From IMG/VR virus record IMGVR_UViG_3300001798_000005: a stretch of 64,000 nucleotides of DNA; one strand, given 5' to 3'. Source of the DNA: a virus. Its lineage: Duplodnaviria > Heunggongvirae > Uroviricota > Caudoviricetes. Both the position numbers and the translations under genes were made by a program. Below the pieces are notes generated by a model. The model saw only the letters and a list, made by a program, of their open reading frames with translations. It had not been told where the DNA came from and made no database searches. Positions 1 to 64,000 of the stretch are shown here, in pieces; the stretch's first letter is position 1; every line of letters starts with the position of its first letter.

Positions 1-169
1 GTGATAGAGATCCCCGAGGGGGTGGATTTTGAGATACTGGATTACGACGGCTGGGAGTGGGTGGCGGAACGCCATCGGCGGTGGCCTGGATGACTTGGTT
101 TGAGGCTTTTCTCTGGACCCTTGCTGGGATCTGGATTGCAGAAAATTTAACAAAAAGAAAGGAAACAAA

Positions 170-451
170 ATGCAAACAATGAGTTTTGAAATTCCCCTCG
201 GGAGTGACGTTCAGGATGTCGTGACCGGCTTTAAGGGGCGGATTGATTCGGTTTGCCTGTGTCTAAATGGCTGCATCCGCTACAGTGTGACGCCGATGGT
301 CAAAGATGGCGGCATCGGGGAGGGCTATTGGTTTGACTCCCAGAGGATCGAACTCCTCGGACCAGGCATTAACGCCACCAAGCCCCAAGAGCAAACGGGG
401 ACCGGTGGGCCGATGACACGGAGCCTAATGGAAAAATCAGCCCGGGGGTGA
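170..451 (+). CDS. hypothetical protein (93 aa)
   Basis: ORF with AGGAAAC-N5-ATG RBS; no recognisable motif. Confidence 0.5.
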   Translation: MQTMSFEIPLGSDVQDVVTGFKGRIDSVCLCLNGCIRYSVTPMVKDGGIGEGYWFDSQRIELLGPGINATKPQEQTGTGGPMTRSLMEKSARG

Positions 452-461
452 GAATATGATA

Positions 462-527
462 ATACTCATAGAACTCCCTTATGGATTCTGGTATTATAAT
501 TGTATACCAGAAAGGGAAAGAGGAACG
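462..527 (+). promoter_or_regulatory. Conserved early promoter/operator copy 1: ATACTCAT box, TATAAT (495..500) centred in dyad CTGGTAT-N9-ATACCAG, RBS AAAGAGGAACG
   Basis: 44-nt stretch 484..527 is exactly repeated at 57978..58021; related copies at about 1510 and about 59592. Confidence 0.6.
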
Positions 528-531
528 CCCA

Positions 532-837
532 GTGAACGCCATCGAAACTGCCCAAGCCATCATCGCCAAAGCCCAAGCCACCCTGGCAGATCCCAGTGCT
601 GAACGCGCCAAAGGCGAGGCTTATGTGGACGCCTTGGCGGCTTCGGGAAATCAAGTCAACCAAGCCCTGGCGGCTGGGCTTGACCGGCACCACAGCGCCA
701 ATATCATCGCCCAAACGGATTTTGAATTTGATCGCCGGGACGCCTTCGGGCCTAAAGGAACCGTTCAAGATAGCCGAGAAAACCGCATTGAAGCGGCTGA
801 CCTCTTGGACGCCTTCGAAGAGGAAATGGGCTGGTAA
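532..837 (+). CDS. hypothetical protein (GTG start, about 101 aa)
   Basis: GTG at 532 sits at the same spacing after the conserved RBS as the ATG of the 58026 gene. The upstream ATG at 481 lies inside the promoter element. Confidence 0.5.
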   Translation: MNAIETAQAIIAKAQATLADPSAERAKGEAYVDALAASGNQVNQALAAGLDRHHSANIIAQTDFEFDRRDAFGPKGTVQDSRENRIEAADLLDAFEEEMGW

Positions 838-849
838 AAAAATAAATAT

Positions 850-885
850 ACCGATCGGTAGATTAATTTCTACCATAATAGAAGT
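850..885 (+). promoter_or_regulatory. Two adjacent palindromes (TACCGATCGGTA; GGTAGA-N6-TCTACC) in an AT-rich leader, candidate operator of the downstream RHH gene
   Basis: Perfect dyads read directly, about 60 bp upstream of the 938 ATG. Confidence 0.4.
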
Positions 886-937
886 ATAAACTATGCCATA
901 AGTATATACTATTGAGTTAATATGTAAAGGGGAAGTC

Positions 938-1312
938 ATGCCAAAAAACAACCCAGAGCCCAGGACGGCGCACATCTTCTCAATTCCGGATCGTGAATTT
1001 CAAGCCCTCAAGAGCTTGGCCGCCCAGGCGGGGGTTTCGATTGCTCAATACTGTGAGGACCTAATCATGCTCAATCCCGATATTGAGATTGAGAGAAAAG
1101 AAAAGTGCAAAAACAGAAATATCAACATGTCGGCCACCACCTGGGCGCGGCTCAAAGAGCGGGGAGACCAACTTGGAGTTTCGGCTTGCTCGGTCCTGAG
1201 GGGGTTAATCGGCCCAGCGGCCTTGGTGGATGTCAGATTCATGCAGAATGGTATTCATGTTGTGGCCTCCCCGATGGTCAAGAAGGTGGTCTATAACGCC
1301 CCAGGGGGGTAG
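938..1312 (+). CDS. tandem ribbon-helix-helix (CopG/Arc-like) DNA-binding protein
   Basis: Two RHH-like segments (FSIPDREFQALKSLAAQAGVSIAQYCEDLI and NMSATTWARLKERGDQLGVSACSVLRGLI). Confidence 0.45.
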   Translation: MPKNNPEPRTAHIFSIPDREFQALKSLAAQAGVSIAQYCEDLIMLNPDIEIERKEKCKNRNINMSATTWARLKERGDQLGVSACSVLRGLIGPAALVDVRFMQNGIHVVASPMVKKVVYNAPGG

Positions 1313-1509
1313 ATAAAGTCACCTGGAAGGCGAACCTAGACCCCTTAACTGGACCTCAGAAACCATTGCGCGGGCTCCCGCTCCCCCAAATGACACCAGG
1401 ATACAAGCCAGACATTTGGATGATGGGGGAAGCTTATCCTTCTTTGGAATAATTTTATTTACACAATACCCCTTAGCGAGCGCCAATAGGCGCTCTTTCC
1501 TTTTGTGAT

Positions 1510-1569
1510 AATCCTCATAGAAATATTGATCAAAACTATGGTATAATATCCTCATACCAGAAAGAAAAG
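1510..1569 (+). promoter_or_regulatory. Conserved early promoter/operator copy 3 (ATCCTCAT box 1511, TATAAT 1542, TGGTAT-N9-ATACCAG dyad)
   Basis: Shares box, -10 and dyad with copies 1, 2 and 4. Confidence 0.5.
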
Positions 1570-1599
1570 TTTATCAGTGCCCCTGAAAGGAGCCTACCG

Positions 1600-1803
1600 A
1601 TGCCTACCCCAACTCAACTCTGCCGCCTTAAAGGTCACTTAAAGGAACAATTCCTTCAGGCTCCAATCACGGTCATCACCGGAGAGGCAAGCGAGGCTTT
1701 CCCTCACCGGTGGGTGGCGGAACGTTATCCTGCTTCAATTTGCTTAACCTGGCAGGCCAAAGTAGATTATTGCCAAGAATGCTTTATTGAGCTTCCCGCC
1801 TAA
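1600..1803 (+). CDS. hypothetical protein (67 aa)
   Basis: ORF after GAAAGGAG RBS, downstream of promoter copy 3. Confidence 0.45.
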   Translation: MPTPTQLCRLKGHLKEQFLQAPITVITGEASEAFPHRWVAERYPASICLTWQAKVDYCQECFIELPA

Positions 1804-2077
1804 AGCGGCTCAGCCGCACCCCTGCGTGCCTCGCAACAAGCGGGGCACTTTAGGTTTTCACCCTTTCGGGCTGGCCACTCCTTGGCGGCTGAGTTGTAGT
1901 GTTCGTCCCAGTGGGTCGGGATCACACCTGAGGGGTTGGCTCTGGTCTTTTGACGATTGCCGCCCTGACCGTCCAGTTGGTCCTCGGCTGATGCCTCCAT
2001 CTTGCGGGTCTGTTGGGTCTTGATGTGTCGAGTATTCCAGTGGTGACAAACCCGAGGGTTGCGACGGGTACGGCTCA

Positions 2078-2404
2078 TCAATCCCACCAGTGGTTGCCGA
2101 GTCGGGCCACCATTTGCCAGATCCGATCCCAGTGGTATTTTTCCAGTTTTTCAGAATTTTCATACTGGGCACGCGCCAGTAACGCTTCACCGAAGCGCTT
2201 TTCAATCTTCCAGCCGTCAGGATCTTTAATACAATCCAGCTCCACCACTCCTGTACACAGCCACGGTGAATTCTGGTATCGATCAATATGGGTCCTCATT
2301 ATGGCGATCTGTTCCGCCCTTTTGGCCCCATCGAGCCTGTAGCCGTCCTGGACCGAGGCCTCTAGACGTTTCAGCTTAAAAGACATTATAGGCAAAATTG
2401 CCAA
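2078..2404 (-). CDS. hypothetical protein (108 aa)
   Basis: ORF only; lies in a GC-rich stretch with overlapping ORFs in all frames. Confidence 0.25.
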   Translation of the reverse strand: MAILPIMSFKLKRLEASVQDGYRLDGAKRAEQIAIMRTHIDRYQNSPWLCTGVVELDCIKDPDGWKIEKRFGEALLARAQYENSEKLEKYHWDRIWQMVARLGNHWWD

Positions 2405-2471
2405 AAAGTCAAAGTCATTATCTCACCAGATAATCGGTAGCCAATCCCAGGTTCGGCTTCTCTAATTCTCT

Positions 2472-2885
2472 TCATCTCCTGACCCACCCACGCGGTACAG
2501 GGCGGCCCTCTGATCTAAAGTAATAGGGTTGGACCCCCAATATTGAAATCATGTGCCTTAATGCCTCGCTGGGGGTATGGAAAAATCTCTTTACGTTCTG
2601 GAAGACCAGAATATTCCGATCCCGATAGTGTTTTCTTGCTTTTGGATCCCGATAGCCTCTTTTGACCTGGAGGCGTTTTGTGCGGATCTGATCGACGTCG
2701 AGGTATTCGATTTTGAAATCAAAGCCACTCCCGTCCTCAATAGAACCCATACGGGACCGCCGATAACGGATCAGATAGTCCCGATCCTGAGCCCGTCCCA
2801 GGAGGGCCTCCACGAAGTGCTCAGCCGCCAGGCCGAGCTGGCTAATGGGATCGTCGTAATTATGTTTAGTTTTGGTTTTCTTCAA
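2472..2885 (-). CDS. hypothetical protein (137 aa), possible nuclease-like fold
   Basis: ORF; weak D..E.K-like pattern (GFDFKIEY..QVK). Confidence 0.4.
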   Translation of the reverse strand: MKKTKTKHNYDDPISQLGLAAEHFVEALLGRAQDRDYLIRYRRSRMGSIEDGSGFDFKIEYLDVDQIRTKRLQVKRGYRDPKARKHYRDRNILVFQNVKRFFHTPSEALRHMISILGVQPYYFRSEGRPVPRGWVRR

Positions 2886-3039
2886 TGACCCATAACCTCG
2901 GGAAGCCGTCTATGAGGAGTTTCTGACCTTCAGAATCCCACCAGAGGGAGAAGGTAAAGAACTCTATTACTTCTGTAACTGTTTTTTGCATCATGTGGAT
3001 ATTTTATTATTTTTCTGAAATTTACGCAAGATGACCCAG

Positions 3040-3189
3040 CTACTGCCGGGCCATCTGCTCAATTTTTTCCTTATTGGCTTTGATCCATGCGTGTGCCTCG
3101 CGGGACATCCGGTGGCCGTAGATGACCTTCACCTCCTCTGGTGGCTTGGGTGGGCGGCCACGAGGGCGCTTGGGGGTTGAGTCAGGCAT
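3040..3189 (-). CDS. small AT-hook-like basic protein (49 aa)
   Basis: ATG overlaps the stop of the upstream gene (ATGCCTGA); RPRGRPPK motif. Confidence 0.3.
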   Translation of the reverse strand: MPDSTPKRPRGRPPKPPEEVKVIYGHRMSREAHAWIKANKEKIEQMARQ

Positions 3190-3544
3190 CGCGCTCAACC
3201 TCTATGCTAAGGCTCTCGCATAGGGCTAGTAGCTTTCTGGGCGGGGTATCCCCCTTCTTATTCCGCTCTGCTAGCGTGGCCAGTACCAGTTTTTTAAAAG
3301 CCTCTTTGCAGAGCACAGTTGATCTCCTGTATGTCAGTATGCCTGTGGACGGGCAATAGTCAATGTCTCTGACTAGAGGATCAGCTTCTAGATGAGAGGT
3401 CTGTGGGGGCTGGTATCCGAAGCCAACCAACCATTCAGCGTGGGTTATTTTGACAGAATCAAAATGGTATGACTCTCCGACACGCACAGCTTCATATATA
3501 CAGCCAGCTCTGTGTTGGCCCCTCTTGATGGCCTTTTTGCTCAT
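3182..3544 (-). CDS. hypothetical protein (120 aa)
   Basis: ORF only. Confidence 0.45.
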   Translation of the reverse strand: MSKKAIKRGQHRAGCIYEAVRVGESYHFDSVKITHAEWLVGFGYQPPQTSHLEADPLVRDIDYCPSTGILTYRRSTVLCKEAFKKLVLATLAERNKKGDTPPRKLLALCESLSIEVERDA

Positions 3545-3675
3545 TGGGTTACGTCCTTTCTGGCGGGATTGCCCGCAGCTCTTGGGTATGTAAGTATTAT
3601 CGTCGAGACGGGAAAGAAATGCAATAGTTTTTTGTCGTTACGTTTAATATTTCTTAAATTTTTGTTCTGTAAGAT

Positions 3676-3972
3676 CTATTTAGACAGGGGGAAGAAATAG
3701 GAAGCACGTGCTCTTGTCTGGACTTGTATTTTTTGCTCATCGATTAATTGATTAATCAAGCTATTTCGTTGGCTCTTATTTAGCCATTGAGTCTTTCTAG
3801 TTAGATCCATTTTGTAAATTCCACAATTATCTGAAATTATTTTATAAATTTTATCTTTCTCACTGTGCCGAGTTGGCTTAAACTCCCCCCTGGTGGTTAT
3901 TATTTCAATTATTTTATCCAGCTTCTCCTCCAGGGTGGTTATTTTGCTTAAAATGAAGTCAACAGTATCCAT
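3676..3972 (-). CDS. small wHTH-like protein sharing the C-terminal motif of the primase-polymerase (possible origin-binding regulator)
   Basis: C-terminus LTRKTQWLNKSQRNSLINQLIDEQKIQ versus primase C-terminus LTRKTQNLNKRRRTEILNDLVESHQIQ. Start assigned to the second ATG (AAAGGAG RBS). Confidence 0.5.
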   Translation of the reverse strand: MDTVDFILSKITTLEEKLDKIIEIITTRGEFKPTRHSEKDKIYKIISDNCGIYKMDLTRKTQWLNKSQRNSLINQLIDEQKIQVQTRARASYFFPLSK

Positions 3973-3999
3973 ATATGGCAATCTCCTTTGATAATTCAA

Positions 4000-4306
4000 G
4001 TATTATAATTGATTTTTTTGATTTTGTAATTCATGAAGTGTATTATTAAGAAAAATATACAACTACAATTGTAGCAATATACATGTGTAATAATATATAT
4101 ATAATATTAATATATATATTATTAATATTATATATAGTATAGATCATCTAGTACACTTCATCAACTTCACGCTTCAACCCCGGTACTGTCTCAGATACCG
4201 GGGTATGGATTTTTGGCTTGAAGCGTGAAGTGTGGGGTTGAAAACTTGTGGGTGATTGACTTTCAGCGATATTGAAATCTGACTGAAACGGGCTGAAGCG
4301 TGAAGC
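4000..4306. other. Candidate replication origin: AT-only tract 4081..4140, then iterons TGAAGCGTGAAG (4218, 4294 forward; 4167 inverted) and inverted repeat CCCCGGTA-N10-TACCGGGG (4178..4203)
   Basis: Read directly; lies immediately 3-prime of the primase/helicase gene and 5-prime of the wHTH paralog. Confidence 0.5.
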
Positions 4307-6502
4307 CTAAACTGGCTGGAAGATCCGCCAAATAGACGTCTTGCCATCATTATCGCATTGGATCTGGTGAGATTCAACCAGGTCATTCAGAATTTCGGTC
4401 CGGCGTCTTTTATTCAAATTTTGGGTTTTTCTCGTCAGGGCGGCCTGGGTGATTCCCTGATGGGCCTCGATGATCCGCAATACTTTTTTCAGCTCGCCCT
4501 CGGTTTCGTTGTCGCTGACGTGTTGGCTCACCATGGCCGCCATCCGGTCCGCTGACATCAGGGCGACGTCATTTGCCCAGCTGATTAGGTCTTTTGTGAT
4601 TACGCCATCCCAGGAGGCCGTGAGGGCGATTTTAGCCGAATGCTCAAAGGATCTCGACCAACACCCCTCCAGACCTGACTTGAGACGGATTTCTTCCGCC
4701 TGTCTGGCCCGGCAGGCGATCATGAAGTCATCCCAAGCCTTCTGGGCCTCTGGGGTCATGAGGATCACTTGAGGCCGGATGGCTGGTTTGCCCAGACTAC
4801 TGAGGTCTATCGCGACATGACCGCCCCTCGGGTGGGCATTGGTCGGCATCGCAGCCAGCTCCTTGATGGCGGATACGATCCCCTCTGGGGGTTCCCCGAT
4901 CCCCTGGCGGCAATGGGGGACGAGTTCAAAGCCTTTTTCTTCAAAATAGAGCCACCGGGCCATAAAGCCATCGCTGGACTCTGAACTCGACAGGGCCTCA
5001 TGGATGTGTTGCGGCACAGAAGTTGCATGAACGTTGAGGCACGGCTGGTCGATATCGGTTCTTCCACGCTTGCCGTCGGCGTTCCCGTACTCGGTTCCGG
5101 CGTAAATCTCGTTTGCCTCGCTGAAGAGCTTCAGCATGAGGGTAGTGATCCCCGCCTGGGGACCGGCGTTTTTTCCCGACATGTGCTTCAGGGTCCGGCC
5201 AAACTCGTCCAATTGCAAAAACGCCCGCCCGTTCCGTTCCGCCAAGGTCTTGAGCAATCCGGCCCCCGAGGCGGGGTCTCCCCCGATCAGGCCCGTCAGA
5301 CCGGCCTCAATCAGAAGAATATTGGCGCATTTTCGATTGTGGTCCTTTCCGGCCCCCGAGGCCGCCATCCCGAGAGTATAAAGGTTGGTCCTGAGGTCTG
5401 ATTCGGTCGCGACCCGATGAGCCCGAACGGCTCCCAGCATCGGTAGAGCTGCCGCCATGGCGAGTTCGGCCGACGGCCATGGGGCTCGGTCCATCATCCA
5501 CCGCACGATATCGCCCAACAACCCCGGTGCCCGCAGGAGGAGGTCATTTTGGACAATAGGGACTTCTACCCTTGGGAGTATATTCCCCCCTGGGATGATA
5601 CAGCCCCGATCTACCGGTGGGGGGGCGGGCTTGACCCAGCCATTTTCATAAGCCCAATAGAAGATCGATTCAATTTTCTTTTCATTTCTCTTAAAGGATT
5701 TCCACTTGCCCGGCTGACGCTTTTCCTGATACTTCAGACTGCTACGGCTCCACTGGTCCCAGAGGGGGAACCCCTGATCGCCCAGGTGGGTCTTGAGCGC
5801 CATCCCGACCTCGATCCAAGTATTGTAGTCATCCGCTGGAATACAGGACAGAGCGGACTCGATCTCCTGATCTGAGGTCCAACTGTAGTCTTGCTGGATC
5901 GCGTATGCCGCAGCGGGCTTGAAGCGCCGAAAAATATCGTCAACCCTTTCGCAAAAGTCAACCGGCAGTTGGGGAATTTTCTCAAAATCAACAGTCGTGA
6001 GGTCTTCCTCGGTGAGCCAGCGGTATTCTGCCCCGCAGGGGTGGACCGTCGGGGGGAGGACGGTCTGACGGCCATCTGAGAGGAGTTCAACCACCATATC
6101 GCCATGGAGTTTCCACTGGTGGGTTTCCTCCCCGGAATGGAGGTAAAAGGCCGTGAAGCCCTTTTCGCCCATCTTCTTTACTGGCGAATCCGGCACCATG
6201 GCCTGAATCTCTGCGTGGATGCCTTCGGCGTCAAAGTCATAATCCAAGGCCACCAGACACCCCAGCGGCCCGAGGGTCATCCCGATCCCGGCGTCGGGCC
6301 ATTTCTCCCAGGCTTCGATCTCAGACGGACTAGCGAGCCGGTGGCTGTAGTGCTTGGTCCACTCCCGCATCTTGCCCCAACGGTATTGCTGGATCTCGGG
6401 ATCAAAGTAGTAGCTCCCTGGAGCTTTCGTCCCTGGACAGATCGGGATAACGGGGAGGTCCTTTTCAACGTACCGGCGGGCGACTTGGGCGAATTTTGAC
6501 AT
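4307..6502 (-). CDS. primase-polymerase (prim-pol) / replicative helicase-like protein with C-terminal wHTH
   Basis: 731 aa. N-terminal prim-pol-like region (VIPICPGTKAP...LDYDF), central P-loop-like GMAASGAGKD, C-terminal wHTH. Confidence 0.55.
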   Translation of the reverse strand: MSKFAQVARRYVEKDLPVIPICPGTKAPGSYYFDPEIQQYRWGKMREWTKHYSHRLASPSEIEAWEKWPDAGIGMTLGPLGCLVALDYDFDAEGIHAEIQAMVPDSPVKKMGEKGFTAFYLHSGEETHQWKLHGDMVVELLSDGRQTVLPPTVHPCGAEYRWLTEEDLTTVDFEKIPQLPVDFCERVDDIFRRFKPAAAYAIQQDYSWTSDQEIESALSCIPADDYNTWIEVGMALKTHLGDQGFPLWDQWSRSSLKYQEKRQPGKWKSFKRNEKKIESIFYWAYENGWVKPAPPPVDRGCIIPGGNILPRVEVPIVQNDLLLRAPGLLGDIVRWMMDRAPWPSAELAMAAALPMLGAVRAHRVATESDLRTNLYTLGMAASGAGKDHNRKCANILLIEAGLTGLIGGDPASGAGLLKTLAERNGRAFLQLDEFGRTLKHMSGKNAGPQAGITTLMLKLFSEANEIYAGTEYGNADGKRGRTDIDQPCLNVHATSVPQHIHEALSSSESSDGFMARWLYFEEKGFELVPHCRQGIGEPPEGIVSAIKELAAMPTNAHPRGGHVAIDLSSLGKPAIRPQVILMTPEAQKAWDDFMIACRARQAEEIRLKSGLEGCWSRSFEHSAKIALTASWDGVITKDLISWANDVALMSADRMAAMVSQHVSDNETEGELKKVLRIIEAHQGITQAALTRKTQNLNKRRRTEILNDLVESHQIQCDNDGKTSIWRIFQPV

Positions 6503-6668
6503 CAGGCGACCTTTCTCTATATGGGTTTTTGATCGTACTCTATTGAGTCAAAAAGGTCAAAAAACAATCATTAAAAAATTCACTTGACCGATCGGATATT
6601 CTTTCGTAAGATTTTGGAATCGGAAAGCATCGCTTTTTGATACTTTATGAAAATGAAAAGGAACGCCC

Positions 6669-7496
6669 ATGCTCGATCTTAAACAGCTCAAGCCAAAAGT
6701 AACGCACGATCCCCCCCGGTTGGTCTTCTATGGTCCCCCCGGCAAGGGAAAGACCTACACAGCCGCCCAGGCGGGCGAGCATATCTTTCTGAATATCAAT
6801 GATGGCCTCGGGGGCATCCCCCATACGGCTTTCCCGATCCGGGGCGCCGACAAGGGCGATGATATCTTCAAGACCTACGATGAGATCATCTGGGCCCTGG
6901 ACGCCATCCTGAATCAGGATCATGACTTTCGGGTCCTGATCATTGATGGTCTCTCTGACCTGGAGGAGCTCATCCACCGCCAGATCTGCGCCGCCTCGGG
7001 GGTGAGTACGATCGCCAAGGCCTGCGGGGGATACGGGAAGGGCTACGTTGAGGCCATGAACTCCTGGAATGAGGTCTTGTCCCTCTTGAGCCAGATTCGG
7101 CAAAAGCGGAACATGGTCATTGTCCTGTTGGCCCACTCGAATATCAAGTCCTACGCTGACCCGATGGCGGACTCCTATGACCGCCATGTCCTAAAGCTCC
7201 ATGACGCTGCAGCTTTTCGGATCCGAGAATGGGCGGATGCGGTTTTGTTTCTTGATCAGAAGGTCTATATTGACAAATCCCAAGAGGGCATGAAGAAAAT
7301 CGCCAAGGCGAATTCCTTGGGGCTAACGTTTTTCACCTCTGAGAATCCCCGCCATCAGGCTAAAAACCGATACGGGCTGCCCTCGGAGATCCCTATGTCG
7401 TGGCAGGGGCTCATGGCCGCCATGAGCGAAGCCGCGACAAAAGCGAACACCGTAACAGCAAGCGAGAGAGAGAACACACACAATGGCACGATTTGA
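6669..7496 (+). CDS. Sak4-like RecA-fold ATPase (AAA_24-type)
   Basis: Walker A VFYGPPGKGKT; size and adjacency to a DUF669-like gene. Confidence 0.6.
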   Translation: MLDLKQLKPKVTHDPPRLVFYGPPGKGKTYTAAQAGEHIFLNINDGLGGIPHTAFPIRGADKGDDIFKTYDEIIWALDAILNQDHDFRVLIIDGLSDLEELIHRQICAASGVSTIAKACGGYGKGYVEAMNSWNEVLSLLSQIRQKRNMVIVLLAHSNIKSYADPMADSYDRHVLKLHDAAAFRIREWADAVLFLDQKVYIDKSQEGMKKIAKANSLGLTFFTSENPRHQAKNRYGLPSEIPMSWQGLMAAMSEAATKANTVTASERENTHNGTI

Positions 7497-7962
7497 ATTT
7501 GACGCCACCGGGCAGCCTCAGCGGGAGGAATTCACCATTCTGCCCGACGGGAGCTATTCGGCGGTCTGCACGGCCTCCGAGATGGTGGCGAATAAATCCG
7601 GTGAAGGTCAACACCTTCTTTTGAAATTCAGCGTCTTTGAAGGCCCCCGAGAGGGCGCTTTCGTTTCGGACCGGCTGAATCTCGTCAACCCCAACCCCCA
7701 GACGGTCGAGATTGCCTATAAGGTTCTGACTGACCTCCTGCTGGCCATGGAGGGCGTTCGGGGGACCGCCAAAGTTGAAAATACGGATGACCTAATCGGG
7801 CACCCGGTGGTGATCAAAGTCGGGACCAACAAGGCGACTGAGCAGTATGGCCCCTCTAACAAGATCACCAAGTATTCCCCCTGGGTGGCTGGGTCTGCCC
7901 CGCAGCCCGTGGCCGTTGCGGTCGCGGCAGGACCGCCCGCGAAGGCGCCTTGGGAAAAATAG
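7483..7962 (+). CDS. DUF669-like protein (putative ssDNA-binding partner of Sak4)
   Basis: MARFEFDATG N-terminus and about 150-aa size typical of DUF669; gene order. Confidence 0.5.
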   Translation: MARFEFDATGQPQREEFTILPDGSYSAVCTASEMVANKSGEGQHLLLKFSVFEGPREGAFVSDRLNLVNPNPQTVEIAYKVLTDLLLAMEGVRGTAKVENTDDLIGHPVVIKVGTNKATEQYGPSNKITKYSPWVAGSAPQPVAVAVAAGPPAKAPWEK

Positions 7963-8379
7963 CGCAACAGCGCACAAGAAGCCGGGAGCGAAAAGCCAGG
8001 CCCCCAGTAAGCATAGCCTTCGGGCCGCTCCTGATCTGGGGAGGTTACTCCACCGTCATGGGCCTCTAGGGTTGATTCGCCCGAATGAGGATCTAGACCC
8101 AGCGAGGAGTGGATCAAAAGGCTCGGGAAAGCCTTAAGGGGATGCCGTTGGGCAAAATGGCACAGCGGCATTCTCTCCCACCCCTCACTGGAGCGCTTTG
8201 ATAAAGCGTGGTCCAGGACAGCCGGAGGCCTGTCGTCTCCCCTGACCCCGGCAGGGTGCGTAAGCGCCGGGACATGGGGCTGATTGGATTTGAATGGGTC
8301 TAAAGCCGCTTGTCGGAGGGCTCATCACGGCGGTTCGACTCCGCCCAGCTCCAATATTTTGCAAAAAAGGAGACACAAT

Positions 8380-8739
8380 GTGATCAACCCCGCACCCAAT
8401 CTTGTCGTGATTGAGCTTGACTATCGCCTCATGACCCACAAGGGCCAGGATGTTGACGTCACGGGCCAGATCTGGATCGACCTCAACGACGTTGGGATCA
8501 TCAGGACTGAAGTCCACAACGGCGAGACCTTCACTACCACTTTTCAGGACAAGCGGAATGGCTCAATCGTTGAACTCGGACCGGCTGGATCGAAATCATT
8601 TTTTGAAAAGTGGGAACGATACTGCGCCGAGAAGGATCTGATCCGCGAGCGGGATCTTCCGGCTCAGAAGACCGGAAGCTTGATCGCAACCCCCTTGGGG
8701 GAATTCAACCCCAACGGGGGACGGATTGTTAAAATATAG
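8380..8739 (+). CDS. hypothetical protein (GTG start, about 119 aa)
   Basis: AAGGAG 7 nt upstream of GTG at 8380. Confidence 0.45.
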   Translation: MINPAPNLVVIELDYRLMTHKGQDVDVTGQIWIDLNDVGIIRTEVHNGETFTTTFQDKRNGSIVELGPAGSKSFFEKWERYCAEKDLIRERDLPAQKTGSLIATPLGEFNPNGGRIVKI

Positions 8740-8823
8740 TTGACACACTTTAAAAAATTTCATAACATGATAGCACAGCAAGCGACCGGACATCTACGAA
8801 CACGCAAGGGATACGAGAGAGCT

Positions 8824-8851
8824 CCCCGGTCGAGAGATCGGGGATTTTTTT
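8824..8851 (+). terminator. rho-independent terminator candidate
   Basis: CCCCG-N10-CGGGG followed by ATTTTTTTA. Confidence 0.45.
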
Positions 8852-9310
8852 ATGGATAGACAGGACTTCAATGCCCTCTTGGCTGAGATCCTTCATGAAA
8901 GTAAGCGTTACGTCGATTGCCGCTCTCGTGGGCTCCTGAACCTCCGGCAAATCGGTCAAGGTGGCGATATTACTCTAGAGGATGGGATCCTAACCCTTGT
9001 GATTTGTGTTCTTGAGCTCCAGGTTGGCCACGGCGGGACGGCTGAAGCCATCCAGGTCCTGGAGGAGTTGACCTCAGAGGGCCGCACCCTGATGGATGCC
9101 CTCAATAGGGCGCTCCACAGTCCTGACCCACAGGATTGGGAACAGACCAAGCTGATCCTGGACCTCAATTTGCGCTTTGCGGATCTGTTCCTCTGTGAGG
9201 AGGGCTGTCCCCCGAGGCGGTATCACTTCGGCGAGGGTGTCCCGGAAAAGTCCAGACGAGCCCATTTGGCGGGATCGATCTTCCGCAAGCTCAGAAGGGC
9301 TTTCTCATGA
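8852..9310 (+). CDS. hypothetical protein (152 aa)
   Basis: ORF; no SD, starts directly after terminator T-run. Confidence 0.35.
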   Translation: MDRQDFNALLAEILHESKRYVDCRSRGLLNLRQIGQGGDITLEDGILTLVICVLELQVGHGGTAEAIQVLEELTSEGRTLMDALNRALHSPDPQDWEQTKLILDLNLRFADLFLCEEGCPPRRYHFGEGVPEKSRRAHLAGSIFRKLRRAFS

Positions 9311-10152
9311 CCGCCATTCCGTTGCCGCCGCATGACATTCGGGAAAAGATCTTTGATGCCTGGAAGGCCCGTGAGGCCTCGGCCCGATCAGATCCTCGGG
9401 TCCACCTGGGGGCAAGTGAGATCGGAAAGCCCTGCCTGAGGGCGGCCTGGTACACTTTCCGATGGGCTGATGCGGAAGAGTTTGACGGGCGGCTATTGAG
9501 GCTCTTCCGAACCGGTGAGCTGGAGGAGGACCGCTTGGCTGATGATCTGATGATGATCGGTTGTGAAGTCGTCCAGCTCGATGTCAGAACCGGTAAACAG
9601 TTTCGGGTCTGGCACCCCTGGGGGCATTTTGGGGGAAGCTTGGATGCGGCAATCCACCACGTCCCCGATGGCGGGGACAAGTGGCACGTTGGCGAATTCA
9701 AGACCCATAATGCAAAATCTTTTGCTAAATTACAGAAGCTTGGCGTGAAGGCCGCCAAGTGGGAGCATTTTTGCCAAATGGTGATCTATATGGGCTTCAC
9801 TGGGATGGATCGCGCCCTCTATGGAGCAAAGAACAAGGACAACGATGATCTTTATTTTGAGCGCGTCAGATTTGACGAGACGCTTTTTGCGGATCTTTGC
9901 CGCAAGGCCATGTCGGTCATCAGATCCCCAGAACCCCTGGGGCGAGTCTCTGAGGATCCAGAATCCGATGAATGCCGTTATTGCCCCTTCCGGGCGGTTT
10001 GCCATTTCGGGAAGCCGATCAAGAAGTCATGTCGGACCTGCCGACACGCAACTCCCGAGGAGGGGACGACTTGGAGATGTGGATTTCATCAGCGCGGGAT
10101 AGCGGTCCCGGAGCAAGCAGTAGGCTGTAGTGAGTGGTGGGAGATCAAATGA
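9307..10152 (+). CDS. Cas4-like PD-(D/E)XK exonuclease with C-terminal Cys cluster
   Basis: D..EFK motif (LDAAIHH...VGEFKTH) and Cys cluster DECRYCPFRAVCH...CRTCRH. Confidence 0.6.
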   Translation: MTAIPLPPHDIREKIFDAWKAREASARSDPRVHLGASEIGKPCLRAAWYTFRWADAEEFDGRLLRLFRTGELEEDRLADDLMMIGCEVVQLDVRTGKQFRVWHPWGHFGGSLDAAIHHVPDGGDKWHVGEFKTHNAKSFAKLQKLGVKAAKWEHFCQMVIYMGFTGMDRALYGAKNKDNDDLYFERVRFDETLFADLCRKAMSVIRSPEPLGRVSEDPESDECRYCPFRAVCHFGKPIKKSCRTCRHATPEEGTTWRCGFHQRGIAVPEQAVGCSEWWEIK

Positions 10153-10766
10153 GAGAGAAAGTCAACAAAGGCAAATATGTCATTCTGCTAGGTGGGAAAA
10201 TGTATTCCGGCAAGAGCACCGCTGCGGCGGGGATCGCTCAGGGGAGTGAGTTCCGGTGGGCCATCACACCTTTGGCGGGGTGGATCAAGAAACTCATCAA
10301 TCTCTATCATGGCGTGACGCCCGAGGAGGCGCTTTTGAGGAAAGAGGAAATCCGTCCCGATTATCAAAAATTTGGAACTGAGGTAGTCCGGGACGGCTTT
10401 GCGACTGATTTTTGGGTTCGGACCTGCATGAACCAAAACGGCAAGCTGAAAATCATTGATGATTGCCGATATGGGGACGAGATGGCGACCATTAGGGAAA
10501 TGTCGGCAAAACTGATCACGATCTGGATTGATGCTGATGATTCAGTCCGACAACGGCGCTGTGAGGCGCAGGGGAGGCAATGGATGCCTGAGAGCTCCAG
10601 CCATGCGAGTGAGAAAGGTTTTACCGGGGAAGAGGACTTTTGGGATTATCGGCTTGAAAACAACCTAGATAGCGTCTTTCCCCTCCTTCAGGTCCTTGAT
10701 CCGATCATTGATCTCATTGATCGGGACGTAGACGATCTGAATATCCGAAAGTCGGCCTTCCGATGA
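10149..10766 (+). CDS. deoxynucleoside monophosphate kinase-like P-loop kinase (T4 gp1-like)
   Basis: P-loop GGKMYSGKST and PLAGWIKK resembling the gp1 LAGPIK motif; ATGA overlap with the upstream gene. Confidence 0.45.
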   Translation: MREKVNKGKYVILLGGKMYSGKSTAAAGIAQGSEFRWAITPLAGWIKKLINLYHGVTPEEALLRKEEIRPDYQKFGTEVVRDGFATDFWVRTCMNQNGKLKIIDDCRYGDEMATIREMSAKLITIWIDADDSVRQRRCEAQGRQWMPESSSHASEKGFTGEEDFWDYRLENNLDSVFPLLQVLDPIIDLIDRDVDDLNIRKSAFR

Positions 10767-10966
10767 GCTATTGGGAAGACAAGAAGTATCACGTTGAGCT
10801 TGAGCTGGCCTGCTTGAACCTGGAGCGGCTAAATGCCGCATATGAGCTTAATCGGCTCACTGGGCTGATGGCATCCCTTCATGCGGAGCTTAACCGCATT
10901 AATCTCCGCTTGACACAATCGTCCTGAATCTTGCATAATAATTTTATGCAGTTCAGGAGAACAACC

Positions 10967-11173
10967 GTGGAAATTGTATTTTTAATGGTGGGATTAGTTA
11001 TCGGCGCGATGGCGGTCGGCGTCGTGGCTGGATCGATGATCGATGAAGTCAATTCTGATAAAGAATACCTTCTTGATCTCCTCCAGCAGTACAATGGCGG
11101 CCAGGAGATCCCCCACCGGGATCAGTGGGCCTGGAAGGCTTTTCGAGAAGCCAGAAAGGAATTTAAGGCATGA
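10967..11173 (+). CDS. small membrane protein (about 68 aa)
   Basis: AGGAG-N7-GTG; TM segment VFLMVGLVIGAMAVGVVAG. Confidence 0.4.
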   Translation: MEIVFLMVGLVIGAMAVGVVAGSMIDEVNSDKEYLLDLLQQYNGGQEIPHRDQWAWKAFREARKEFKA

Positions 11174-12525
11174 TGGCGTTCAAGTATGACGAATGGTTGG
11201 AGGACGAAAAATCCAACTATACAGAGTTGCCGGATGATTTTGCCATGCCGGATCTAATTACAGATTTCGAGTCCCTTTCTGAATCCCAGCAGGCCGCCAT
11301 TGAGGCGATTGATCACGGTCACAATATGCTGATCACCGGCCCGGCTGGCTCGGGGAAATCTTATCTAATCGAATATCTGAAAAGGCACCATCGGGCAACC
11401 GTGACGGCCTCCACAGGATTGGCGGCCCTCAACGTGGGCGGGACCACGATCCACAAATGGGCCGGAATCGGGATTGCCGAAGGGGATCCTGAAGAGATTG
11501 CGGAGAAGATCCAAAACGCCGGTTGGTCAAAAGATATCAAGCGCCGCATTTCGGATGCCAGACTGTTGATCATTGATGAGATCTCAATGATCAGTGATAA
11601 AGTTCTGACCTGCCTGGATGTGGTCTTTCGGCGTATCCGGTTTTCTGATGAGCCCTTTGGAGGGATTCAGATGCTTTGCTTTGGGGACTTCTTTCAGCTC
11701 CCCCCGGTCAGTCGAGCCGGTGAGACCTTTTGCTTCAAAAGCCCAACCTGGGAAAGGTCTGGTTTTAAATATTGTGAATTGACAAAAGTTTTCCGGCAGG
11801 CAGATGGCCCTTTCTCCTCGGCCCTCCAGCGGATCCGGCGGGGAATCTGTAGTCCTGCCGATGCGGCGATTCTGAGATCCCGCGATGGCCTGATACCAGA
11901 GGGTCTCAAGCCTGTCTATCTCTTCCCCACCAACGCACAAGTGGACGAGATGAACATGCGGGAAATGCTCAAGATTCCCGGTCCGACGAGGGTTTACCAC
12001 CCCAGTGATGTCCTGAACGCCAAATCACCCGCCCAGGAGAAATTGTTTCTCGATCAACTCAACCGGGACTGTCTGGCCAGCAATCCACTGATCCTCAAGG
12101 AGGGCGCTCAGGTGATGTTGCTGAAAAATCTTACCCCATCATTGGTCAATGGCTCCATGGGGATCGTAATCGAGATGGCCGAAAGCTCTGTCAAGGTTCA
12201 ATTTACCGATCAGGAGATCTGGATTGAGCCCAAAGAATGGACCCTCCAAGAGGGCAATACCCTTCAGGCCACCCGGAAGCATATCCCCCTGAGACTCGCC
12301 TGGGGGTTGAGTATCCATAAATCACAAGGCCAAAGTCTGGATCGGGTTTACTTGGACTTGACGAAGATTTTTGAAAAAGGACAGGCCTATGTGGGGCTTT
12401 CGAGATGCAGATCCCTGGAGGGGCTGTTCCTGAATGGCTTTCATGAATCCGCCATCCAGGCCCACCCGGACGCAATAGAGTTTTATCAACAACAGGAGAT
12501 GCAAAATGAAACACATCATGCTTGA
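11170..12525 (+). CDS. Pif1/RecD-like SF1 DNA helicase
   Basis: Walker A LITGPAGSGKSYLI, Walker B LLIIDEISMI, FGDFFQLPPV. Confidence 0.7.
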   Translation: MMAFKYDEWLEDEKSNYTELPDDFAMPDLITDFESLSESQQAAIEAIDHGHNMLITGPAGSGKSYLIEYLKRHHRATVTASTGLAALNVGGTTIHKWAGIGIAEGDPEEIAEKIQNAGWSKDIKRRISDARLLIIDEISMISDKVLTCLDVVFRRIRFSDEPFGGIQMLCFGDFFQLPPVSRAGETFCFKSPTWERSGFKYCELTKVFRQADGPFSSALQRIRRGICSPADAAILRSRDGLIPEGLKPVYLFPTNAQVDEMNMREMLKIPGPTRVYHPSDVLNAKSPAQEKLFLDQLNRDCLASNPLILKEGAQVMLLKNLTPSLVNGSMGIVIEMAESSVKVQFTDQEIWIEPKEWTLQEGNTLQATRKHIPLRLAWGLSIHKSQGQSLDRVYLDLTKIFEKGQAYVGLSRCRSLEGLFLNGFHESAIQAHPDAIEFYQQQEMQNETHHA

Positions 12526-13063
12526 TCTCGAAACCCTCAGCGCCCAAACCGATGCCGCGATCGTCTCCATTGGGGCGGTGAAGTTTAGCCCCAATGGAGC
12601 AGACGATGAGGCCACCATGCGGGACCAGGATCGGTGTCTGGACATCAGGATCGATCTTGACTCAGCCATGGCGCATGGCCACGTCAGCGGATCCACGCTC
12701 CAGTGGTGGTTTAAACAGGACGCCATGGCGATTCACAAAACCTTTTCAGATCCCAATAACAAACCCATGAGTCTTCGAGACGCCATGGATGCCTTCTATG
12801 ACTTCAGCCAGGGCTGTGTCTACCTGTGGGGCAATGGGGCGAATTTTGACAATCCCATTATCCGCAATGCTTGGAGTAAGGTCTCCCAGGCGGATTTTCC
12901 GATTGCGTATAACAAGGATCTGTGTTACCGGACCGTGAAGGAGCTGGTGCCGGTAGGCAAGATGCCGATGATCCCTAAATGTGGCACGGCCCACAATGCA
13001 CTTGACGATGCCATCTATCAAGCCCGGCACCTTCAGGCCATGTATGGGGTGATGGAGTGGTGA
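12506..13063 (+). CDS. DnaQ-like DEDDh 3-prime-5-prime exonuclease
   Basis: MLDLETLS (Exo I), C-terminal H..DDA motif. Confidence 0.6.
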   Translation: MKHIMLDLETLSAQTDAAIVSIGAVKFSPNGADDEATMRDQDRCLDIRIDLDSAMAHGHVSGSTLQWWFKQDAMAIHKTFSDPNNKPMSLRDAMDAFYDFSQGCVYLWGNGANFDNPIIRNAWSKVSQADFPIAYNKDLCYRTVKELVPVGKMPMIPKCGTAHNALDDAIYQARHLQAMYGVMEW

Positions 13064-14844
13064 TCCTCCGCCCCTACCAACAGGCTGCCATCTCGGCCCT
13101 TTATAGCTATTTTGCCGCCCATGACGGCAATCCCTTGATCGTTATGCCGACAGCTTCCGGGAAGTCCCCCACGATGGGGATGTTCATCAAGGAGGTCATT
13201 CAGTCTTACGATAATCAAAAGATCCTCATGGTCACACATGTTCAAGAACTCATTGAGCAGAATGCGGCGGAGCTTCAAGGGATCTGGCCCCAGGTCCCCC
13301 TGGGGATCTATAGCGCTGGTCTGAATCGGCGGGATACCATATTCCCCATCACGATGGCGGGCATTCAGTCGGTTTACCGGCATGCTGAAAAATTTGGATT
13401 TGTCCACTTGATGCTCATCGATGAGGCTCACCTGCTCAGCAATGAAGATTCATCCATGTATCGAATTTTCATTACTGAATTAAAAAAATACAATCCAAAC
13501 CTGAAGGTCATTGGCTTCACCGCCACCCCGTATCGGACCAAGGGCGGCCCCCTGACGGCTGGCGAGAAGGCGTTATTTACAGATGTCGCGTATGAGGTGG
13601 AGATCTCTGATCTGATCCGACAGGGCTATATCTGCCCCCTGGTGAGTAAATCATCAGCCGTTCAGGCTGATTTATCCAATGTCCATAAAAGAGGCGGTGA
13701 ATTCATCGCCAAAGAAGTCGAAGAGGCCTTTAATGTCTTGGACCTCACGGAAAGAGCCCTGGATGTGGTGCTTGACCTCGGACGGGGCCGCCGGGCTGGC
13801 TTGGTGTTCTGCTCTGGTGTCGCCCACGCTCAGGACGTGGCCGAACGGATTCGCCAACGCGGGAAGACCTGTGAGACTGTCACGAGCGACACCCCGAAGG
13901 AAGAGCGAGCCAGAATACTTGAAGACTTCAAGGCGGGGAAATTAGACTTTGTAACCAATGTCGGCGTACTCACCACCGGGTTCAACGCTCCGAATTGCGA
14001 TCTTCTGGTCCTCCTGAGGGCCACCAACTCTCCAGGACTTTTCTGTCAAATGCTCGGAAGAGGCTTCCGCCCCAACGGCAACGGCATGGCGGAGTCAATC
14101 CAGAACGGCAAGACTGATTGTCTGGTGTTGGACTTTGGCGGGAACCTTATGCGCTTCGGGCCGGTCAATATGCTGGACCCGAAGGAACCCCGAGTCATCC
14201 CCGGGAAAGAATGCCCTGAGTGTGGTGAGGTTTGTGCCGGCTTGGCACTGTACTGTCGGGCCTGCATGTACCGCTGGGGGGAGATGCCGACTAAGACATG
14301 CCACAAGTGCGGTCAAGAGTGCCATGCTGCAGCCCGGATGTGCAAAAACGAGACAGAAGCCGGGATCTGCAATACTGAATTTCCAAAGTCAACCATGCAT
14401 GATGTCTATGCCGCCGATGGGACCATTGTGGCAATGCTCCCCAGTGAGGCCGGGGAAGACTATCCGGTGAGTCACCTGGAGGTGATCGAGCATCGAAAAT
14501 CCAATACCGCCACCCCGTCCCTGAAGGTGACCTATTATTCCGGGACCGACATGCAAAAATTCTCCGAATGGGTCTGTTTTGAGCATCAGGGATTCCCGCG
14601 CCGCAAGGCAGCCCAGTGGTGGGCCGCCAGGACTGAACTCGGTTCCCCGACTCCCCAGAGTGTTGCGGAAGCCCTGGGGAGAATGGAGGAATGCTTCCAT
14701 CCTCAAGTGATCCGGGTCAAGCGGGAAGGTAAATATTTCCGCATCGATCAGGCTCGGGACTTTATTGACCGCCCTTTTGATGTCCTGATCAAACGGCTCG
14801 ATCCCCCCGAGGGGCGTCCCTACGCGGACCAGGTTCCATTCTGA
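13057..14844 (+). CDS. SF2 DEAD/DEAH-type helicase with C-terminal Cys-rich zinc-ribbon region
   Basis: PTASGKS (motif I), LIDEAH (motif II), FTATP (motif III); multiple CxxC pairs at 14200..14350. Confidence 0.65.
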   Translation: MVILRPYQQAAISALYSYFAAHDGNPLIVMPTASGKSPTMGMFIKEVIQSYDNQKILMVTHVQELIEQNAAELQGIWPQVPLGIYSAGLNRRDTIFPITMAGIQSVYRHAEKFGFVHLMLIDEAHLLSNEDSSMYRIFITELKKYNPNLKVIGFTATPYRTKGGPLTAGEKALFTDVAYEVEISDLIRQGYICPLVSKSSAVQADLSNVHKRGGEFIAKEVEEAFNVLDLTERALDVVLDLGRGRRAGLVFCSGVAHAQDVAERIRQRGKTCETVTSDTPKEERARILEDFKAGKLDFVTNVGVLTTGFNAPNCDLLVLLRATNSPGLFCQMLGRGFRPNGNGMAESIQNGKTDCLVLDFGGNLMRFGPVNMLDPKEPRVIPGKECPECGEVCAGLALYCRACMYRWGEMPTKTCHKCGQECHAAARMCKNETEAGICNTEFPKSTMHDVYAADGTIVAMLPSEAGEDYPVSHLEVIEHRKSNTATPSLKVTYYSGTDMQKFSEWVCFEHQGFPRRKAAQWWAARTELGSPTPQSVAEALGRMEECFHPQVIRVKREGKYFRIDQARDFIDRPFDVLIKRLDPPEGRPYADQVPF

Positions 14845-15312
14845 AAAAGGGATGAGACTTACGTTGGAGGACGTCGCCGGGGAAAGCGCGGAAGGGGAGC
14901 GGAAGGTAAAACCCCGGTAATCGGCATTGTGGAACGTGGTGGGGAAGTCAAAGCCATTGTGTCCACCGATACTAAAGCCGCAACTATACTACCGTTTATC
15001 TGCGAAAACGTAGAGCCCGGTTCTCAGATGATGACGGACGAGTACGCATCCTATAGCAGGATCTCATTGAACGGTTTCACTCACCAGCGCGTGAACCACG
15101 GTGTTGGTGAGTACGTGGCGGGCATCGTCCACACAAACACAATCGAAGGATTCTGGAGCCAGTTAAAGCGCTCCATAAACGGGACTTATCACTCGGTTAG
15201 TCCGCGTTATCTTCAGTCGTATGTGAATGAGTTTGCGTATCGTTATAATCGTCGCCACGTCCAGGAGCATCCTTTTCACGCTTTGACTTCAACGGCTGCG
15301 CGGCTCGTGTAA
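14845..15312 (+). mobile_element. IS1595-family (ISXO2-like) transposase DDE-domain fragment, in frame after the helicase TGA; lacks start codon and N-terminal Zn-ribbon (pseudogene/remnant)
   Basis: KRDETYVGGRRRGKRGRGAEGKTPVIGIVERGG ... VSTDTKAA ... HTNTIEGFWSQLKRSINGTYHSVS..YLQSYVNEFAYRYNRR. Confidence 0.7.
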
Positions 15313-15345
15313 GGATACGATCAAACTCTTCTTCAGTGATCGACA

Positions 15346-16119
15346 TCACACCTCCAACTTATTTATTTGAGTTGCTTCTAAAATGCTAATGATTTTTTCG
15401 CCCAAAGGGGAATTGCGATAGACAGGAGTTGCATAAATCTTTACGGGTAAATTATTCCTAACTTCCTCCTCAAGAAAAGCATTGTCTTGAATCGCGCACT
15501 TATATGACTTAGAAGCACCGTCCAATTCTACAAAAAATCGGCAAGTCCTCTTTTCCCAATCAATACTCCGAAGCTCTCCGGTCAATTCTTGAGGTTCTCC
15601 GCGCTCTGTTTGAGGCTCTGGAGTCGATATAGGCTCAGCCTCAATAAGTTTAGGCTTAACCTCTTCACTTGAAATTGAATATATAGGTTCTGGGTTTTCA
15701 TCTTCAAAGGCTTCAGCGCTCTTTATAAAACCGGCAAGAAATGGGGCGGCAAGTCTATCAGTCACACGTTTAGGCAGACGACTTTTACGTGTCGTTGTGG
15801 TAGTTGTAGTTTCCGTCTGTTCAAATGTATCCATTCCGTTCAGCCGATCATTCACTTCTGTTGCCATTTTTGTCAGGTAACTTTGAGTTAATGGAAGTAC
15901 CGTTTGCAAACCTTGAACTAAAAAATCGAATTCCCACGAACCGTGGTAGACATCAATGAGTCGCAATTCAGGAATTGAACCATTTTTCTGCTCTTCCCTT
16001 ATAATTATCCCTAGTGTTTCTTGATGCGCCATAAAGAAGTCGCGCAACATATCTATAGAGATGCCATCATTTCCCTCGGGCTCAAGACGTATCTTTAGTT
16101 TGACAGATTCCACACTCAT
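15346..16119 (-). CDS. hypothetical two-domain protein (257 aa) in AT-rich passenger region
   Basis: ORF with poly-Thr linker; lower GC than flanks; TTGACA-type promoter candidate at about 16174. Confidence 0.45.
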   Translation of the reverse strand: MSVESVKLKIRLEPEGNDGISIDMLRDFFMAHQETLGIIIREEQKNGSIPELRLIDVYHGSWEFDFLVQGLQTVLPLTQSYLTKMATEVNDRLNGMDTFEQTETTTTTTTRKSRLPKRVTDRLAAPFLAGFIKSAEAFEDENPEPIYSISSEEVKPKLIEAEPISTPEPQTERGEPQELTGELRSIDWEKRTCRFFVELDGASKSYKCAIQDNAFLEEEVRNNLPVKIYATPVYRNSPLGEKIISILEATQINKLEV

Positions 16120-16516
16120 TTTCCATGACCTGACTCAGTTACTACGAGCGTCATGGTATCACAAACACATACCTGTCAAGAGGGGATAGTTACCAATGAT
16201 CTAGTTAATAAAATCTGCTCCTGAGCCACATCAGGACCTCCCAGAGGGCGATCAGGCAAAGGCCAAAGCCCGCCATCCGCATTCCCAACAGGGCACCCTC
16301 AGGCAATTTTGTAATCCTGAATTGAGCCATTCACCAAGGCCCAATGATCGCCCTGATAGGCCTGGACGGCGTCCATCTGGGCGGCTTGGATCTGATGATT
16401 GATTTCCCGCTTGAGTTCGGGATTAAGTTTGAATTTTCTTTCAATGTTTGCCATATAGTTTTGAAACACTTCTCGATCCTCCTGTTAATTACATAATATC
16501 AGATCGATGTAGGGTG

Positions 16517-17125
16517 TCAATACTTTTTGCCATGCTTATGGGGCCGCCGGGCATTGTATTCAAGCTTTCTGCCGATTGTCTTCCCGATTGTGCGCTGGTC
16601 TGAGTCAGCATGCCCGGTTGAGGCCAGGCAGTCCAAAAGGCGAATAAAGACATCAGCTCCCTCGACCTCCCAGCCCTTGCGGTCCGGTAGGTGGGAATCC
16701 ATCAAGTCCTTTCGATCCGCTTCCAGCATTTCAGAAAGCTCACTATGGATCAGGGCAATCATACGAGCACGTCGCATGGGTTCAATGATGGGGTGGAGGC
16801 TTTCAACAAGCGCGTCCAGATAGGGGACTATGTTGATCGTGGGATCTGTAGCCTCAACCGCAATGGCCCACTTGTTAATAATGGAATTAATTTCTCCCCA
16901 AGTGTCAAAGCCCTTTGCCTTATTGGCGGCCTGGATCTCAATAGCCCATTGGTCAATGCCTTCAAAGACCTCATAGGCCTCCAGGGGATCAGTCAGGGAG
17001 GCCTCTACACCGGGAGCATTTTTCGGGAAATGCATTACTACTGGCATATCGGCCAGCTTTGAAGCAAAGAAATCACTCATGGCCTTGTTGGCCTCTGGTG
17101 ATTTGTCACAAAAGAGATCCATCAC
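16517..17125 (-). CDS. MazG-like all-alpha NTP pyrophosphohydrolase-like protein
   Basis: ALIHSELSEMLEADRK and EVEGADVFIRLLDCLA resemble MazG/HisE EExxE-type motifs (from memory). Confidence 0.35.
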   Translation of the reverse strand: MMDLFCDKSPEANKAMSDFFASKLADMPVVMHFPKNAPGVEASLTDPLEAYEVFEGIDQWAIEIQAANKAKGFDTWGEINSIINKWAIAVEATDPTINIVPYLDALVESLHPIIEPMRRARMIALIHSELSEMLEADRKDLMDSHLPDRKGWEVEGADVFIRLLDCLASTGHADSDQRTIGKTIGRKLEYNARRPHKHGKKY

Positions 17126-17273
17126 TTTCCTCCATTTTTACGCTGTCATGTTTTTCCCGAATTAATTCCCTCAGCAGGGCCGAGTATCGAATCTGCAATT
17201 TTTGCTCAAGCCATTCAAGCATTTGGACGGTTTCCCGATCGAGGGAATAGGTTTTGCGAATATGCTTAATCAT
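17106..17273 (-). CDS. ribbon-helix-helix (CopG/antitoxin-like) protein, 55 aa, overlapping the start of the MazG-like gene
   Basis: MIKHIRKTYSLDRETVQMLEWLEQKLQIRYSALLRELIRE; ATGATTAA overlap with upstream gene stop. Confidence 0.4.
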   Translation of the reverse strand: MIKHIRKTYSLDRETVQMLEWLEQKLQIRYSALLRELIREKHDSVKMEESDGSLL

Positions 17274-17547
17274 CGTCTTCCCTTGGGCAAAATTGCTCTT
17301 GAACGTCTCTGGGGTTAATGTCTGTTGGCCAATTCATGATTTGGCCAGTGTCGATATTGATATCAAAGATCAGGTAATCGCCAAAATGCTCCCCTGGGAA
17401 GAAGCTCGGCACATATTCATCATCGATGGACCCAATCAGCTCCCCCTGGGCGTCAAAGAGACTCCCGGAAAAACGATCTGAAATCTTGATGTGCATTTTG
17501 AGGATCTTTGCGTCCACTTTTATTTTTTTGTATTGTTCAATTTCCAT
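17266..17547 (-). CDS. hypothetical protein (93 aa)
   Basis: ORF only. Confidence 0.4.
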   Translation of the reverse strand: MEIEQYKKIKVDAKILKMHIKISDRFSGSLFDAQGELIGSIDDEYVPSFFPGEHFGDYLIFDINIDTGQIMNWPTDINPRDVQEQFCPREDDD

Positions 17548-17747
17548 CAGCGTCCCAGCTCTTTCAATGTGTTTTCAACTTGGTTGATCATCCCGGCCTT
17601 GGCACAATACAGAGCGGCTTCTTGTCCGATCTGAAGGGTGGCCCGAGTGGTGAAGAGAGCATTAGAGACCAATAAGACCAGCAGGACTGATGAAATTATT
17701 TTCCATTTCTTGATTTGCTTCTCCAGGGCGGTGAAAGTGGCTTCCAT
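17547..17747 (-). CDS. small membrane protein
   Basis: TM segment IISSVLLVLLVSNALF; large overlap with ligase 3-prime end lowers confidence. Confidence 0.25.
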   Translation of the reverse strand: MEATFTALEKQIKKWKIISSVLLVLLVSNALFTTRATLQIGQEAALYCAKAGMINQVENTLKELGR

Positions 17748-18408
17748 TAGGTTTCTCCTTTTCTGCAAAGTCACTACATTTCAGTTTTGTGATAATCCGA
17801 TTGCCTGATCGGGTCTTGAGTTCAACAACTGGGCGGGCCACGACGCCTTCAGCCCGGAAGGCCCCTCCATGGGTCCAGGTGGAATTGAATCCAACTTTGA
17901 CAAATTCAACCATTTCCAGCAGATTCCCTCGACCAACGATCGGAACGACCGAAAGGCCAAAAGTAGATGCTACATTTTCCAGATCAGGTCTTTTGAGCCA
18001 CCAATTGCCAACTTTGACGTCAAAGAGTACAAAGTCTTGATCGGGGCGATACAGTGCCCCAACTTTTTGGATCTTAGCCCCATAGCCCTCTCCGTAGAGG
18101 ACTGCGCCATTTGGAAAATCCTCATTGAGCTTTGCACTCTGATGGAAAAAGAGTTCTTCCAACCTGTTGATCAGGCTTGCTGGAATTTGAGCGTTAGCGG
18201 TCCGTCCCCCGAAGGATATCCTACCCCCATTGGCGATAGGGTCGACGATGATCCGAATATTGGTCCCATCGACTTTCTCGGTCCAGACCCAATCCATCAG
18301 CGCCAAATATTCAAAATATTCATTACTGTACTGCCCTTCCAGAAGGGCTTTTGATTTATTTTCAATATCCCGCTTGAAGACCGTGTTGATTTTGTGGTAT
18401 TCAGACAT
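17662..18408 (-). CDS. ATP-dependent RNA ligase-like nucleotidyltransferase (Rnl2-like)
   Basis: Motif I KVDGTN (KxDG), EGYG, FDVK, EGVVARP-like motifs; 248 aa. Confidence 0.55.
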   Translation of the reverse strand: MSEYHKINTVFKRDIENKSKALLEGQYSNEYFEYLALMDWVWTEKVDGTNIRIIVDPIANGGRISFGGRTANAQIPASLINRLEELFFHQSAKLNEDFPNGAVLYGEGYGAKIQKVGALYRPDQDFVLFDVKVGNWWLKRPDLENVASTFGLSVVPIVGRGNLLEMVEFVKVGFNSTWTHGGAFRAEGVVARPVVELKTRSGNRIITKLKCSDFAEKEKPNGSHFHRPGEANQEMENNFISPAGLIGL

Positions 18409-19051
18409 GGATTAACTCCTTTCCTGAACAGTTCCAACCGGGATATTCCCGCCGGGCAAATAATTCATATTTCTTTTCAACACCAGGATACATGGCCTCA
18501 ATGAGGGGATGGATGTCGGGCTTGCGGGAATGTTCCATGATTTTCTCCCGAATGATCGAGGGGGTCATCCGCTTGCCCCCAAAGGCCGCAGGCGTGACGC
18601 CTTGCCCCCGCGTGGCGATTATGCATATTTCGGCATTGGAAGCAGTATAGTGGCCAGGGCCATATTTAAGCTTTCCAGACCCTTTCTGTTCCTTTGTCCA
18701 CACAAAGCCAATGGTCGAGTATTCAAATCCCCACCCCTGGAGGACCGTCAGGGCATCATTGGGGCGGGTCCAGGTCTGAGTGGGCTTCCAGGAGGGTCGG
18801 CGACGCTGGCCATCGTACATCATCGGAAATGTCATCCACATGAACAGGATTGACCTCGGTCCCGCCAGGGCGGGGACGTCATACGTGATCGCAGGGTTGA
18901 TGATGTCCTGGGCCTTGAGGCATTCATAATGCCCGTCTGCCCCAGAGCCGAACCGGGTCCGGCCTCCACCGGTTAGGCGGTTGGCGTATTTCCAATTCGG
19001 ATCGGCCAAGAGGAGGGTCGCCTCAGGGAGCGGTTTTGTGATTTTAATCAT
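18401..19051 (-). CDS. MT-A70-family N6-adenine DNA methyltransferase
   Basis: LLADPNW (DPPW-type motif IV). Confidence 0.65.
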   Translation of the reverse strand: MIKITKPLPEATLLLADPNWKYANRLTGGGRTRFGSGADGHYECLKAQDIINPAITYDVPALAGPRSILFMWMTFPMMYDGQRRRPSWKPTQTWTRPNDALTVLQGWGFEYSTIGFVWTKEQKGSGKLKYGPGHYTASNAEICIIATRGQGVTPAAFGGKRMTPSIIREKIMEHSRKPDIHPLIEAMYPGVEKKYELFARREYPGWNCSGKELIHV

Positions 19052-19089
19052 TGTCTATCCTGTAATGGATTCGATTATGGCGCTTGAGT

Positions 19090-19260
19090 TTAATGCTTAC
19101 AAAATAAATCGGACGACTCACTCCCCTGGAGACAATTCAAGCATGCGTATCCCCTTTTATATTTAGGATTGCTGAAGCCTCCCAAGATTCCGAAAGCACA
19201 GACAAAGGAAGAAATTGCCAATATTGTAATCGCGAAAATAGCAGGGCATTCATTTATCAT
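19090..19260 (-). CDS. micro-membrane protein (56 aa) translationally coupled to the SPFH gene
   Basis: ATG overlaps SPFH stop (AAATGATAA); hydrophobic AIFAITILAISSFVCAFGILGG. Confidence 0.35.
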   Translation of the reverse strand: MINECPAIFAITILAISSFVCAFGILGGFSNPKYKRGYACLNCLQGSESSDLFCKH

Positions 19261-20021
19261 TTCTTCAACCCCATAATGATCGAGCTATTGCCCGCCACGG
19301 TCTCGGGGAGCTTGCCGTCCCATTTCTCGACCCACTTAAGCTCAACCAACTTGGGGGAGTTCGCCAGAGCTTGACTTTGTAGCCGAATGGACTCGGCCTC
19401 GGCCTGAGCCTTGGCAACGGTGATTTCAGCCTGTTTCTTTTCCCGGTCAAGCTCGTACTGCTTCTTTTTAGCGGAAATCTCCATCTCCTGCTTCTCAATG
19501 ACAGCTTTCTGGAGCGCCTCCGGCAGCTCAACGTGAGTGATCGGAATATCGATGATCTCGATCTGCCCCTTGATGGATTCTCTCACCATGGCCAGAACCT
19601 GTGCCTTGATGGCATTCACGCCACCCGTGACGGCCTCGGCCTTGTATTGAGATACGATTTGGCGGAAACTTTCCTGCACCTGCGGGGCAACGAGGACCTG
19701 ATAGGGGTCGCCTTGAACGTTTTGAAAAAGGTTAAGGAGTTGCCCCTCTGGGAGCCGGTACTGCACCCGGAACGAGATCGCCAGCGGTTGTTGATCAGAC
19801 GTCAGTGGATTGGCCGAACCCTCAACGGCGACCTGTTTGGTCGTGAAGGTGTGGATGCGTTCCGTGAAGGGGTTATACCCGAACAGGCCAGGGCTGAGGA
19901 GATCCTTCTTTACTGCGCCAAGCTCGACTTTGATCCCGCGCTCGCCGGGGTCAATGGTCGCGCAACCAGTCAGCCCCAAGGCCATCAGGGCCGTGAGGGG
20001 GAAGATTAAACTATTTTTCAT
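19257..20021 (-). CDS. SPFH/band-7 (prohibitin/HflC-like) lipoprotein
   Basis: Lipobox LTGC after signal peptide; SPFH-like core then charged coiled-coil tail (EKQEMEISAKKKQYELDREKKQAEITVAKAQAEAE). Confidence 0.55.
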   Translation of the reverse strand: MKNSLIFPLTALMALGLTGCATIDPGERGIKVELGAVKKDLLSPGLFGYNPFTERIHTFTTKQVAVEGSANPLTSDQQPLAISFRVQYRLPEGQLLNLFQNVQGDPYQVLVAPQVQESFRQIVSQYKAEAVTGGVNAIKAQVLAMVRESIKGQIEIIDIPITHVELPEALQKAVIEKQEMEISAKKKQYELDREKKQAEITVAKAQAEAESIRLQSQALANSPKLVELKWVEKWDGKLPETVAGNSSIIMGLKK

Positions 20022-20142
20022 TTGTGTCCTTTCCGAGTAATTTATCAATGAGTCCCTGAAGGCGCCCCATGCCCTGTAAGATCACTGCCAGGGTGACGCC
20101 CACGAGCAGGACGGCCAGAAATTCAAATGCAATCATTTTCAT
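20011..20142 (-). CDS. micro-membrane protein (43 aa) immediately upstream of and overlapping the SPFH gene
   Basis: AAGGTGGAGG RBS, MKMIAFEFLAVLLVGVTLAVIL. Confidence 0.35.
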   Translation of the reverse strand: MKMIAFEFLAVLLVGVTLAVILQGMGRLQGLIDKLLGKDTNEK

Positions 20143-20176
20143 AATGCCTCCACCTTACGTAAATTTTATCCCGATG

Positions 20177-20530
20177 TCAAGATTTCCTTTTCCTTTCTGA
20201 GTTCTCTTTTGCAGTCTTGGCCTTGTGGCAATCTAGGCAGAGTGTCTGCATGTTCTCCAGCCCCTTTGATCCTTGATCGATCAGCGGGATGATGTGATCA
20301 AGTTGCCATCTCGGATCATAAGCCCCACAGGCTGCACAGGTCCCCCGGTCGCGCTTAAAGATGATCGTTCGAGCATGGCTGGGCCATGCTTGAATTTTGT
20401 ATTCCTCGACACAAATAGGGTGCCACCCGGCTCGACGATTGATGGTCCCATTCTTGTAAATAATCTTTCCACACCATTTACAATACCCGGGTTTTACAGA
20501 TTTCTTTTTGGGTTTTCGGTGATCAGGCAT
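20177..20530 (-). CDS. HNH endonuclease
   Basis: CKWC...HPICV...CAAC..DHIIP...N...LC..CH. Confidence 0.65.
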   Translation of the reverse strand: MPDHRKPKKKSVKPGYCKWCGKIIYKNGTINRRAGWHPICVEEYKIQAWPSHARTIIFKRDRGTCAACGAYDPRWQLDHIIPLIDQGSKGLENMQTLCLDCHKAKTAKENSERKRKS

Positions 20531-21107
20531 ACTCGACTAGTTCAACAGACTGCTCAAGATTAGAGATAAAGGCATAAATCGAATCCCAACTATCATGCCT
20601 GATGAAGTTATCATATTCGGCGTTATAGGGCTGAGTGAATAAAATGGGCCATCGGTCCTCAACGGGGCGATATTGATCCCAATGTTGTCGCCACTTCAAG
20701 AGGTTCTTACCATGGTCTTCAATCAAGATATCGACATCAATGAGTTCCTTCTTCCAGGTGAAGATACAGTTTTTCTCACTGATTCGAGGAATATGATTTT
20801 TTAACCACTGAAGCTTGCACTCCTGACCGGTCCGGCAGGCGGAGATGATGATAATCTCATGGCCGTCATCGATCAGTCGATTGACATTCTCAACGGCTCC
20901 CCTGATGGGCGCCAGATGGCGGAAAAAGCCAGGCTCACAAAAGTATTGAAATACATCCTCACGAGTCGCATTTTTACAATTTTTCTGAAAATCGTATTTC
21001 GTGATATCCTCCACTGACAGCGACTCCCCATGATAGCGATTCAGCTTTTCCACCACTGAGGCCGTAAGGTCACACAAGACCCCATCCATGTCAATTCCTA
21101 TTCTCAC
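20523..21107 (-). CDS. 5-prime(3-prime)-deoxyribonucleotidase (HAD-type, NT5C-like)
   Basis: N-terminal IGIDMDGVL (DxDGVL) HAD motif, about 190 aa. Confidence 0.55.
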   Translation of the reverse strand: MRIGIDMDGVLCDLTASVVEKLNRYHGESLSVEDITKYDFQKNCKNATREDVFQYFCEPGFFRHLAPIRGAVENVNRLIDDGHEIIIISACRTGQECKLQWLKNHIPRISEKNCIFTWKKELIDVDILIEDHGKNLLKWRQHWDQYRPVEDRWPILFTQPYNAEYDNFIRHDSWDSIYAFISNLEQSVELVEYA

Positions 21108-21193
21108 TGCTGTCTCCTTCTGTGATGATGTGTATTAATTTTTCCAAATAGGGATCACCGGCCCAAAAGCCGCTATAGAGTAATTCTTCAAAT

Positions 21194-21700
21194 TCAAACA
21201 GAGCTGGTGACCAATCCAATGACGATCTCCTTTATGTGTTCCAGGATGGCCTTCGGGGCTGGTCGGCGGGTCAGGATGATGTGAATCCCTCTCTTACCCT
21301 CTGGCTGCCTGATAGGGCTGAGCCATGGCAGTGGTGCCTCAATCTGCTTATCGTTGACGATAATCCCGGCATCCTGCATGGCATCCTGGACGGCCTTGAG
21401 GTAATTATCGGCGTCTCCTCTCGGTGAAGAACAAAAGAACTCACAGATCATGAAATATCGGTTATCCTTCACGTAAGCGGTCTTGCCTTTCTCGTCATAC
21501 CGGAAGGCATGTGTGGCTTCTAGCCAGAGATCTGAAAAGGCAGATTTGAACATTGTCGCCAACGTTTTTTTGTATTCAGTGTACTCTTTTCTGTTGTAGA
21601 CATTTTTTACACCCGCTCGGGGCCGGGGCGTCGGCATCGGGTCAATGGGAAAATCGATAAACCATGCATCACGCCGCCTAGGGGTTTCGATGACCTCCAT
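21194..21700 (-). CDS. RusA-like Holliday junction resolvase
   Basis: GDADNYLKAVQDAM (D.DN..K...D). Confidence 0.6.
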   Translation of the reverse strand: MEVIETPRRRDAWFIDFPIDPMPTPRPRAGVKNVYNRKEYTEYKKTLATMFKSAFSDLWLEATHAFRYDEKGKTAYVKDNRYFMICEFFCSSPRGDADNYLKAVQDAMQDAGIIVNDKQIEAPLPWLSPIRQPEGKRGIHIILTRRPAPKAILEHIKEIVIGLVTSSV

Positions 21701-21777
21701 CAGGCTCCGAGGAGCGCAGCGGCGCCAAAATAGGATATTCCGATGATGATCACCAACAGGAATAATTGTCTTAACAT
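21700..21777 (-). CDS. 25-aa hydrophobic peptide coupled to rusA-like gene (TGATG overlap)
   Basis: GGAGAG-N5-ATG; MLRQLFLLVIIIGISYFGAAALLGA. Confidence 0.2.
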   Translation of the reverse strand: MLRQLFLLVIIIGISYFGAAALLGA

Positions 21778-21898
21778 TTCTTCATCTCTCCATCGCTGAT
21801 TTATTCATCATAAGATTAATCTTACATAAGGTCAAGGCTTGACATGAATTTTCAAATTCAATATCATTAAGGCCCTTATAACTCTTACTTCTCTTCAG

Positions 21899-21922
21899 CC
21901 GCCCTTGGGCGGTTTTTTCTTT
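21899..21922 (+). terminator. plus-strand-oriented rho-independent terminator (CCGCCC-TTG-GGCGG + TTTTTTCTTT)
   Basis: Read directly; sits in a minus-strand gene block. Confidence 0.45.
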
Positions 21923-22376
21923 AAAAGCGCTTGAACCAATTTAGAGGGAAGAGGATGACGGCCCACTTGTATTTTTCCGCCTCAACTCTCGCAATACCGG
22001 CGAACTGCGCATCGAGGGACAAGAAGCTGTTCGTGGCCGGAGTATGCCAGGGCGAAAGGTCCGGGTTCCACTCACCCTTGGAGTTCTGGGTTTCAAAACG
22101 AAACAATTCGGGGTGGGGGAACTTCCCTTTCTCTTGCCAGAATCTATCGTGCCAGAGGGATGGGCCATCCCAGGGGCCATCAGGGCGGGCGACCCCCCAG
22201 AGGGGACGAGGGACTGAGGCCTTGTCGTATTCGTAGCCTGCGGCCATAAAGAGGCGTTTTCTGAACCCTACAGGCCCCCACTCTTGAGTGTAATCCTCAT
22301 CGAGCCGGTAAAGATTAGTCGCCTCATCGTACTGAAGGACGGGACTTTTGTAATTTTCTTGTGTGCTGTATGTCAT
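21921..22376 (-). CDS. DUF1353-like phage protein
   Basis: YEYDKASVPRPLW-type motif (from memory of DUF1353). Confidence 0.35.
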   Translation of the reverse strand: MTYSTQENYKSPVLQYDEATNLYRLDEDYTQEWGPVGFRKRLFMAAGYEYDKASVPRPLWGVARPDGPWDGPSLWHDRFWQEKGKFPHPELFRFETQNSKGEWNPDLSPWHTPATNSFLSLDAQFAGIARVEAEKYKWAVILFPLNWFKRF

Positions 22377-22858
22377 AGTACCACCAAGTCGATCACGGGC
22401 GATTCATCAGAAATGCCGCGCAAGACAGCAAATAACTTTTCCACTTGTGCTCTCTCCAGTGGATTACGGCCCAATAGCACGATACAGCCAGCCGAGCCCG
22501 GCTTGGTATTCTCAGGGTGGAGGCCAATATCGAAGCGCTGATAATTATTGCGCTTGTGATCATAGATTCGTCTGGTATTGCTGGAATCGGTGAAGATTTT
22601 GAAAAACTCACCAATACCATCATAGTCAGACCACTTCCCGGCCTTGAGGGAATGGAGATCGATCTGATGCCTCCCAAACGGAACTGGGCTCTTGCCCCTC
22701 ACCCAATCGGTTCCCTCATAGCCCTTCTGTCCCGAACGGGCCGCCATGCGGTGAAAGAGCGTTCTGGCCTTCTTGGTATCGGGATCATAAGCCTGAAGGG
22801 TCAGGGCGCCATCAATTGAATGGACCTGCTTGTCAAAATAAAGCGTAAATTTATCCAC
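22373..22858 (-). CDS. L,D-transpeptidase-fold (YkuD/DUF2778-like) protein, candidate endolysin
   Basis: GLHPENTKPGSAGCIVL resembles H...S.GC[IV] catalytic motif; GTG start overlapping holin-like stop (GTGGATAA). Confidence 0.35.
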   Translation of the reverse strand: MDKFTLYFDKQVHSIDGALTLQAYDPDTKKARTLFHRMAARSGQKGYEGTDWVRGKSPVPFGRHQIDLHSLKAGKWSDYDGIGEFFKIFTDSSNTRRIYDHKRNNYQRFDIGLHPENTKPGSAGCIVLLGRNPLERAQVEKLFAVLRGISDESPVIDLVVL

Positions 22859-23108
22859 GCGGCCCAGCCTCACAGTTCTGGCAGTGACCACAGATCTCCA
22901 TGATCTTAAGCCGAATATCAGCCAACAGGTCAGGCGTGGAGGCATGGTGCTCCTTCAACGTGATGGCTTCAACGATCAATCGGTCCATCTTGTCTTCAAT
23001 CCGATTCATGGCCCCCGACATGGCAAAAACAACCAACAAGGCGAGCCCGATTCTGGAATTAAGGATCTGGCCAATAACTTTAAGCGTCGCGGGGTTCGGG
23101 ATCTTCAT
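22851..23108 (-). CDS. holin-like small membrane protein
   Basis: 85 aa, TM IGLALLVVFAMSGAM, adjacent to lysin candidate. Confidence 0.35.
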   Translation of the reverse strand: MKIPNPATLKVIGQILNSRIGLALLVVFAMSGAMNRIEDKMDRLIVEAITLKEHHASTPDLLADIRLKIMEICGHCQNCEAGPRG

Positions 23109-23235
23109 TGCTCTTTTCCTGCGTTTCGAGTAAACGTTTCATTTCACCGAGGCGGCGTGTCACTGTATCCAAAGGCCAAAGCCTTATCATGCCTTACCCG
23201 ATCCGTTTTACCTTGGAGGGGTGCTTGGGGTCCAT

Positions 23236-23559
23236 TTAATTACTCTCTGTCGGGGCTGTGAATAAACTTAGCATCTCGTCTCTCGCCGCACTGAGGGGAC
23301 CTTCTGCAACAGGCGCGTTTTGGATGATCGCCACGGCGGCAAGTATGTCCCCGGACTCTAGGGCGAGCTTCACTCCGGCCTTCAAAGGGTAGAACGCCCC
23401 CCGCTCTTCTGGAGAGAACGACATAAAGATTTTTTCTAATGCTTCTGGGATCGCTTGGGCGGCTGTAATCTGTTGTGCCTTTTCCACGTTGATCTTAATT
23501 CCCATCAGCGTACTCCCATGCATTTCGGGCGGATCTATCTGTCGGTAGATCCTGAACAT
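23236..23559 (-). CDS. hypothetical protein
   Basis: ORF only. Confidence 0.4.
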   Translation of the reverse strand: MFRIYRQIDPPEMHGSTLMGIKINVEKAQQITAAQAIPEALEKIFMSFSPEERGAFYPLKAGVKLALESGDILAAVAIIQNAPVAEGPLSAARDEMLSLFTAPTESN

Positions 23560-23767
23560 CTACAATCTGGAATGGTTTACCGGCTGGAACATCCTTCATG
23601 GCTATATCTTCTGGTGTTACCAACCTAAAGCCGATCGGTAACTCGTCTGTGATTTTAATTAGAGGTATCCATTGACCTGTGATTGGATTGATAGCGTTGT
23701 TAAGTGCTGGAATCAACACAACAACTGAACCATCGTCTAGGGGGTATATAATTCGTTTATTATCCAT
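23495..23767 (-). CDS. hypothetical protein
   Basis: ORF only; start uncertain. Confidence 0.35.
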   Translation of the reverse strand: MDNKRIIYPLDDGSVVVLIPALNNAINPITGQWIPLIKITDELPIGFRLVTPEDIAMKDVPAGKPFQIVDVQDLPTDRSARNAWEYADGN

Positions 23768-24993
23768 TATTGATCTCCATAGAAAGCGGCATATGCACGG
23801 GTTTGGTCCTGGGCGCTCCCTGAGGAGTTAAAACAAACCATTCGTATAAGGGAAGCCGTAGGGGTTGTTGCGCTTGAGAAAGCATTCCAGCTTCCATCGG
23901 AAGCCCCGGTGTTGTATCCCCCAATCACCCCACAATAATTTGCGTCTGAAAAGGCCGTGGTGAAGTTAATGGTGTAGTCGCCTGTGCCGTTATCCCCAAC
24001 AGAGCTTACGTTGTAGCTTTTATTAATGGTAACCGTCCCCGTGCCAACAAAATAAACCCAAGCCTTCGCAGCGGATGGGTGGTATTGTTGACGCCCTGGG
24101 GAGACAAAAGCAGTTAAAGAGCTTCCCGTTTCCTGTTCCGCCTGAGTTGCGGCAGCGTTGGCGCTTTTTCCCACAAAAGCGGTATAGTTAGTGCCTCCAC
24201 TGAAGATAATGGCGCCATCGCCAGTATTGAGCACCAGGGTCGCGGCGCCGTTAATCGTGGAGGTCGTGGGAGTGATCGTCACCGCCCCAGCGCCGAGGTT
24301 GTGAGTGAAATAAGCCCAGCCGGATTCAAACCCCGCCCCGGCCTGAGGAAGCGTGACTGCGATCGCGGATCCGTTGGAGTGGGTGACGAGTTTATTTCTG
24401 TCGGTTGTCAATACCGTGTAAGTTGTGCCCGTTTGGGCATTGGTGTAATAGGCAGGCGGCAGGCCCCCGAGGAGCATTAAATTTGTCCCATCATAGGCCT
24501 GAAGCTGGAAAGAGGCCGCCGGGAGATCCCCCGAGATCGGGTCATTCCCGTCTGGGCGTTTGAAGGACTTGGCCCCCACGGCGTTGTAGTTCATCGTGGC
24601 CGCGCCGGTGTTGACCGTGTTGAGTTTGGTCAGGACCAGCTCCCCAGTCGTGTAGGCGGTCCGGGCGGGTGAGAGCGTTACCGCGTAAGTGTCATTTGAT
24701 CCCGCATCGGCGGCATAATTCCGGGAGCCGTCATACAGGGCGGCAGTCGTGGGGGTAAAGACATTCGTGGTGGAATTGATGGTCCCCATTGAGATCGAGT
24801 CGGTCCCATCATACCAGTTTACTGTCCAGATCGGGTTAGCGGTATCGTCGATCCAAATTGTGCCCGCTTCGGCATAAGCGGGAATTGAGCTCCCCTTGTG
24901 GTGACACATGAGGGCCTGCTTGCCGTCATTGTCCAATCCCCGATACTGTGTACCGGTTTTCCCAGATCCGATTGTATAAGTCGCCTGTGGCAT
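23767..24993 (-). CDS. tail fiber / receptor-binding protein
   Basis: 408 aa, Gly/Thr/Ser/Asn-rich, directly downstream of the J-like gene. Confidence 0.55.
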   Translation of the reverse strand: MPQATYTIGSGKTGTQYRGLDNDGKQALMCHHKGSSIPAYAEAGTIWIDDTANPIWTVNWYDGTDSISMGTINSTTNVFTPTTAALYDGSRNYAADAGSNDTYAVTLSPARTAYTTGELVLTKLNTVNTGAATMNYNAVGAKSFKRPDGNDPISGDLPAASFQLQAYDGTNLMLLGGLPPAYYTNAQTGTTYTVLTTDRNKLVTHSNGSAIAVTLPQAGAGFESGWAYFTHNLGAGAVTITPTTSTINGAATLVLNTGDGAIIFSGGTNYTAFVGKSANAAATQAEQETGSSLTAFVSPGRQQYHPSAAKAWVYFVGTGTVTINKSYNVSSVGDNGTGDYTINFTTAFSDANYCGVIGGYNTGASDGSWNAFSSATTPTASLIRMVCFNSSGSAQDQTRAYAAFYGDQ

Positions 24994-25003
24994 GTTCTAC
25001 TCC

Positions 25004-28000
25004 CTAGGGGACAATTGCCCCATATCCTTTTGCGATCCAGTCCATGGTCCGCTCGACACCCGTACCGGCAGCATTGAAGAATCGAACAGTAAAGCCTGCT
25101 GCGGATTTTGATGAAATTGTGACATAATCTCCAGTAGCGAGATCCTGGCCCGTGACGGCAATTGCCGGAATAGCCTTAAAGGCCTGTGAAAAGGTGATTG
25201 TCGATCCGGCTGCGGGACAGACGACATCCTCGGCGGCAATGATCCGATCCGGCATGTCGACTGTAACAGACAAAGCAGTGACGATAGGGCTGATTCCATC
25301 CTCATATGAATACAGGACAGCCTTAAACTGAAAAGCCCTTGCGGAGTAATCTCCGACAATGAGGGCCGTCCATGCGCTCCAGGTCGGAGTCCCTGAGGGG
25401 TCATCATTTGTTGTCCTGACAAAAATCGTTACTCCCCATTGAGATGCATCGCCGCCATCCCAGTTTGTGATCGCATCAATATCATTTCTCAGATCCATGT
25501 TATCGTACAGATCAGACCCACTGGCGGTTATCGATCCTGTTAAACGACTGGTATAGACACTTCCGAGATCCAAATATGTCAACCCGCCCGGATAGGAAGA
25601 GAAATCATAAGTCCCGATCGTGGTAATTCCCGCAAGCCCAATATCCCAATTCAAAATATCGTCTATATTAGTCCAATCATCTACAGTATCGGCACCGGTG
25701 AGCTGGAGCGCCCCATCGAGGGTTGAACAGTCAGTGCAGGTTCCGGTGAATCCGGGATCCTCCTGCAGGGTTACGATAACATTCAACCCCTGCAACTCGG
25801 CCACATTCGTGATAATCTCGGTGGCGTTATCGGATTCAATACCTGAAGTGTCAACTGCCTTAATGAGATAGGTTCCAATCAACAGGGGAGCTGATATCCC
25901 AGTAGCGTCTCGGGAGACTTGACTGATTAGGATATTGGACGTCCCCCAGGTAGCGCTGCCGTCGGTCAGGGGGGAAAATCGAATGACGTAATGATCCAAG
26001 TCCAGGTCTGTCACGGCATCCCAGGACAGATATGCGGCATCATTAATGACCTGCATGTTGAAATTATCTACATCCCCCGGTGGCGCCAAAAGCCCAGTAG
26101 CGGAACTCGTGGACGTAATATAAGTTGATCTCAGACTTCCCAGCCCCCCAATGGCCCTGACCCTGAAGTCATATTGTCCCGGAGCGGTATCGAGAAGATC
26201 AATTGAATTCCCCGAAGTCGTCCCGATCAATTGATAAGTGCTTGAGGATGCGGCCTTATAGCCGACTTCATACCGTTCTGCCCTGGCGTCAGAGCTGAAG
26301 GTCCACGATATAGTAATTGCTGATCTGATGTTGGCCCCAGATTGATAAAGATATTCCAGAAATTGCAAATCAGCCGGAGGTAATAGCGCTCCAGTGGGTA
26401 ATGTCGAATAGCTCGGCGTCTCAAGCGTAATATTGCCTTCAACCCGATCATATTTATCGGGGTCATAGAAGAGAGCCGAGACTTCAATAATGTGTTTATC
26501 AGTCTCCCGAACGGCTAAAACGCGAAATTGCCTCGGGAGAACATCAGTCCCAGTGATGACCCAAACCGCTCCCACGATAGGGGTTTGGGAAAAAACACTT
26601 TCAATCGTCAGTGCCGTGTAGGTCCCTGCTGCGTCGGTAATGTCGCGGTCCTCGATCGTTCCATCTGGCATCGTGACGGAAATTGAATAAGTTTCCCCAA
26701 CGGCCAACACGACAGAACTGTCAAGGGTAACGGTTGTGCTGGCAATTGCGGATAATCGACCACCGTAGCGGATTCCAGCATAATGGGGATCCTGGACTTT
26801 GATAATCTGACCTGGCCGGATATCAAAATGGTCCATCCCAGCCCTAAAGGTAACAGTCTCGGTTTCATATTTTTCGCTATCAAGGATCCATTTCCCGACC
26901 CGGTATGCCTGCCCCTTGGACGTGCAGCCATAAGCGACTGTATCGATTTGTCGCCATCCGAATTGCGCGATCCCATCTGGGTCTTCAATGACGACAATAT
27001 CGGGTTTATAACCGGTATCGGGGTTGATGTAGGAAATTGCCGCGACAGTATGACGAGCCTTCAGGGCTGCTCCAGAGTATTCGAGATTGCCCCCAATGAC
27101 GTTGGATCTCGTAACAAGCTTACTGACATCCGTAGGGGCATCCATGGCGGCAGTGATGGATGCCGTTGCCCAATAGGTCATACCCCTGAAGCATGATGAA
27201 AGCGCCGTCAAGACATTAAAGGCCTCTTGTTGGGATGAAATTACGCCATTGAAAGTAAAGCGTGGCTCGACCCCACCGAAGCCATCATCAATCATTTCAT
27301 CACAATAAACCCCAATGGCATACAGGGCCGCTTTATCGATCTGAGATGCGGAAACATTTTCCCCACATCCATAACGTTTATTGACGATCATGTCATATAG
27401 GACCCATGCGGGATTATTTGAATAGGCGATTGTAAATGATCCACCCCAAACGCCCGAATAAGTTCTCAGGGTCGGATTATAGTTGTCAGGAACCTGAATT
27501 TTAATTCCCTTGATCTCATAAGCCCTTGCGGGCAAATTGGATCCAAATTGGCTGGAGTCCACCGTCAGGCCAACAAGAGCGGTATCGTTATGCTTTAATT
27601 TAACATCTTTAATAATTGTATAACTTGACCAAAAGCTTTGTCCCTGTTGTCCCGATCCCGGCTCTGCATTGGCGCGTGTGACTCGAATATCCCAAGGGTT
27701 GCCCCCTGCGGGGAGATTAAGCCTATAGCTCACCTCGTATGGAGATGTTGTTTTCCCATTGATCTCTACTGGATTAGTGACATTTGTCATTGAGGCCAGG
27801 ACATAACCGCCTCCATTGCTCTGGACTTCAAACTGAATAAATACTTGAGAACCATAAACGTTCCCGGTGGCGGTATCCTGACTGTATAGTGCCGGAATTC
27901 TGATCTTGATCCGTGCAGCATCGGCTTCAGAATCGGTTATCTGTCGGACCACTGGGGTCCCGAAAATGACTTGAGTCCCTACGGTGACTTCAGTTTCAAC

Positions 28001-28330
28001 CCCGCTATAGCCCGGAAGGGGATCCTGGTCCGCTACCCCGGTCAATTCAGAATAAGACACCCCTGAAAAATTGTATGTCCCGCTTGAGTCCTGTAATGGG
28101 GTTTCGTCCAGGAAGATAGATTTCGCCCCATTGACGAGGCCAGAAATCTCCCCCTCGGAGAGGACATCAATCAGTCTGGCTGTTGTTTTACTCTGGAGGG
28201 TGTTTGGCGCTTCTATGGGGGTCTGGACTGATGTTGCAAGATTGCTTTCCCGGCGCTGTTTCCCTCCCCCGGAGCCATAAACGCCCCATAATTGAGATTG
28301 GCGCCTTGCATGTTTTTTAGACAGCTTCAT
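25004..28330 (-). CDS. lambda gpJ-like host-specificity / central tail tip protein
   Basis: 1108 aa; N-terminus LIDVLSEGEISGLVNGAKSIFLDETPLQD parallels lambda J. Confidence 0.75.
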   Translation of the reverse strand: MKLSKKHARRQSQLWGVYGSGGGKQRRESNLATSVQTPIEAPNTLQSKTTARLIDVLSEGEISGLVNGAKSIFLDETPLQDSSGTYNFSGVSYSELTGVADQDPLPGYSGVETEVTVGTQVIFGTPVVRQITDSEADAARIKIRIPALYSQDTATGNVYGSQVFIQFEVQSNGGGYVLASMTNVTNPVEINGKTTSPYEVSYRLNLPAGGNPWDIRVTRANAEPGSGQQGQSFWSSYTIIKDVKLKHNDTALVGLTVDSSQFGSNLPARAYEIKGIKIQVPDNYNPTLRTYSGVWGGSFTIAYSNNPAWVLYDMIVNKRYGCGENVSASQIDKAALYAIGVYCDEMIDDGFGGVEPRFTFNGVISSQQEAFNVLTALSSCFRGMTYWATASITAAMDAPTDVSKLVTRSNVIGGNLEYSGAALKARHTVAAISYINPDTGYKPDIVVIEDPDGIAQFGWRQIDTVAYGCTSKGQAYRVGKWILDSEKYETETVTFRAGMDHFDIRPGQIIKVQDPHYAGIRYGGRLSAIASTTVTLDSSVVLAVGETYSISVTMPDGTIEDRDITDAAGTYTALTIESVFSQTPIVGAVWVITGTDVLPRQFRVLAVRETDKHIIEVSALFYDPDKYDRVEGNITLETPSYSTLPTGALLPPADLQFLEYLYQSGANIRSAITISWTFSSDARAERYEVGYKAASSSTYQLIGTTSGNSIDLLDTAPGQYDFRVRAIGGLGSLRSTYITSTSSATGLLAPPGDVDNFNMQVINDAAYLSWDAVTDLDLDHYVIRFSPLTDGSATWGTSNILISQVSRDATGISAPLLIGTYLIKAVDTSGIESDNATEIITNVAELQGLNVIVTLQEDPGFTGTCTDCSTLDGALQLTGADTVDDWTNIDDILNWDIGLAGITTIGTYDFSSYPGGLTYLDLGSVYTSRLTGSITASGSDLYDNMDLRNDIDAITNWDGGDASQWGVTIFVRTTNDDPSGTPTWSAWTALIVGDYSARAFQFKAVLYSYEDGISPIVTALSVTVDMPDRIIAAEDVVCPAAGSTITFSQAFKAIPAIAVTGQDLATGDYVTISSKSAAGFTVRFFNAAGTGVERTMDWIAKGYGAIVP

Positions 28331-28985
28331 TTGTCAACCCCAAGCTTACCACCACTGAGCCGGTGCGGATTTGGCCATAAACGACCGGAACAGGAGAGCC
28401 TTGCTCAAATCTATTCGTCGGTGCATTGAGGAGAAATGATGGGCGCTGATCGGCTAATTCTCTAGTGTCGTAATTCTCCTTTCCTGGCTTGAGATCCAAC
28501 CTGGGGGCCGTGACGGCACTAATACCGGCAATGGTCAGTCCGGCGCCAATCAGCGCGATTGTCCCATAGGACAGAGTCGCCCCCGCGATGCTGACACCAG
28601 CCGATAGCCCCGCCCCAAAACCTGCCGCAGCCCCTACGGCCCCAAAGGCGGCAAATCCCAGACCGGTCGCCAGTAGCGCGACCCCGAGGACGAGTTTAAC
28701 AATTCCCCCCGCTCGGCTGCCACCGCCCGCGCCAGCCACCCAGGGGATGATGTGCAGTTCTGAAGCGCTTCCGAAGCTAAGCTCTAATTGATCTTCAGAA
28801 AGATCAGGACCCGCTTCAGGCTTGCCGTAGACGAGCCTGAAAGTCCCCGGTTCAATGGCGGCCCAGAAGCCCTTAAGCTGATGACCTAGCATCGATACTG
28901 CCATACGGGCATTGGGGATCTCGAATTCAAATTCAGATCCGAATTTTTCCGCCAAATAGCCGTGTAGAAAAACTTTTTTCTTCAT
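28317..28985 (-). CDS. lambda gpI-like tail assembly protein
   Basis: Gly/Ala-rich hydrophobic C-terminal half, position between K and J. Confidence 0.6.
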   Translation of the reverse strand: MKKKVFLHGYLAEKFGSEFEFEIPNARMAVSMLGHQLKGFWAAIEPGTFRLVYGKPEAGPDLSEDQLELSFGSASELHIIPWVAGAGGGSRAGGIVKLVLGVALLATGLGFAAFGAVGAAAGFGAGLSAGVSIAGATLSYGTIALIGAGLTIAGISAVTAPRLDLKPGKENYDTRELADQRPSFLLNAPTNRFEQGSPVPVVYGQIRTGSVVVSLGLTNEAV

Positions 28986-29706
28986 GATCTCTCCCTTTAT
29001 GATCATAAGTCAGGAAATGACTGATCGTTTTTTCCCAATGGCCATAAAGGCTTTGCCGGGATTGGTGATCTTGAATTTGGTGCAAAATGTGCGCCGAGGA
29101 GGTAATGATTCCGACGTGATTCGTCACGGGAGAATGGACTTTCATGAGCACAATGTCATGGATTTGTAGATCATTTTGTTCAATTTCTCTGAACCCATAC
29201 TGGGTGAAATTTTCAACAAATAGATCTTCACCCTTCTCCCACCAGAGGAATTCTCTCGGATACTCTGGTAAAGTGATTGATAGTTGAAGCTTGTAATAAT
29301 CCTTCAGGAGCGCGAAGCAATCCCCACCCCCATCGGTTCCGCTTGGCCCCCATCGGAAGTCCCGCTCGATCAATTTTGGAATCGGGACTCCGTCGCCGTA
29401 AAAGAATAAATAGGGTTTTCGGCCATCGCTAGGCATCACGACAATCCCCCACGGGACCGCAGTCCTGATCTGGCCCGCCTGATCGTCGATAGTCGGATAT
29501 GGAGTCCCGCAGGGGTGAGAATGGACGACGGCCTGAAGACCCCTCAAGGGGCAATGACTGTCAGGAATTTCAAAATAATTTCTGGGGTCAGGATGGACAT
29601 TGGGGGCGGGGATATATTGCCCATCGACAATAAAACCACATGACTCCTCTTTCCCGCACGAGAGCGCATGAGTGATGATCTTTTGCTCTACGTCTGGCCC
29701 AAACAC
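28933..29706 (-). CDS. lambda gpK-like tail protein (JAB/MPN + NlpC/P60 domains)
   Basis: EESCGF...HSHP (JAMM) and GGDCFALL...H (NlpC/P60 Cys-His); GTG start overlapping L stop (TAGTG). Confidence 0.65.
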   Translation of the reverse strand: MFGPDVEQKIITHALSCGKEESCGFIVDGQYIPAPNVHPDPRNYFEIPDSHCPLRGLQAVVHSHPCGTPYPTIDDQAGQIRTAVPWGIVVMPSDGRKPYLFFYGDGVPIPKLIERDFRWGPSGTDGGGDCFALLKDYYKLQLSITLPEYPREFLWWEKGEDLFVENFTQYGFREIEQNDLQIHDIVLMKVHSPVTNHVGIITSSAHILHQIQDHQSRQSLYGHWEKTISHFLTYDHKGRDHEEKSFSTRLFGGKIRI

Positions 29707-30413
29707 TATAGGGCACCAATTCCAGGGAAGCCCCCAAAGGGGAGATCCCCGTGTTGGCCAAATCTCAACCGGCAAGCTGAAAGTGTTTTGTTGCAAATAT
29801 CATTTGCCTCGGTGGTCGCGACCCCATCGCGTGTAAAGTAACTCGCTCCTGCGTACGGGCATGGCATGACCGCCGAAACGTCAAAAGAGCTTCCATTCCA
29901 TCTCCGATAGCGGAGATTGCAAAAGTTTTTGAAAATTTGGCGCCCAGGGAGCATTTTCCCCTGCTGGTCAAGTGATGATGCCAACTCCCATTCAATCTGA
30001 TTGCTATTTTGAGAAGACTTTCGATCAACTGTATAGACGTCAAGGGGGAGTGTATGATTACCAGGGTTAGACCCCCCGTCGAGGAATTCCCCAAAAGTCC
30101 TCATCCGGGTCAAGGTTGCGCCCAAGAGATCAGAAAATTCAATTGCCGCCGCCTGCGCGACTTTATTGACATTGGAAATTTTTATTCTCGGTCGGGGCTG
30201 AGGGCCTTTTCCGCTATATTCAAATCCAGTTGCTTCAAAGTCAATCGGCGTATAGTCCTGCCCCTGAAAGGCGATCGGAGCCCCCCCGAGATCAGTGGAG
30301 GTAAAATAAAAAGTTGGCCCACCGGCAAAATTACTGGCATCCAAGATATACAGTGCCACCAATTCACCTGGCTCAAAGCGTTGAATTCGATTTGCAATAG
30401 TCGAATCCGTCAT
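29706..30413 (-). CDS. lambda gpL-like minor tail protein
   Basis: Order and pattern resemble lambda L incl. C-terminal Cys cluster (CNKTLSACRLRFGQ...FGGFPG). Confidence 0.65.
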   Translation of the reverse strand: MTDSTIANRIQRFEPGELVALYILDASNFAGGPTFYFTSTDLGGAPIAFQGQDYTPIDFEATGFEYSGKGPQPRPRIKISNVNKVAQAAAIEFSDLLGATLTRMRTFGEFLDGGSNPGNHTLPLDVYTVDRKSSQNSNQIEWELASSLDQQGKMLPGRQIFKNFCNLRYRRWNGSSFDVSAVMPCPYAGASYFTRDGVATTEANDICNKTLSACRLRFGQHGDLPFGGFPGIGAL

Positions 30414-30760
30414 ATCAGATCGAATTCCTCCAGGAATGTTGCCTGAACGGTCAGTCCGCCCGGTGCTGGGGTGGCTTGGGTCCAGTGGTCACAGGTGAAC
30501 AGGATTGGCGTCGATTCGTTAGGGGGGGTGTAGTAAAAGGATGTATAACCCGCCCGGGCGGTCAGGAAAGTAACAAGATCATCAGATTCGGTTTGGGTCA
30601 AGCCCTTCCAGGTAAAATTATATTTCCTCTGTAGCCCATTCAATCCATCGGCTGCTCTTTGGGAATACCCATCTCCAAATTGGGCTTTCAGGATCCTGGC
30701 TTGGGTATCCTTGTTTGAATCAGTCGATGGTGCGACAGTTGTCGTTAGTGTAACGGTCAT
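30410..30760 (-). CDS. lambda gpM-like minor tail protein
   Basis: FGDGYSQRA motif shared with lambda M. Confidence 0.65.
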   Translation of the reverse strand: MTVTLTTTVAPSTDSNKDTQARILKAQFGDGYSQRAADGLNGLQRKYNFTWKGLTQTESDDLVTFLTARAGYTSFYYTPPNESTPILFTCDHWTQATPAPGGLTVQATFLEEFDLI

Positions 30761-33700
30761 GAGGCAATTCCCGGATTAAGTTGACCACCTTGACGGAGAT
30801 TTTCTTGAATTTGCTCCTGGATGAGTCCTTTCATGGTTTCATGAACGGCTTTGGCGACCTGATCCCCCATTGCTTTGTCCCTATTGGGATCTCCAGAGCC
30901 AGATCCTCCCTGAACGGTGACATTAATCTGAGGAGCAAAGACATTCCCTCTGCCAGAACCAACGGCCCTGACCCCCAGGGACCCGTCAGACATCCTCTTG
31001 AGGGGCATTATCGCTTCAGTGCCACGCTCGCCCATCAACCCGGTTTTTCCGCCGCCCATCGGGAACGCCGTTGCGCCACTGGTCAGTCCGCCCTGGGCGA
31101 AGGGGATAACGTTTCCATTGCGGAAGGCCCCACCGCTGGCGAAACCCGAGGGGGCCGCGATACTCCCAAGGGAGAGCGCCCCCGGCCCGGCACCCAGGAG
31201 GCCCCCGGCCCCGGTTGACACGCCAGCCACTCCACCGAATAACCCATTCAGTGAGGCGTAGATGGCTTTTTGAATCAAGGCCTGTAGGATCATTTTGAAT
31301 ATTTGTTTTGAAAGGTTGCCTAAGATGTCTGAAACCTTGGCTGAACCGGTGGCGATCTGATCAAAAGCGTTCACGAATGCATCCCCGAGGGACTTGGCCA
31401 ATTGGAGCATTTTCTCTTGTTTTTGAATTACGCCATCAAGAGATAGTTGAGAATTCTCGGTCTTGCGGGCATCCGCAAGGGCGGCAAGTCCACTAGTGGA
31501 ATTAAGATCATAGCCCTGATCGGCCAAAGACTTACGCCGGTTCTGTTCCCGCTGGGTCTCCTCATATGAGAAGAAGCTCATCTCGCCCGTAAAGGGATTT
31601 CGGGAAAGCCCCTGCTGGCGGGCTGAGATGAGGGCAAGATTATTTTCAATCGTGACCTGATTTTCCATTTGCCGATTAAGGTCTTCCCTGGCGAATTTCT
31701 GATCCGAAAGTGCTTTCGTGATATCCCGGATTGATTGCGCGTGGGCTGAATTCTCACTTATCCCGAGTCTAATGATCTCAGCATTTGCGCTATTGAGAGC
31801 CTCGGCGTCCCTCAGGGCATGGTTGCCCTTCAGCCGTGCCTCATAGAGGCCCTGCTCAACATCAATGGCTTTCTTTTGGGCATCAACATAATGTGCCACT
31901 TCATCCTCAAGTGATACCGCCTGGCCGCGCATCAGGGCGGAGGACAATAGCCCTCCTCTTTTGCTCTCGGGGCTGATGCCTTTGGCCTTGAGGGCGTTTT
32001 CGATTTCTTGTCTGTTTTTGGTTTCCCGAAGCCCAACAGTGCCGCCGGTCTGGAATGCCTCAAGACGAGCGGCAGCCTGTAAGGTCGCGTCCTGGGCGGC
32101 CTGAATGGCCGACACCTCCTCGGTGGCCCTACTGAGTTCTTTGGTTCGGAGAATCTGTTCCACCAGAGCTTCTGTCTGGGCCTTTGTGATCTTCAGATGG
32201 GCTTGTCTAACTTTGTCCTCAGCCTCTATGCGGTCTTTCATTTTTTGGGAAGCTAGATCCCCACCTTGGATTTGAGCATTCAGGAGCCTTTGGGCTTCGG
32301 CTTCCCTGGCGTTGGAGTCCTCGATGAATTGGCGGATCTTTTTGGCGTCGGCTGATTCTTTACCGGCTGCGCCGGGGAAAGATTTAATTTTATTATCACC
32401 CCCGAGGTCTGATTTAACCCCCCTCAGTGGGGTTTCCATTGCCGCAGCCAATTGAACTAAAGATCTCTTTCTGGCCTCACCTCGGGCTTTCCATTTATTG
32501 GATACGGCAGCCTCGGCAGAATCAAACGCGGCCTCTCCGAGGTTGAAGGCATCGCTCCCAAATGTCCCATTTTTAATACTCTCAAGGGTGAAGACAAATC
32601 GCTTCATCGCAATTCCACTAATGGTTATGCTGGTTGACAATCGGTCAAATAACCCTGACACCTCGGCAATGAAACCCGCCACCCCAAGGGTTAGCATTTT
32701 CCCCAGATAGGAAAGGAGCTGACTCATAGAGCCCCCCGTGAGATTCCCAATGGCTTTATCGAGCCTCATTACAGAATCCACGGCTTCTTGGAATATTTTC
32801 CCAAATGGCTCCCTGATGCGCTGTAGCCATTTATCCAGATCCGCAATGCTTTTCGATATCCCCTCCAGTCCCGCGCTCGCGAGCGCCGTGACGTGGAACA
32901 TTCTATTCAACGTATCGATCAATAGCAAGCTGGAATTTTGGACCTTGCCGAATGCTCTCTCAACTGAAGCTGGAAGATTTTTGAACTGCTCCTCAATTAA
33001 TTTTTCATTTTTCAAAATACCATTCAGGACCACATCAGAAGTTATCTTGCCGTCGGCGGCAGCCTTCTTGAATCTCCTGAATGCCTCTTCTGAAGTTTCC
33101 CCGGTTTTTCGGATCTGCTCACTTAACATGCGGGCAACTTTAGGCATTCCCTCCATGACTGAACGGAGTTCATCCCCCCGGAGGGTTCCAGAGGCCAGGC
33201 CTTGCGACATTTGGATCATGGCGTTCTTGATCTCTTCCGCTGTAGCGCCGGAGACAATACCGGCCTTGAGGAATGTTTCCTCAAACCGCAAGAGCTGATC
33301 CGTGGACGCGCCGATCGATTGAGCTGCGGGCGCTAACCGCGTGAAGGATTGAGCGACGCTTTGGATCGATATCCCTGTTTTGTCAGAAATCCCAATCAGG
33401 CGGGCCATGGTGCCGTCGAACTGGTCGAGATTGGGAAGAACGTTTTTAACCTTTGCTTGTAATTGATTAAACTCATCTGCAAGTGAAACGATTTTTAAAA
33501 GCCCAAGAGTTGCAATTAAACTCGTCAAAGCGCCAATGATGGCCTGGAATCCTCCCTGCATGGAAGAAAGTGTTGCGCTCATACCCTTTAGGCTTGAATT
33601 GCTTTTATTCTGTGCATCATTTAATCTCTTAAGCTGTTCCTCCAGCCTTTTTGCGGCAAGCTCTTGGCGCTTAATGGCATTTTCGGCCTTCATCTGCTCA

Positions 33701-33885
33701 GCAATCAGCTTTCTGGTTGAATTGGAATTTTTTTCAAAGGCAAGGACATTTCTCTCCCAGGCCCGCTGCGTCTTTTGGGTTTGTAGCTCAAGTTTCTGAC
33801 CAGCATCGGTCAGCTTTTTGAATTCTACCGTTGCCTTCTTGGCTGGCTCAGAATTAATGGTAACTTGTAAATTGGCGAGGTCCAT
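30757..33885 (-). CDS. tail tape measure protein
   Basis: 1042 aa coiled-coil-rich with Gly-rich C-terminus; position between GT and M. Confidence 0.8.
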   Translation of the reverse strand: MDLANLQVTINSEPAKKATVEFKKLTDAGQKLELQTQKTQRAWERNVLAFEKNSNSTRKLIAEQMKAENAIKRQELAAKRLEEQLKRLNDAQNKSNSSLKGMSATLSSMQGGFQAIIGALTSLIATLGLLKIVSLADEFNQLQAKVKNVLPNLDQFDGTMARLIGISDKTGISIQSVAQSFTRLAPAAQSIGASTDQLLRFEETFLKAGIVSGATAEEIKNAMIQMSQGLASGTLRGDELRSVMEGMPKVARMLSEQIRKTGETSEEAFRRFKKAAADGKITSDVVLNGILKNEKLIEEQFKNLPASVERAFGKVQNSSLLLIDTLNRMFHVTALASAGLEGISKSIADLDKWLQRIREPFGKIFQEAVDSVMRLDKAIGNLTGGSMSQLLSYLGKMLTLGVAGFIAEVSGLFDRLSTSITISGIAMKRFVFTLESIKNGTFGSDAFNLGEAAFDSAEAAVSNKWKARGEARKRSLVQLAAAMETPLRGVKSDLGGDNKIKSFPGAAGKESADAKKIRQFIEDSNAREAEAQRLLNAQIQGGDLASQKMKDRIEAEDKVRQAHLKITKAQTEALVEQILRTKELSRATEEVSAIQAAQDATLQAAARLEAFQTGGTVGLRETKNRQEIENALKAKGISPESKRGGLLSSALMRGQAVSLEDEVAHYVDAQKKAIDVEQGLYEARLKGNHALRDAEALNSANAEIIRLGISENSAHAQSIRDITKALSDQKFAREDLNRQMENQVTIENNLALISARQQGLSRNPFTGEMSFFSYEETQREQNRRKSLADQGYDLNSTSGLAALADARKTENSQLSLDGVIQKQEKMLQLAKSLGDAFVNAFDQIATGSAKVSDILGNLSKQIFKMILQALIQKAIYASLNGLFGGVAGVSTGAGGLLGAGPGALSLGSIAAPSGFASGGAFRNGNVIPFAQGGLTSGATAFPMGGGKTGLMGERGTEAIMPLKRMSDGSLGVRAVGSGRGNVFAPQINVTVQGGSGSGDPNRDKAMGDQVAKAVHETMKGLIQEQIQENLRQGGQLNPGIAS

Positions 33886-33886
33886 T

Positions 33887-34629
33887 TTACTTCTCTGTCA
33901 TGATTCGGATAAAACGATTATCAAGATCCCGAATGATCCGCAATTCCCACCGGTGGGGGTGGGTCAGGAAACATTCCCTCCATGCCATGATATCACTCCA
34001 ACTAATCGGCTGAGGACCCGACATAGAGTATTGGCGGCCCTCAGAGAGTTCCTCGAACCATTGAACGATATAAAACAACTCCCTGGGGGGATCTGGCATA
34101 TCGAGTTCCGGGACATCGATCCCTTGGGAGGCGACTTGCTCCAGATGATCCCTAACCGAACCCCCACCGTCTTGTGGCCTGGAGAGGCGGAAGAATGCTT
34201 CTGCCCATTCCAGCAACTCACTTATGAGGGATTGAAAAAATTTGAGCTTTCGGCAACAAAATCAGCTACCTGGCGACGAATCCAAGGGAATTCAGAAAAG
34301 AGTTTTGTCGCATTGGCAGCCGTGAAGGTTAAGGCTTCACCCGATACCGTGATATTTCGGAAGTCCACCACGCAAGCGGTAAGTTTAGCCAGTTCCTCTT
34401 TATCAAGCTCCTCAATGGTTACTTTATCGGCCTTCTGTTTAGCCCGCGCTTTATTGAGTCTCCGATTCAATAACTCTCGTTCTTTTTGAATAAACGGATC
34501 ACTGTCGGTCCCGACAACCGTTAAACCAATAGACTCCCCCGCCTCCGTCTTGAGGACTTCATCGGTTCCGGGATGACGCAGCTCCATGAACACCGGCTCA
34601 TTGGCGGTTGAAAATTGATTGAGATCCAT
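33887..34629 (-). CDS. gpGT-like chaperone fusion produced by programmed -1 frameshift at 34237..34243
   Basis: G-frame TCA AAT TTT TTC contains A_AAT_TTT; the -1 frame is open from there into ORF 33887..34216. Confidence 0.5.
34222..34629 (-). CDS. gpG-like tail assembly chaperone
   Basis: Position before tape measure; slippery heptamer near 3-prime end. Confidence 0.6.
   Translation of the reverse strand: MDLNQFSTANEPVFMELRHPGTDEVLKTEAGESIGLTVVGTDSDPFIQKERELLNRRLNKARAKQKADKVTIEELDKEELAKLTACVVDFRNITVSGEALTFTAANATKLFSEFPWIRRQVADFVAESSNFFNPS
34237..34243 (-). other. -1 ribosomal frameshift slippery heptamer AAATTTT
   Basis: Read directly. Confidence 0.5.
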
Positions 34630-34650
34630 TATGTGTGTCCCCTCTGTTGA

Positions 34651-35559
34651 TTATGATTTAACAACTTTAATCGTGGTGGCGTCGCTGGCATTATATAAGG
34701 CGTGGAAGGGCATCGTGATGATCCGGCTTTGTTCATTCGCCAGCGGGACGTCTCCACCTGTGTATTTGACAGTCCCCATTGTGAAGGTATAGGTGTTACC
34801 GGTTGTGGAATCCGTCACGGCGATCACAAGGGAGCTGGATGTTTCATTCAGGAATTTATTTAACATCGTCGCATCCTGATAATAGAGTTGCATAGAGCCG
34901 GTCACTTTAGCCCGACCATATTCGAGTTGTGGGGTCGTCGAGGATCCAATTACAAAAGTGGGCTGCAGGGAATTGTCAATCGTCATATCGAGTGAGGTCA
35001 CAATGGCAGAAGCTCCGCCGCCCTCAGTCAGGACAGCCGTGAAGGAATCAAAAGGTTCATTAGTCGAGGACGACGTAATGGTGGCATCAACAGAGGTTCC
35101 GCTCTGGGCCATATTTTTACCAATGAGGCCAAATGTCCCTTTGACGATTGCATTTGGATTTACTGACATTGAAAAAGTATTGACGGCGCAGCCGGTAAAG
35201 AGTCGATATTGGGCAATGTCGAGAGCCCGATCTTCAATGGAAAAATATTGAGGAGTCGTTCCAGCTTTCAGGACGCCAGCGGTGGTGAATTGGCCAAAGA
35301 AAGCGCTTTCGAGAAAGTCATCAAAATCATCAGCTCTGAGGTCGACCGCAATGTCACCTTGAACTTTCCGGTTCCCATGTCGGAGTAATGCGATCTGTCG
35401 GTCAGGTCTAATCTCGTCAGACTCGATCCCTTCCTTTATCAGGGACAGCGAATGGCTATTGATCGGCAGCGATAAAAATACCGGAGTCGCGGGAGTGGTC
35501 CCGAAGGTCGATTCCACCATGTAGGATAAGCCAGATCGGCTACCTTGTGCGAATGCCAT
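34651..35559 (-). CDS. major tail protein (gpV-like)
   Basis: 302 aa, position between U-like and G. Confidence 0.6.
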   Translation of the reverse strand: MAFAQGSRSGLSYMVESTFGTTPATPVFLSLPINSHSLSLIKEGIESDEIRPDRQIALLRHGNRKVQGDIAVDLRADDFDDFLESAFFGQFTTAGVLKAGTTPQYFSIEDRALDIAQYRLFTGCAVNTFSMSVNPNAIVKGTFGLIGKNMAQSGTSVDATITSSSTNEPFDSFTAVLTEGGGASAIVTSLDMTIDNSLQPTFVIGSSTTPQLEYGRAKVTGSMQLYYQDATMLNKFLNETSSSLVIAVTDSTTGNTYTFTMGTVKYTGGDVPLANEQSRIITMPFHALYNASDATTIKVVKS

Positions 35560-35609
35560 TTTTTATCCCTCAAATCTCAGGGGGGTTTCCCCACGTCACT
35601 AATATAATT

Positions 35610-36017
35610 TTAAACCCCGAATGCATACCACCCGATATAAACGGTCCGCATGTACCAATCAGGATCCTCTCCCGGCTGCGGTGCGGGTTCACAGTACGCG
35701 ATATGGACAGACTGACCGGATGCGGTCAGGATCGTGCCTTTCGGGAATGCGGTCCTGATGTTTCCCATCATCGTCTCAGCTGCCTGGGATCCCGCATTGG
35801 GGGGATAGAAGAGATCAAGGATCATCACGCCATCGGCGCGATCCGGTATCCCGACCCCCACGCCCGCCGTGCGGACCCGTGCGGTCATGACAGTACAGCT
35901 CAGCCATGGCGTCCCCGGCGTGGGTCGGTAAACGACATTTTCATATCTGATTGCCGGAACACTTGAGACGGTTGCCAACTGAGTCTCCAGAGCGGTGCGG
36001 ACCTGTAGGATCGTCAT
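35610..36017 (-). CDS. tail terminator (gpU-like)
   Basis: 135 aa, position. Confidence 0.5.
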   Translation of the reverse strand: MTILQVRTALETQLATVSSVPAIRYENVVYRPTPGTPWLSCTVMTARVRTAGVGVGIPDRADGVMILDLFYPPNAGSQAAETMMGNIRTAFPKGTILTASGQSVHIAYCEPAPQPGEDPDWYMRTVYIGWYAFGV

Positions 36018-36457
36018 AACTTGTTCAAGACCTCTTGCGCGATCTGTTGGGCCTCTGCGAGCGTGACAGCCACCATGCCCGCAGGGGCCTGCTGGGAGTG
36101 ACCCTTTTCAAGGGCCTGGATGTATGAGGCATTGTTGGCCAGGATGATGACATCGCCCATCTTGGCTTGGCCGATTGTGACCGTCAGGGCCGCAAAAGGT
36201 GTCGAGACACTCCCCGCCCCCCCGGTTTTCCCCTTATAGGTTTCCCATTGGGGCTGGTTGGGATGCCCCCCAAGATTGCCCAGGCTGGCCCACCAGGAGG
36301 CTCGGGAAAATCCAGTCTTCACTGGGTTACGGGTAATGATCCGTAGGGCTATCTCCTGAGAGACAGTTTTTAGAAACGCATCTGCTTTTTTCTCAACCTT
36401 ATTGAAAAATTTCGTCAGGTCTGCTGTAAAGGTCTGGGTCATGACTTCACCACACAC
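36014..36457 (-). CDS. tail completion / head-tail joining protein (gpZ / HK97 gp10-like)
   Basis: Position and size. Confidence 0.4.
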   Translation of the reverse strand: MCGEVMTQTFTADLTKFFNKVEKKADAFLKTVSQEIALRIITRNPVKTGFSRASWWASLGNLGGHPNQPQWETYKGKTGGAGSVSTPFAALTVTIGQAKMGDVIILANNASYIQALEKGHSQQAPAGMVAVTLAEAQQIAQEVLNKL

Positions 36458-36786
36458 ACATAAGCGATCACGGTCGTCCCCTCGGTGAGGGTCTGGACAT
36501 CCTCGATCGAATAACTGACGCTGCTCTTGATGATCAGATCATTGATCGTCGGCGCAACCGACAAGCCCTGGCCGGATATGATTATTTTTTTCTGGCCCGC
36601 CTGGGCGAGGCCCTTCCCTTTAGCGTAATCTGAAAATTCAATCAACTTGGCCGTGACGGTATAGTCTGTATTTGTTGGGGTGCTGGGGCCGGTTCCGGCA
36701 GTATAGGTTCGATTGCCCAATTTTCTCAACGTCAAGCTCTCCCCCTTGAGGAGGAGCAATCTATAGACCGGATACGTCAGATCCAA
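36439..36786 (-). CDS. head-tail adaptor (gpFII-like)
   Basis: Position and size. Confidence 0.35.
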   Translation of the reverse strand: MDLTYPVYRLLLLKGESLTLRKLGNRTYTAGTGPSTPTNTDYTVTAKLIEFSDYAKGKGLAQAGQKKIIISGQGLSVAPTINDLIIKSSVSYSIEDVQTLTEGTTVIAYVCVVKS

Positions 36787-37445
36787 TAGGCCCCCCAGGG
36801 GTCACCATCAAAGAGCTGATGGGGTTTTGGGTCGCCGTGGAAATAAACGATCCGTGCGTCTGCAGTTGGGCCGTTCTGGTCCCGAATGTCAGCCTTGTAG
36901 GACAGAATCTGACCAGGGAATTCGTCCTGAAGGATGATGGTTTCCGAGATCGGAATATTGCCATCCAGCCAGATCATATCAGAGACGCAATTCATCATCT
37001 GAAAGCGGTTTTTGTTCACATCTGATTGAAATTTTTCGTAAATCTCTTGACCCTTCTCGACTGAAAAGCTCATCACCCCACTGGCCCGCCGGGGGAAGTA
37101 AGGATCCCGGATCATCGCAAAGTCAGGGCGAAATTCAGCAATGTGATCAATGTCGCCAGTGATAATGGTATCCAGGCCCATAAAGAGCCGATGCCCGCCT
37201 CCGTAGGACCCCCGGAGGGCTTCCAGGAGGCAGAACATATTTCTGAAATCATTTTCAAACCGAACGGGACGGATATCCTCCTTGAAGTCATAATCCTGAT
37301 CGACCAGACAGACAAACTCAAAATCATCACAAAAGCGATTAATCCCCCGGTAGAGCTTATCGGCCCAAGTGGCGTCAAAGATATGGCGGGAATGTTGCGG
37401 GACGTCTTGGCCCTGATATAAGGCGGTCACGATGGTAACTGACAT
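36777..37445 (-). CDS. GT-A fold (GT8-like) glycosyltransferase-like protein
   Basis: IVTALY N-terminus, DXD-like LVDQD/DGD, C-terminal IVYFHGDPKPHQ resembling the GT8 H..G..KPW motif. Confidence 0.4.
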   Translation of the reverse strand: MSVTIVTALYQGQDVPQHSRHIFDATWADKLYRGINRFCDDFEFVCLVDQDYDFKEDIRPVRFENDFRNMFCLLEALRGSYGGGHRLFMGLDTIITGDIDHIAEFRPDFAMIRDPYFPRRASGVMSFSVEKGQEIYEKFQSDVNKNRFQMMNCVSDMIWLDGNIPISETIILQDEFPGQILSYKADIRDQNGPTADARIVYFHGDPKPHQLFDGDPWGAYWI

Positions 37446-38065
37446 AATTCCTCCAGGGTGATTTTCTGAAAAGCTTCAACCCGACTCTCCGGGGAGGCGT
37501 TCATGACTATTATCCCAGCCCTTTCGAGAGGCTCTTTCGTCGCCATGAAGTCTTCAGCCCATCCCTTATAGAGTCTATCCTGCATGGGGGAATCCCAATG
37601 ATAGCCCCCGTGCCAGTGCGATTGCTCCCCGATCCCCATATCGATCCCGAGGAGGATAATCCTTGCCGCGCCTTTAGAGTATGTGATATTGAGCGCTCCA
37701 TGACCGGTATTCCGACCCGCGACATCAGGGGGTTCCGTCAGACCCTCGGCGCGGGATCGCCGGAGATAATGAGCACCTTCGACCTTTTCCCCATCACATC
37801 CATGCCCGGGGTCATTCGCGGGGCTAATGATCAGGAACCGATCGCCCGGAAAGGCAATCAATTCTTTCTTCATGTTGTTGATGAAATTATGGTCCATCGA
37901 AACAATGCCATCACACTTGGCGGCTGGCATGAGCCCCGAGGCGTTACAGCCAAGGCGATAACCTGGCGGCAATCGATCGAAGTCAAAGCCCCTCAGGGAG
38001 TCTCCGCCGCCGATGATAAAAACTGTTTGGCCTTCCCAGGACCTATCCAGAACCGAATAACTCAT
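37427..38065 (-). CDS. DUF115 (Maf/MptE-like) putative glycosyltransferase
   Basis: FIIGGGDSL...GCNASG...DGIVSMD pattern recalled from DUF115/motility-accessory-factor proteins; start at internal Met. Confidence 0.35.
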   Translation of the reverse strand: MSYSVLDRSWEGQTVFIIGGGDSLRGFDFDRLPPGYRLGCNASGLMPAAKCDGIVSMDHNFINNMKKELIAFPGDRFLIISPANDPGHGCDGEKVEGAHYLRRSRAEGLTEPPDVAGRNTGHGALNITYSKGAARIILLGIDMGIGEQSHWHGGYHWDSPMQDRLYKGWAEDFMATKEPLERAGIIVMNASPESRVEAFQKITLEELCQLPS

Positions 38066-38498
38066 CTGCCTGTTCTCCACTGGGCGGATTGTGGAATTTA
38101 TCTCGACTGAAGGCCGCCGCCGGTCGGTCTGTGTCTTCCCTGACGTTCTCGATTTCGGAAATCGACACCCCTCCGACGTATGGCGACCCAAGGCCACCAT
38201 AGAGAGAGTTTTGCGCCGCTTGGGTCGTCAGGATGCCAATCAGGCCCCTGTAGTGTTCATATTGCTGATTGGCCGATACCCTGACGGATTCGATCGCGGT
38301 ATCGCACAACCGAGAATATTTAGCTGCCAATGATTGAGCGCAAAATATCGCCGCTGTATACTTGTCAGAAGTGGCCGCAATGGCGAAATTGATCTCAGCG
38401 TCTTGGAGCTGTTGATCATTGGTATCAGTGTCACCGATCAGAAACCGAACCGCCGCCAACGTGGAGGCTGCTGGGTCTCCGGCGTAGGTCCAGGTCAT
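38043..38498 (-). CDS. head-tail connector (gp6-like)
   Basis: Size and position upstream of adaptor genes. Confidence 0.4.
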   Translation of the reverse strand: MTWTYAGDPAASTLAAVRFLIGDTDTNDQQLQDAEINFAIAATSDKYTAAIFCAQSLAAKYSRLCDTAIESVRVSANQQYEHYRGLIGILTTQAAQNSLYGGLGSPYVGGVSISEIENVREDTDRPAAAFSRDKFHNPPSGEQADELFGSG

Positions 38499-38500
38499 CG

Positions 38501-39040
38501 TTACAACTCGACGTAATGAATGTAAGCGTATCCGGCGATCGCGGTCGCGGCCCCGGAGGCCACAGAACCCGTGATGGCTTGAGTGGAGGTGAAGAGCTTA
38601 ATGGTCTTGCCATTGGAGCCCGCATTGGCGATGTTGGTGAAAATCCCTGAAGAGACTCCAGTGGAGGCGGCTACGTTGGCCCCATCGATGAGCGAATCAC
38701 TCAAGGTGGTCTCGTCAGTCGCCACTCCTACATCAACCGTACAGGCGGCAGAGGTCAGGGTAGTGATATTCAGGACCACCAGGTGGACATATCCGGCCAC
38801 GCCGGGCGTGAAGGCAAAAACACCGCCAGCGGTCCCGACTGCCGCCAAGGCGACTTTCTTAACCTTAATGGGTCGTTTGGTCCCCGTGCTGGGCATCGCT
38901 AAATCGGCAGCCGTAACGGTTCCGGCACTCGTGATCCCTTCGGTGATGGTCAAAAGGCTAGAAGATGACCGGGCAACGGTTTTGAGGCATTCCATTATTT
39001 TCTGGACCGCATCAGATCCGGGTACTCTGTAACCGGGCAT
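38501..39040 (-). CDS. hypothetical virion protein (Thr/Ala/Gly-rich)
   Basis: ORF between capsid and connector genes. Confidence 0.4.
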   Translation of the reverse strand: MPGYRVPGSDAVQKIMECLKTVARSSSSLLTITEGITSAGTVTAADLAMPSTGTKRPIKVKKVALAAVGTAGGVFAFTPGVAGYVHLVVLNITTLTSAACTVDVGVATDETTLSDSLIDGANVAASTGVSSGIFTNIANAGSNGKTIKLFTSTQAITGSVASGAATAIAGYAYIHYVEL

Positions 39041-39321
39041 TATTTGACCTCTTTCTTTTCAGCCGACTTTTTGACAGGTTTTTCAAGTTTAACTTCAGGA
39101 GCCCCGATCAGCTCTGGTTCTGGTTCAGAAACCAACGCCGGGATATCGGGGTGATCGATGAATCGGTGATCCCACAGTTGGGTCATCCGGCGGGTATTGA
39201 CCGCCAATTGTCTCCAGGGGAAATCTTGCCCGATCCCCATCGGGTGCCCGTTGGCCGTAAAGGCCTTGCGGACCACGAATGTTTTCTTTAAATCAAAATC
39301 TATTCTGGCGCGAGGGCGCAT
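39040..39321 (-). CDS. hypothetical protein (start at internal Met; exact coordinate plus or minus 1)
   Basis: Longer ORF overlaps capsid gene 3-prime end; ends in Lys-rich tail. Confidence 0.3.
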   Translation of the reverse strand: MRPRARIDFDLKKTFVVRKAFTANGHPMGIGQDFPWRQLAVNTRRMTQLWDHRFIDHPDIPALVSEPEPELIGAPEVKLEKPVKKSAEKKEVK

Positions 39322-39367
39322 AAGACCTCCAAGGGGGAGAAGCGGGGAACAGAGTTCCCCGCTTGCT

Positions 39368-40354
39368 TTAAGCCACGATACTGGTAAAGAAATATCCCAG
39401 GTTTGCAGAAATGAGTTTTTGATCAAAAGCCATTTCACCTTCAACGCGGTCAGAGGCTTCTTTCTCAATTCTGAATTTTTTAATCCGAAGCCCATTAGAA
39501 CCGGCGCCGAACATACCCTTCCAGGAGAAGGTATAACCACCACTGGGGGTCATCAGGCCCGGACGAGGGGCGCTGTAGACCAAGAGGGCAGTTTTGCCGG
39601 TGATGAAGGCATGACTGTTGGTCACGGTTTCAGCCGCCGAGTTGTAGATCGCCGAACCGACAAGGATTTCGTCAAGTTCAAGGATCTGGGCAACAGCTTC
39701 CTTGGAGACCATTGCGGGTCTTCCGGCGGTTTGGCCGTATTTGACCCGATCGATGATGTCGGGGTGATCAACCAATTTGTCCCAGACTTCTTGACCGAGC
39801 ACCAATTTATTAGGGCGGAATCCGGTGGATTTGTGAACCACAGTCGCTCCCGCCCGAACGTCACTCAAGGGATCGGAGTTAGTGTAGTCACTCCACTGGT
39901 AGAGTTGACCAGTCGTCGGGGAAGCGGCACCGGTTTTGTCAGTCGTCCAGACGGAAGTCGTCATGAAAGAAGAGACGAATTTGGCTTCCTTCCTGATCAG
40001 CAATTTGGTCGTGACAAACTCAGTAGCTTCCATGTCGAGGTTCAACGGCACATCAGCGTTAGCGCGGATCTGATCCGGCACGTCTTTGTGCCAAGCCCAG
40101 ACGTTGGCGAAATAGCTGGGGGTATTGTCGATCCGGTAATCACCTCCGGCAGATTCAGCCCCAGGGGCCCGTACACGAGCTTCATCCCGGTTGAAATCCC
40201 CACGGTCGTATGTGAAAAAACGATCGGATTGTTTGTCTACAGGGATATTAGGGAAGACCTTATCGGCGATAAAGGCATCCTGGTTTTGCAAAAACGCGAC
40301 ACTGATCATTGTCAGCGGGGCGTTTACGTGGACATCTGATGCGGTAGGGTTCAT
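39368..40354 (-). CDS. major capsid protein (lambda gpE-like)
   Basis: 328 aa, pattern and order (D-like gene immediately upstream). Confidence 0.6.
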   Translation of the reverse strand: MNPTASDVHVNAPLTMISVAFLQNQDAFIADKVFPNIPVDKQSDRFFTYDRGDFNRDEARVRAPGAESAGGDYRIDNTPSYFANVWAWHKDVPDQIRANADVPLNLDMEATEFVTTKLLIRKEAKFVSSFMTTSVWTTDKTGAASPTTGQLYQWSDYTNSDPLSDVRAGATVVHKSTGFRPNKLVLGQEVWDKLVDHPDIIDRVKYGQTAGRPAMVSKEAVAQILELDEILVGSAIYNSAAETVTNSHAFITGKTALLVYSAPRPGLMTPSGGYTFSWKGMFGAGSNGLRIKKFRIEKEASDRVEGEMAFDQKLISANLGYFFTSIVA

Positions 40355-40379
40355 TCCCTAAATCTCCTCTTACTTCTAA

Positions 40380-40760
40380 TTACGCGGTGGCGGATGCGGC
40401 TTTGGCGCGGGGGTGGAACAAGATGGCGATCACGTTACCGCTTGCGCCAGTCTCCAGAGCCTCACCGAGGATCACGTCATTGGTCGCACAAGCGACCGCT
40501 TGACCATTAGTGTCACTCGCGACGGGGTTACCTTTAGTGATCGTGCCCGCGCAGGAGACCTTGGTGATTCCGCCGACACAAACCGAGGCCGCCCGACCGG
40601 CAGCCGCAGGAGTGTTTTGCAAAACCCCAATAGCGAATAGGCCATCACCGGCGGGATCGACTTGACCGTCAGACGAGACGTCAACAAAGTAATATTGCTT
40701 GGCTGACAGATCTGCACCCGCTTCAAAGTCAACGATTTGCATATTTTGCGAAAAAGACAT
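40380..40760 (-). CDS. head decoration protein (gpD-like)
   Basis: 126 aa, Gly/Ala-rich beta protein immediately upstream of capsid gene. Confidence 0.55.
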   Translation of the reverse strand: MSFSQNMQIVDFEAGADLSAKQYYFVDVSSDGQVDPAGDGLFAIGVLQNTPAAAGRAASVCVGGITKVSCAGTITKGNPVASDTNGQAVACATNDVILGEALETGASGNVIAILFHPRAKAASATA

Positions 40761-40782
40761 TCTCTTACTCTCTCCTCAGCTC

Positions 40783-41559
40783 TTAAACGACAGGATTCAA
40801 TTTGTCGTAAAGTTTCACACCCTCATCTGAAAACAGCGCTTTCGTGTAAGCTTGCTCAAAAGTTAGGCTTGGGTTTTTATCAACAATTTCTTTCGCCATA
40901 GCGGTTAGGCGGTCCTGAGGGGCTTTTTTCTCAACAGAAGCCTTGCCGACTTCCTTAAAGGCAGAACCCAGGGACTCATTGGCGGATTTCAAAACCTGAA
41001 GGGCGTATTCTTTATTATCGCCATCGAGGCCAGCCAAGGCTTTCAACAGTTGAGCCTTTTGGACTTCATCCCCAGGGAGGTTGGGGATTTCGGCATTTGC
41101 CTGTTTGGCAAATGCATTCAATTCCAGGACTTCCTGTTGGGACTTCAGGGTTTTGGCCATTTCAAGATTTTGTTTCACAACAGCTTCAAGCTGTTTCTGA
41201 ATGGTTTCCGAAAGCCCCTCTTTGGCAACTTCAGCGGCCTTGGCCTCAGCGGCCTCCTTGTCGGCGATCGCTTTAGCGACTTCCTGGGCGGCATCGGCTT
41301 GAGATTTGGCGAGTTTGTCCTCAGCGGTTTTTTGATCCGCCTGGGCCTGCTCAAGAGCTTTTTGCATTTCTTCCAAGGTCATTTTAGGGACTCCCTCATT
41401 AAATTCTGCATCTGTTTTAATTTCAGATTCCTCGATCATAGCATCCGAATCACACGATCCGTTTTTTGTCAACAGCATGTTGGCAAATTGATTTGCTCCA
41501 ATGGTGACATTTGATACTTCAGTGAGGATCAGCTTGTGACATTTCTTTTTAGCTTTCAT
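40783..41559 (-). CDS. scaffolding protein
   Basis: Ala/Glu/Lys-rich coiled coil between protease and decoration genes. Confidence 0.55.
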   Translation of the reverse strand: MKAKKKCHKLILTEVSNVTIGANQFANMLLTKNGSCDSDAMIEESEIKTDAEFNEGVPKMTLEEMQKALEQAQADQKTAEDKLAKSQADAAQEVAKAIADKEAAEAKAAEVAKEGLSETIQKQLEAVVKQNLEMAKTLKSQQEVLELNAFAKQANAEIPNLPGDEVQKAQLLKALAGLDGDNKEYALQVLKSANESLGSAFKEVGKASVEKKAPQDRLTAMAKEIVDKNPSLTFEQAYTKALFSDEGVKLYDKLNPVV

Positions 41560-42562
41560 CTAATTTTTCCCATACGGCATTGCCGCCTATTGAAAACATT
41601 TTGAGGTTGCCATCCTTGATGGATTTCCAAACCTCTGAATCGTCAATCTTCACACCAATCAGCCAGCCGACCTTTTTTAGATCAATCCCTAAAACCTTCT
41701 GAAGCTCTTTAGTGAACATCATCGATTCAACAATGGTTCCGGTGGATTCACCGACGTGCATTGTTTTATTGGATCTGGAGTCCTGCATGAATTCCACAAC
41801 CGCATCAGCCAAAACGTCTTCCGGGATGATGTCACCATGTTGGTCGATGACTTCTTTCCCGTCTTTCTCCACCACAGAGGCCCACCCATAGACGAGCTGT
41901 TTGTCAGTAGCGCCGGTCTTGATGATCTCCCCCTCCATCTTGAGGGTATCGGCCCAGTCGGTCCGGTAGGGCATCACTTCTTCCGCCTCGAAGGAAAGCT
42001 CAAAAGTCGGGAGCTTTACTTTAGAAAGATCAAAATTAAGTCCCACATTATAAGAGACCGTCACATGTGGCTCCCGGTATTCCGCCCAATCGAAATCCAT
42101 CCCGAGGGCAATTGCCTTCGTGTTTTGTTCATCTACCTCATGGCAGGGGAAGCTCAAAACCAAGGCCTCACGGTTTGGCCCAACGAACTTCAGAGAGTAA
42201 GGGGGGTATTCGTCATTTAACCCAATCTGTACCCGGATAGGGTTAACGAGCGGTTCATACCCGGCAAAACCATCAGGGGACCTGATGACGGTACAGTGAA
42301 GGAGTTCAGCCGGGACCGGGTTGGGGATCTTATTCTCTTCCGCCCATCTGGAAAGATTCACCTCAGTGGTGGCGTCGGGTTTCATCCATGAATAGATGCC
42401 GGCCGATTCCTTCCAGGTCCGTTCAGGAGATAAAAAACCCTGCTTCTCGACGGCGATCCAAGCGGCAAAGGATCGGTGGATCTCCCCCTGGTTGGGGGCA
42501 GCCAGGTAAGCCTTGTAGAAGGCTTCACGGGCTGGCATGTTGGGGATTTGGTTAAAGTCCAT
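41549..42562 (-). CDS. fusion of N-terminal 2H phosphoesterase (LigT/CPDase-like) domain and C-terminal XkdF-like (S78) prohead protease domain
   Basis: Two H-x-T-x motifs (LHCTVI, PHVTVS) about 79 aa apart; C-terminus LVYGWASVVEKDG...HGDIIPED...HVGESTG resembles XkdF-type proteins (from memory). Confidence 0.45.
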   Translation of the reverse strand: MDFNQIPNMPAREAFYKAYLAAPNQGEIHRSFAAWIAVEKQGFLSPERTWKESAGIYSWMKPDATTEVNLSRWAEENKIPNPVPAELLHCTVIRSPDGFAGYEPLVNPIRVQIGLNDEYPPYSLKFVGPNREALVLSFPCHEVDEQNTKAIALGMDFDWAEYREPHVTVSYNVGLNFDLSKVKLPTFELSFEAEEVMPYRTDWADTLKMEGEIIKTGATDKQLVYGWASVVEKDGKEVIDQHGDIIPEDVLADAVVEFMQDSRSNKTMHVGESTGTIVESMMFTKELQKVLGIDLKKVGWLIGVKIDDSEVWKSIKDGNLKMFSIGGNAVWEKLDES

Positions 42563-43569
42563 CAGTCACTCAAATAATCAATTTTGTAAAATACCGTACA
42601 GCGGCATTGCACCGTCAGGGCCGCAGGGGCACGGGGATCGCCCGGATATTGGATCAGATATCCCCCAGGGGCCTTGAAGGGTTCCCGGAGCCCCACCCCG
42701 TCGGGGTTCAGAGCCGGAATCCCCCCATGGGCATGCGCGGGTCTGGTTTTCCCATCTTTAGTATAAATCCACAAACGGCGGATCCGCTTTTCCTCAACCT
42801 GGCCCTTCTCTGCCATATCTTCCCAGAGGGCCTGGCCGGACATGCTGAGGGATCGGATCGATTCCGTGCGGGCGATGACTTCAGATCTGTACTTCAGATA
42901 CCGGTCCCGATACCGGGCCGTCATTCGGTCAATCTGTTCACCCTTCAGGGCCTTATCTTTTAAATTCAGAATCGTCCGATCAAACCGTTTATCCCGAAGC
43001 GCTCTGTTAAGCGCTTCGGATGGCTTGTTGATCAATGCCTGCCGGTAGTTCGATACTGCCCGATCCTGTGATGCCGTCAGGCCAATGTGATTTTTTATCT
43101 CCCTGGCGGTCTCGATGGGGTTGATCCCACCCTGGAGGGAGCGGGATACAATCTGCTCAATCGTGGTTCGGGTTTCATCCGTCAGGCCACGGATCAGGGA
43201 CCTCTTATACTGATCCAGCACCCCGGTCAGTTTTGGGTTTGCCTGATCGAAATAAACATGGGTGTCGACCCGAACGCCCTGCCCGAATGGATCCCGCGCT
43301 TGCGGGAGCGCCGGAACTTCTGCCGCGATAGCCTTCCCGGAAGTAACAAAGCTTTCACTTATCTGCTCCCCAAAGGGCTGAAAGGCGGCTGAAATGTTGG
43401 TTTCACTGATCTCCCCCAGTAGGAGATCCACTCGGCCCCGGCTGAGGAGATCCGTTATCTCAGTTTCCGGGATGACGGCTTGAAGGCGATCGAGGGAAAG
43501 CAAAAATGAGGCCGCCAGTGCTTTCTCATTTGCCGATTGAACGGTCTGGAGGTTCTGGCTTTGGTCCAT
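42562..43569 (-). CDS. phage Mu F-like / SPP1 gp7-like minor head protein
   Basis: ARTESIRS motif, C-terminal CRCT; directly downstream of portal. Confidence 0.6.
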   Translation of the reverse strand: MDQSQNLQTVQSANEKALAASFLLSLDRLQAVIPETEITDLLSRGRVDLLLGEISETNISAAFQPFGEQISESFVTSGKAIAAEVPALPQARDPFGQGVRVDTHVYFDQANPKLTGVLDQYKRSLIRGLTDETRTTIEQIVSRSLQGGINPIETAREIKNHIGLTASQDRAVSNYRQALINKPSEALNRALRDKRFDRTILNLKDKALKGEQIDRMTARYRDRYLKYRSEVIARTESIRSLSMSGQALWEDMAEKGQVEEKRIRRLWIYTKDGKTRPAHAHGGIPALNPDGVGLREPFKAPGGYLIQYPGDPRAPAALTVQCRCTVFYKIDYLSD

Positions 43570-44959
43570 TTTGTTCCCCTTGTTGTAGCGCTGGAGGTGT
43601 CATCTGGTCCCGATAGGTCATGATGTCTTCCGGTTGAATCTCCTCGGGGAGATCCGCCGCCTGGCGGAGAACCTTTTCAGTCTCGATGTCACCGCCAAAG
43701 ACCATCCCGGCGGAAGCGAGCTTAGAGACGTAATCACCGAGTTCAACCAAATCTTGAGGGGCAATCTGTCCCGGGGTGAAGATCGGCAAAAAGATCGGAT
43801 CAAACCCATTGATCCTCCACAACTTCGGCAGGAGATCGCGGTTAATGGTGTCGGCAATCCCCTTGACCATGCCCTCAATGGCCTTAATGAAAAGCTGAGT
43901 CTTTGATTTCGAGAGCGCAAAGGACCCCGCGTCAGTTGAGCCAAGCATGATAAAGTCAGCTAAAAAGGTTGTCGCGATCGCGCGATTGTACCGGAGGATA
44001 GTGTCATTAGTGTTAATCGCCCGTGAGCCGCCAGAGGTGATAAGGCTGACGTCAACCATTGGGGTGCTGCTCAAACTCCCATCTTCATTGGACCACAGAT
44101 CGGAGGGGATCACGATCCCGCCTTGCTCGTTAAACTTCATGTCCCGAGCCATCTTTTTATAAAGCGCCAAGGCGGCGGAATTGATCGGATTGGTGATGAT
44201 CTCCGACGGGATGCGGATAACCGGCAAGCCAGCCAGATCCCGCTCAATCCCGATTGCCTCGGTCCATTCAATATTCTTTTTAAAGTACCAAGGCCGGTAG
44301 CAGTTTCTCAGAAGGGATCGGCCTTCTGGGTTGTCCTTACGGGACGTGGTGCGGAACAGGATAGCCTTCTCCATGGGGATATAGATATTAGGGGCGCCAT
44401 TGGGGTCTTGTTGATAAAATCCCAAGATATCCCCATTGGGTGCCCGTTCCCATCGGTCGATACTTTCTTGACCCCGAGGGGCGAGTTTGTGGAGGCCGAT
44501 CCGGCCATCTGAATAATTGCTCGCCGCCATCCCGGCAGCAGGGCTTAACCCGTCCCGGCGCTTATAGACGGTTTCAAAGACCGAAAATCCAAAAACATTC
44601 TGAGTCAAGACCTCTGCCAAGAATTCACTCAAAGGTTGGTCCATATCGGATAAACACTCATCGGTGAACTCCGCATATTCGCCCGACGTGTCGGCCCCGC
44701 TGGGGCTAGACTTCCAATCGATGGCCTGAATGAGCCGCTCAATTCCGTTCAGGACGGCGCCGATGACGTCATCGTTATCAGCCATCTCACGATAAGTCTT
44801 TCGGCCACGGTCGCCCTGAAGTTCTGGGACAAATTCCTCCCAGATATACCCATTGGCGATCCTCAGACCCGTAACGCCCATTTGGGCCGTCGGGTCAATC
44901 GGAGGGGTTGCCTCGACCGGTTGGGCTGGCTTTGGTTTAAAGAAAGACATAATATCCAT
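43526..44959 (-). CDS. portal protein
   Basis: 477 aa between TerL and MuF-like gene. Confidence 0.65.
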   Translation of the reverse strand: MDIMSFFKPKPAQPVEATPPIDPTAQMGVTGLRIANGYIWEEFVPELQGDRGRKTYREMADNDDVIGAVLNGIERLIQAIDWKSSPSGADTSGEYAEFTDECLSDMDQPLSEFLAEVLTQNVFGFSVFETVYKRRDGLSPAAGMAASNYSDGRIGLHKLAPRGQESIDRWERAPNGDILGFYQQDPNGAPNIYIPMEKAILFRTTSRKDNPEGRSLLRNCYRPWYFKKNIEWTEAIGIERDLAGLPVIRIPSEIITNPINSAALALYKKMARDMKFNEQGGIVIPSDLWSNEDGSLSSTPMVDVSLITSGGSRAINTNDTILRYNRAIATTFLADFIMLGSTDAGSFALSKSKTQLFIKAIEGMVKGIADTINRDLLPKLWRINGFDPIFLPIFTPGQIAPQDLVELGDYVSKLASAGMVFGGDIETEKVLRQAADLPEEIQPEDIMTYRDQMTPPALQQGEQNGPKPEPPDRSIGK

Positions 44960-44968
44960 GAATCTATT

Positions 44969-46474
44969 CTATCTCGCGTATGGGTTGTAATGGGTCAGAC
45001 CACTCTGGAGATCATTGTCCCGAAGCGCCCTAGGGGCCTGCTGTTCATTCCCGGTCGTGATAGGGCCACAGGTGATCGCTTTTGGCTGACGGGACCATTT
45101 CATGATACGGCTCAAATATTGCGACATCGCGTCAACGTCATCATCATGAGTCACGTTGGGGAAATTGCACCAGTTCGCCACCGTGGCCTTTACCCATGGC
45201 TTGTTCCTGGGGACAAAGACCTTTCCGGCCTCAAAGTACGTTGAGACAAAATTGACCCGTTCGGTCTTGCTCATCCCCATGTTCTTGCCGGGCATCATGG
45301 CGATCACCGGGATGGCGGAATCGGCCCGCATGTCCTGAATGAGCTGTTGCCCTGAGGCCTTATCCTCAATGAGGGCCTCCAGGGCGGGGTATTGTCTCCA
45401 TTGGTCCCTGAAGGTCTTCTTAAGCTCCGGGTATGGCATCTTACGCTTAACCTGCTCAACCAGATAATGCCCATTGTCGCACTCGGCCCAGAGCTGACCG
45501 ACTGAATAGTCATTCTCCTGTTTTTCCTTGATCGCGGTGTCCCAGGACCACCGGAAAGCCTTCACGGGCGGAAGCTCATCCCAGTATTGGATCCATTCCG
45601 GTAAGAGGATACCCTTGCCGGGGCTGACATTCCAGTTTCCCCCCAGGAGTTGCTCTCGGTCGATTCTCGGCAGGGCCATCAGGTTAGCGAGATAGCCGGG
45701 ATCTTTTTCCATCAGGATCTTATTGTCATAAATGGAGGCCGCGATAAAGGTGAAGGACTTGGGAAGCGTTGGAAGTTCTGGGGTTGAGGGATACTTTTCC
45801 AAAAGTTCTTCAGCAGTGTCGCCCCAGAGGAATTCGTCTTCTCTGACGATGAACCACCGGATTTTACCCGACCGCTCTGGAATCGGCAGGCCATCTTCGC
45901 CGATCCACCAATCAATCAACTCCCTGACAAATGAATCCGAATCAGGGTTGCAGGTGGCCCGGATGTAAGGTTTGACCCCACAGGTGGAGCGATTCCGAGA
46001 AAACATATAGAAGAATTGCCCCCGGGTGAAGTGGGTCAACTCATCGAAACCCATCATGGGCAGCTCAGACCCCTGATAGGACAGCTTGTCCTTCTCGTGC
46101 TCCATATGGGCGAAGGTCACGCTTGCCCCGCTGGGGAAAGTCCACTGAAGCTTGGAGATCAAGGGCTTCCCGCCCAGTTGGGGAAACATGGCTTGGCTCT
46201 GATCCCAGAGTGAACCTTGTTTTTTGATCTGTGGAGAGGTCCTGCGGAATATGACAGCGCCGAAGTTGGGGTTATCGGTGTTGCGAAATGACTCAGCGAG
46301 AAGGCTCCAGGATTTTCCACCCCCCGCCGCCCCGCCATAAATGGCTACGTCAGCGGATGTTGACAAGAATAACTCCTGCGGGCCTGGCTGAGGGGACATC
46401 TCTATAGTCAAAATAGCCTCACTTGTTGAGCCTCTGAGATAAGGTTTTTCCAGCTTTAGGCTTCTGTTGTTCAA
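44969..46474 (-). CDS. terminase large subunit
   Basis: Walker A YGGAAGGGKS, Walker B GFDELTH, C-terminal nuclease-like region. Confidence 0.8.
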   Translation of the reverse strand: MNNRSLKLEKPYLRGSTSEAILTIEMSPQPGPQELFLSTSADVAIYGGAAGGGKSWSLLAESFRNTDNPNFGAVIFRRTSPQIKKQGSLWDQSQAMFPQLGGKPLISKLQWTFPSGASVTFAHMEHEKDKLSYQGSELPMMGFDELTHFTRGQFFYMFSRNRSTCGVKPYIRATCNPDSDSFVRELIDWWIGEDGLPIPERSGKIRWFIVREDEFLWGDTAEELLEKYPSTPELPTLPKSFTFIAASIYDNKILMEKDPGYLANLMALPRIDREQLLGGNWNVSPGKGILLPEWIQYWDELPPVKAFRWSWDTAIKEKQENDYSVGQLWAECDNGHYLVEQVKRKMPYPELKKTFRDQWRQYPALEALIEDKASGQQLIQDMRADSAIPVIAMMPGKNMGMSKTERVNFVSTYFEAGKVFVPRNKPWVKATVANWCNFPNVTHDDDVDAMSQYLSRIMKWSRQPKAITCGPITTGNEQQAPRALRDNDLQSGLTHYNPYAR

Positions 46475-46582
46475 AAACGCTCGATAGTTCCAAGAATTCC
46501 TTCAACCCCGGCAAGGTCTTAGCGGGCTCTTCCAGAGCCTTACAGAATTTTTCCCACGCCTCTGCGTCTAACCTTGCCTCGC

Positions 46583-46789
46583 TCACAATACCCTCAGATG
46601 GCTTTCTTTTTTTTTGTAAAAATCACAATTCCTGACCCCGAAGGCATCGTCAATAAAGACCACCTGGGTCACTAGGGCCTCCAGGAGGGGGCAGAGAGGC
46701 TCCTCCTCTGTTCTTTTTCCGCCATTCGTGCAGGTCCCGCACTGGTCATCTTTTTCGATACAGATTTGGCCATTATCGCCCAAAAACAT
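46583..46789 (-). CDS. small Cys-rich protein (68 aa)
   Basis: CIEKDDQCGTC...C pattern. Confidence 0.3.
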   Translation of the reverse strand: MFLGDNGQICIEKDDQCGTCTNGGKRTEEEPLCPLLEALVTQVVFIDDAFGVRNCDFYKKKESHLRVL

Positions 46790-48354
46790 CAGCCCCTCCA
46801 GCGGTTACCAGAAATGAAAAATATAGTCGTCGCCCCCGAGGGGTACATCCCGACATGAGCTTTGGCCCAAGTACTATAGCCCATGTTATACCCGAGATTG
46901 TATTGACTTGACGTCCCGGCCTGGATGGCTCGGTTCTTCTTTCCTGGTCCGTGGCCGTGGCCCCCTGAGGCGGCCCTGCCGGTCTTGGCCATCCCGGCCA
47001 GACTCCCCCGGGAACCATTGACGCCCTTGTCGAAGTGTTGGTTAAAATCCACCCCAAGGATTTCTACTTTTTCAGATCTGTCATGAAAGATGACACTTTC
47101 GGGATTTCGGATTCGTGATTCCATATAAAGCTTCAGCGGATGGGGGATAGAGATCTCCATTCCCCGGCAGGTGATCCCCTGGAGGACTTGAAGATTTAGC
47201 TCGTGATAGATCAGGGCATTCTCGGGATCCTGCCTGATATCGGCTTCTTTGAGCCACCGCTGAAGGGCGTCATTGTGGTTTGAGGGGACGATGTGGTAAA
47301 TCGTATCGGGTCGATTCAGGCAATCAGAAAAGAAGTCCACCAGCCGGGTAAGCTCATCATCGACTGAATTTAGCCCCCAGTGGTGCTTGGCGAAGTTCAG
47401 ATGAACATCCCCCCGGTGGTGGTGATTGGCTGAGAAGAAGTCCAAGACGTCATGATGGAATTCATGCTCGGGGTTCAGGACCTCAGTGATGGATCCCGCC
47501 CCCCAGGTGGCGGCCTTCACGCCTGGATCGATAAAGTCCAAATGGGTATCCCCGCAACTTAACGCCTTGAGGCGATGCTGCCCAGTAGTGCCATCAGGAG
47601 AATAGTAGCTATCAAGATCGTAGAATCCCCCATGGGGGTCGGCCTCAATATTCCTTAACCAGAAGTCTTCTCCATCTCGCTCCACCACCACGGCCCCACA
47701 GGCATGGCGGGCTGTGGCCTTCATGCCTGCGACTGATTCACTGTAGCGGGATTCCGTCACGGCGCCGGTGGTCATGAAGATCCGGGGGTTGTCCCCGACA
47801 GGGCGGGCGGCGGTTTTAGTCTCGATCGTGGGGTGGCCGATGACAAAGCTCCTCTGGGGGTCCAGGATATCCAGACCCGCCAGGGGGCTGGCGGCGGTGG
47901 CCTGGATGAAGGAATTGCCCATGATAGTCAACAAACCATTCACCTCGAATGAGTCAAGATGGATGTCATCCCGGAGTTCTCTGGCCCACCAGGTGGCTCC
48001 ATCCTGCTTGGCCAAGTAGGCGGAAACGTTCTTATACCGGATGGGGATCACGAGGAGCTTTGCCCCCCGGTGCTGGCAGTATTGGCGCAAGCTGGCCAGA
48101 AATGGCTCATTAATGGCGGTATTGTTAATCGCGCAAGTGACGATGAAGATTGATTTTTCATTATTGACAATGGGGGTCTGGACGCCCGGGGAGCTGAGTC
48201 GGGTTTTCTTCTTTATATTTAATTCTGAAATCCAATCGAAAAAAGTAGACTTTGCGACGCCGAGGAGCTTGGCGGCCTTTCTGACAGACCCGGCTCTCTC
48301 TAGAGCCTCGATGATTTCGCCAGTAGGAGGTTTAGCCGTTTTTGGACTTGACAT
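46789..48354 (-). CDS. N-terminal HTH + calcineurin-like metallophosphoesterase domain protein (521 aa)
   Basis: HTH AAKLLGVAKSTFFDWI; motifs GDTHLD and VPSNHND (GNH[DE]-like); sits between TerS and TerL. Confidence 0.4.
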   Translation of the reverse strand: MSSPKTAKPPTGEIIEALERAGSVRKAAKLLGVAKSTFFDWISELNIKKKTRLSSPGVQTPIVNNEKSIFIVTCAINNTAINEPFLASLRQYCQHRGAKLLVIPIRYKNVSAYLAKQDGATWWARELRDDIHLDSFEVNGLLTIMGNSFIQATAASPLAGLDILDPQRSFVIGHPTIETKTAARPVGDNPRIFMTTGAVTESRYSESVAGMKATARHACGAVVVERDGEDFWLRNIEADPHGGFYDLDSYYSPDGTTGQHRLKALSCGDTHLDFIDPGVKAATWGAGSITEVLNPEHEFHHDVLDFFSANHHHRGDVHLNFAKHHWGLNSVDDELTRLVDFFSDCLNRPDTIYHIVPSNHNDALQRWLKEADIRQDPENALIYHELNLQVLQGITCRGMEISIPHPLKLYMESRIRNPESVIFHDRSEKVEILGVDFNQHFDKGVNGSRGSLAGMAKTGRAASGGHGHGPGKKNRAIQAGTSSQYNLGYNMGYSTWAKAHVGMYPSGATTIFFISGNRWRG

Positions 48355-48713
48355 TTAAAATCCTCATGCTACCCATGGCACAATAGTATCATTTTAAAAA
48401 CAAACGATCAAAGGATTGACAAATATAGAATGTGATGTAAGATATATTTAACTGAACGGTTGGTGGGCTGATTAATACCAGTAAGCCAATCAGTAAATCC
48501 TGCTCTTGAGTCGAAAAGGGATCGCCCCGTGCCTTCAGGGGGTATCGTTTCTGAAGGCGCCAGTCTTGGCTGATTGACTCTCGCGCCGGTTTACGCCGGA
48601 ATCTGATGAAAGAAGCCGAAGTCCCTTGGCTAGGGGGACTTGATACCCTAGCCACCTTTTACTTTGGCGTCTGGACCTTGTAACTCCCGACAAGAGTAAA
48701 TGCCGGCTTTTCT

Positions 48714-49004
48714 TTATTCTTCATACCTTGTCCCCCGGCAGGACCGACAGACTATCCAGATCTCCATCCCGGCGGGCCAGTGCTGAAGCTCCCAGGCCGA
48801 CAGGAGATCAGCCGGGACACACAAGACCTCAAGGATCTTGCCCCGCCCACCGCAGTCCTGACACCGTCTGGCCTCAACGTTTTTTCGCATCCTTCTTGGC
48901 CTTCTGGTTTGCAACTTTTGCCGCCTTCTTGGCTTTATTGATCGCCTCAGTCCCGTTCGCCTTATAGGCCTTACACTTCTCCTTGTTCCGGCCCTTTTTC
49001 GCAT
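48714..49004 (-). CDS. Arg-rich basic protein with C-terminal CxxC...CxxC zinc ribbon
   Basis: First 45 residues more than 40 percent Arg/Lys; CQDCGG...CRSCRG; alternative Lys-rich frame 48874..49014 also open. Confidence 0.35.
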   Translation of the reverse strand: MRKRAGTRRSVRPIRRTGLRRSIKPRRRQKLQTRRPRRMRKNVEARRCQDCGGRGKILEVLCVPADLLSAWELQHWPAGMEIWIVCRSCRGTRYEE

Positions 49005-49387
49005 TGCCCGCCATTGTTGGATCTCCCATTGTCGGGCAGATACAGGGTTACCCTGGTGGCCCCGTCTCCGCCGGTTTCTGTCACTTCATGTTTTTCAGAC
49101 CAGTTAGCCCGGTTCTTCATGTTGAGTTCCCAAACCTTGGTGTTGAAATTTTTGATCTTGCCAAACATGGCATTCATCCCGGCGTTCTCCATCATTAGAA
49201 GATACTCTGCTTCCCCGAACTCTTTTGCCTCGGCGAATTCGGGGACAATTTTCAACCAATTGTGCATTGTCGCCATCTTGACGCGAATCACAGCGGCGAA
49301 GGATGAGAAAGATTTACCTTTCTTCATATGCTCAATGAGCTGTTCCGCATATTCGCGCCTGTAAGTATATGGCTTCGTGGGTGGCAT
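48971..49387 (-). CDS. terminase small subunit
   Basis: HTH-like N-terminus and C-terminal ...TLYLPDNGR motif recalled from TerS proteins. Confidence 0.5.
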   Translation of the reverse strand: MPPTKPYTYRREYAEQLIEHMKKGKSFSSFAAVIRVKMATMHNWLKIVPEFAEAKEFGEAEYLLMMENAGMNAMFGKIKNFNTKVWELNMKNRANWSEKHEVTETGGDGATRVTLYLPDNGRSNNGGQCEKGPEQGEV

Positions 49388-49457
49388 TTTGCCTCCTAGA
49401 GAAACGCGGGCCTAAACCCGCGAGGAACAACAGTGGAAAGGAAAGGACACAATTCTA

Positions 49458-49769
49458 TTATAAATCCTCGCTGACACTCTGCCAGCCTTCATCCCAAGCC
49501 CGATGCTCACTGCTAGCCTCCGGGTAGGGGTTCCAAACCCTTTGGGCGTTATGTTCGCTTCGGCTGACATAACCTTCCCGGTGGGCTTTGGCGATCGGGT
49601 CGGGGCCGGTGGCCTTGATCTCAGGAGTCTCTTCACCCATGAGCATTTTTTCAAACCCCACCATGGAAACCTGAAAGTCGCCATCATCTCTCATCTGGTC
49701 CAGGAGGGTGATGATGATGTCTGTGGCGTACATGGTTTTGGGCATTTTTTCAAGATCGGGTTTCATCAT
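49458..49769 (-). CDS. hypothetical protein
   Basis: ORF only. Confidence 0.4.
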   Translation of the reverse strand: MMKPDLEKMPKTMYATDIIITLLDQMRDDGDFQVSMVGFEKMLMGEETPEIKATGPDPIAKAHREGYVSRSEHNAQRVWNPYPEASSEHRAWDEGWQSVSEDL

Positions 49770-49969
49770 CCATCCTTTCGGGGCCGACTCATTATAGAGT
49801 CAGCTAAAATACTAACATCCTTTTGCATCTCGACCAAGTGCGTCGATAGCTTAATCGCCTGCTTGGTGTGGGGGCCGATCTGTTCCTCAAGCTCCCTTAT
49901 TCGGATCAATAGAGCCCCCAGGCGAGACGTCAAAGCCACTAACCAAATAATGACAATCCACTCAAACAC
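49766..49969 (-). CDS. small membrane protein
   Basis: TM FEWIVIIWLVALTS. Confidence 0.35.
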   Translation of the reverse strand: MFEWIVIIWLVALTSRLGALLIRIRELEEQIGPHTKQAIKLSTHLVEMQKDVSILADSIMSRPRKDG

Positions 49970-50786
49970 TCAAGGCCTCCTTCCGGCCCAGGAGGTTATA
50001 ACATTCTTCCCGCTCGGTTCCTTGGGGCCACGGAGACAGCTTCCTGAAAGATTGGCCTTTCTTGATATTGTAAACCGTTGATGCCGATATCCCGGTTAAT
50101 TTTGCAATTGTCTTATGATCGGAAGTAACTTCCAGAAGCGTCTTGACATTTCGGGCGAGATTCTCATCCAGGCGTTTTTCGATAAAACTGCGTTCCCGAT
50201 GGGGAGCATTAGTGCATTTTTGCGGTTTCATCCCAACCCTGTAGAGTGTTCCGCCATACCGGCGATCCTCTTTAATGTAATTGACAAAATCAATGCGACA
50301 TTGCCCTATTGGGGGAATGGTGTAAATCTTGGCCCCATTCTGGCTAACTGAAGTCACCCCAGGGCAGATCTTCCAAAAGAATTTACTGAAAGGAGTCTGA
50401 CCGATTGGTGAAGTGATCCCAGTTTGGGACTTGTGGGCATAATCAGCATACAGGTTTTGAAAGGATACTTTAGAGCCGAAAATAGGATCCAAGTCATTGT
50501 TCAATAATGATTCCCACCATGATTTTACGCCAGAATAAGTTAAGGTGATGTCTGATAATGCCCCAGATGTGCAATTTATTTTCATAAGAGGCGCTGTAAT
50601 CTTCCTATTCTCAAGGGACTCCTCAAGGCCTTGAAAGATTTGACTCTTGAGGGCTTCCTGAATCCGATCTTTTTCGCTGCTCATGCGATCATCGAGATAC
50701 GATGAATATTTTTCAAATTTTTCATTTATTTTTGCGTCAATCTTTTTGTCAATTGCTTCCCAGATTTTATCCCATGGAAAGATCAT
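49962..50786 (-). CDS. hypothetical protein with C-terminal HTH
   Basis: HKTIAKLTGISASTVYNIKKGQ. Confidence 0.45.
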   Translation of the reverse strand: MIFPWDKIWEAIDKKIDAKINEKFEKYSSYLDDRMSSEKDRIQEALKSQIFQGLEESLENRKITAPLMKINCTSGALSDITLTYSGVKSWWESLLNNDLDPIFGSKVSFQNLYADYAHKSQTGITSPIGQTPFSKFFWKICPGVTSVSQNGAKIYTIPPIGQCRIDFVNYIKEDRRYGGTLYRVGMKPQKCTNAPHRERSFIEKRLDENLARNVKTLLEVTSDHKTIAKLTGISASTVYNIKKGQSFRKLSPWPQGTEREECYNLLGRKEALSV

Positions 50787-50961
50787 TCATTTTCTCCTTC
50801 AACTGTTCTGCTCTCTGCTTTAATTTCTCTAGTGCGGGGCCGGAGGCCAGCATGGCATCACCTGAAAGTCGGCCTTCCTCACGGGCCTCCAGGATATCGC
50901 AATAGGTCTCCCGCAAGAGACGTAAATATTCATTATCGTTCATTTGTCCAGTATTGCACAT
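50767..50961 (-). CDS. hypothetical protein (64 aa)
   Basis: ORF at divergent switch point. Confidence 0.35.
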   Translation of the reverse strand: MCNTGQMNDNEYLRLLRETYCDILEAREEGRLSGDAMLASGPALEKLKQRAEQLKEKMNDLSMG

Positions 50962-51010
50962 ATGGGAATGTTATGCAACAATAGCGGCAATGGTAAGTTT
51001 GGGAGTAAAA

Positions 51011-51346
51011 ATGAAAAACCACGCGGAAATTTATCAAGCACTTTTGGATGGAAAAAAATTGACGTTCTCTCAAAAATCCTACGTCTGGCTCGAAGACGGA
51101 ACCCTTGTCAATCAGGCCGGCAACTGCCCAGAGAGCAACTTTTTATTCCCGGAAGACTGGGAAATCTACAAAGAGCCCAAAAAGAGCCTGACTTATGAGG
51201 AAGCGATTGCTTGCCGAAAGGTGAGGATCGTGTGGCCGAATGGGTGTGGGCAGGTTGTGGACCGCAATTCTGGAATGGATTGGGCGCTGACTCGCTTTGA
51301 CCTTGCCGAGCGCCGTGGGTATTTGATGGAGGAGGAGGTGGAGTGA
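51011..51346 (+). CDS. hypothetical protein
   Basis: GGAG-N5-ATG. Confidence 0.45.
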   Translation: MKNHAEIYQALLDGKKLTFSQKSYVWLEDGTLVNQAGNCPESNFLFPEDWEIYKEPKKSLTYEEAIACRKVRIVWPNGCGQVVDRNSGMDWALTRFDLAERRGYLMEEEVE

Positions 51347-51492
51347 TAATCTGTGATTTTTGCTTTAAATCGCAGTACGCAGTCAAACTGCTTATAGCAG
51401 GGCCAAATGTGATGATTTGCAATGCATGTGTGGATATTTGCAATGAAGTTGTGGCGGAACACGCCAAGGAAGGGACGAAAACCAATGACTGA
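51343..51492 (+). CDS. ClpX N-terminal zinc-finger (zf-C4_ClpX)-like micro-protein, 49 aa
   Basis: GGAGGAGGAGG SD then GTG; CDFCFKSQYAVKLLIAGPNVMICNACVDIC closely matches the ClpX ZBD pattern C.FCGK....KLIAGP.V.IC.EC...C. Confidence 0.55.
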   Translation: MIICDFCFKSQYAVKLLIAGPNVMICNACVDICNEVVAEHAKEGTKTND

Positions 51493-52012
51493 CAAGATGA
51501 CGCCGGAAGAAGATTATCAACATTGGCTTGAAAGTCTGTCTGGTTCAGATCTTCATGAGGACTGCTATTTTGTGACAAGTGACGAGATTTTGGAGCTAGA
51601 TACAATCATCGTCAATGAACGCGCCCAGGCCGTGGAGGAGTATCGACAAGATCTAATCCGTCGTGGCATTAGTGCGCTAGAGGACACAGATCGCAATCCT
51701 GCAATGATCCTCGTACTAGAGATCTATCGCGCCTTTGGCTGGCAAGGTGGCACAATCCATCAAGTGATCGCCGAGATAAAAAGGCTTCGTGAGGTGGGAA
51801 AAGGCCACCAGTGGCAGCCGATTGAGACCGCGCCGAAAGATACCAGCCAATATATACTTGCCTCCAGAACAACCGGAAGAGCATACTGGATTGTGTTTTG
51901 GCACCCAATGAAGGACGGCTGGTTTATCCCTGGGGCAAATACAAGCGTTTGTCCCACCCACTGGATGCCGCTGCCAGAGCCGCCACAGAGTCAGATGAAG
52001 GAGGGGATCTAA
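51485..52012 (+). CDS. DUF551-like domain protein
   Basis: C-terminal WQPIETAPKD...WMPLPEPP. Confidence 0.45.
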   Translation: MTDKMTPEEDYQHWLESLSGSDLHEDCYFVTSDEILELDTIIVNERAQAVEEYRQDLIRRGISALEDTDRNPAMILVLEIYRAFGWQGGTIHQVIAEIKRLREVGKGHQWQPIETAPKDTSQYILASRTTGRAYWIVFWHPMKDGWFIPGANTSVCPTHWMPLPEPPQSQMKEGI

Positions 52013-52362
52013 TGCCTTTTTACGAGTTACCCGGCCCAAAGGTTGTTGAAAAGTACACTGAATATCTTCGTATAGCAAAGGCAGACCCAAATGGTGAATG
52101 GAATTCAAATGAATATTGGATGAGTTGTGGCTTTAAGGCCGCCTGCACAATGTTTTTTGGCACTGTGTACGCTGGCTCTCTTATAATGCAGTCCGATAGT
52201 TTGCTTGAGGAGGAGACAGCCCAGGCCGTCCAGACCTTCCCTGAGGCCTACGAGGGCGCCAAGGCCAGACAGCCACTAGTGGGCGAGATTCTGCAACTTT
52301 CCCCGATTCCGGGAAAGTTGGATGTGCCACGCTTCTCCAGCACAGATGAGCCGGGGGTGTAG
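52013..52362 (+). CDS. hypothetical protein
   Basis: ORF. Confidence 0.4.
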
Positions 52363-52366
52363 GCGG

Positions 52367-52936
52367 ATGAAGGTACTTGTTGGCTGCGAATTCAGTGGGA
52401 TTGTGCGGGACGCCTTTCTGATGGCTGGTCACGAGGCTGTATCCTGCGACCTTCTTCCCACGGAAAGCCCAGGGCCTCACATTCAAGGTAATATTCTGGA
52501 TCATTTGGATGACGGGTGGGACCTAGGCATTTTCCACCCGCCTTGCACCTACTTATCGAATAGCGGGGTCCGCTGGCTGCATTCCGACCCGAAGCGGTGG
52601 GAACTTATGGCCGATGCGGCTCATTTTTTCAACACGATCTTGTCCGCTAATATCCCCTCGATCTGTGTCGAAAACCCGATCCAACATAAATACGCGCGGG
52701 CGCTTATCCCATTGTATCAACAGATCATACACCCGTGGCAGTACGGACACCCGGAATCAAAGACGACTTGTCTTTGGCTTAAGAACCTACACCCCTTAGT
52801 GACAACAAGAATCATGGAGGAGCGGGAACAAAGGCTTTGGAAGCTGCCGCCCAGCCTAACCCGCTGGAAGAAGCGCAGTGTTACTTATGCCGGAATCGCT
52901 CAGGCGATGGCAGAGCAATGGAGCAAGTATGCATAA
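52367..52936 (+). CDS. short DNA (cytosine-5)-methyltransferase-like protein lacking an obvious target-recognition domain
   Basis: Motif I-like GCEFSG, motif IV PPC (FHPPCTYLS), motif VI ENP (ICVENP); only about 190 aa. Confidence 0.4.
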   Translation: MKVLVGCEFSGIVRDAFLMAGHEAVSCDLLPTESPGPHIQGNILDHLDDGWDLGIFHPPCTYLSNSGVRWLHSDPKRWELMADAAHFFNTILSANIPSICVENPIQHKYARALIPLYQQIIHPWQYGHPESKTTCLWLKNLHPLVTTRIMEEREQRLWKLPPSLTRWKKRSVTYAGIAQAMAEQWSKYA

Positions 52937-53093
52937 TAATAAATTTTTACAACGGGCAATGCCGCAAAAATTGATTGAACAGAAGGAGGACCCCCAACCG
53001 TGACCAAATTTAGCGCCCACCTGGATCGCGTATCAGCCATTGTGGACAAGTGGCCCGAATGGAAACGTAATATTTTTGGAGGAAACGAGAAAA

Positions 53094-53276
53094 ATGACAC
53101 ATTTATTTTGGGAATCCTATGAGTCCGAAATAAGCCCTGAAGGCTATCGTATTGTGCAACTGGAGGGCGAGGTTGAGCGGCTGAAGGAAAGCGTAAAGTG
53201 GTATGACAGCCATTTAAGCGCCGTCAATGTGGTTTTTTTATCCAAAAGGGGGCGGGTAGTTGCGTCTATTTTCTGA
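53094..53276 (+). CDS. hypothetical protein (alternative overlapping frame from GTG 53000 also possible)
   Basis: Two overlapping short ORFs each with SD. Confidence 0.25.
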   Translation: MTHLFWESYESEISPEGYRIVQLEGEVERLKESVKWYDSHLSAVNVVFLSKRGRVVASIF

Positions 53277-53381
53277 GATGCTGGTACACCCTCGTCCAGG
53301 CCTACTGGGACGTCAGGCAGGGACACGAGCGGGCAAAGCTTTGGCAACGTATTGGTAAGGATTTGAAGGAAAAGAACAAAA

Positions 53382-53798
53382 ATGCTGACAAATGAGGAAT
53401 TAAATGCGATTCACAAGCGCTACCCGTTTAATCAGGATGGGGATATCTGGCATTTGCTGGCCCACATCACCGAGCAGCAGGAGGCCATTGAGAAGCTGCG
53501 GGAGGCGCTGAAGTGGTACGACTTTAAAGACATTCCGGGCAAAGAGAGCTATGATCAGTGGAAAAATAGGACTAAAGTCAAAGCGGGAGAGATTGCGGAA
53601 ACGGCCCTCGCCACCCCCATCGCCCAAAAGGCCCAAGCGGAGGCGAGGGTGCTGGAAGCGGCGAAGGGGATGGTGGCGGAGATGGAAAGACGCGGGATTG
53701 ACACGCACGGGGAGAGTTTCAATCCTCTTTATCGGCATATTGTTGATGCCGTCGAAGCCCTCCGGGCGCTGGAAGGGGGCGGTAGATGCTTTGGATAA
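53382..53798 (+). CDS. hypothetical protein, paralog A (MLTNEEL...LLAHITEQ family)
   Basis: Shares N-terminus and AHITEQxExIxKLR motif with 54087..54560; 21-nt DNA identity at 53455 and 54389. Confidence 0.5.
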   Translation: MLTNEELNAIHKRYPFNQDGDIWHLLAHITEQQEAIEKLREALKWYDFKDIPGKESYDQWKNRTKVKAGEIAETALATPIAQKAQAEARVLEAAKGMVAEMERRGIDTHGESFNPLYRHIVDAVEALRALEGGGRCFG

Positions 53799-53838
53799 AT
53801 CAGATTTTTTGTAAGCACAAATGGGAATACAGGGGTGA

Positions 53839-54072
53839 ATGGAAAAACTTCTTCGGGGCCACAGCAACACGATACCAATGCAAACATTGCAAAAAAATCA
53901 TTCACGAGGAGGGATAGAAATGCTGTTGAGACTCCTTAAATTCTTGATTGGCTGGGAACCTTGCCGACATCAATATGAAAAGGTGGCAAATGTTTTTGAG
54001 GATGGTGATTACACCCTTCCCATACATATCAAATATCGCTGTGTCCATTGTTGCAAAGTCAAAAAAGTTTAG
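53839..54072 (+). CDS. small Cys/His protein
   Basis: CRHQ...CVHCC. Confidence 0.35.
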   Translation: MEKLLRGHSNTIPMQTLQKNHSRGGIEMLLRLLKFLIGWEPCRHQYEKVANVFEDGDYTLPIHIKYRCVHCCKVKKV

Positions 54073-54086
54073 GGAAGGATTAAAAA

Positions 54087-54560
54087 ATGCTGACAAATGA
54101 GGAATTGCAGGCGATAGCCGAGCTTGAGGAAAGAGCCACTAAAGGGCCTTGGTTTATAAAAACCGACTCCTGTGATTGTGGAGACGGCTATGGATGCTCT
54201 CACAGGGCGTGGGGCTATGAGCTTTATCGTGTAGATCCAGAACCAGATCCCGAATGGGGAGACATGGAAACAAAAGCCCGCCAATGCCTTTCCGGTCTAT
54301 ATCAGCGTCCGGTTGCTGAAGATATTATAATAAGCGTTGATGATGGTGAATTCTGTGCCACCGCCCGCACAAACATCCCCGCGCTCCTGGCCCACATCAC
54401 CGAGCAGGCGGAGACCATTGGGAAGCTGAGGGACGTAATCAGAAAATCTACCACCTATCGATACCAGACGTGTGATGGCACTTGGTGTACAGGGTGCTGG
54501 AAAGACTTGGCACGCGATACCCTCGCCGAAACAGCCGCGTTTGAGACCAACAATGTTTAA
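54087..54560 (+). CDS. hypothetical protein, paralog B with Cys-rich insert
   Basis: See paralog A. Confidence 0.5.
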   Translation: MLTNEELQAIAELEERATKGPWFIKTDSCDCGDGYGCSHRAWGYELYRVDPEPDPEWGDMETKARQCLSGLYQRPVAEDIIISVDDGEFCATARTNIPALLAHITEQAETIGKLRDVIRKSTTYRYQTCDGTWCTGCWKDLARDTLAETAAFETNNV

Positions 54561-55131
54561 AAAAGCTAAAATAGATCTCAACACTTATCTGATCGCTGAT
54601 CTCCATCTCGGCCATAAGGGAATTATCAAATTTTCCAGAACTGAATTCGAGACCCTCGACCAGCACCACGCGGCCATTGTTGAGAGATGGAACTCAGTCG
54701 TTTGCCCCAATGACAAAATACTGATCCTGGGCGATCTAGCGTTTACGATCCCTGAGCTTGAAATCCTCCATGACCTGAAAGGGAGCAAGATCCTCGTCAT
54801 GGGGAACCATGACCTTAACAGCGCCTCCAGGTATTTGAAGTATGTCGATGACATCGGAGGCGCAGTCAACTGCACCATAGGGGATAAACGGCTGATCTTC
54901 ACCCATATCCCGATTCACCCAAATTGCATGCGATGGGATCTCAATATTCACGGCCACCTCCATGGGGGGCAGATTTTGGATCATACGCAAGTGGACAAGC
55001 CAAGGGATTTGCGATATTATTGCGTAAGTTGGGAGATCCTAAACGGATATCCCGTGAAGTTAGGAACAGTACTGGAAAGGATTGATAATGAAAATCACCA
55101 TCCCGGCGGAATTAATCCCCAAGAGCATTGA
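54553..55131 (+). CDS. calcineurin-like metallophosphoesterase
   Basis: DLHLGH, GDLA, GNHD, GHLH motifs. Confidence 0.55.
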   Translation: MFKKAKIDLNTYLIADLHLGHKGIIKFSRTEFETLDQHHAAIVERWNSVVCPNDKILILGDLAFTIPELEILHDLKGSKILVMGNHDLNSASRYLKYVDDIGGAVNCTIGDKRLIFTHIPIHPNCMRWDLNIHGHLHGGQILDHTQVDKPRDLRYYCVSWEILNGYPVKLGTVLERIDNENHHPGGINPQEH

Positions 55132-55345
55132 AATTCAATGCAACCCGGATGGGTCCCTCTCTCCACTGGTGACAATAAGATTTGCCATCTCGCCACAACG
55201 GGAAGGCGTCTCTGGGAGAGAAAGTATCTACACTTATTCAAATTTCATTTCTGCCGCCCTGGTGGGGAGGCTCGTTGAAGAAATCACCCAAGGGGTTGAG
55301 GAGAAGCTCATAAAAGATCTTTCAGAAGACCTGGGGGAGGAATGA
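55082..55345 (+). CDS. hypothetical protein
   Basis: ORF. Confidence 0.35.
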   Translation: MIMKITIPAELIPKSIEIQCNPDGSLSPLVTIRFAISPQREGVSGRESIYTYSNFISAALVGRLVEEITQGVEEKLIKDLSEDLGEE

Positions 55346-55551
55346 GCCATCCTGAGCCGAGAATCAATATAGCGCCCCTCAGGGATGCCGGTTATACCTT
55401 TATTTTGCGCCAGAGCAACACGGATGGACACTGGAAGTATAAAAACGGCCCCCTGATGAGTACTGCCAATGCCCTGAAGGACCTAGAGAAGAGGAAAATT
55501 GCTATCCATAGCCGCAAAGTTATGAAGCGACCCGCCTGGGAGGGGATTTAA
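55342..55551 (+). CDS. hypothetical protein
   Basis: ORF. Confidence 0.35.
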   Translation: MSHPEPRINIAPLRDAGYTFILRQSNTDGHWKYKNGPLMSTANALKDLEKRKIAIHSRKVMKRPAWEGI

Positions 55552-55832
55552 CCAGCAGGGAGGATAATGGAGGAAGCAATGTCGTTTTCCCGAGGTAACC
55601 ATGGTCAGCGCCATTTATGTCTTCACCGGTGATCGGACCACCTATGTCTACCTCCCCCAGAGGGGGCTGCCCAACGGGGCTGCGTTGGCGGAATGGGTTT
55701 TCAGATACCTACATGAATATTACTATTTATTTACTTTATAGATCCATGGTGGATAACATGGAGGGTTAGGGATTATTGACACCAGGTGGAATTTTAGATA
55801 AAATTACGTAATATCAGCAGAAGGAAACAGCA

Positions 55833-56177
55833 GTGAATTATAAAGAATTTATCACCCTGGCCAGTCAGGGGAAAAAGCTCCGAGATAAAACTTGGGGTAA
55901 GGAACTGTGGATCCAGATGAGGGATGATGGGACTTTTATCAGCTCGGACGGTCGGGCAATGCACTATCAGGCTGGGGCAGACGTTTCTGAATTTGAGATC
56001 TTTATCGAGCCCGTGACCTTTGAGGCATGTCTGGCTGCGCAAAGTGTCAATATTATATTTCCCGGCGGAAACGGATCTTCTGATGATAGCTATACTCAAT
56101 CAGGCGGTTGGACCCTCCAGGAGCTTTCAGTTTTTGATCTCGCCATCCGGTATGGTTGGGAAATCGAACTCTCATGA
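55833..56177 (+). CDS. hypothetical protein
   Basis: ORF. Confidence 0.4.
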   Translation: MNYKEFITLASQGKKLRDKTWGKELWIQMRDDGTFISSDGRAMHYQAGADVSEFEIFIEPVTFEACLAAQSVNIIFPGGNGSSDDSYTQSGGWTLQELSVFDLAIRYGWEIELS

Positions 56178-56884
56178 TCGCCATCCCCGACATTCATGGC
56201 CGCTATGATCGCCTTCAGGCCATTCTGAAACTGTTAAAAGAGGCCGGAAAGGCCGATCCCAAAAATATGATCTTCCTCGGGGATTATGTAGACCGAGGCC
56301 CGGAGTCGGCCCAAGTGGTCTCGACCCTGCGGGAGTTTCAGCGCCAAGGGGCTATTGTCCTTAAGGGCAATCATGAGGGGCTGATGTGTGATGCGGTTTT
56401 AAAGGGCCACTTTGAAGCAACTTCCCTTTGGGAGATGAACGGCGGGGGTGAGACAAGGCGATCCTATCATGCGACCTATCAGGACCCCAGCGCAGCCCTG
56501 AGGTATGATGCCAAGTGGCTGCAGGATCTGCCGCTCTATCACGAGAACGAAACGGAGTTCTTCTCTCACGCGCCCCTGCCACCGCTGTTAGAAAAATCTT
56601 CTCAATTCCCAGATTGGCGCTTGGCGCTCCTGAATGAGCAGATTATGACCTGGAGCTACTTCCAGCCAGAGAATGCCGCCTTCAAGGTGCCGGGCAAGGA
56701 TGCCTATTGCGGCCACGTCCACGCCCTCCGGGCCAATATCTGGTTACCTCGCTTTTATGAACGCTATGCCTACCTGGATGCCGGGTGCGGTTGCCTCCCT
56801 GATGCTAAACTGGTGGCTTTCGATACTGAAGAAAAGAGACTTTATGTTGATGACCTGGAGAAACAATATGGAACCTTTGAGTAA
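56174..56884 (+). CDS. lambda-type Ser/Thr protein phosphatase (PPP family)
   Basis: DIHG, GDYVDRG, GNHE and LWEMNGGGETR parallel lambda PPase motifs. Confidence 0.65.
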   Translation: MIAIPDIHGRYDRLQAILKLLKEAGKADPKNMIFLGDYVDRGPESAQVVSTLREFQRQGAIVLKGNHEGLMCDAVLKGHFEATSLWEMNGGGETRRSYHATYQDPSAALRYDAKWLQDLPLYHENETEFFSHAPLPPLLEKSSQFPDWRLALLNEQIMTWSYFQPENAAFKVPGKDAYCGHVHALRANIWLPRFYERYAYLDAGCGCLPDAKLVAFDTEEKRLYVDDLEKQYGTFE

Positions 56885-57242
56885 AGACAAAGAACTAGCG
56901 GAAGACTGGCGGGAGCTGGCGGAGGCTTTTCTAAAATTGCAGGATGTGGCCCAGAGGATGGTACCATTAGTGGTCGATCATGCTGAGGACCTGAAAAAGC
57001 GCCTTGCCCACAAGAGCGCCTCTTGGTCTGCCCTGAAGCACAAGGGCAAGAATCAGCGGCACGAGCTGGATCGTCAGCAAAGGAGGCTCCAGAAGCAAAA
57101 GCGAAAAATCGAGGAATTGACCCTTGAGAACCAAGGATTGAAACAGCTCATCACCATTAGGGCGATGGACAGTATGGGCTATAAAGTTGCCGAGGCTTTT
57201 TCACCGGACTCTGGCAGGTCCCCTGAAGGCATTGACGATTGA
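56868..57242 (+). CDS. coiled-coil protein
   Basis: ORF with heptad-like basic region. Confidence 0.35.
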   Translation: MEPLSKDKELAEDWRELAEAFLKLQDVAQRMVPLVVDHAEDLKKRLAHKSASWSALKHKGKNQRHELDRQQRRLQKQKRKIEELTLENQGLKQLITIRAMDSMGYKVAEAFSPDSGRSPEGIDD

Positions 57243-57511
57243 AAGACGACATTGCAGCCGCCATGGAGATTGTCCTGAAGGGGGGCGGAAGTATCCCGAC
57301 ATTGCTCTTTATCCCCGGGCACGGATTCTTGGACGCTCAGGGGATCCGGGATCTCCTGATGGGGCTCAATGATTCTTCTTTAGATTTTCTCAAAAAACTC
57401 CAAACCTGTCACCCAGTAAGGGTTTTCAAAGGCAAGTCTCAGCCGATCCCCGGCGGCGGCTTCGGGGGAAGGTTAAAGCTCAACCGCCTCAGCGACAAAA
57501 AGGATCCCTGA
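57239..57511 (+). CDS. hypothetical protein
   Basis: ORF. Confidence 0.35.
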   Translation: MKDDIAAAMEIVLKGGGSIPTLLFIPGHGFLDAQGIRDLLMGLNDSSLDFLKKLQTCHPVRVFKGKSQPIPGGGFGGRLKLNRLSDKKDP

Positions 57512-57841
57512 CGTCAAGGCCCCAGAGGACTGGATGACCAACGCAGCAGCGGATTCGGTGGCGAGGATGAAGCTATCGACGTCCCCACAGGGGACCGAAA
57601 CCTGTAGGCCATCATTGGCGGCCAGCTCAGGGATGCAGAGCGTGGTGGAGCCGCTTTTGAACGTAATGTTCATCGCGGTGCCATCGCTGATCCAGGCTCC
57701 GACGAGAAAGATTTTAGCAACCCCGGTGGGGGTTCGGATGGTCAGATCTGCCCCGGTGGTGTCGATAACGACTTTATACCCGTAGACGGTGGCCTTGCCC
57801 CGGCGGGTAATGGTGCTGACGAGTGTTGCTGAATTGGCCAT
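57473..57841 (-). CDS. hypothetical beta-rich protein, divergent from promoter copy 2
   Basis: ORF only. Confidence 0.4.
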   Translation of the reverse strand: MANSATLVSTITRRGKATVYGYKVVIDTTGADLTIRTPTGVAKIFLVGAWISDGTAMNITFKSGSTTLCIPELAANDGLQVSVPCGDVDSFILATESAAALVIQSSGALTSGILFVAEAVEL

Positions 57842-57955
57842 AAGGATCTCCCTGTCTGTTTATTTGATCATAAGCCATGGATCTGCTATGATGACTCCAC
57901 CATAGCTAAACCTTTATCCTTATCTGGCCGCAAGAAATTGTGGCTTTTCTTTGTG

Positions 57956-58021
57956 AATCCTCATTTGACTGTCATTTGATTCTGGTATTATAATTGTATA
58001 CCAGAAAGGGAAAGAGGAACG
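57956..58021 (+). promoter_or_regulatory. Conserved early promoter/operator copy 2 (ATCCTCAT 57957, TTGACT 57965, TATAAT 57989, dyad, RBS)
   Basis: 57978..58021 identical to 484..527. Confidence 0.6.
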
Positions 58022-58025
58022 ACAG

Positions 58026-58250
58026 ATGAACAGCCCGAAAACGAAACCAGAACGCCTTCAAGAAGAACTTGAACTTTCCCTGGATGTCCTTGACTCACTC
58101 CAGGAGAAAATTGCCGCAATGCGGATCCTCTTGGAAACCGGCAAGGCTGATCAGTATGCTGGCCGAGAGCTTCGATTCGCTGAAGCGTCCCTGCCGGGGG
58201 CTGAGTATGATATCCGGCGGTTTCAAGAAGCGATTGCCCTTTCAGCTTAG
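58026..58250 (+). CDS. hypothetical protein (74 aa)
   Basis: ATG at conserved spacing after repeated RBS. Confidence 0.5.
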   Translation: MNSPKTKPERLQEELELSLDVLDSLQEKIAAMRILLETGKADQYAGRELRFAEASLPGAEYDIRRFQEAIALSA

Positions 58251-58886
58251 GCTGAAGGGCTCGCCGTTGCGGGTGATCGGGAGGGTGGGGTAAACTCTTC
58301 TAACTTTATAGAGCATCTCATCACACGCCTGCGGGCTGCCAGAACCAACAATGAGCTGGTGTGTGCCTATGTCAAAAATATCACCCGGTTGACAAAATCC
58401 AGTTTCAGGCGCCTGTGGGGGCGGGGCCATTGGAGCTTCCAACTCCTCAACGGATTCCCCCAAGTCCAGATCGGGGAAATTGATCTCATCCAGCAATTCT
58501 GAAAGATCTATATCCTCCACGAAGGCGTCAAAGCTCTCCTGGGTGATGGTGCCGTGCTCGCTTGATGCCTGGAGGACCAGGGCCTTCGCGCCTTCGATGG
58601 ACTCGGCCCATATCTCGACAACCGGGAGGTCTGGCACGGTATAACCTTCGGCCTCTAGTTCCGCCAAGGCCTTGCAGCGCCCAGCGCCGTCGATGATGAG
58701 GCGGTGATCGGCCCAGACGTAGAAAGGAAAGCAGAATCCACGGTTGACTATTGCGTTTTTGAGTTTTGAGATATCTCGGTCCTCAACGGCCTTGAGGGTA
58801 TTGGCCTCGAAGGTCTTCAGCTCCCCCCAGGAGAGGGTTGGAACGTTTTGGACCTGAATGGGGAAGGTCTTTTGTTTCTTGGCCAT
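58242..58886 (-). CDS. ParB/Srx-like N-terminal nuclease-domain protein
   Basis: NAIVNRGFCFPFYVWADHRLIIDGAGRCKAL; acidic C-terminal half. Confidence 0.4.
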   Translation of the reverse strand: MAKKQKTFPIQVQNVPTLSWGELKTFEANTLKAVEDRDISKLKNAIVNRGFCFPFYVWADHRLIIDGAGRCKALAELEAEGYTVPDLPVVEIWAESIEGAKALVLQASSEHGTITQESFDAFVEDIDLSELLDEINFPDLDLGESVEELEAPMAPPPQAPETGFCQPGDIFDIGTHQLIVGSGSPQACDEMLYKVRRVYPTLPITRNGEPFSLS

Positions 58887-58894
58887 GTGTGTCT

Positions 58895-58917
58895 CCAATT
58901 AGGAAGTTCCTAATTGG
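58895..58917. promoter_or_regulatory. 23-nt palindrome CCAATTAGGAA-G-TTCCTAATTGG overlapping the RBS of the ParB-like gene (operator or parS-like site)
   Basis: Perfect 11-bp arms read directly. Confidence 0.45.
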
Positions 58918-58959
58918 ATTTTACTTGCCAGATGGGCGAAGTTATGTAACAATTGGAAT

Positions 58960-59109
58960 ATGAAACAATTCCTTTCCAACCGGCAAAAATCCCGCACCCC
59001 GAGAGGTGGCGGCTTTTGGTGCGTGAATTGTGATCGATGTATCGTTTCAGCGGGGCAGAGATGTCCTGTCTGTAGAGTCAGAAACGGAAAAAAGAGAGAT
59101 AAGCCTTGA
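58960..59109 (+). CDS. basic zinc-ribbon micro-protein (49 aa)
   Basis: CVNCDRC...CPVCRVRNGKK. Confidence 0.3.
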   Translation: MKQFLSNRQKSRTPRGGGFWCVNCDRCIVSAGQRCPVCRVRNGKKRDKP

Positions 59110-59462
59110 AGATAATCGTTTGTGGCGGCAGAAATTACACCGATAAGTCTTTTGTCTTTGAGTGCCTGGATGAGCTGAACGCGACAGGATTTATTGATCA
59201 GATCATTAATGGCGGAGCCAATGGCGCTGACGCCTGGGCCGAACTATGGGCAAAAGAACGGGGCAAGGATTGTGTCACTATCCCGGCCAATTGGCTAAAA
59301 TTTGGCAACCAAGCCGGGCCAATCAGAAACGCGCAAATGATCCAAATGAAGCCGGATCTCGTGGTGGCGTTCCCAGGGGGTAAGGGCACGGCCAACATGG
59401 CCCGGCAGGCAGTCTCGGCAGGTATAGAAGTCTGGAAAATGGAAAGGGATAAAAGTGACTGA
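59106..59462 (+). CDS. DUF2493/YspA-like SLOG-family protein
   Basis: IIVCGGRNYTD...INGGANGADAWAELWA...VVAFPGGKGTANMARQA pattern recalled from DUF2493; TTG start. Confidence 0.4.
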   Translation: MKIIVCGGRNYTDKSFVFECLDELNATGFIDQIINGGANGADAWAELWAKERGKDCVTIPANWLKFGNQAGPIRNAQMIQMKPDLVVAFPGGKGTANMARQAVSAGIEVWKMERDKSD

Positions 59463-59591
59463 ACCTTACAATTCCCATAAAGCTGGTAAAGATTTGGCCG
59501 CCAAGGTTAGGCCCTTATTCCGGGCGGGCCTTCTTGGCAGCCATGGAATCTTTCCCGGCTACAAGAATTATCTTTTGGTTCGATAACTGAT

Positions 59592-59655
59592 AATCCTCAT
59601 ACAATTCCATAAATCGTTTTAGTATAATAACCATATACCAGACAACAGAGGAACG
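59592..59655 (+). promoter_or_regulatory. Conserved early promoter/operator copy 4 (degenerate left arm)
   Basis: TAATCCTCAT 59591, TATAAT 59623, ATACCAGACAACAGAGGAACG. Confidence 0.45.
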
Positions 59656-59659
59656 CTCA

Positions 59660-59821
59660 ATGATTCTTTACGCCGGAACCCTGCACCAAACCCCCGCCAT
59701 CAGCTCTACTGATGCCCAACCGTGCCCGCACTGCGAAGGTTCCGGGGTCATCTGGGGCGGGGAAGATGACCTGACCTGCCTGGACTGTGATGGCTTGGGC
59801 CATCGGGTGGTGGAGCTGTGA
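59660..59821 (+). CDS. zinc-ribbon micro-protein (53 aa)
   Basis: CPHCEGSG...CLDCDGLG; stop overlaps next GTG. Confidence 0.35.
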   Translation: MILYAGTLHQTPAISSTDAQPCPHCEGSGVIWGGEDDLTCLDCDGLGHRVVEL

Positions 59822-60108
59822 AGGTCGTAATTTCTGAATGTCATGGGGGCTTTGGGTTGTCTGAGGCCGCCCAGATGTGGATCGCGGAAAAGGGATTGAA
59901 CCCTGATGCCCTCTTGGCCCAGTGGACCGCTGGGGAGCTGCGGGGGCTCCAGGTCCTAGTTGATTGCGTGGAAGCCCTTGGGGAGCGGGTCAACACCTCT
60001 TTCTCAAAGCTCTCCGTGATAGAGATCCCCGAGGGGGTGGATTTTGAGATACTGGATTACGACGGCTGGGAGTGGGTGGCGGAACGCCATCGGCGGTGGC
60101 CTGGATGA
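59818..60108 (+). CDS. hypothetical protein
   Basis: ORF; its 3-prime end is window positions 1..93 in the left copy. Confidence 0.45.
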   Translation: MKVVISECHGGFGLSEAAQMWIAEKGLNPDALLAQWTAGELRGLQVLVDCVEALGERVNTSFSKLSVIEIPEGVDFEILDYDGWEWVAERHRRWPG

Positions 60109-60184
60109 CTTGGTTTGAGGCTTTTCTCTGGACCCTTGCTGGGATCTGGATTGCAGAAAATTTAACAAAAAGAAAGGAAACAAA

Positions 60185-60466
60185 ATGCAAACAATGAGTT
60201 TTGAAATTCCCCTCGGGAGTGACGTTCAGGATGTCGTGACCGGCTTTAAGGGGCGGATTGATTCGGTTTGCCTGTGTCTAAATGGCTGCATCCGCTACAG
60301 TGTGACGCCGATGGTCAAAGATGGCGGCATCGGGGAGGGCTATTGGTTTGACTCCCAGAGGATCGAACTCCTCGGACCAGGCATTAACGCCACCAAGCCC
60401 CAAGAGCAAACGGGGACCGGTGGGCCGATGACACGGAGCCTAATGGAAAAATCAGCCCGGGGGTGA
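60185..60466 (+). CDS. duplicate of 170..451
   Basis: identical. Confidence 0.5.
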   Translation: MQTMSFEIPLGSDVQDVVTGFKGRIDSVCLCLNGCIRYSVTPMVKDGGIGEGYWFDSQRIELLGPGINATKPQEQTGTGGPMTRSLMEKSARG

Positions 60467-60546
60467 GAATATGATAATACTCATAGAACTCCCTTATGGA
60501 TTCTGGTATTATAATTGTATACCAGAAAGGGAAAGAGGAACGCCCA

Positions 60547-60852
60547 GTGAACGCCATCGAAACTGCCCAAGCCATCATCGCCAAAGCCCAAGCCACCCTG
60601 GCAGATCCCAGTGCTGAACGCGCCAAAGGCGAGGCTTATGTGGACGCCTTGGCGGCTTCGGGAAATCAAGTCAACCAAGCCCTGGCGGCTGGGCTTGACC
60701 GGCACCACAGCGCCAATATCATCGCCCAAACGGATTTTGAATTTGATCGCCGGGACGCCTTCGGGCCTAAAGGAACCGTTCAAGATAGCCGAGAAAACCG
60801 CATTGAAGCGGCTGACCTCTTGGACGCCTTCGAAGAGGAAATGGGCTGGTAA
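60547..60852 (+). CDS. duplicate of 532..837
   Basis: identical. Confidence 0.5.
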   Translation: MNAIETAQAIIAKAQATLADPSAERAKGEAYVDALAASGNQVNQALAAGLDRHHSANIIAQTDFEFDRRDAFGPKGTVQDSRENRIEAADLLDAFEEEMGW

Positions 60853-60952
60853 AAAAATAAATATACCGATCGGTAGATTAATTTCTACCATAATAGAAGT
60901 ATAAACTATGCCATAAGTATATACTATTGAGTTAATATGTAAAGGGGAAGTC

Positions 60953-61327
60953 ATGCCAAAAAACAACCCAGAGCCCAGGACGGCGCACATCTTCTCAATT
61001 CCGGATCGTGAATTTCAAGCCCTCAAGAGCTTGGCCGCCCAGGCGGGGGTTTCGATTGCTCAATACTGTGAGGACCTAATCATGCTCAATCCCGATATTG
61101 AGATTGAGAGAAAAGAAAAGTGCAAAAACAGAAATATCAACATGTCGGCCACCACCTGGGCGCGGCTCAAAGAGCGGGGAGACCAACTTGGAGTTTCGGC
61201 TTGCTCGGTCCTGAGGGGGTTAATCGGCCCAGCGGCCTTGGTGGATGTCAGATTCATGCAGAATGGTATTCATGTTGTGGCCTCCCCGATGGTCAAGAAG
61301 GTGGTCTATAACGCCCCAGGGGGGTAG
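60953..61327 (+). CDS. duplicate of RHH gene 938..1312
   Basis: identical. Confidence 0.45.
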   Translation: MPKNNPEPRTAHIFSIPDREFQALKSLAAQAGVSIAQYCEDLIMLNPDIEIERKEKCKNRNINMSATTWARLKERGDQLGVSACSVLRGLIGPAALVDVRFMQNGIHVVASPMVKKVVYNAPGG

Positions 61328-61614
61328 ATAAAGTCACCTGGAAGGCGAACCTAGACCCCTTAACTGGACCTCAGAAACCATTGCGCGGGCTCCCGCTCCC
61401 CCAAATGACACCAGGATACAAGCCAGACATTTGGATGATGGGGGAAGCTTATCCTTCTTTGGAATAATTTTATTTACACAATACCCCTTAGCGAGCGCCA
61501 ATAGGCGCTCTTTCCTTTTGTGATAATCCTCATAGAAATATTGATCAAAACTATGGTATAATATCCTCATACCAGAAAGAAAAGTTTATCAGTGCCCCTG
61601 AAAGGAGCCTACCG

Positions 61615-61818
61615 ATGCCTACCCCAACTCAACTCTGCCGCCTTAAAGGTCACTTAAAGGAACAATTCCTTCAGGCTCCAATCACGGTCATCACCGGAGA
61701 GGCAAGCGAGGCTTTCCCTCACCGGTGGGTGGCGGAACGTTATCCTGCTTCAATTTGCTTAACCTGGCAGGCCAAAGTAGATTATTGCCAAGAATGCTTT
61801 ATTGAGCTTCCCGCCTAA
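61615..61818 (+). CDS. duplicate of 1600..1803
   Basis: identical. Confidence 0.45.
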   Translation: MPTPTQLCRLKGHLKEQFLQAPITVITGEASEAFPHRWVAERYPASICLTWQAKVDYCQECFIELPA

Positions 61819-62486
61819 AGCGGCTCAGCCGCACCCCTGCGTGCCTCGCAACAAGCGGGGCACTTTAGGTTTTCACCCTTTCGGGCTGGCCACTCCTTGG
61901 CGGCTGAGTTGTAGTGTTCGTCCCAGTGGGTCGGGATCACACCTGAGGGGTTGGCTCTGGTCTTTTGACGATTGCCGCCCTGACCGTCCAGTTGGTCCTC
62001 GGCTGATGCCTCCATCTTGCGGGTCTGTTGGGTCTTGATGTGTCGAGTATTCCAGTGGTGACAAACCCGAGGGTTGCGACGGGTACGGCTCATCAATCCC
62101 ACCAGTGGTTGCCGAGTCGGGCCACCATTTGCCAGATCCGATCCCAGTGGTATTTTTCCAGTTTTTCAGAATTTTCATACTGGGCACGCGCCAGTAACGC
62201 TTCACCGAAGCGCTTTTCAATCTTCCAGCCGTCAGGATCTTTAATACAATCCAGCTCCACCACTCCTGTACACAGCCACGGTGAATTCTGGTATCGATCA
62301 ATATGGGTCCTCATTATGGCGATCTGTTCCGCCCTTTTGGCCCCATCGAGCCTGTAGCCGTCCTGGACCGAGGCCTCTAGACGTTTCAGCTTAAAAGACA
62401 TTATAGGCAAAATTGCCAAAAAGTCAAAGTCATTATCTCACCAGATAATCGGTAGCCAATCCCAGGTTCGGCTTCTCTAATTCTCT

Positions 62487-62900
62487 TCATCTCCTGACCC
62501 ACCCACGCGGTACAGGGCGGCCCTCTGATCTAAAGTAATAGGGTTGGACCCCCAATATTGAAATCATGTGCCTTAATGCCTCGCTGGGGGTATGGAAAAA
62601 TCTCTTTACGTTCTGGAAGACCAGAATATTCCGATCCCGATAGTGTTTTCTTGCTTTTGGATCCCGATAGCCTCTTTTGACCTGGAGGCGTTTTGTGCGG
62701 ATCTGATCGACGTCGAGGTATTCGATTTTGAAATCAAAGCCACTCCCGTCCTCAATAGAACCCATACGGGACCGCCGATAACGGATCAGATAGTCCCGAT
62801 CCTGAGCCCGTCCCAGGAGGGCCTCCACGAAGTGCTCAGCCGCCAGGCCGAGCTGGCTAATGGGATCGTCGTAATTATGTTTAGTTTTGGTTTTCTTCAA
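62487..62900 (-). CDS. duplicate of 2472..2885
   Basis: identical. Confidence 0.4.
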   Translation of the reverse strand: MKKTKTKHNYDDPISQLGLAAEHFVEALLGRAQDRDYLIRYRRSRMGSIEDGSGFDFKIEYLDVDQIRTKRLQVKRGYRDPKARKHYRDRNILVFQNVKRFFHTPSEALRHMISILGVQPYYFRSEGRPVPRGWVRR

Positions 62901-63196
62901 TGACCCATAACCTCGGGAAGCCGTCTATGAGGAGTTTCTGACCTTCAGAATCCCACCAGAGGGAGAAGGTAAAGAACTCTATTACTTCTGTAACTGTTTT
63001 TTGCATCATGTGGATATTTTATTATTTTTCTGAAATTTACGCAAGATGACCCAGCTACTGCCGGGCCATCTGCTCAATTTTTTCCTTATTGGCTTTGATC
63101 CATGCGTGTGCCTCGCGGGACATCCGGTGGCCGTAGATGACCTTCACCTCCTCTGGTGGCTTGGGTGGGCGGCCACGAGGGCGCTTGGGGGTTGAG

Positions 63197-63559
63197 TCAG
63201 GCATCGCGCTCAACCTCTATGCTAAGGCTCTCGCATAGGGCTAGTAGCTTTCTGGGCGGGGTATCCCCCTTCTTATTCCGCTCTGCTAGCGTGGCCAGTA
63301 CCAGTTTTTTAAAAGCCTCTTTGCAGAGCACAGTTGATCTCCTGTATGTCAGTATGCCTGTGGACGGGCAATAGTCAATGTCTCTGACTAGAGGATCAGC
63401 TTCTAGATGAGAGGTCTGTGGGGGCTGGTATCCGAAGCCAACCAACCATTCAGCGTGGGTTATTTTGACAGAATCAAAATGGTATGACTCTCCGACACGC
63501 ACAGCTTCATATATACAGCCAGCTCTGTGTTGGCCCCTCTTGATGGCCTTTTTGCTCAT
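63197..63559 (-). CDS. duplicate of 3182..3544
   Basis: identical. Confidence 0.45.
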   Translation of the reverse strand: MSKKAIKRGQHRAGCIYEAVRVGESYHFDSVKITHAEWLVGFGYQPPQTSHLEADPLVRDIDYCPSTGILTYRRSTVLCKEAFKKLVLATLAERNKKGDTPPRKLLALCESLSIEVERDA

Positions 63560-63690
63560 TGGGTTACGTCCTTTCTGGCGGGATTGCCCGCAGCTCTTGG
63601 GTATGTAAGTATTATCGTCGAGACGGGAAAGAAATGCAATAGTTTTTTGTCGTTACGTTTAATATTTCTTAAATTTTTGTTCTGTAAGAT

Positions 63691-63987
63691 CTATTTAGAC
63701 AGGGGGAAGAAATAGGAAGCACGTGCTCTTGTCTGGACTTGTATTTTTTGCTCATCGATTAATTGATTAATCAAGCTATTTCGTTGGCTCTTATTTAGCC
63801 ATTGAGTCTTTCTAGTTAGATCCATTTTGTAAATTCCACAATTATCTGAAATTATTTTATAAATTTTATCTTTCTCACTGTGCCGAGTTGGCTTAAACTC
63901 CCCCCTGGTGGTTATTATTTCAATTATTTTATCCAGCTTCTCCTCCAGGGTGGTTATTTTGCTTAAAATGAAGTCAACAGTATCCAT
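63691..63987 (-). CDS. duplicate of wHTH gene 3676..3972
   Basis: identical. Confidence 0.5.
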   Translation of the reverse strand: MDTVDFILSKITTLEEKLDKIIEIITTRGEFKPTRHSEKDKIYKIISDNCGIYKMDLTRKTQWLNKSQRNSLINQLIDEQKIQVQTRARASYFFPLSK

Positions 63988-64000
63988 ATATGGCAATCTC

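Follow-up and report, generated by a model that had tools for sequence, protein, structure and literature searches.

The window analysed here, a stretch of 64,000 nt, comprises the 60,015-bp circular genome of an uncultivated tailed phage of ~60 kb, followed by a 3,985-bp wrap in which positions 60016-64000 repeat positions 1-3985. The phage is a siphovirus whose tail is lambda-J-like and whose portal is Mu-like, and its largest ORFs encode a 1108-aa J-like tail protein and a 1042-aa tape measure protein. A preliminary description had located four copies of a promoter element at 462, 1510, 57956 and 59592; all four are present at these positions, while the wrap, the terminators upstream of two copies and the cassette boundaries had been overlooked. 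Because the window wraps round a circular genome, the four copies constitute a single cluster: in genome order they lie at 57956 (P3), 59592 (P4), 60477 (=462, P1) and 61525 (=1510, P2), all on the + strand and within 3.6 kb. In window counts, the copies at 462 and 1510 appear twice, with duplicates at 60477 and 61525.

The first promoter of the cluster, P3 (57955-58006), lies directly downstream of a terminator-like hairpin with a T tract (57926-57945), kept in the related phages L275 and L281. It comprises the box ATCCTCAT (57957-57964), TTGACT (57965-57970), TGG (57983-57985) and the -10 hexamer TATTAT (57986-57991; alternatively TATAAT, 57989-57994), with a left arm TTCTGGTAT (57980-57988), a right arm ATACCAGAA (57998-58006) and the predicted +1 at 57998. 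Downstream (58007-58250), a leader with the Shine-Dalgarno sequence AGAGGAA (58013-58019) precedes a 74-aa ORFan (ATG 58026), which has a 66% ortholog in L275. P4 (59588-59642) consists of the box TGATAATCCTCATACAA (59588-59604), TAG (59620-59622), TATAAT (59623-59628), the discriminator AACCAT and ATACCAGA (59635-59642). The operon that follows (59643-60466) encodes three small proteins: a 53-aa CxxCxGxG zinc-finger protein (59660-59821), a 96-aa protein (59818-60108) and a 93-aa protein (60185-60466, corresponding to 170-451).

P1 (457-512, duplicated at 60472-60527) carries the box TGATAATACTCATAGAA (457-473), a left arm at 486-494, the -10 hexamer TATTAT (492-497) and the right arm ATACCAGAA (504-512), followed at 513-837 by a leader, a Shine-Dalgarno sequence (519-525) and a 101-aa ORFan. 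The public call of this ORFan from ATG 481 would overlap P1, and we correct its start to GTG 532. As previously reported, positions 484-527 are identical to 57978-58021 over 44 nt, and GTG 532 and ATG 58026 are equally spaced from them. A public assembly broke exactly at the P1/P3 repeat, and the repeat explains the short-read assembly breaks of this phage at 57992 and 60528. P2 (1506-1561, duplicated at 61521-61576) directly follows a terminator hairpin, GAGCGCC-AATA-GGCGCTC with a T tract (1478-1505, duplicated at 61493-61520), which is kept in L275. It includes the box TGATAATCCTCATAGAA (1506-1522), TGG (1539-1541), TATAAT (1542-1547), the discriminator ATCCTC and ATACCAGA (1554-1561), and it heads a cassette (1562-1848) made of a 46-nt leader, a 67-aa ORFan (1600-1803) and a closing terminator (1826-1848). 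An adjacent upstream terminator is found at P2 and P3 only, being absent at P1 and P4, and two L275 promoters also have a joined stem-loop terminator. In all copies, a Shine-Dalgarno sequence and a start codon lie 20-46 nt further on; each promoter opens a short operon, and the ribosome-binding site is good. The cluster ORFs have no family match.

All copies fit one shared register: a TGATAATCCTCAT box, 21-23 nt, an extended -10 element TGG-TAT(A/T)AT, 6 variable nt and ATACCAGA. The upstream box had been recognised, but it is longer than first stated, reading TGATAAT(C/A)CTCAT(A)(G/C)AA in three of the four copies. Likewise, the -10 does lie inside the dyad, although the register fitting all copies is TGG plus TATTAT in P1 and P3, then 6 nt and ATACCA; the TATAAT originally pointed out in them sits 3 nt downstream of TATTAT, and an ortholog confirms the TATTAT register. 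A TAnnnT hexamer is found in every copy (TATTAT in P1 and P3, TATAAT in P2 and P4), the L275 hexamers being TATAAT, TATAGT and TATGAT. One base 5' of it, a TG is found as TGG in P1, P2, P3 and most L275 copies, with TAG in its place in P4 and its L275 ortholog. In the -35 region, P3 shows TTGACT at 15 or 18 nt, P2 shows TAGAAA at 18 nt, P1 and P4 show none, and the L275 promoters carry TTGACN mostly 15 nt from the -10; a -35 TTGACA element is not required in extended -10 promoters.

The pattern GTATWAT-N6-ATACCAGA gave 6 matches in the window against 0.00 expected, and TGGTATAAT-N6-ATACCAGAAAG, with up to 3 mismatches, matched only these promoter sites, again against 0.00 expected, while CTGGTAT-N9-ATACCAG with up to 3 mismatches gave 7 matches against 1.55 expected. 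Among the genome 8-mers within one mismatch of ATCCTCAT, only the four promoter copies have a -10 and ATACCAG downstream, and genome-wide motif scans did not find the full promoter motif elsewhere in the genome. All together, the four elements look like a family of sigma-70-type extended -10 promoters. An unrelated IMG/VR phage group also has TGGTATAAT-N6-ATACCAGA, which may be coincidence.

In L275, a 79%-related phage, the promoter module is found at five promoters; in the more distant relatives L278 and L279, the motif is absent from the 22 kb covered. Across orthologous promoters the 6-nt discriminator is scrambled, whereas ATACCA at the predicted +1 is retained. Specifically, the aligned P3 orthologs have the discriminators AATTGT, CGGGTT and TAAATT and the +1 blocks ATACCA, ATACCA and GTACCA, and the L275 ortholog of P4 is identical in 22 of 22 positions of the box and keeps all six of ATACCA. 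Over 12 promoters (group A), information content is highest at TGGTATAAT and ATACCA and drops in the stretch that separates them. These alignments largely refute the idea that the copies are alike merely because a single promoter was recently duplicated or spread by gene conversion, the dyad and ATACCA being free of constraint: the 44-nt identity of P1 and P3 and the assembly break at the repeat would fit it, but P2 and P4 have diverged everywhere except in the box, the -10 and ATACCAGA, and orthologs at ~75-80% DNA identity retain ATACCA amid randomised neighbouring bases, which leaves that idea highly improbable.

The palindrome had been attributed to all copies. This holds for P1 and P3, where it extends to 9 bp (TTCTGGTAT/ATACCAGAA), but the copy at 1510 pairs in only 6 of 7 positions and that at 59592 in 5 of 7 (left arm TAGTAT). 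Conservation does not extend to the outer C:G pair or to the 9-bp extension, whereas the inner 6-bp TGGTAT/ATACCA is kept in the relative; the proposed dyad is thus conserved, both at five L275 sites and in the orthologs of two promoters. When TGGTAT-Nx-ATACCA was searched with up to 1 mismatch and x = 0-20, a sharp peak appeared at x = 9: this spacing accounts for 5 sites in the genome and 5 in L275, against a single further site in the genome, at x = 11, and two in L275, at x = 4. Some L275 family members without the right arm (ATATTGAA, ATATCAAC) are still good-looking promoters.

A fifth dyad, TGGTAT-N9-ATACC, lies outside the promoter family at 16154-16174 and in a different register. It belongs to a - strand promoter (16153-16179) formed by TTGACA (16179-16174), 15 nt and TACCAT (16158-16153), which precedes a 257-aa ORFan (15346-16119). 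Here the dyad spans the spacer and the -10, and its position is independent of the start site. The exact GGTAT-N9-ATACC, matched at 16155-16173, is expected 0.03 times, and the site as a whole is only marginally significant (0.03-0.14 expected). This promoter and ORFan form a cassette that is absent from a further relative, L390.

The promoters also coincide with the boundaries of gene replacement. Aligned with L275, the window loses homology at three points: 59583, which is 5 nt ahead of the P4 box; 1504/1506, where the terminator gives way to the P2 box; and 1862, past the terminator of the P2 cassette. Accordingly, gene replacements between the two phages start and stop at promoter or terminator motifs. 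The entire P2 cassette is replaced in L275, and P2 itself is most similar to an L275 promoter at another location.

The best reading of the sequence is that the host RNA polymerase uses these promoters to transcribe mobile ORFan cassettes, and we give an even chance to the fuller proposal that paralogous sigma-70 promoters bound swappable cassettes and that the palindrome serves as an operator for their joint shut-off. According to this proposal, the host sigma-70-type RNA polymerase would read the promoters through the extended -10 (TGn-TATAAT) and would most likely start at the A of ATACCAGA, 7 nt past the -10, giving unstructured leaders that are short and rich in purines and that carry a strong Shine-Dalgarno sequence ahead of small ORFan genes. 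Promoters, together with the terminators before two of them, would delimit self-contained cassettes in the plastic and presumably early region that adjoins the replication genes, and the repeats may serve as recombination joints for cassette swaps between related phages. The arms TGGTAT (-15 to -10) and ATACCA (+1 to +6) would flank the DNA that must melt, and a dimeric DNA-binding protein on the palindrome, the most conjectural step, would block polymerase and silence the cassettes together, weaker left arms such as that of P4 giving weaker sites. Early timing, co-regulation and repression of the family are what we infer from this arrangement, which otherwise resembles fairly ordinary phage gene cassettes.

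The strongest competing explanation, which we regard as possible but clearly the less probable, is that ATACCAGA(A)AG is kept for its own sake, as initial transcribed sequence or mRNA 5' end, its complementarity to TGGTAT being incidental. The block might help polymerase to clear a promoter whose extended -10 is very tight, or it might mark the 5' end of the mRNA for stability, translation or degradation at a later stage. It starts exactly at the predicted +1, and it is retained in P4 and its ortholog despite the left arm TAGTAT; more generally, the paralogs keep ATACCAGA whatever the left flank, ATACCAGAAAG being common to P1, P2 and P3 with unrelated left flanks. The leaders are purine-rich; the strong T5 early promoters, in which the transcribed region affects strength, are similar. 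Against this explanation, the 6-mer exactly reverse-complements the extended -10 next to it, a match with an a priori chance of ~1 in 4096, and the same dyad and spacing recur at 16154-16174, where a role at the start site is impossible.

More probably, the dyad is an operator to which a protein binds. In agreement with the preliminary description, no CI/Cro-type repressor was found in ~70 ORFs scanned, and the ORF scan revealed no other helix-turn-helix repressors. The tandem RHH protein had been put forward as a candidate. Its gene (938-1312), which together with an AT-rich block occupies 843-1312 (+ strand), encodes 124 aa resembling, with low confidence, two beta-alpha-alpha units. The 68-bp AT-rich block is the sole other intergenic block conserved between this phage and L275 and carries an Arc-like palindrome, GTAGA-TTAATT-TCTAC; its palindromes here are TACCGATCGGTA (850-861), GGTAGA-N6-TCTACC (857-874) and AGTATATACT (902-911). 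The block with this palindrome lies directly 5' of the RHH gene here and 5' of the RHH operon in L275. Since this different palindrome, conserved upstream of the gene in both phages, is the more natural RHH target, the RHH protein is unlikely to bind the dyad, and the suggestion of anti-sigma control via the dyad is not supported either. Measured between their centres, the dyad half-sites are separated by 15 bp, ~1.4 helical turns, a spacing unusual for simple dimeric repressors. A bolder version, which we hold to be unlikely, makes TGGTAT-N9-ATACCA the operator of an unrecognised kind of regulator, either the tandem RHH as a single chain or a host factor, whose half-sites ~1.4 turns apart would clamp the edges of the bubble; a single protein would in this way set the time at which the whole set of cassettes, including morons such as that at 16154, is shut off, and the motif in the unrelated IMG/VR group would be convergence.

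The dyad could also act as a nucleic-acid hairpin, either an RNA stem-loop in read-through or upstream-started transcripts, by which the message would be stabilised or processed just 5' of the ribosome-binding site, or a hairpin extruded from the DNA as an N4-type promoter. Folding of P1 and P3 does yield a stem of 9 bp (-10 to -13 kcal/mol, z = -3.1), the GATAAT within the box could act as an upstream -10, and, the promoters being in tandem, upstream transcripts would cross them. However, there are no compensatory changes between the arms in the 12 promoters compared, so that a protein site fits better than a hairpin; mismatches stay unrepaired in P2, P4, L275 and L281, shuffled sequence folds as well as the P2 and P4 stems do, and no Rfam match was obtained. 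We therefore consider a hairpin role quite improbable. The N4 type (5-7 bp stem, 3-nt loop) is excluded, because the loop here is 9 nt and there is no virion RNA polymerase gene; no candidate for a phage RNA polymerase was found among the genome's ORFs, the largest of which encodes the 1108-aa tail protein.

Bacteria commonly contain symmetric promoters (bioRxiv 10.1101/2020.01.31.928960; PMC12825309). A palindrome of this kind, with TGGTAT engaged by RNA polymerase on either strand and leading to divergent transcription or self-competition, is compatible with one L275 site that reads TGGTATGAT, or TGGTATACT on the opposite strand, with a small ORF on either side. Nevertheless, by inspection, only ~4 of 11 distinct promoters carry the essential last T of the hexamer on the other strand, which consists of TAT plus 3 discriminator bases, and this is chance level; no leftward genes are present at three of the four window sites, and the predicted starts are ~10 bp apart, a geometry unlike the described type, in which they are 18 bp apart. 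Bidirectionality thus appears slightly more doubtful still than a hairpin.

In conclusion, the promoter family finds its closest parallel in the PeSLs, the promoter-early stem-loops of T4-type phages (Arbiol et al. 2010, PMC2839356; Comeau et al. 2014, PMC4122927). As with the PeSLs, a strong sigma-70-like promoter is present in multiple copies (here four in 3.6 kb) in a plastic region of small ORFans, some copies are coupled to a terminator hairpin, and the indels or replacements that distinguish close relatives begin and end at the motifs. In contrast to them, the present phage is a siphovirus rather than a T4-like myovirus, only two of its four copies adjoin a terminator, and its promoters have an extended -10 instead of a consensus -35 and an extra palindrome from -15 to +6. 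Promoter-bounded cassette shuffling has so far been detailed only in T4-type myoviruses; if our reading is true, it also operates in an unrelated siphovirus lineage. The family would then mark small ORFs likely to be expressed together, and the 44-nt strong promoter with its candidate operator would offer a handle for finding the early regulator in a clade without a cultured member.

Lambdoid morons, reportedly described by Juhala and Hendrix in 2000 as promoter-gene-terminator units, are similar in being self-contained transcription units between conserved genes, as are P2 with its 67-aa gene and terminator and the 16154 promoter with its 257-aa gene, absent from a relative; unlike morons, the units here share one promoter family in a tandem cluster. 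The dyad over the -10 and start, with several graded sites per genome, recalls lambda OR/OL and P22 Pant (Arc, Mnt), whose half-sites are about one helical turn apart rather than ~15 bp, and, unlike in those systems, there is no lysogeny module here, no cognate repressor was found, and the dyad is a candidate operator. Finally, T7 A1-A3 and the T5 early promoters are strong host-polymerase sets of virulent phages, which share with the present family near-identical strong promoters at the start of the early region (presumed early here) and conservation into the purine-rich transcribed region, but which have a good -35 and no palindrome joining -10 to +1.

The first 3,985 bases of the window (1-3985) are identical to its last ones (60016-64000); the window therefore covers in full a circular or circularly permuted genome of 60,015 bp and continues a little beyond its starting point, and all the features of the first 3,985 bases are shown twice. 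An ENA contig of 60,156 bp (ERZ27300258 k141_267388) fits the 60,015-bp genome plus a 141-bp assembly overlap, and an identical copy of the phage is present in Logan SRR6213120. Following this wrap, the four promoter copies proposed in the preliminary description, all of which are found at their sites, form one co-oriented cluster spanning 3.6 kb on the + strand, in the order P3 (57956), P4 (59592), P1 (462, equivalent to 60477) and P2 (1510, equivalent to 61525), the last two in their second showing in the window.

All the copies share a common register, composed of a TGATAAT(C/A)CTCAT box, 21-23 nt, TGG followed by TAT(A/T)AT as an extended -10, 6 variable nt and ATACCAGA at the predicted +1; P4 carries TAG in place of TGG. 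As previously proposed, P1 and P3 are identical for 44 nt through the Shine-Dalgarno sequence, with their start codons (GTG 532 and ATG 58026) at equal distance. The TATAAT assigned to these two promoters as the -10 hexamer is indeed present, but the hexamer next to TGG is TATTAT, 3 nt further upstream; the register is fixed by the P3 ortholog of the related phage contig L275, which reads TGGTATAAT-CGGGTT-ATACCA and is devoid of the 3 extra nt. The palindrome formed by the TGGTAT left arm and the ATACCA right arm extends over 9 bp in P1 and P3, and matches at 6/7 positions in P2 and 5/7 in P4. The motif is much more frequent than chance would allow: GTATWAT-N6-ATACCAGA has 6 matches in the window versus 0.00 expected, a 26-nt core searched at up to 3 mismatches matches at the P1-P4 sites only, and no near-match to ATCCTCAT other than those of these four promoters has a -10 and then ATACCAG downstream. 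The promoter of the main replication operon is an ordinary TTGACC-17-TAAGAT, without the motif.

Downstream of every copy, after 20-46 nt, come a Shine-Dalgarno sequence and then a small ORF, of 101 aa for P1, 67 aa for P2 and 74 aa for P3, while the ORFs downstream of P4 encode a 53-aa CxxCxGxG zinc-finger protein and products of 96 and 93 aa; nearly all of them are without a family match. Terminator-like hairpins map directly upstream of P3 (57926-57945) and of P2 (1478-1495), and a further one (1826-1848) closes the P2 cassette.

Scans of IMG/VR with DNA patterns containing the box returned chance or coding matches only and no relative, and a prim-pol protein query against IMG/VR gave no match. 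In the JGI metagenomes, the pattern of the window-type promoters had 0 matches and a more general one 12 singletons and zero multi-copy loci, judged consistent with roughly the chance expectation. Relatives were instead reached via prim-pol protein homologs: L275, a Logan contig of 23 kb whose prim-pol is 79% identical; L390, another contig of that sample; and L281, a 1.2-kb NCBI contig bearing a P3 ortholog. In two phages with 41-42% prim-pol identity, the motif is absent from the 22 kb examined.

Alignment of the P3 orthologs showed discriminators reading AATTGT in the window, CGGGTT in L275 and TAAATT in L281, +1 blocks reading ATACCA, ATACCA and GTACCA, and left arms starting with TGG, TGG and TAG, respectively. 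On P4, the L275 ortholog is identical to the window at 22/22 positions of the box, 3/6 of the discriminator and 6/6 of ATACCA, with TAGTAT as left arm in both phages. An information profile of 12 promoters peaks at TGGTATAAT and at ATACCA, with a trough in between. Together with the ortholog alignments, this two-peak profile indicates that ATACCA is under purifying selection. With at most 1 mismatch, TGGTAT-N9-ATACCA occurs five times in L275, always at a promoter; in other family members of this contig TGG/TAG-TATAAT is kept but the right arm has been lost (ATATTGAA and ATATCAAC). In most family promoters (in L275 and at 16153-16179 of the window) a -35-like TTGACN lies 15 nt, not 17, from the -10, which may reflect a host-specific preference or an element that is not a -35.

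The constrained 6-mer at +1 is the exact reverse complement of the adjacent extended -10, an a priori chance of about 1 in 4096. When spacings from 0 to 20 were compared (up to 1 mismatch), the dyads gave a sharp peak at 9, with five in the window genome (and one other, at 11) and five in L275 (and two others, at 4). In addition, exact GGTAT-N9-ATACC, for which 0.03 occurrences per window are expected, has one further copy away from the cluster, at 16155-16173. This copy falls within the spacer and -10 of a TTGACA-15-TACCAT promoter on the - strand, ahead of a 257-aa ORFan, and is placed differently with respect to the start site than in the cluster promoters. The prior chance, the spacing peak and this fifth site favour a symmetric protein-binding site, and the -15 to +6 palindrome, conserved at the 6-bp level, is most simply read as a putative protein operator. 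Three points count against an operator: the half-sites are 15 bp apart centre to centre, no repressor was identified, and a sequence-specific role of the first bases of the transcript would account for the right arm equally well. A hairpin formed by the two arms is argued against: the P1 and P3 stems do beat shuffled sequence, but beyond these two no stem does better, an Rfam search of the element gave no match, and no compensatory change between the arms was observed in any promoter compared. A bidirectional promoter is not supported, since the essential last T of the opposite-strand hexamer is found in about 4 of 11 distinct promoters, as read from the listed sequences.

The preliminary description had put forward the 124-aa product of 938-1312 as a tandem RHH protein and candidate binder of the dyad. 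This protein shows weak RHH matches to ParD, FitA, NikA and an Arc-like PHROG, and among PDB sequences to ParD alone (E = 1.7). Its single-sequence AlphaFold model is of low confidence, with a pLDDT of 56, so that only the secondary structure was used; it contains two beta-alpha-alpha units, which makes the tandem RHH label reasonable. As for its target, a likelier candidate than the dyad is an AT-rich block of 68 bp; promoters and terminators aside, no other intergenic DNA is conserved between the window and L275. The block directly precedes the RHH gene in the window and, in L275, where the ortholog is 47% identical, it lies ahead of the RHH operon; it holds an Arc-operator-like palindrome, GTAGA-TTAATT-TCTAC. 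No RHH homologs were seen in partial loci lacking the motif, whose coverage is too small to count. The AT-rich block at 843-911 is 81% conserved with L275 and carries the palindromes TACCGATCGGTA, GGTAGA-TTAATT-TCTACC (Arc-operator-like) and AGTATATACT, as well as a CATAAT-N6-ATAAAC promoter ahead of the RHH gene.

Six unrelated IMG/VR contigs of 43% GC (L051, L126, L136, L128, L143 and L065) carry several copies of TTGACA-16-TGGTATAAT-N6-ATACCAGA. These contigs have no detectable proteins in common with the window, and only 4-5 of the approximately 11 members of their promoter family per locus bear ATACCAGA, the others starting with TTAGACAG, ATAGACAG, GAAGAAGG and others; they were therefore dropped as independent confirmation of the module. 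The match may be a coincidence among very many IMG/VR phages, since TGGTATAAT and an ATA start are both common. Near-identical promoters number about 11 per 15 kb at L051 5770-8860 and its related IMG/VR loci; each shows an upstream inverted repeat, AGTAC-N7-GTACT, followed by TTGACA-16-TGGTATAAT, and the start blocks vary by small indels (ATAGACAG, ATACCAGACAG, ATACACCAGAG). A different repeated element, ending in GAAATGCTCCCCTTTTGTTAGACAATGTGGTATAATATAAATATACCAGAATT, was found at many contig ends in L170, L221, L223, L237, L241, L260 and L268, most of which belong to a single Oscillospiraceae MAG (JBJEQS01); an insertion sequence, or some other multi-copy element with an outward-facing promoter, is its probable identity.

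The gene content of the phage is that of a siphovirus, with a T4-type large terminase, a Mu-like portal, a tape measure, a lambda-J-like tail protein, a prim-pol, PIF1 and SNF2 helicases and several methyltransferases; no tRNA genes were found in the window. No GenBank phage is similar at the DNA level, and the nearest TerL is 44% identical. The TerL, J and prim-pol homologs disagree on the host, pointing to Rhizobium phages, Caulobacteraceae and Pseudomonas prophages, and Isosphaeraceae; HIP1 is not enriched in the phage genome. A motif scan of a bacterial genome collection yielded about 120 singleton matches, judged consistent with chance level, with no multi-copy locus and no host. GATC sites number 543 across the 60-kb genome, about 2.3 times as many as expected, and several DNA methyltransferases are among the gene products of the phage.

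The 4013-4305 region, immediately ahead of the prim-pol gene, looks like a replication origin with iterons: a palindromic stretch of extreme AT content (4013-4150) precedes three copies of GAAGCGTGAAG, of which one is inverted (4165-4175) and two are direct (4219-4230 and 4294-4305). The AT-rich 107-aa ORF at 3676-3999 (- strand), which is not a separate gene in L275, has a segment of about 50 aa in common with the prim-pol C-terminus, possibly a winged-helix domain. An RGRP motif resembling an AT-hook is present in a 52-aa protein encoded at 3040-3198. Two pairs of direct repeats, 89-91% identical (53378-53410/54083-54115 and 53457-53503/54387-54433), indicate that a gene was duplicated locally on the - strand. 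Between the divergent ParB-like gene (58242-58898, - strand) and a 49-aa zinc-finger gene (58960-59109, + strand) lies a perfect inverted repeat of 11 bp, TCCAATTAGGA-AGT-TCCTAATTGGA (58894-58918), probably the operator of a divergent promoter pair. The ParB-like protein has 218 aa; its L275 counterpart, 80% identical, has 416 aa and an N6/N4 DNA methyltransferase domain, and the window copy thus appears truncated. The 14929-16298 segment comprises the 257-aa ORFan (15346-16119, - strand) with its own dyad-bearing promoter and a 127-aa ORF (14929-15312, + strand); in L390 both are absent, the 56-aa gene being directly followed by the SNF2 helicase, and the segment is a moron-like insertion.

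Cassette boundaries were defined by aligning the promoter cluster with L275. Specifically, the terminator, P3 and its 74-aa gene are conserved, as is the ParB-like gene, while the 0.6 kb from the latter to P4 are replaced in L275 by 2.9 kb of other small genes. Homology restarts at 59583, 5 nt ahead of the P4 box, so that P4 and its first two genes are conserved; the 93-aa gene, P1 and the 101-aa gene are replaced. The terminator ahead of P2 is conserved up to 1504, and the whole P2 cassette (1506-1861) is replaced by two other promoter-gene units, the best L275 match to P2 being a promoter at another location. A short-read assembly of this phage broke exactly at the P3/P1 repeat; this was rejected as evidence of recombination, being an assembly effect. 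In conclusion, we infer that P1-P4 are a selected family of host-polymerase extended -10 promoters, heading and delimiting exchangeable ORFan cassettes. In T4-type phages, promoter-early stem-loops (PeSLs), which combine strong sigma-70-like promoters with terminator hairpins, are enriched in hyperplastic ORFan regions and mediate modular shuffling (PMC2839356, PMC4122927); the pattern of conserved and replaced blocks between the window and L275 matches that of these elements.

Follow-up and report, generated by a model that had tools for sequence, protein, structure and literature searches.

The region immediately downstream of the gene for a 731-amino-acid (731-aa) prim-pol/helicase initiator is a well-supported candidate for the replication origin of a tailed phage, as judged from its sequence and from its counterparts in related loci. 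An initial annotation had placed a candidate iteron origin 3' of this gene, and the proposal has gained strength: the layout is conserved in relatives, the repeat sequence changes in concert, and the arrangement matches that of SaPI origins (PMC9371898). By analogy, the origin would be of a known and unremarkable type, as its layout is that of the experimentally defined SaPI Rep origin. We explain the locus as a whole, with moderate confidence, as a SaPI/PICI Rep-type origin at positions 4031 to 4305 that may be modulated by a 98-aa protein encoded beside it. A regulatory role of that protein at the origin is plausible.

The window, that is, the whole stretch of 64,000 nucleotides that was analyzed, represents a circular tailed-phage genome of 60,015 bp. 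A nucleotide search of cultured phage records gave no match, and the protein search found only relatives of less than 30% identity. Positions of all features are collected in Table 1.

Repeats and an A/T tract follow the initiator gene

The 12-mer TGAAGCGTGAAG had been reported twice direct and once inverted next to the initiator gene, and exactly three copies are indeed present, at 4219 to 4230 and 4294 to 4305 on the plus strand and inverted at 4165 to 4176. Three copies compare with 0.18 expected by chance, a number reached in none of 100 shuffles, and no copy occurs elsewhere in the genome at up to one mismatch. The true repeat unit is the pentamer CTTCA, of which eight copies lie between 4034 and 4305, the first of them 1 nt past the initiator stop codon. 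This is the densest 300-nt interval of the genome for CTTCA (eight copies versus a mean of 1.16). Reading away from the initiator gene, two direct doublets come first, then a GC-rich hairpin and an inverted triplet. An A/T tract and a palindrome follow, and a single inverted pentamer lies on the far side. Iterons are opposed around the A/T tract, three of them abutting it on the primase side and one clear copy lying on the far side.

The hairpin between the repeats, CCCCGGTA-N10-TACCGGGG, was also borne out; its arms lie at 4178 to 4185 and 4196 to 4203, and its DNA folding energy is -11 kcal/mol (z, -4.75). Moreover, a 13-bp outer stem formed by the repeat arms encloses it, such that the whole is a 68-nt compound stem-loop (dG, -24.3; z, -6.7). 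Positions 4081 to 4140 had been described as 60 nt of A/T only. An A/T stretch is present there, at 56 of 60 positions, but it is interrupted by C4082, G4085, G4087, and G4137, and the pure run is 49 nt long. The 60-kb genome has no longer A/T run and no second extreme AT island. An Rfam scan of positions 3400 to 4600 found no RNA family. Finally, GC skew did not serve as an origin locator as had been suggested, because it tracks gene orientation: the cumulative skew changes direction near 15 kb and near 51 kb, at reversals of gene orientation, and shows no switch at 4.1 kb.

Table 1. Features of the initiator locus and of the two encoded proteins
Feature	Position	Strand	Remark
Segment of ~1.07 kb	2967-4030		About 120 nt instead in L003
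52-aa ORF	3040-3198		AT-hook-like motif; inside the ~1.07-kb segment
120-aa orphan ORF	3182-3544		Inside the ~1.07-kb segment
98-aa orphan gene	3676-3972	-	GC 0.35; AAGGAG Shine-Dalgarno (SD) sequence at 3983-3988, ATG after 10-nt spacer
Sigma-70-like promoter into the small gene, ATTACA-17-TATAAT	4002-4030	-	10/12 matches; consensus match only
Far-side iteron CACTTCATGA	4031-4040	-	Pentamer at 4034-4038; opposite in orientation to the triplet beyond the A/T tract
Perfect 12-bp palindrome CTACAATTGTAG	4063-4074		Kept in L003
Pure A/T tract, 49 bp	4088-4136		Presumed DNA-unwinding element
Iteron triplet, opposite orientation	4156-4176	+	CTTCAtcaaCTTCAcgCTTCA on the plus strand; abuts the A/T tract
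GC-rich hairpin	4178-4203		Between direct and inverted iterons
Iteron doublet 2	4219-4230	-	CTTCAcgCTTCA in the primase sense; left arm of the large inverted repeat
Iteron doublet 1	4294-4305	-	CTTCAcgCTTCA in the primase sense; 1 nt after the stop codon
Initiator gene, 731 aa (PrimPol, PriCT_2, DUF3987, winged helix)	4307-6502	-	Pfam and PHROG hits, AF2
Gene part for linker helix and winged helix (residues 637-731)	4310-4594	-	Homologous to the 98-aa protein
Initiator, AEP PrimPol	Residues 8-178		PF09250 at 9.6e-16
Initiator, PriCT_2	Residues 215-284
Initiator, DUF3987 AAA+/SF6 helicase	Residues about 320-630		MCM-like
Initiator, long helix	Residues 637-661
Initiator, C-terminal winged helix	Residues 666-727
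98-aa protein, amphipathic N-terminal helix	Residues 3-27
98-aa protein, winged helix	Residues 38-94

The initiator combines a primase, an MCM-like helicase, and a winged helix

The AF2 model of the initiator has a pLDDT of 86.7, and its C-terminal winged helix has the topology H-b-H-H-b-b. By Foldseek, the helicase part matches MCM2-7 and archaeal MCM with a probability of 1.0, and the profile of the C terminus matches the winged helix of RPC6 at 2.4e-5. DUF3987 is a helicase by experiment and has been assigned to SF6 (PMC11724360). When a primase-family profile of 30 members was searched against all PDB sequences at an E value of 0.01 or lower, the sole return was the prim-pol of pRN1 ORF904 (chains 1rni, 1ro0, and 3m1m; E, about 1e-8), with no match to SaPI Rep or PriRep. 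SaPI Rep chains were likewise absent among the top 50 Foldseek hits of the initiator model. We note that the neighbors of the replication locus include genes for Sak4, SSB, and a Cas4-like nuclease.

Related loci keep the layout and change the repeat

Relatives were found by an alignment-based scan, while a scan of viral contigs with the primase as a single protein returned nothing. Two contigs, L001 and L002, are identical, and their comparison was uninformative for polymorphism. The closest relative, L003, has a primase 79% identical to the one studied here and keeps the order of repeats, hairpin, inverted repeats, A/T tract, palindrome, and repeat. The A/T core is nearly identical in the two phages, and every repeat copy in L003 reads CGTCA instead of CTTCA, including the counterpart of the far-side iteron (tacaCGTCAaa). 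A hairpin of different sequence occupies the same position in L003 and L004.

In more distant loci (L004, L005, L168, and L169), whose primases are about 40% identical or less, the layout recurs with repeats peculiar to each locus, which are, in that order, GTTTCA (17 copies), AACGTC (12 copies, with a CGTCAA core), TGTCAA, and (A/C)TTCAA (seven copies in the form AATTCAA). The far-side iterons of relatives number from two (L003) to five (L004). In 37 of 79 nonredundant loci, no tile is lower in GC than the 650 nt that follow the primase stop codon, and in 18 of the 79 this stretch contains at least four copies of a 9-mer, compared with 8 of 944 control tiles. The AT island is missing in about half of the related loci, the prophage-like ones of Isosphaeraceae included.

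A stand-alone homologue of the initiator C terminus is encoded beside the repeats

The 98-aa protein is encoded by a separate gene that lies 334 nt downstream of the primase stop codon. The promoter-like site of the small gene reads away from the origin, and its -35 hexamer is 3 nt from the far-side iteron. Promoter and gene are carried on the ~1.07-kb segment together with the 120-aa and 52-aa ORFs. Similarity between the small protein and the C terminus of the initiator had been noted by eye, and BLASTP aligned the two with 24 identities in 65 positions (37%; E, 8e-11). Moreover, the AF2 models of both proteins have the same order of secondary structure, a helix followed by a winged helix. 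The winged helix of the small protein is modeled with a pLDDT of 89 to 97, and by Foldseek it matches the winged helices of MarR, ArsR, TFIIE, and ORC.

The view that the small gene is a local copy of the initiator's 3' end was not supported. Its GC content is 0.35 versus 0.57 for the primase gene, and a foreign primase C terminus, P0123, is closer to it than the resident one is (50% versus 37% identity). Dozens of other primase C termini are homologous to it as well. In the H2-H3 segment, DLTRKTQWLNKSQR of the 98-aa protein is nearly identical to DLTRKTQWLNKKQR of P0123, whose locus, L168, has TGTCAA repeats. The small protein also keeps a TRKTQxLNKxxR segment, a DNA-binding signature in common with the resident initiator. 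Repeats with an NTCAA core accompanied the RKTQ signature in 8 of 8 loci; where the signature was a different one, such repeats were present in 3 of about 13.

An orthologue of the 98-aa protein was absent from L003 and from all of the about 160 related loci. Thus, the gene does not belong to the conserved replication module, and as the closest relative lacks it, it is dispensable for this module. A word-indexed search of 5.8 billion proteins returned the protein itself only, and phmmer against 1.84 billion representatives returned itself, two primase C termini, and one spurious repeat protein. Within 4 kb on either side of the about 160 loci, the only other free-standing primase C termini belonged to split primases (L100 and L131), of which that of L131 is split by an IS21-like element. 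This genome alone acquired the gene, probably by horizontal transfer.

Two sets of candidate binding sites for the 98-aa protein were considered and rejected. TGTCAA-type sites of its own were dropped because no TGTCAA cluster exists anywhere in the genome. The sequence GTCAAAAA, which occurs twice in the divergent promoter region between primase and Sak4, was dropped as an operator because it is largely kept in L003, which lacks the protein, and because it also resembles TTGAC -35 boxes.

Discussion

How the initiator would use the repeat region can be proposed from its domains. The C-terminal winged helix would read the CTTCA pentamers, and the protein would self-assemble on the repeats as an MCM-like hexamer. 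The hexamer would melt the A/T tract and prime with its own AEP domain. Alternatively, the region might be transcriptional punctuation only, made up of a terminator-like hairpin and an AT-rich promoter, with the repeats as operators of a transcription factor, possibly of the 98-aa winged-helix protein, which would then be an ordinary early-gene repressor. A strong stem-loop does follow the primase stop codon, a near-consensus promoter does lead into the small gene, and the MarR and ArsR proteins that the 98-aa fold matches are repressors. A scan for intrinsic terminators found none, however, and on neither strand does the hairpin qualify as a canonical terminator. Moreover, the five relatives named above share the repeat/AT layout, with up to 17 repeats, in the absence of the small protein, the repeat sequence follows the primase lineage, and the layout is that of known Rep origins. 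We consider punctuation alone to be very unlikely.

The origin reading draws on SaPIs, the origins of which have 6 to 12 penta- or hexanucleotide iterons directly downstream of rep, opposed around an AT-rich center and recognized by the winged-helix C-terminal domain (CTD) of Rep (PMC9371898). The rule derived there is at least two iterons to either side of the AT-rich stretch, in opposite directions (PMC9371898). Rep of the SaPI/PICI islands of S. aureus and the fused PriRep5 resemble the phage initiator in being self-loading AAA+ helicases with a C-terminal winged helix and, optionally, a primase fusion. In both settings, the origin lies directly downstream of the initiator ORF, the eight CTTCA copies fall within the SaPI range, iterons are opposed across an AT-rich center, and the iteron sequence varies between elements. 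The two also differ. The phage initiator has no sequence-level match to SaPI Rep structures, and its origin has one clear far-side iteron where SaPIs have at least two, with a GC hairpin and a 12-bp palindrome as additional elements. Moreover, the phage is a 60-kb tailed phage and not a satellite, and it has a stand-alone CTD gene of a kind not described for SaPIs in PMC9371898.

Another system for comparison is the replicon of pRN1 ORF904, together with the proposal made for phage BIP-1 (PMC4234260). ORF904, from a Sulfolobus plasmid, has a homologous AEP prim-pol and likewise carries its helicase and its C-terminal winged helix on a single polypeptide; the element essential in cis is a stem-loop that closely follows the replication gene on its 3' side, without iterons (PMC4234260). 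In the phage, a 68-nt stem-loop is also found 3' of the gene, but its arms are iterons and it lies beside a pure A/T tract. The helicase of pRN1 is of SF3, whereas that of the phage is DUF3987 (SF6/MCM-like), with no SF3.

The initial annotation had compared the locus with alpha and Cnr of phage P4, and that comparison holds as an analogy only. Alpha, which its record lists as a DNA primase, resembles the phage initiator in uniting primase, helicase, and a C-terminal origin-binding domain in a single protein, and the crr iteron cluster of P4 lies directly 3' of alpha, as the repeats do here. Cnr, a small replication regulator of 106 aa, acts through alpha and is not known to bind DNA itself, and it has been reported to stimulate alpha binding. 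Its gene is upstream of alpha, whereas the 98-aa gene is downstream of the primase. Cnr has no similarity to the alpha C terminus or to the 98-aa protein: by BLASTP, the 98-aa protein gave no alignment with Cnr and an E value of 3.7 with alpha, and Cnr against alpha gave 14. Finally, alpha is a primase of the bacterial (Toprim) type and not an AEP (PMC4234260).

What the 98-aa protein might do is suggested by its domains. It is a stand-alone homologue of the DNA-binding module of the initiator, a coiled-coil-like helix plus a winged helix. Because it keeps the TRKTQxLNKxxR segment, which pairs with NTCAA-core repeats, we infer that it may bind the same or overlapping repeats. There, it would occupy the DNA while being unable to unwind or prime, and it might thereby modulate loading of the initiator, most likely as a damper or timer, although the sign of the effect is a guess. 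It could also autoregulate its own promoter, which abuts the far-side pentamer. Counting against a modulator, the winged helix is 37% identical to that of the resident initiator and closer to that of a primase with TGTCAA repeats. Control of copy number by handcuffing, as envisaged earlier, is weakened because the phage genome shows no recognizable genes for plasmid-type maintenance, an integrase, or partition.

Truncated initiators that act as antagonists include the short forms of R6K pi, OBPC/UL8.5 of HSV-1, and papillomavirus E8^E2. In pIGRK, the truncated initiator RepR' represses replication, autoregulates, and binds both origin and promoter DNA (PMC6854812). RepR' and the 98-aa protein are alike in that a shorter protein keeps the DNA-binding domain of an initiator without its catalytic or loading part. 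Isoforms of the RepR' type, however, arise inside the initiator gene by translation or transcription and match its C terminus exactly, whereas the 98-aa gene is separate, encodes a protein of 37% identity, and has a foreign GC content, a promoter-like site and SD sequence of its own, and a new N-terminal helix.

Other explanations of the small gene have to be weighed against modulation. Perhaps the ORF is a nonfunctional leftover of recombination that captured the 3' portion of some foreign primase gene beside the origin, its frame still open by chance or because the capture was recent. Indeed, the gene is a singleton of foreign-like GC within an indel relative to L003, its nearest match is the C terminus of another primase, and split primase C termini are found elsewhere. 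A 98-codon open frame at 35% GC is unlikely by chance, however, and the gene has its own ATG, an AAGGAG at 10 nt, and a promoter with 10 of 12 matches. Moreover, the protein has a novel amphipathic N-terminal helix and an intact, confidently modeled winged helix, and neither a flanking remainder of a primase gene nor a second repeat set is present. We regard a leftover as unlikely, though far from negligible. Less probable still is a positive accessory factor that aids hexamer loading, by binding the repeats beforehand, by bending them, or by touching the initiator with its N-terminal helix, a role akin to the one reported for Cnr of P4. The DNA-binding signature shared with the resident initiator would suit such a factor, as would the loose alignment of its N-terminal helix with the initiator linker helix, but L003 manages with the same origin and no 98-aa protein, and homology to Cnr was not found. 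We give an accessory role little credence.

Finally, the protein might be a weapon against related phages, a helicase-less domain with the TGTCAA-type specificity of a rival that blocks the origin of a co-infecting competitor and spares the resident CTTCA origin. The specificity is deduced from about 12 residues in a single example, but the near identity of those residues to P0123, the lack of a TGTCAA cluster in the resident genome, and the foreign-looking composition are consistent with it. As the promoter inside the resident origin suggests a connection in cis and a host common to such competitors is without evidence, we consider a weapon quite improbable. We also entertain, as an improbable speculation, that a lytic phage took over the origin-binding winged helix from the primase-helicase of another phage, added a dimerizing helix to it, and made of it a trans-acting origin blocker, the promoter of which is embedded in the phage's own origin. 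Such a blocker could either shut off theta-type initiation in favor of recombination-dependent replication, with Sak4, SSB, and the Cas4-like nuclease encoded nearby, or jam the origins of competitors of the TRKTQ/NTCAA specificity class.

The proposed origin extends the SaPI-type rule, by which iterons and an A/T tract directly follow the initiator gene, to a large and uncultured phage family with PrimPol-PriCT_2-DUF3987 initiators, some of which probably infect Planctomycetes. The stand-alone winged-helix gene matters only if it is functional. In that event, it would be a trans-encoded, horizontally acquired antagonist of the truncated-initiator kind, a logic so far known from in-frame isoforms, or, alternatively, an example of origin-directed interference between phages. 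The family also offers natural pairs of initiator and repeat, such as CTTCA versus CGTCA at 79% primase identity, from which a recognition code of the winged helix may be readable. We note that gene callers place false genes across origins of this type.

The region downstream of the primase gene

Where the phage initiates replication is suggested by the DNA directly 3' of the gene for its 731-aa PrimPol-PriCT_2-DUF3987 primase. The initial annotation proposed a candidate iteron origin there, and each element lies where it was described, with a single correction: a stretch taken as 60 nt of pure A/T contains 4 G/C, and the uninterrupted run is 49 nt. That run is the longest in the genome and its sole extreme AT island. 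The 12-mer TGAAGCGTGAAG indeed occurs twice direct and once inverted, three copies against 0.18 expected by chance and a count reached in 0 of 100 shuffles; allowing up to one mismatch, we found no further copy elsewhere in the genome. The hairpin reported between the copies is also real, and a larger outer stem formed by the repeat arms encloses it (dG -24.3 kcal/mol, z -6.7). The unit that actually repeats is the pentamer CTTCA, whose eight copies make this region denser in it than any other 300-nt window in the genome (8 versus a mean of 1.16). In the sense of the primase, the stop codon is followed by CTTCAcgCTTCA, about 60 nt, a second CTTCAcgCTTCA, the GC hairpin, TGAAGcgTGAAGttgaTGAAG, the A/T tract, the palindrome CTACAATTGTAG, CACTTCATG, a promoter-like site, an SD sequence, and the ATG of a 98-aa gene. 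The palindrome is missing from more distant relatives. We note a short T-run after the GC hairpin, on the strand opposite the primase, in the window and in two related loci (L003 and L004).

Positions of features in the window and in related primase loci
Feature	Position	Strand	Comment
52-aa ORF	3040-3198	-	49 aa in public gene call; AT-hook-like motif KRPRGRPPKP
98-aa gene	3676-3972	-	small winged-helix protein
Putative origin region	4031-4305
CTTCA repeats	4034-4305		8 copies
CTACAATTGTAG	4063-4074		perfect 12-bp palindrome; ~3593-3604 in L003
Pure A/T run	4088-4136		49 nt
TGAAGCGTGAAG	4165		inverted
CCCCGGTA-N10-TACCGGGG	4178-4203		hairpin, z -4.75
TGAAGCGTGAAG	4219, 4294		direct
Primase gene	4307-6502	-	731 aa
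GTCAAAAA pair	6547-6564		spaced 9 nt
Replication/recombination module	4.3-15 kb
Terminase, portal, tape measure, J-like tail protein	15-50 kb	-
DNA methyltransferase PHROG matches	18401-19051, 41549-42562, 52322-52936, 58242-58898		4 ORFs
L004, public 104-aa call	7560-7874		wholly over GTTTCA array
L131, region of winged-helix ORF	6037-8993		primase remainder
L100, winged-helix ORF	5992-6240		primase remainder

Comparison across relatives

Comparison across relatives is the main new evidence that points to an origin. In the closest relative (L003, primase 79% identical), the elements after the stop codon keep the same order, and the A/T tract with the adjoining CATGTATAT...CTACAATTGTAG is nearly identical, its conservation exceeding that of the primase protein. 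The L003 hairpin has the same position and a different sequence. Moreover, all L003 repeat copies, on either side of the A/T tract, read CGTCA rather than CTTCA. That all copies changed together with the geometry kept is as expected of protein-binding repeats co-evolving with their reader. The same plan of direct repeats, a hairpin in some loci, inverted repeats, an A/T tract, and more repeats is found in L004 (GTTTCA, 17 copies), L005 (AACGTC, 12 copies, CGTCAA core), L168 (TGTCAA), and L169 [(A/C)TTCAA, seven times as AATTCAA], and less clearly in L171 (ACTCAA). Between direct and inverted iterons, a GC hairpin reaches significance in the window, L003, and L004 (z -4.2 to -5.9); that of L005 is weak, and L168 has none. 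The publicly called 104-aa gene over the L004 iterons is probably a false call.

In 37 of 79 non-redundant loci, no tile of the locus has a lower GC than the 650 nt past the primase stop; in 18 of the 79, these 650 nt hold at least four copies of some 9-mer, versus 8 of 944 control tiles. The feature is common across the family, not universal. Loci of Tautonia marina (L006), Tundrisphaera lichenicola (L089), and an uncultured virus contig (L015), at about 40% identity, have neither an AT island nor repeats downstream of the gene, and their origin may be located elsewhere or differently built. Overall, with the layout kept in L003 and further relatives, the region is likely a replication origin of a known kind, a reading we regard as well supported. 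Its chief value is that it belongs to a large set of initiator/repeat pairs not described before.

The initiator and likeness to known replicons

The layout matches that of SaPI Rep origins characterised by experiment, in which 6 to 12 penta- or hexanucleotide iterons lie directly downstream of rep, opposed in direction on the two sides of an AT-rich centre; these iterons are recognised by the winged helix of the Rep C-terminal domain, and the Rep helicase self-loads without ATP (PMC9371898). In the ORF904-type replicon pRN1, the element essential in cis is a stem-loop immediately 3' of the gene, and a 3' stem-loop was also proposed for phages with prim-pol, helicase, and winged-helix proteins (PMC4234260). 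Like the window repeats, the crr iterons of P4 lie directly 3' of the initiator gene, alpha. Because the layout is shared with these precedents, we file the element as one that would work like a SaPI-type origin but does not belong to the SaPI Rep family at the sequence level; for the primase, no SaPI Rep structure was retrieved by profile search or among the top 50 matches of the fold search.

The primase carries Pfam Prim-Pol, PriCT_2, and DUF3987 domains, and a profile from 30 relatives matched the prim-pol domain of pRN1 ORF904 at ~1e-8. In a fold search with its AlphaFold model (pLDDT 86.7), the top solved-structure matches of the AAA+ core were MCM subunits, which fits the report of DUF3987 as an SF6 helicase whose unwinding activity was measured (PMC11724360). 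The model ends in a long helix (residues 637-661) and a winged helix (666-727), a module found throughout the family, and a profile of family C-termini matched the RPC6 winged helix at 2.4e-5. In the divergent primase/Sak4 promoter region, GTCAAAAA occurs twice; we rejected the pair as iterons, as it resembles TTGAC -35 boxes instead, and the motif is largely kept in L003.

The observed anatomy, homology, fold predictions, and comparative pattern invite a mechanism. The initiator winged helix would recognise CTTCA, the repeats would be where initiator hexamers load, the A/T tract would melt, and the AEP domain would prime. Primases with (T/V/S)RKTQ in the H2-H3 segment accompany NTCAA-core repeats in 8/8 loci examined (window, L003, L004, L005, L028, L168, L169, and L171, which are phylogenetically related and so make no formal test), versus about 3/13 loci with other H2-H3 signatures.

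Homology and provenance of the 98-aa protein

The 98-aa protein is almost certainly a genuine homologue of the initiator C-terminal module. The two C-termini align with 24/65 identities (E 8e-11), as the initial annotation anticipated, and the small protein matches dozens of other primase C-termini, always at the extreme C-terminal end. In its model (pLDDT 84.9 overall, 89-97 within the domain), a long amphipathic helix at the N terminus (residues 3-27), with heptad-like hydrophobic spacing, precedes H-b-H-H-b-b in the order of the primase model. Foldseek matches were uniform but weak (E at least 7e-3), namely MarR, ArsR/SmtB, TFIIE, and ORC winged helices, and both models matched the rpc34 winged helix 2dk8. 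The second-best phmmer match, P0122 (613 aa), is highly repetitive with nine matched stretches, and we judged it spurious.

How the gene arrived is another matter. It had been read as a free-standing copy of the initiator DNA-binding domain; its GC is 0.35 (GC3 0.38) versus 0.57 (0.68) for the primase, and its product is nearer to a foreign primase fragment (P0123, 50% identity; DLTRKTQWLNKKQR versus DLTRKTQWLNKSQR) than to the neighbouring primase. Moreover, it lies within a segment of ~1.07 kb, in whose place L003 has ~120 nt, and counterparts were found neither free-standing within 4 kb on either side of ~160 related loci nor among 5.8 billion clustered proteins or 1.84 billion representatives. 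On these sequence grounds, we conclude that the small protein is neither a local duplicate nor a conserved part of the replication module; its gene is unique in these searches and probably foreign in origin. Seemingly free-standing winged-helix ORFs in L131 and L100 are 3' remainders of split primase genes, that of L131 split by an IS21-like element with istA/istB-like ORFs. The same window-specific segment encodes the AT-hook-like 52-aa ORF, ~0.9 kb from the A/T tract and without Pfam or PHROG matches.

Possible roles of the 98-aa protein

The gene looks expressible, as AAGGAG lies 10 nt upstream of the ATG, preceded by ATTACA-17-TATAAT, with 3 nt between the -35 hexamer of this site and the far-side pentamer. 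Because the protein carries TRKTQWLNKSQR, and given the RKTQ/NTCAA association, it probably reads a TCA-core repeat, which is suggestive only. It could then sit on the resident repeats but neither unwind nor prime. With modest confidence, we take its likeliest role to be that of a putative modulator, probably a negative one, that is also an autoregulator. As rival readings, it may be a plain relic, a blocker of the origins of competitors, or a positive helper of loading. Similar truncated initiators are HSV OBPC, R6K short pi, and papillomavirus E8^E2. The precedent with the best support is RepR' of pIGRK, an N-truncated antagonist of initiation and co-repressor of the rep promoter (PMC6854812). 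The copy-number or handcuffing role suggested initially is, in a plasmid sense, less attractive because the 38 ORFs scanned included no recognised integrase, repressor, or partition gene, and homology gives no backing to the proposed analogy with P4 Cnr. The stand-alone winged helix is at most another version of the truncated initiator theme.

Genome and gene content

The phage is a siphovirus-like tailed phage with no close cultured relative (top protein identity <30%). The nearest cellular matches of its primase are prophage-like loci of Isosphaeraceae (Planctomycetes), and those of T. marina and T. lichenicola hint at a planctomycete host range for the group. Opposite the minus-strand primase, the module encodes a Sak4-like AAA_24 protein, a DUF669 SSB-like protein, a Cas4-like nuclease, a PIF1-type helicase, an exonuclease, and an SNF2-type helicase on the plus strand. 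As no DNA polymerase gene was recognised among the 38 ORFs either, the phage may depend on the host polymerase, together with its own prim-pol. GC skew, proposed as a check for the origin, follows gene orientation only. The 60,015-bp genome is complete and circular, and the window runs past its own start (1-3985 equals 60016-64000 with zero mismatch). By this wrap-around, the 3' part of the small gene (to 3985) is present again, cut off, at the right end. The same genome also appears as an ENA contig (60,156 bp) and a Logan contig (57,510 bp), whose fetched stretches are identical across 13,475 bases.

Follow-up and report, generated by a model that had tools for sequence, protein, structure and literature searches.

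The stretch from about 14,850 to 16,202 of the window (the whole stretch of viral DNA under analysis, 64,000 nucleotides in length) is best read as a fossil "transporter IS" of the IS1595 family, an element that carried a passenger gene inside its terminal repeats and later decayed; we put the probability of this reading at about 85%. The right edge of the insert is the repeat tip of the family, sibling elements show the same repeats together with target duplications and passengers, and a sister phage (L047) that is collinear with the window on both sides is missing 14850-16203 only. The original prediction had taken the whole of 14845-17273 as one cassette delivered by an IS1595 element that subsequently decayed. 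The delivery and the decay are borne out, but the limits of the cargo have to be redrawn: the 257-aa gene, along with a 49-aa ORF, came with the IS, and the pair of ribbon-helix-helix (RHH) and MazG-like genes, which had been counted as cargo, is kept in the IS-less L047. The features of the region are collected in Table 1.

Table 1. Features of the insert and its flanks, in window coordinates.
Feature	Position	Strand	Remarks
SF2 (RadD/ResIII-type) helicase	13057..14844	+	Pfam ResIII, Helicase_C, DEAD; PHROG_16
Deletion junction	14845..14850	.	spacer AAAAG, also in L047, abuts transposase codon ~137
5'-truncated IS1595-family transposase pseudogene	14851..15312	+	DDE domain, 153 codons plus stop
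49-aa small ORF, MSITEEEFDRILTRAAQP...	15197..15346	-	runs antisense across the final ~38 codons of the transposase
257-aa passenger gene	15346..16119	-	slot between transposase stub and right repeat
Leader, right repeat to passenger start	16120..16169	-	conserved among 257-family elements
Right terminal inverted repeat	16170..16194	-	GGTAACTATCCCCTCTTGACAGGTA read inward; TTGACA within, at 16179-16174
Probable surviving 8-bp target duplication, AATGATCT	16195..16202	.	directly outside the repeat tip
41-aa hydrophobic ORF	16205-16330	-	aligns with L047 from 7273 onward; conserved there though uncalled
56-aa ORF	16299-16469	-	backbone, outside the insert; aligns with L047
202-aa MazG-like protein	16517..17125	-	pyrophosphatase-like C-terminal half (PHROG); backbone
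55-aa possible RHH protein	17106..17273	-	20-nt overlap with the start of the 202-aa gene; backbone

The transposase remnant

The proposed IS1595 DDE domain behind the helicase is confirmed by the profile search that had been suggested for it: positions 14845-15312 match Pfam PF12762 at E 5.9e-45 (153.5 bits against a cut-off of 27, profile positions 9-153 of 153) and NCBIfam NF033547 at E 1.2e-44 (152.8 bits, cut-off 75), and the fragment still has its conserved acidic residues, D3, D65 and E101. At the nucleotide level the stub is 82% identical to the copy in L010 and 80% identical to that in L015. An N-terminal Zn-ribbon or DNA-binding region is found in all groups of the IS1595 family except IS1016. 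The siblings in L010, L015, L052 and L053 do have the N-terminal Zn-ribbon (PF12760); in the window, as had been claimed, there is neither a start codon nor such a domain, and tblastn found no Zn-ribbon/HTH half of the transposase anywhere in the window because the copy is cut at about codon 137. The left inverted repeat is gone as well. The sole internal start of the stub, a GTG at 14929, has no obvious Shine-Dalgarno sequence and drops the first catalytic D. The stub is untranslatable on its own and the element immobile. Of the eight closest transposase copies examined, the window's own included, seven are broken, which indicates decay over domestication. The small ORF is intact in all seven close copies that retain that end of the element, and every called passenger gene is an intact ORF.

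The right end of the element

The insert ends on the right in the family repeat tip GGGATAGTTACC (16183-16194). The repeat, with its tip at 16194, has the form GGTAACTATCCC..TTGACA, and GGGATAGTTAC has one exact occurrence in the window. Of the pair of terminal repeats starting with GG that marks the family, this right-hand one alone is left in the window; the sibling elements have the same termini at both ends. Homology to L047 resumes at 16204, just past AATGATCT, and this octamer is probably the remaining copy of the target duplication, whose partner was lost with the left end. Inverted repeats had been predicted near 14800 and 17300; they are absent there, and the single survivor sits at 16.19 kb. 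Generic inverted-repeat searches, covering the surroundings of the transposases in L010, L014 and L015 and 13.0-19.5 kb of the window, returned chance-level pairs only. The repeats were recognized instead through the DNA upstream of the 257-aa gene, which matches L014, L050 and L052 and resembles the left ends of the L010 and L015 elements.

Of the TTGACA-type promoter that had been placed at about 16174, the hexamer stands (16179-16174, minus strand) and the promoter fares less well: the hexamer lies inside the repeat, and the -35 and -10 elements are separated by a 15-nt spacer, which fails the criteria of a standard promoter scan. Within the leader there is a possible 12-codon mini-ORF (16154->16116) with a TGA that overlaps the passenger ATG, and the blastn matches to L050 and L052 run past the start of the 257-aa gene, about 75 nt into the upstream DNA.

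Sibling elements and their passengers

Fourteen sibling elements have both inverted repeats. Of 11 siblings, nine complete ones have perfect 8-bp target duplications, namely TAAAATTT in L010, AAAGTTTT in L014 and CTTTTTAA in L053, and also those in L018, L022, L023, L065, L097 and L130; the other two match at 6-7 of 8 positions. The right repeat of the L015 element lies beyond the contig end. Close copies of the IS differ in their passengers, which nonetheless sit in one and the same slot: L010, L012, L014 and L053 have different genes there, all bounded by repeats with duplications. None of the different passengers matched another by tblastx or blastp. Examples of what the slot can hold include the OB-fold 257-aa family, an M78 peptidase, a SocA/Panacea-domain protein and membrane proteins. 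The element in L050 is a repeat-bounded derivative of 997 bp with a 7/8 duplication, in which the passenger and the 49-aa ORF are retained along with only 46 codons of the transposase; the order in L050/L051 is repeat, 244-aa passenger, 49-aa ORF, 46-codon transposase stub, repeat.

This subgroup, with termini GGTAAnTATCCC, is widespread and has members in phages, Acidobacteriota, cyanobacteria, Dehalococcoidales and Omnitrophota, among others. The scan of genome contigs used a 15-base degenerate repeat pattern that is too loose: among 80 loci inspected, 51 were without a transposase and are probably chance matches, and only the 29 with an adjoining transposase were used. Transposases on viral contigs are just 40-58% identical. 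Among the PLSDB plasmids, a tblastn search with a full-length sibling transposase found nothing above 47% identity, and therefore no named IS can be assigned.

The 257-aa passenger

The base composition does drop beyond the stub, as had been noted: the GC content is 41.5% over the 257-aa gene, compared with 51.4% for the genome. In the protein, a Thr-rich linker joins an N-terminal domain, in which AHQ and HGS motifs are invariant, to a C-terminal one (residues ~170-257) that is predicted to be an OB fold from a model built on a five-sequence alignment (pLDDT 68.6). An earlier AlphaFold2 model from three sequences was unusable (pLDDT 46), and the five-sequence model is usable for the OB domain only; with it, no solved structural analogue was found for the N-terminal domain. 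A search of BFVD with the passenger model gave two-domain phage proteins, a DUF6575 protein among them, with low TM-scores. Nothing in Pfam, NCBIfam or PADLOC matches the 257-aa protein, nor the 49-aa, 41-aa and 93-aa proteins, and the 56-aa ORF has chance-level, sub-threshold hits alone (Pfam LigB, PADLOC DpdC).

Homologues of the 257-aa protein occupy the same IS slot in L050, L052 and L053. The most divergent member of the family, in L054, has no IS on its short contig. The family is extremely rare, and since it is found on this IS in four of five cases, it is a candidate for a function linked to the IS or to the phage.

A small ORF antisense to the transposase

The 49-aa ORF, which went unnoticed in the earlier note, is preceded by GGAGG, and its ATG overlaps the stop codon of the 257-aa gene (TGATG). 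It appears, from sequence comparison, to be a constant accessory gene of this IS1595 subgroup. The alternative is that the ORF is not a gene at all and owes its conservation to constraint on the transposase C-terminus, to an antisense RNA or to a cis-acting site. We consider this the less probable explanation, though one that deserves to be taken seriously: for about three-quarters of its length the ORF lies on the complementary strand of a conserved coding region, its peptide, highly charged and of low complexity, has no family match in any library searched, and the copies compared are phylogenetically non-independent. In favor of a gene, the fraction of identical codons in the transposase is 0.69 in the overlap with the ORF, as compared with 0.47 elsewhere. 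Against a purely borrowed conservation, the first 12 codons of the ORF lie outside the transposase gene, and there the amino acids are conserved despite codon changes (Ser as TCG or AGC). An F..LL.RA motif is likewise kept even where it is coded outside the transposase gene, which in the Acidobacteriota elements is entirely the case. No stop codon interrupts the antisense frame in 21 of 33 copies, when 6.4 such copies would be expected, and a matched control region is at expectation (1 vs 1.2). The arrangement of a Shine-Dalgarno sequence and an ATG with a stop-start overlap recurs in three unrelated contexts, and the deletion that removed most of the transposase in L050 spares the 49-aa ORF, which is intact there. 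As for a cis-acting site, more than 0.8 kb separates the repeat from the 3' end of the transposase gene in elements that carry cargo, which makes it unlikely that the transposase binds there. The last ~116 nt of the stub would also code for the 49-aa protein, and this may have helped to preserve that part of it.

If the ORF is indeed a gene, the GGTAAnTATCCC subgroup of IS1595 would have an undescribed regulatory second gene (of about 50 aa, with F..LL.RA), a promoter in the right repeat, and a slot for the capture of passengers that outlive the transposase, a composite proposal for which we see the odds as evenly balanced. The small gene would be transcribed from the inward promoter of the right repeat, converging on and usually overlapping the transposase 3' end; diverse passengers would accumulate in the interval from promoter to small gene, which would be the capture slot; transposition would be regulated by the small protein or its antisense transcript; and the passengers would outlast the transposase. 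In the searchable literature we found no account of a small convergent ORF, or of an inward TTGACA in the right repeat, for IS1595.

How the insert may have arisen

The intact element would have consisted of a left repeat with an inward promoter, a transposase gene (Zn-ribbon, HTH, DDE), the ~49-aa gene converging on the transposase 3' end and overlapping it, the passenger or passengers, and a right repeat with its own inward TTGACA. Such an element would have inserted into the short spacer or terminator between the converging helicase and minus-strand accessory operons of this 60-kb phage. Its target would have been AATGATCT; with the left copy lost, we infer insertion at exactly that site. 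A later deletion of about 0.5 kb, in what we take to be the second of two events, would then have removed the left copy of the duplication, the left repeat, the transposase promoter, the first 136 or so transposase codons and the terminator hairpin of the spacer, stopping 5-6 nt beyond the helicase stop codon and leaving the transposase by accident in the helicase frame. What survives, a unit of leader, 257-aa gene and 49-aa ORF that would be driven from the right repeat, is potentially functional and may have become a fixed accessory set of the phage.

An alternative is that no complete element was ever present here and that an already truncated fragment (the 3' half of the transposase, the small ORF, the passenger and the right repeat) was picked up from a host or from a different phage by illegitimate recombination. 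It is true that the left junction, which lacks any IS feature, falls within the transposase gene, and that phage genomes are mosaic, with other indels between L047 and the window. On the right, however, the boundary is within 9 nt of the exact IS tip, which fits transposition and not random recombination, and the left side is explained by a single later deletion. We therefore regard the capture of a fragment as improbable and favor the insertion of a complete element followed by deletion.

The sister phage and the backbone genes

L047 was found through a protein collection; no close relative of the phage was found among the GenBank phages (INPHARED) and IMG/VR. Where the window has 14850-16203, L047 has a stretch of 42 nt (7231-7272), which together with the spacer before it contains a GC hairpin. 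Since L047 is the single "empty-site" relative and is 73-85% identical in nucleotide sequence, the form of the ancestral spacer is one that we infer. Several further indels separate L047 from the window.

The genes for the 41-aa, 56-aa, MazG-like, RHH and 93-aa proteins, the RNA ligase and MT-A70 are all retained in L047, the first four of them in unchanged order. This speaks directly to the idea that the whole block of 14.8-17.3 kb is one IS-delivered cassette with the RHH and MazG-like genes as a toxin-antitoxin or repressor-effector pair. The proposed comparison with a relative lacking this block came out in two parts: L047 does lack 14850-16203, but it has both genes of the pair, with the 202-aa protein 70% identical to a 203-aa protein of L047 and the 55-aa protein 72% identical to one of 53 aa. 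As an IS-less phage keeps them, the two genes belong to the backbone and not to the cargo. There is some appeal in the single cassette, in that the GC content is somewhat low as far as ~18.4 kb, the 55-aa and 202-aa genes overlap by 20 nt, and there are a weak RHH_3 match and PHROG pyrophosphatase matches. Start/stop overlaps are, however, usual in phage gene packing, and the repeat tip is at 16194, not at 17300. The match of the 55-aa protein to Pfam RHH_3 (E 0.01, 16.2 bits) is below the cut-off of 21.6, and the L047 orthologue has no RHH_3 match; RHH is a possible assignment. The MazG-like assignment of the 202-aa protein comes from PHROG "pyrophosphatase" families alone, namely 5658 (8.3e-21), 3301 (1.4e-16) and 9236 (1.9e-07); nothing was found in Pfam (E <= 10), NCBIfam, PADLOC or, by sequence, the PDB, even with a two-sequence profile. 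The toxin-antitoxin layout is likewise without profile support, as no toxin, antitoxin or defense profile of Pfam, NCBIfam or PADLOC is matched by the pair. The 257-aa, 55-aa and 202-aa ORFs themselves are present just as originally described, but their union into one cassette is very improbable.

The junction with the helicase

The helicase is the final gene of the plus-strand replication module; it flanks the insert and has no part in it. Its ORF ends with a TGA at 14842-14844, and the in-frame continuation that had been pointed out is real: the very next codon reads on in the same frame as KRDETYVGGRRRGKRGRGAEGKTPV...YRYNRR...ARLV* to a stop at 15310-15312. Homology to L047 runs up to 14849, and homology to the IS copies begins at 14851. 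The frame is open past the TGA because it is the frame of the transposase, and as the prior of an in-frame junction is one-third, the junction is most simply a 1-in-3 accident.

A functional role for the junction, whether by TGA read-through into a helicase-transposase fusion or by a domesticated DDE domain or independent nuclease, is hardly credible: the 155 codons past the helicase stop are free of stops and frameshifts and the DDE residues are whole, but the helicase of L047 (P0122, 81% aa identity), with no IS or DDE domain behind it, has the same C-terminus YADQVPF* with the same terminal residue and stop position (TAA there), the fragment is without its DNA-binding half, the window holds no second IS repeat to act on, no helicase-DDE fusion was seen among the top helicase homologues, and the only internal start would yield a DDE domain short of a catalytic residue.

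Significance

For the annotation of this phage the outcome is largely deflationary: what looked like a fusion is the scar of a deletion, and the RHH and MazG-like genes belong to the backbone. What is gained is a clean, datable case of a foreign gene that was delivered into a phage by an IS which was then disarmed; a relative with the site empty and a cassette form lacking the transposase are available for comparison. The environmental IS1595 subgroup now has its termini, target duplication and passenger slot defined, and can be annotated automatically. The conserved small convergent ORF is a candidate IS-encoded regulator, and is possibly the new part of the story; the OB-fold passenger of 257 aa may have a function tied to IS or phage biology.

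Comparison with known systems

Toward the phage MazG-like pyrophosphatases of PHROG 5658, 3301 and 9236, the likeness of the 202-aa protein lies in its C-terminal ~85 residues; it differs in that its sequence matches neither the MazG families of Pfam nor any solved MazG.

For the IS1595 family and for ISs in general, the accounts drawn on here from PMC8101967 and PMC3129680 establish the 8-bp duplications, the terminal GG and the Zn-finger plus DDE architecture, as well as passenger-carrying "transporter IS" and mobile insertion cassettes (the latter source citing Siguier et al. 2009), and the family is described with a single transposase gene (PMC8101967). The elements described above agree with the family and its transporter IS (ISfinder; Siguier, Gagnevin & Chandler 2009) in the DDE_Tnp_IS1595 domain, accompanied by PF12760 in the siblings, in repeats that start with GG, in 8-bp and often AT-rich duplications, and in passengers inside the repeats; in the window, too, the 257-aa gene sits in the slot between transposase stub and right repeat. 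The window copy differs from them in being 5'-truncated, immobile, left with one repeat and housed in a phage genome, and the subgroup as a whole adds the small convergent ORF and the inward, promoter-like TTGACA of the right repeat.

The transposase-less derivatives have a close parallel elsewhere. Mobile insertion cassettes, such as MIC231 of the IS231 group, are repeat-bounded passengers without a transposase. L050/L051, with its 7/8 target duplication, fits this description exactly, whereas the window copy is a fossil that has lost one repeat and therefore could not be mobilized in trans.

In IS10, pOUT directs RNA-OUT, a non-coding antisense RNA, over the 5' end of the transposase gene. 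The present subgroup is similar in that a promoter-like element in one terminus points antisense to the transposase. Unlike RNA-OUT, the transcript predicted here would run over the 3' end of the gene and would seemingly code for a conserved small protein.

An IS1595 transposase remnant behind the helicase

Judged by its sequence, the insert that follows the SF2 helicase gene is a decayed transporter IS of the IS1595 family, a known class. The helicase frame stays open past its TGA to 15312 (KRDETYVGG...YRYNRR...ARLV*) because the frame continuing it is that of a transposase; the prior for such an in-frame junction is 1/3. The 155 residues after the stop are an IS1595 DDE domain, matching PF12762 over profile positions 9-153 of 153 (E 5.9e-45) and NCBIfam NF033547 (E 1.2e-44), with D3, D65 and E101 in invariant or nearly invariant columns of an alignment with 21 homologues. 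The original prediction of an in-frame domain that retains its DDE residues was thus borne out, and it was equally right that the stub has no start codon and no N-terminal zinc ribbon: tblastn with five longer homologues as queries located the zinc-ribbon/HTH half nowhere in the window. The predicted fall in base composition beyond the stub is also seen, with a GC content of 41.5% across the 257-aa gene versus 51.4% for the genome. What the insert lacks is its left repeat, its promoter and some 136 transposase codons. The left break is at 14850, give or take one nucleotide: homology to the backbone reaches 14849, and homology to IS copies begins at 14851.

Coordinates and properties of the insert, its phage surroundings and related elements
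Feature	Location or size	Strand	Description
Replication genes	to 14844	+	Prim-Pol upstream, AAA_24, PDDEXK, PIF1 helicase, exonuclease, SF2 helicase
Helicase ORF	13057-14844	+	stop TGA 14842-14844
Transposase stub	14851-15312	+	5'-truncated
49-aa small ORF	15346-15197	-	ATG 15346, stop codon 15199-15197; starts 34 nt past transposase stop
257-aa passenger	15346-16119	-
Mini-ORF	16154-16116	-	12 codons, MTLVVTESGHGK*; conserved ATG about 40 nt inside right repeat
Right repeat	16183-16194		single exact copy in window
41-aa ORF	16205-16330	-	hydrophobic, MAQFRITKLPEGALLGMRMAGFGLCLIALWEVLMWLRSRFY; overlaps 5' end of 56-aa ORF in another frame
Sigma-70-like match	16520-16493	-	TTGACA, 16 nt, TATTAT, upstream TG; 11/12
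L010	1872 bp		8-bp repeats TAAAATTT; passengers 136 + 83 aa; transposase frameshifted
L014	1912 bp		8-bp repeats AAAGTTTT; passengers 193 + 97 aa; transposase without N-terminus
L053	1808 bp		8-bp repeats CTTTTTAA; complete, with 257-aa homologue; one in-frame stop in transposase
L052			257-aa homologue convergent with intact 296-aa transposase
L050/L051	997 bp		repeat-bounded, 7/8 target duplication; passenger, small ORF and last 46 transposase codons only
L015	1008-2922		passengers: 307-aa protein (weak DUF7946 match), 161-aa membrane protein, SocA_Panacea protein; transposase frameshifted
L012	8591-11371		nested IS1595 elements; outer passengers: M78 (ImmA/IrrE-type) peptidase, membrane protein
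L018	5042-5611		189-aa passenger between left repeat and transposase, translationally coupled to transposase
L054	200-931		257-aa family member, translationally coupled to upstream gene

The empty site and the extent of the insert

The extent of the insert can be read from a sister phage, represented by L047, a 20-kb Logan contig found in a protein collection through its helicase (P0122, 81% identical). The two genomes are collinear on the left (window 13059-14849, L047 5444-7230) and on the right (16204-19011, L047 7273-10076), and L047 has 42 nt (7231-7272) in place of window 14850-16203. The order of the 41-aa ORF, the 56-aa ORF, the 203-aa MazG-like protein (70% identity), the 53-aa RHH-like protein (72%), a 93-aa ORF, RNA ligase and MT-A70 is kept, so that the variable segment consists of the stub, the 257-aa gene and the upstream region of that gene. 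The original prediction of IS-delivered cargo followed by IS decay stands in kind. Its extent does not: only the 257-aa gene and the 49-aa gene are cargo, and the relative that should have lacked the whole 14.8-17.3 kb segment lacks 14850-16203 only. By their retention in L047, the RHH and MazG-like genes belong to the conserved phage backbone.

This pair had been likened to an antitoxin and its toxin, a reading that is unsupported: profile searches returned no toxin match, and it is ordinary for a phage to have a small DNA-binding protein ahead of a nucleotide pyrophosphatase. As to the MazG-like assignment of the 202-aa protein, its C-terminal ~85 residues match PHROG families annotated 'pyrophosphatase' (E 8e-21), with no match in Pfam, NCBIfam, PADLOC or the PDB; the 55-aa protein reaches RHH_3 only below threshold (E 0.01). 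The region's best sigma-70-like match falls within the MazG-like gene, at its 3' end, and precedes the 56-aa ORF. The 41-aa ORF, conserved in L047 as MARSWITKLPEGALLGMRIAGFGLGMMALWEFTRWLRNRFF and missed there by the gene caller, probably encodes a small membrane protein where the minus-strand operon ends.

The insert sits where two transcription blocks converge, the plus-strand replication genes ending at 14844 and the minus-strand genes occupying about 15.3-48 kb. Together with the preceding AAAAAG spacer, the 42 nt of L047 form a GC hairpin between A-runs that looks like a bidirectional terminator. This inter-operon hairpin is lost from the window (14845-15350), and in a consensus terminator scan of 14600-17700 nothing terminator-like shows up from the helicase stop as far as ~15.57 kb. 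Given the loss, helicase-operon and minus-strand transcripts may collide over the stub and the 49-aa ORF.

Window positions 1-3985 are identical to 60016-64000 (3985 bp), which indicates a circular or terminally redundant genome of ~60,015 bp, read past its own start. The same phage is present in Logan sample SRR6213120 (100% identity across 21.8 kb), and a further record of the 257-aa protein comes from a contig of 238.7 kb, a length close to 4 x 60 kb that may reflect a concatemer assembly. The replication module of L047 includes a ThyX (Thy1) gene and a 131-aa gene, and its Band_7 gene has an HNH gene and small ORFs nearby; the window has none of these. No close relative was found among GenBank phages or IMG/VR.

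Element ends and the decay of the transposase

The closest transposase copies (L010/L011, 82% at the nucleotide level; L015, 80%; also L053, L014, L052 and L012) are embedded in otherwise unrelated DNA. The DNA upstream of the 257-aa gene matches L014, L050 and L052 and, when inverted, resembles L010 and L015 at their left ends. In sibling elements the motif GGTAA[C/G]TATCCC, followed by a TTGACA-like hexamer, stands at both ends. Terminal repeats had been predicted near 14800 and 17300; neither place has one, and the family repeat that does exist points its tip, at 16194, toward the backbone. There the element ends, AATGATCT follows, and L047 homology is back at 16204. Perfect 8-bp direct repeats flank L010, L014, L053, L018, L022 and L023, and L065, L097 and L130 in bacterial genomes; a target duplication is absent at two further end pairs, L058 and L078, and weak at L061. 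In a degenerate repeat scan of GTDB genomes, which gives many chance matches, an IS1595 transposase adjoins the motif at 29 of 80 loci examined (Acidobacteriota, Dehalococcoidales, Calothrix, Verrucomicrobiia, Omnitrophota, Patescibacteria, Anaerolineaceae). Complete elements there measure 1.96-3.4 kb and must therefore have extra genes on board. Relatives also occur on 31 IMG/VR viral contigs.

The most economical history would be insertion followed by one deletion. The element would have transposed into the inter-operon spacer, and a later single deletion of ~0.5 kb would have taken the left repeat together with the duplication copy beside it, the transposase gene's 5' half and the terminator hairpin, sparing the helicase stop codon. 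Because the right boundary coincides exactly with the IS tip, transposition at this site is favoured over capture of a random fragment.

A function for the in-frame stub is argued against by the helicase C-terminus, YADQVPF*, which is identical in L047, and by the pattern of decay among the siblings. Counting the window, only one of the eight closest copies (L052) has an intact transposase; that of L012 is truncated and interrupted by the 306-aa transposase of another IS1595, and that of L050 is internally deleted. All seven copies that keep that end have an intact small ORF, L012 being the one that lost it, and the called passenger genes have uninterrupted reading frames. The DDE domain is thus best explained by decay, not domestication.

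Passenger genes

Homologues of the 257-aa protein are few: just two in 5.8 billion clustered proteins, with a profile search of 1.84 billion representatives adding two others; three of the four occupy the same slot in the same IS lineage (L052, L053, L050/L051). With its repeats, its passenger and only 46 transposase codons, L050/L051 is a mobile insertion cassette. The most divergent family member (P0245 on L054, 30% identity) lies on a 1.9-kb contig with no IS repeat, small ORF or transposase, and may represent a non-mobile source context. From its predicted C-terminal OB fold alone, we infer a possible nucleic-acid-binding role for the 257-aa passenger.

Unrelated passengers fill the same slot in close transposase copies. 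SocA_Panacea is an antitoxin-type domain, and the L015 set that includes it suggests that some passengers of the lineage are toxin-antitoxin or defence-like. L018, of a more distant lineage, carries its passenger upstream of the transposase, as do L022 and L023 of that lineage, judged by length; the subgroup therefore has two passenger positions. A mini-ORF ends in a TGA that shares bases with the 257-aa start codon (ATGA). Its own ATG is kept in L050, L052 and L014 and is ATC in L053; it could encode a leader peptide or simply be part of a -10 region.

A small convergent ORF

The 49-aa ORF, which the original prediction did not include, is preceded by GGAGG, and its ATG overlaps the 257-aa stop (TGATG). 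The transposase ORF does not cover its first 12 codons; there nucleotide identity falls but the encoded sequence remains conserved (M-x-[IT]-[TS]-E-[ED]-[ED]-F-x-[RK]-[IL]-[IL]-x-R-A), with codon turnover at Ser (TCG/AGC) and Arg (CGT/AGG). Within the overlap, identical amino acids of the transposase use identical codons at 0.69, versus 0.47 elsewhere (six close copies), with a step up at codon ~113 and equal amino-acid identity. Over the final 36 transposase codons, 21 of 33 copies have no stop in the antisense frame, where synonymous recoding predicts 6.4; for an upstream control window the observed count is 1 and the expected 1.2. In Acidobacteriota elements (~40% transposase identity) the overlap is merely ~13 codons and the F..LL.RA core is still there, and the L050 deletion ends 8-20 nt past the small-ORF stop. 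Taken together, these five observations make it likely that the ORF is under selection, a probability set at about 0.7 because the copies are phylogenetically non-independent. In elements without right-side passengers, the inward promoter-like element of the right repeat stands directly before the small ORF; the space between them is apparently where passengers were inserted.

Relation to known elements

The hallmarks of the IS1595 family are a terminal GG, 8-bp duplications and a transposase with a zinc finger and a DDE domain (PMC8101967). The 'transporter IS' with passengers was defined on this family, according to PMC3129680, citing Siguier et al. 2009. The searchable literature, ISfinder apart, yielded no description of such a small convergent gene. 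Within this known class, the passenger slot of the subgroup and the conserved small convergent ORF may be new.
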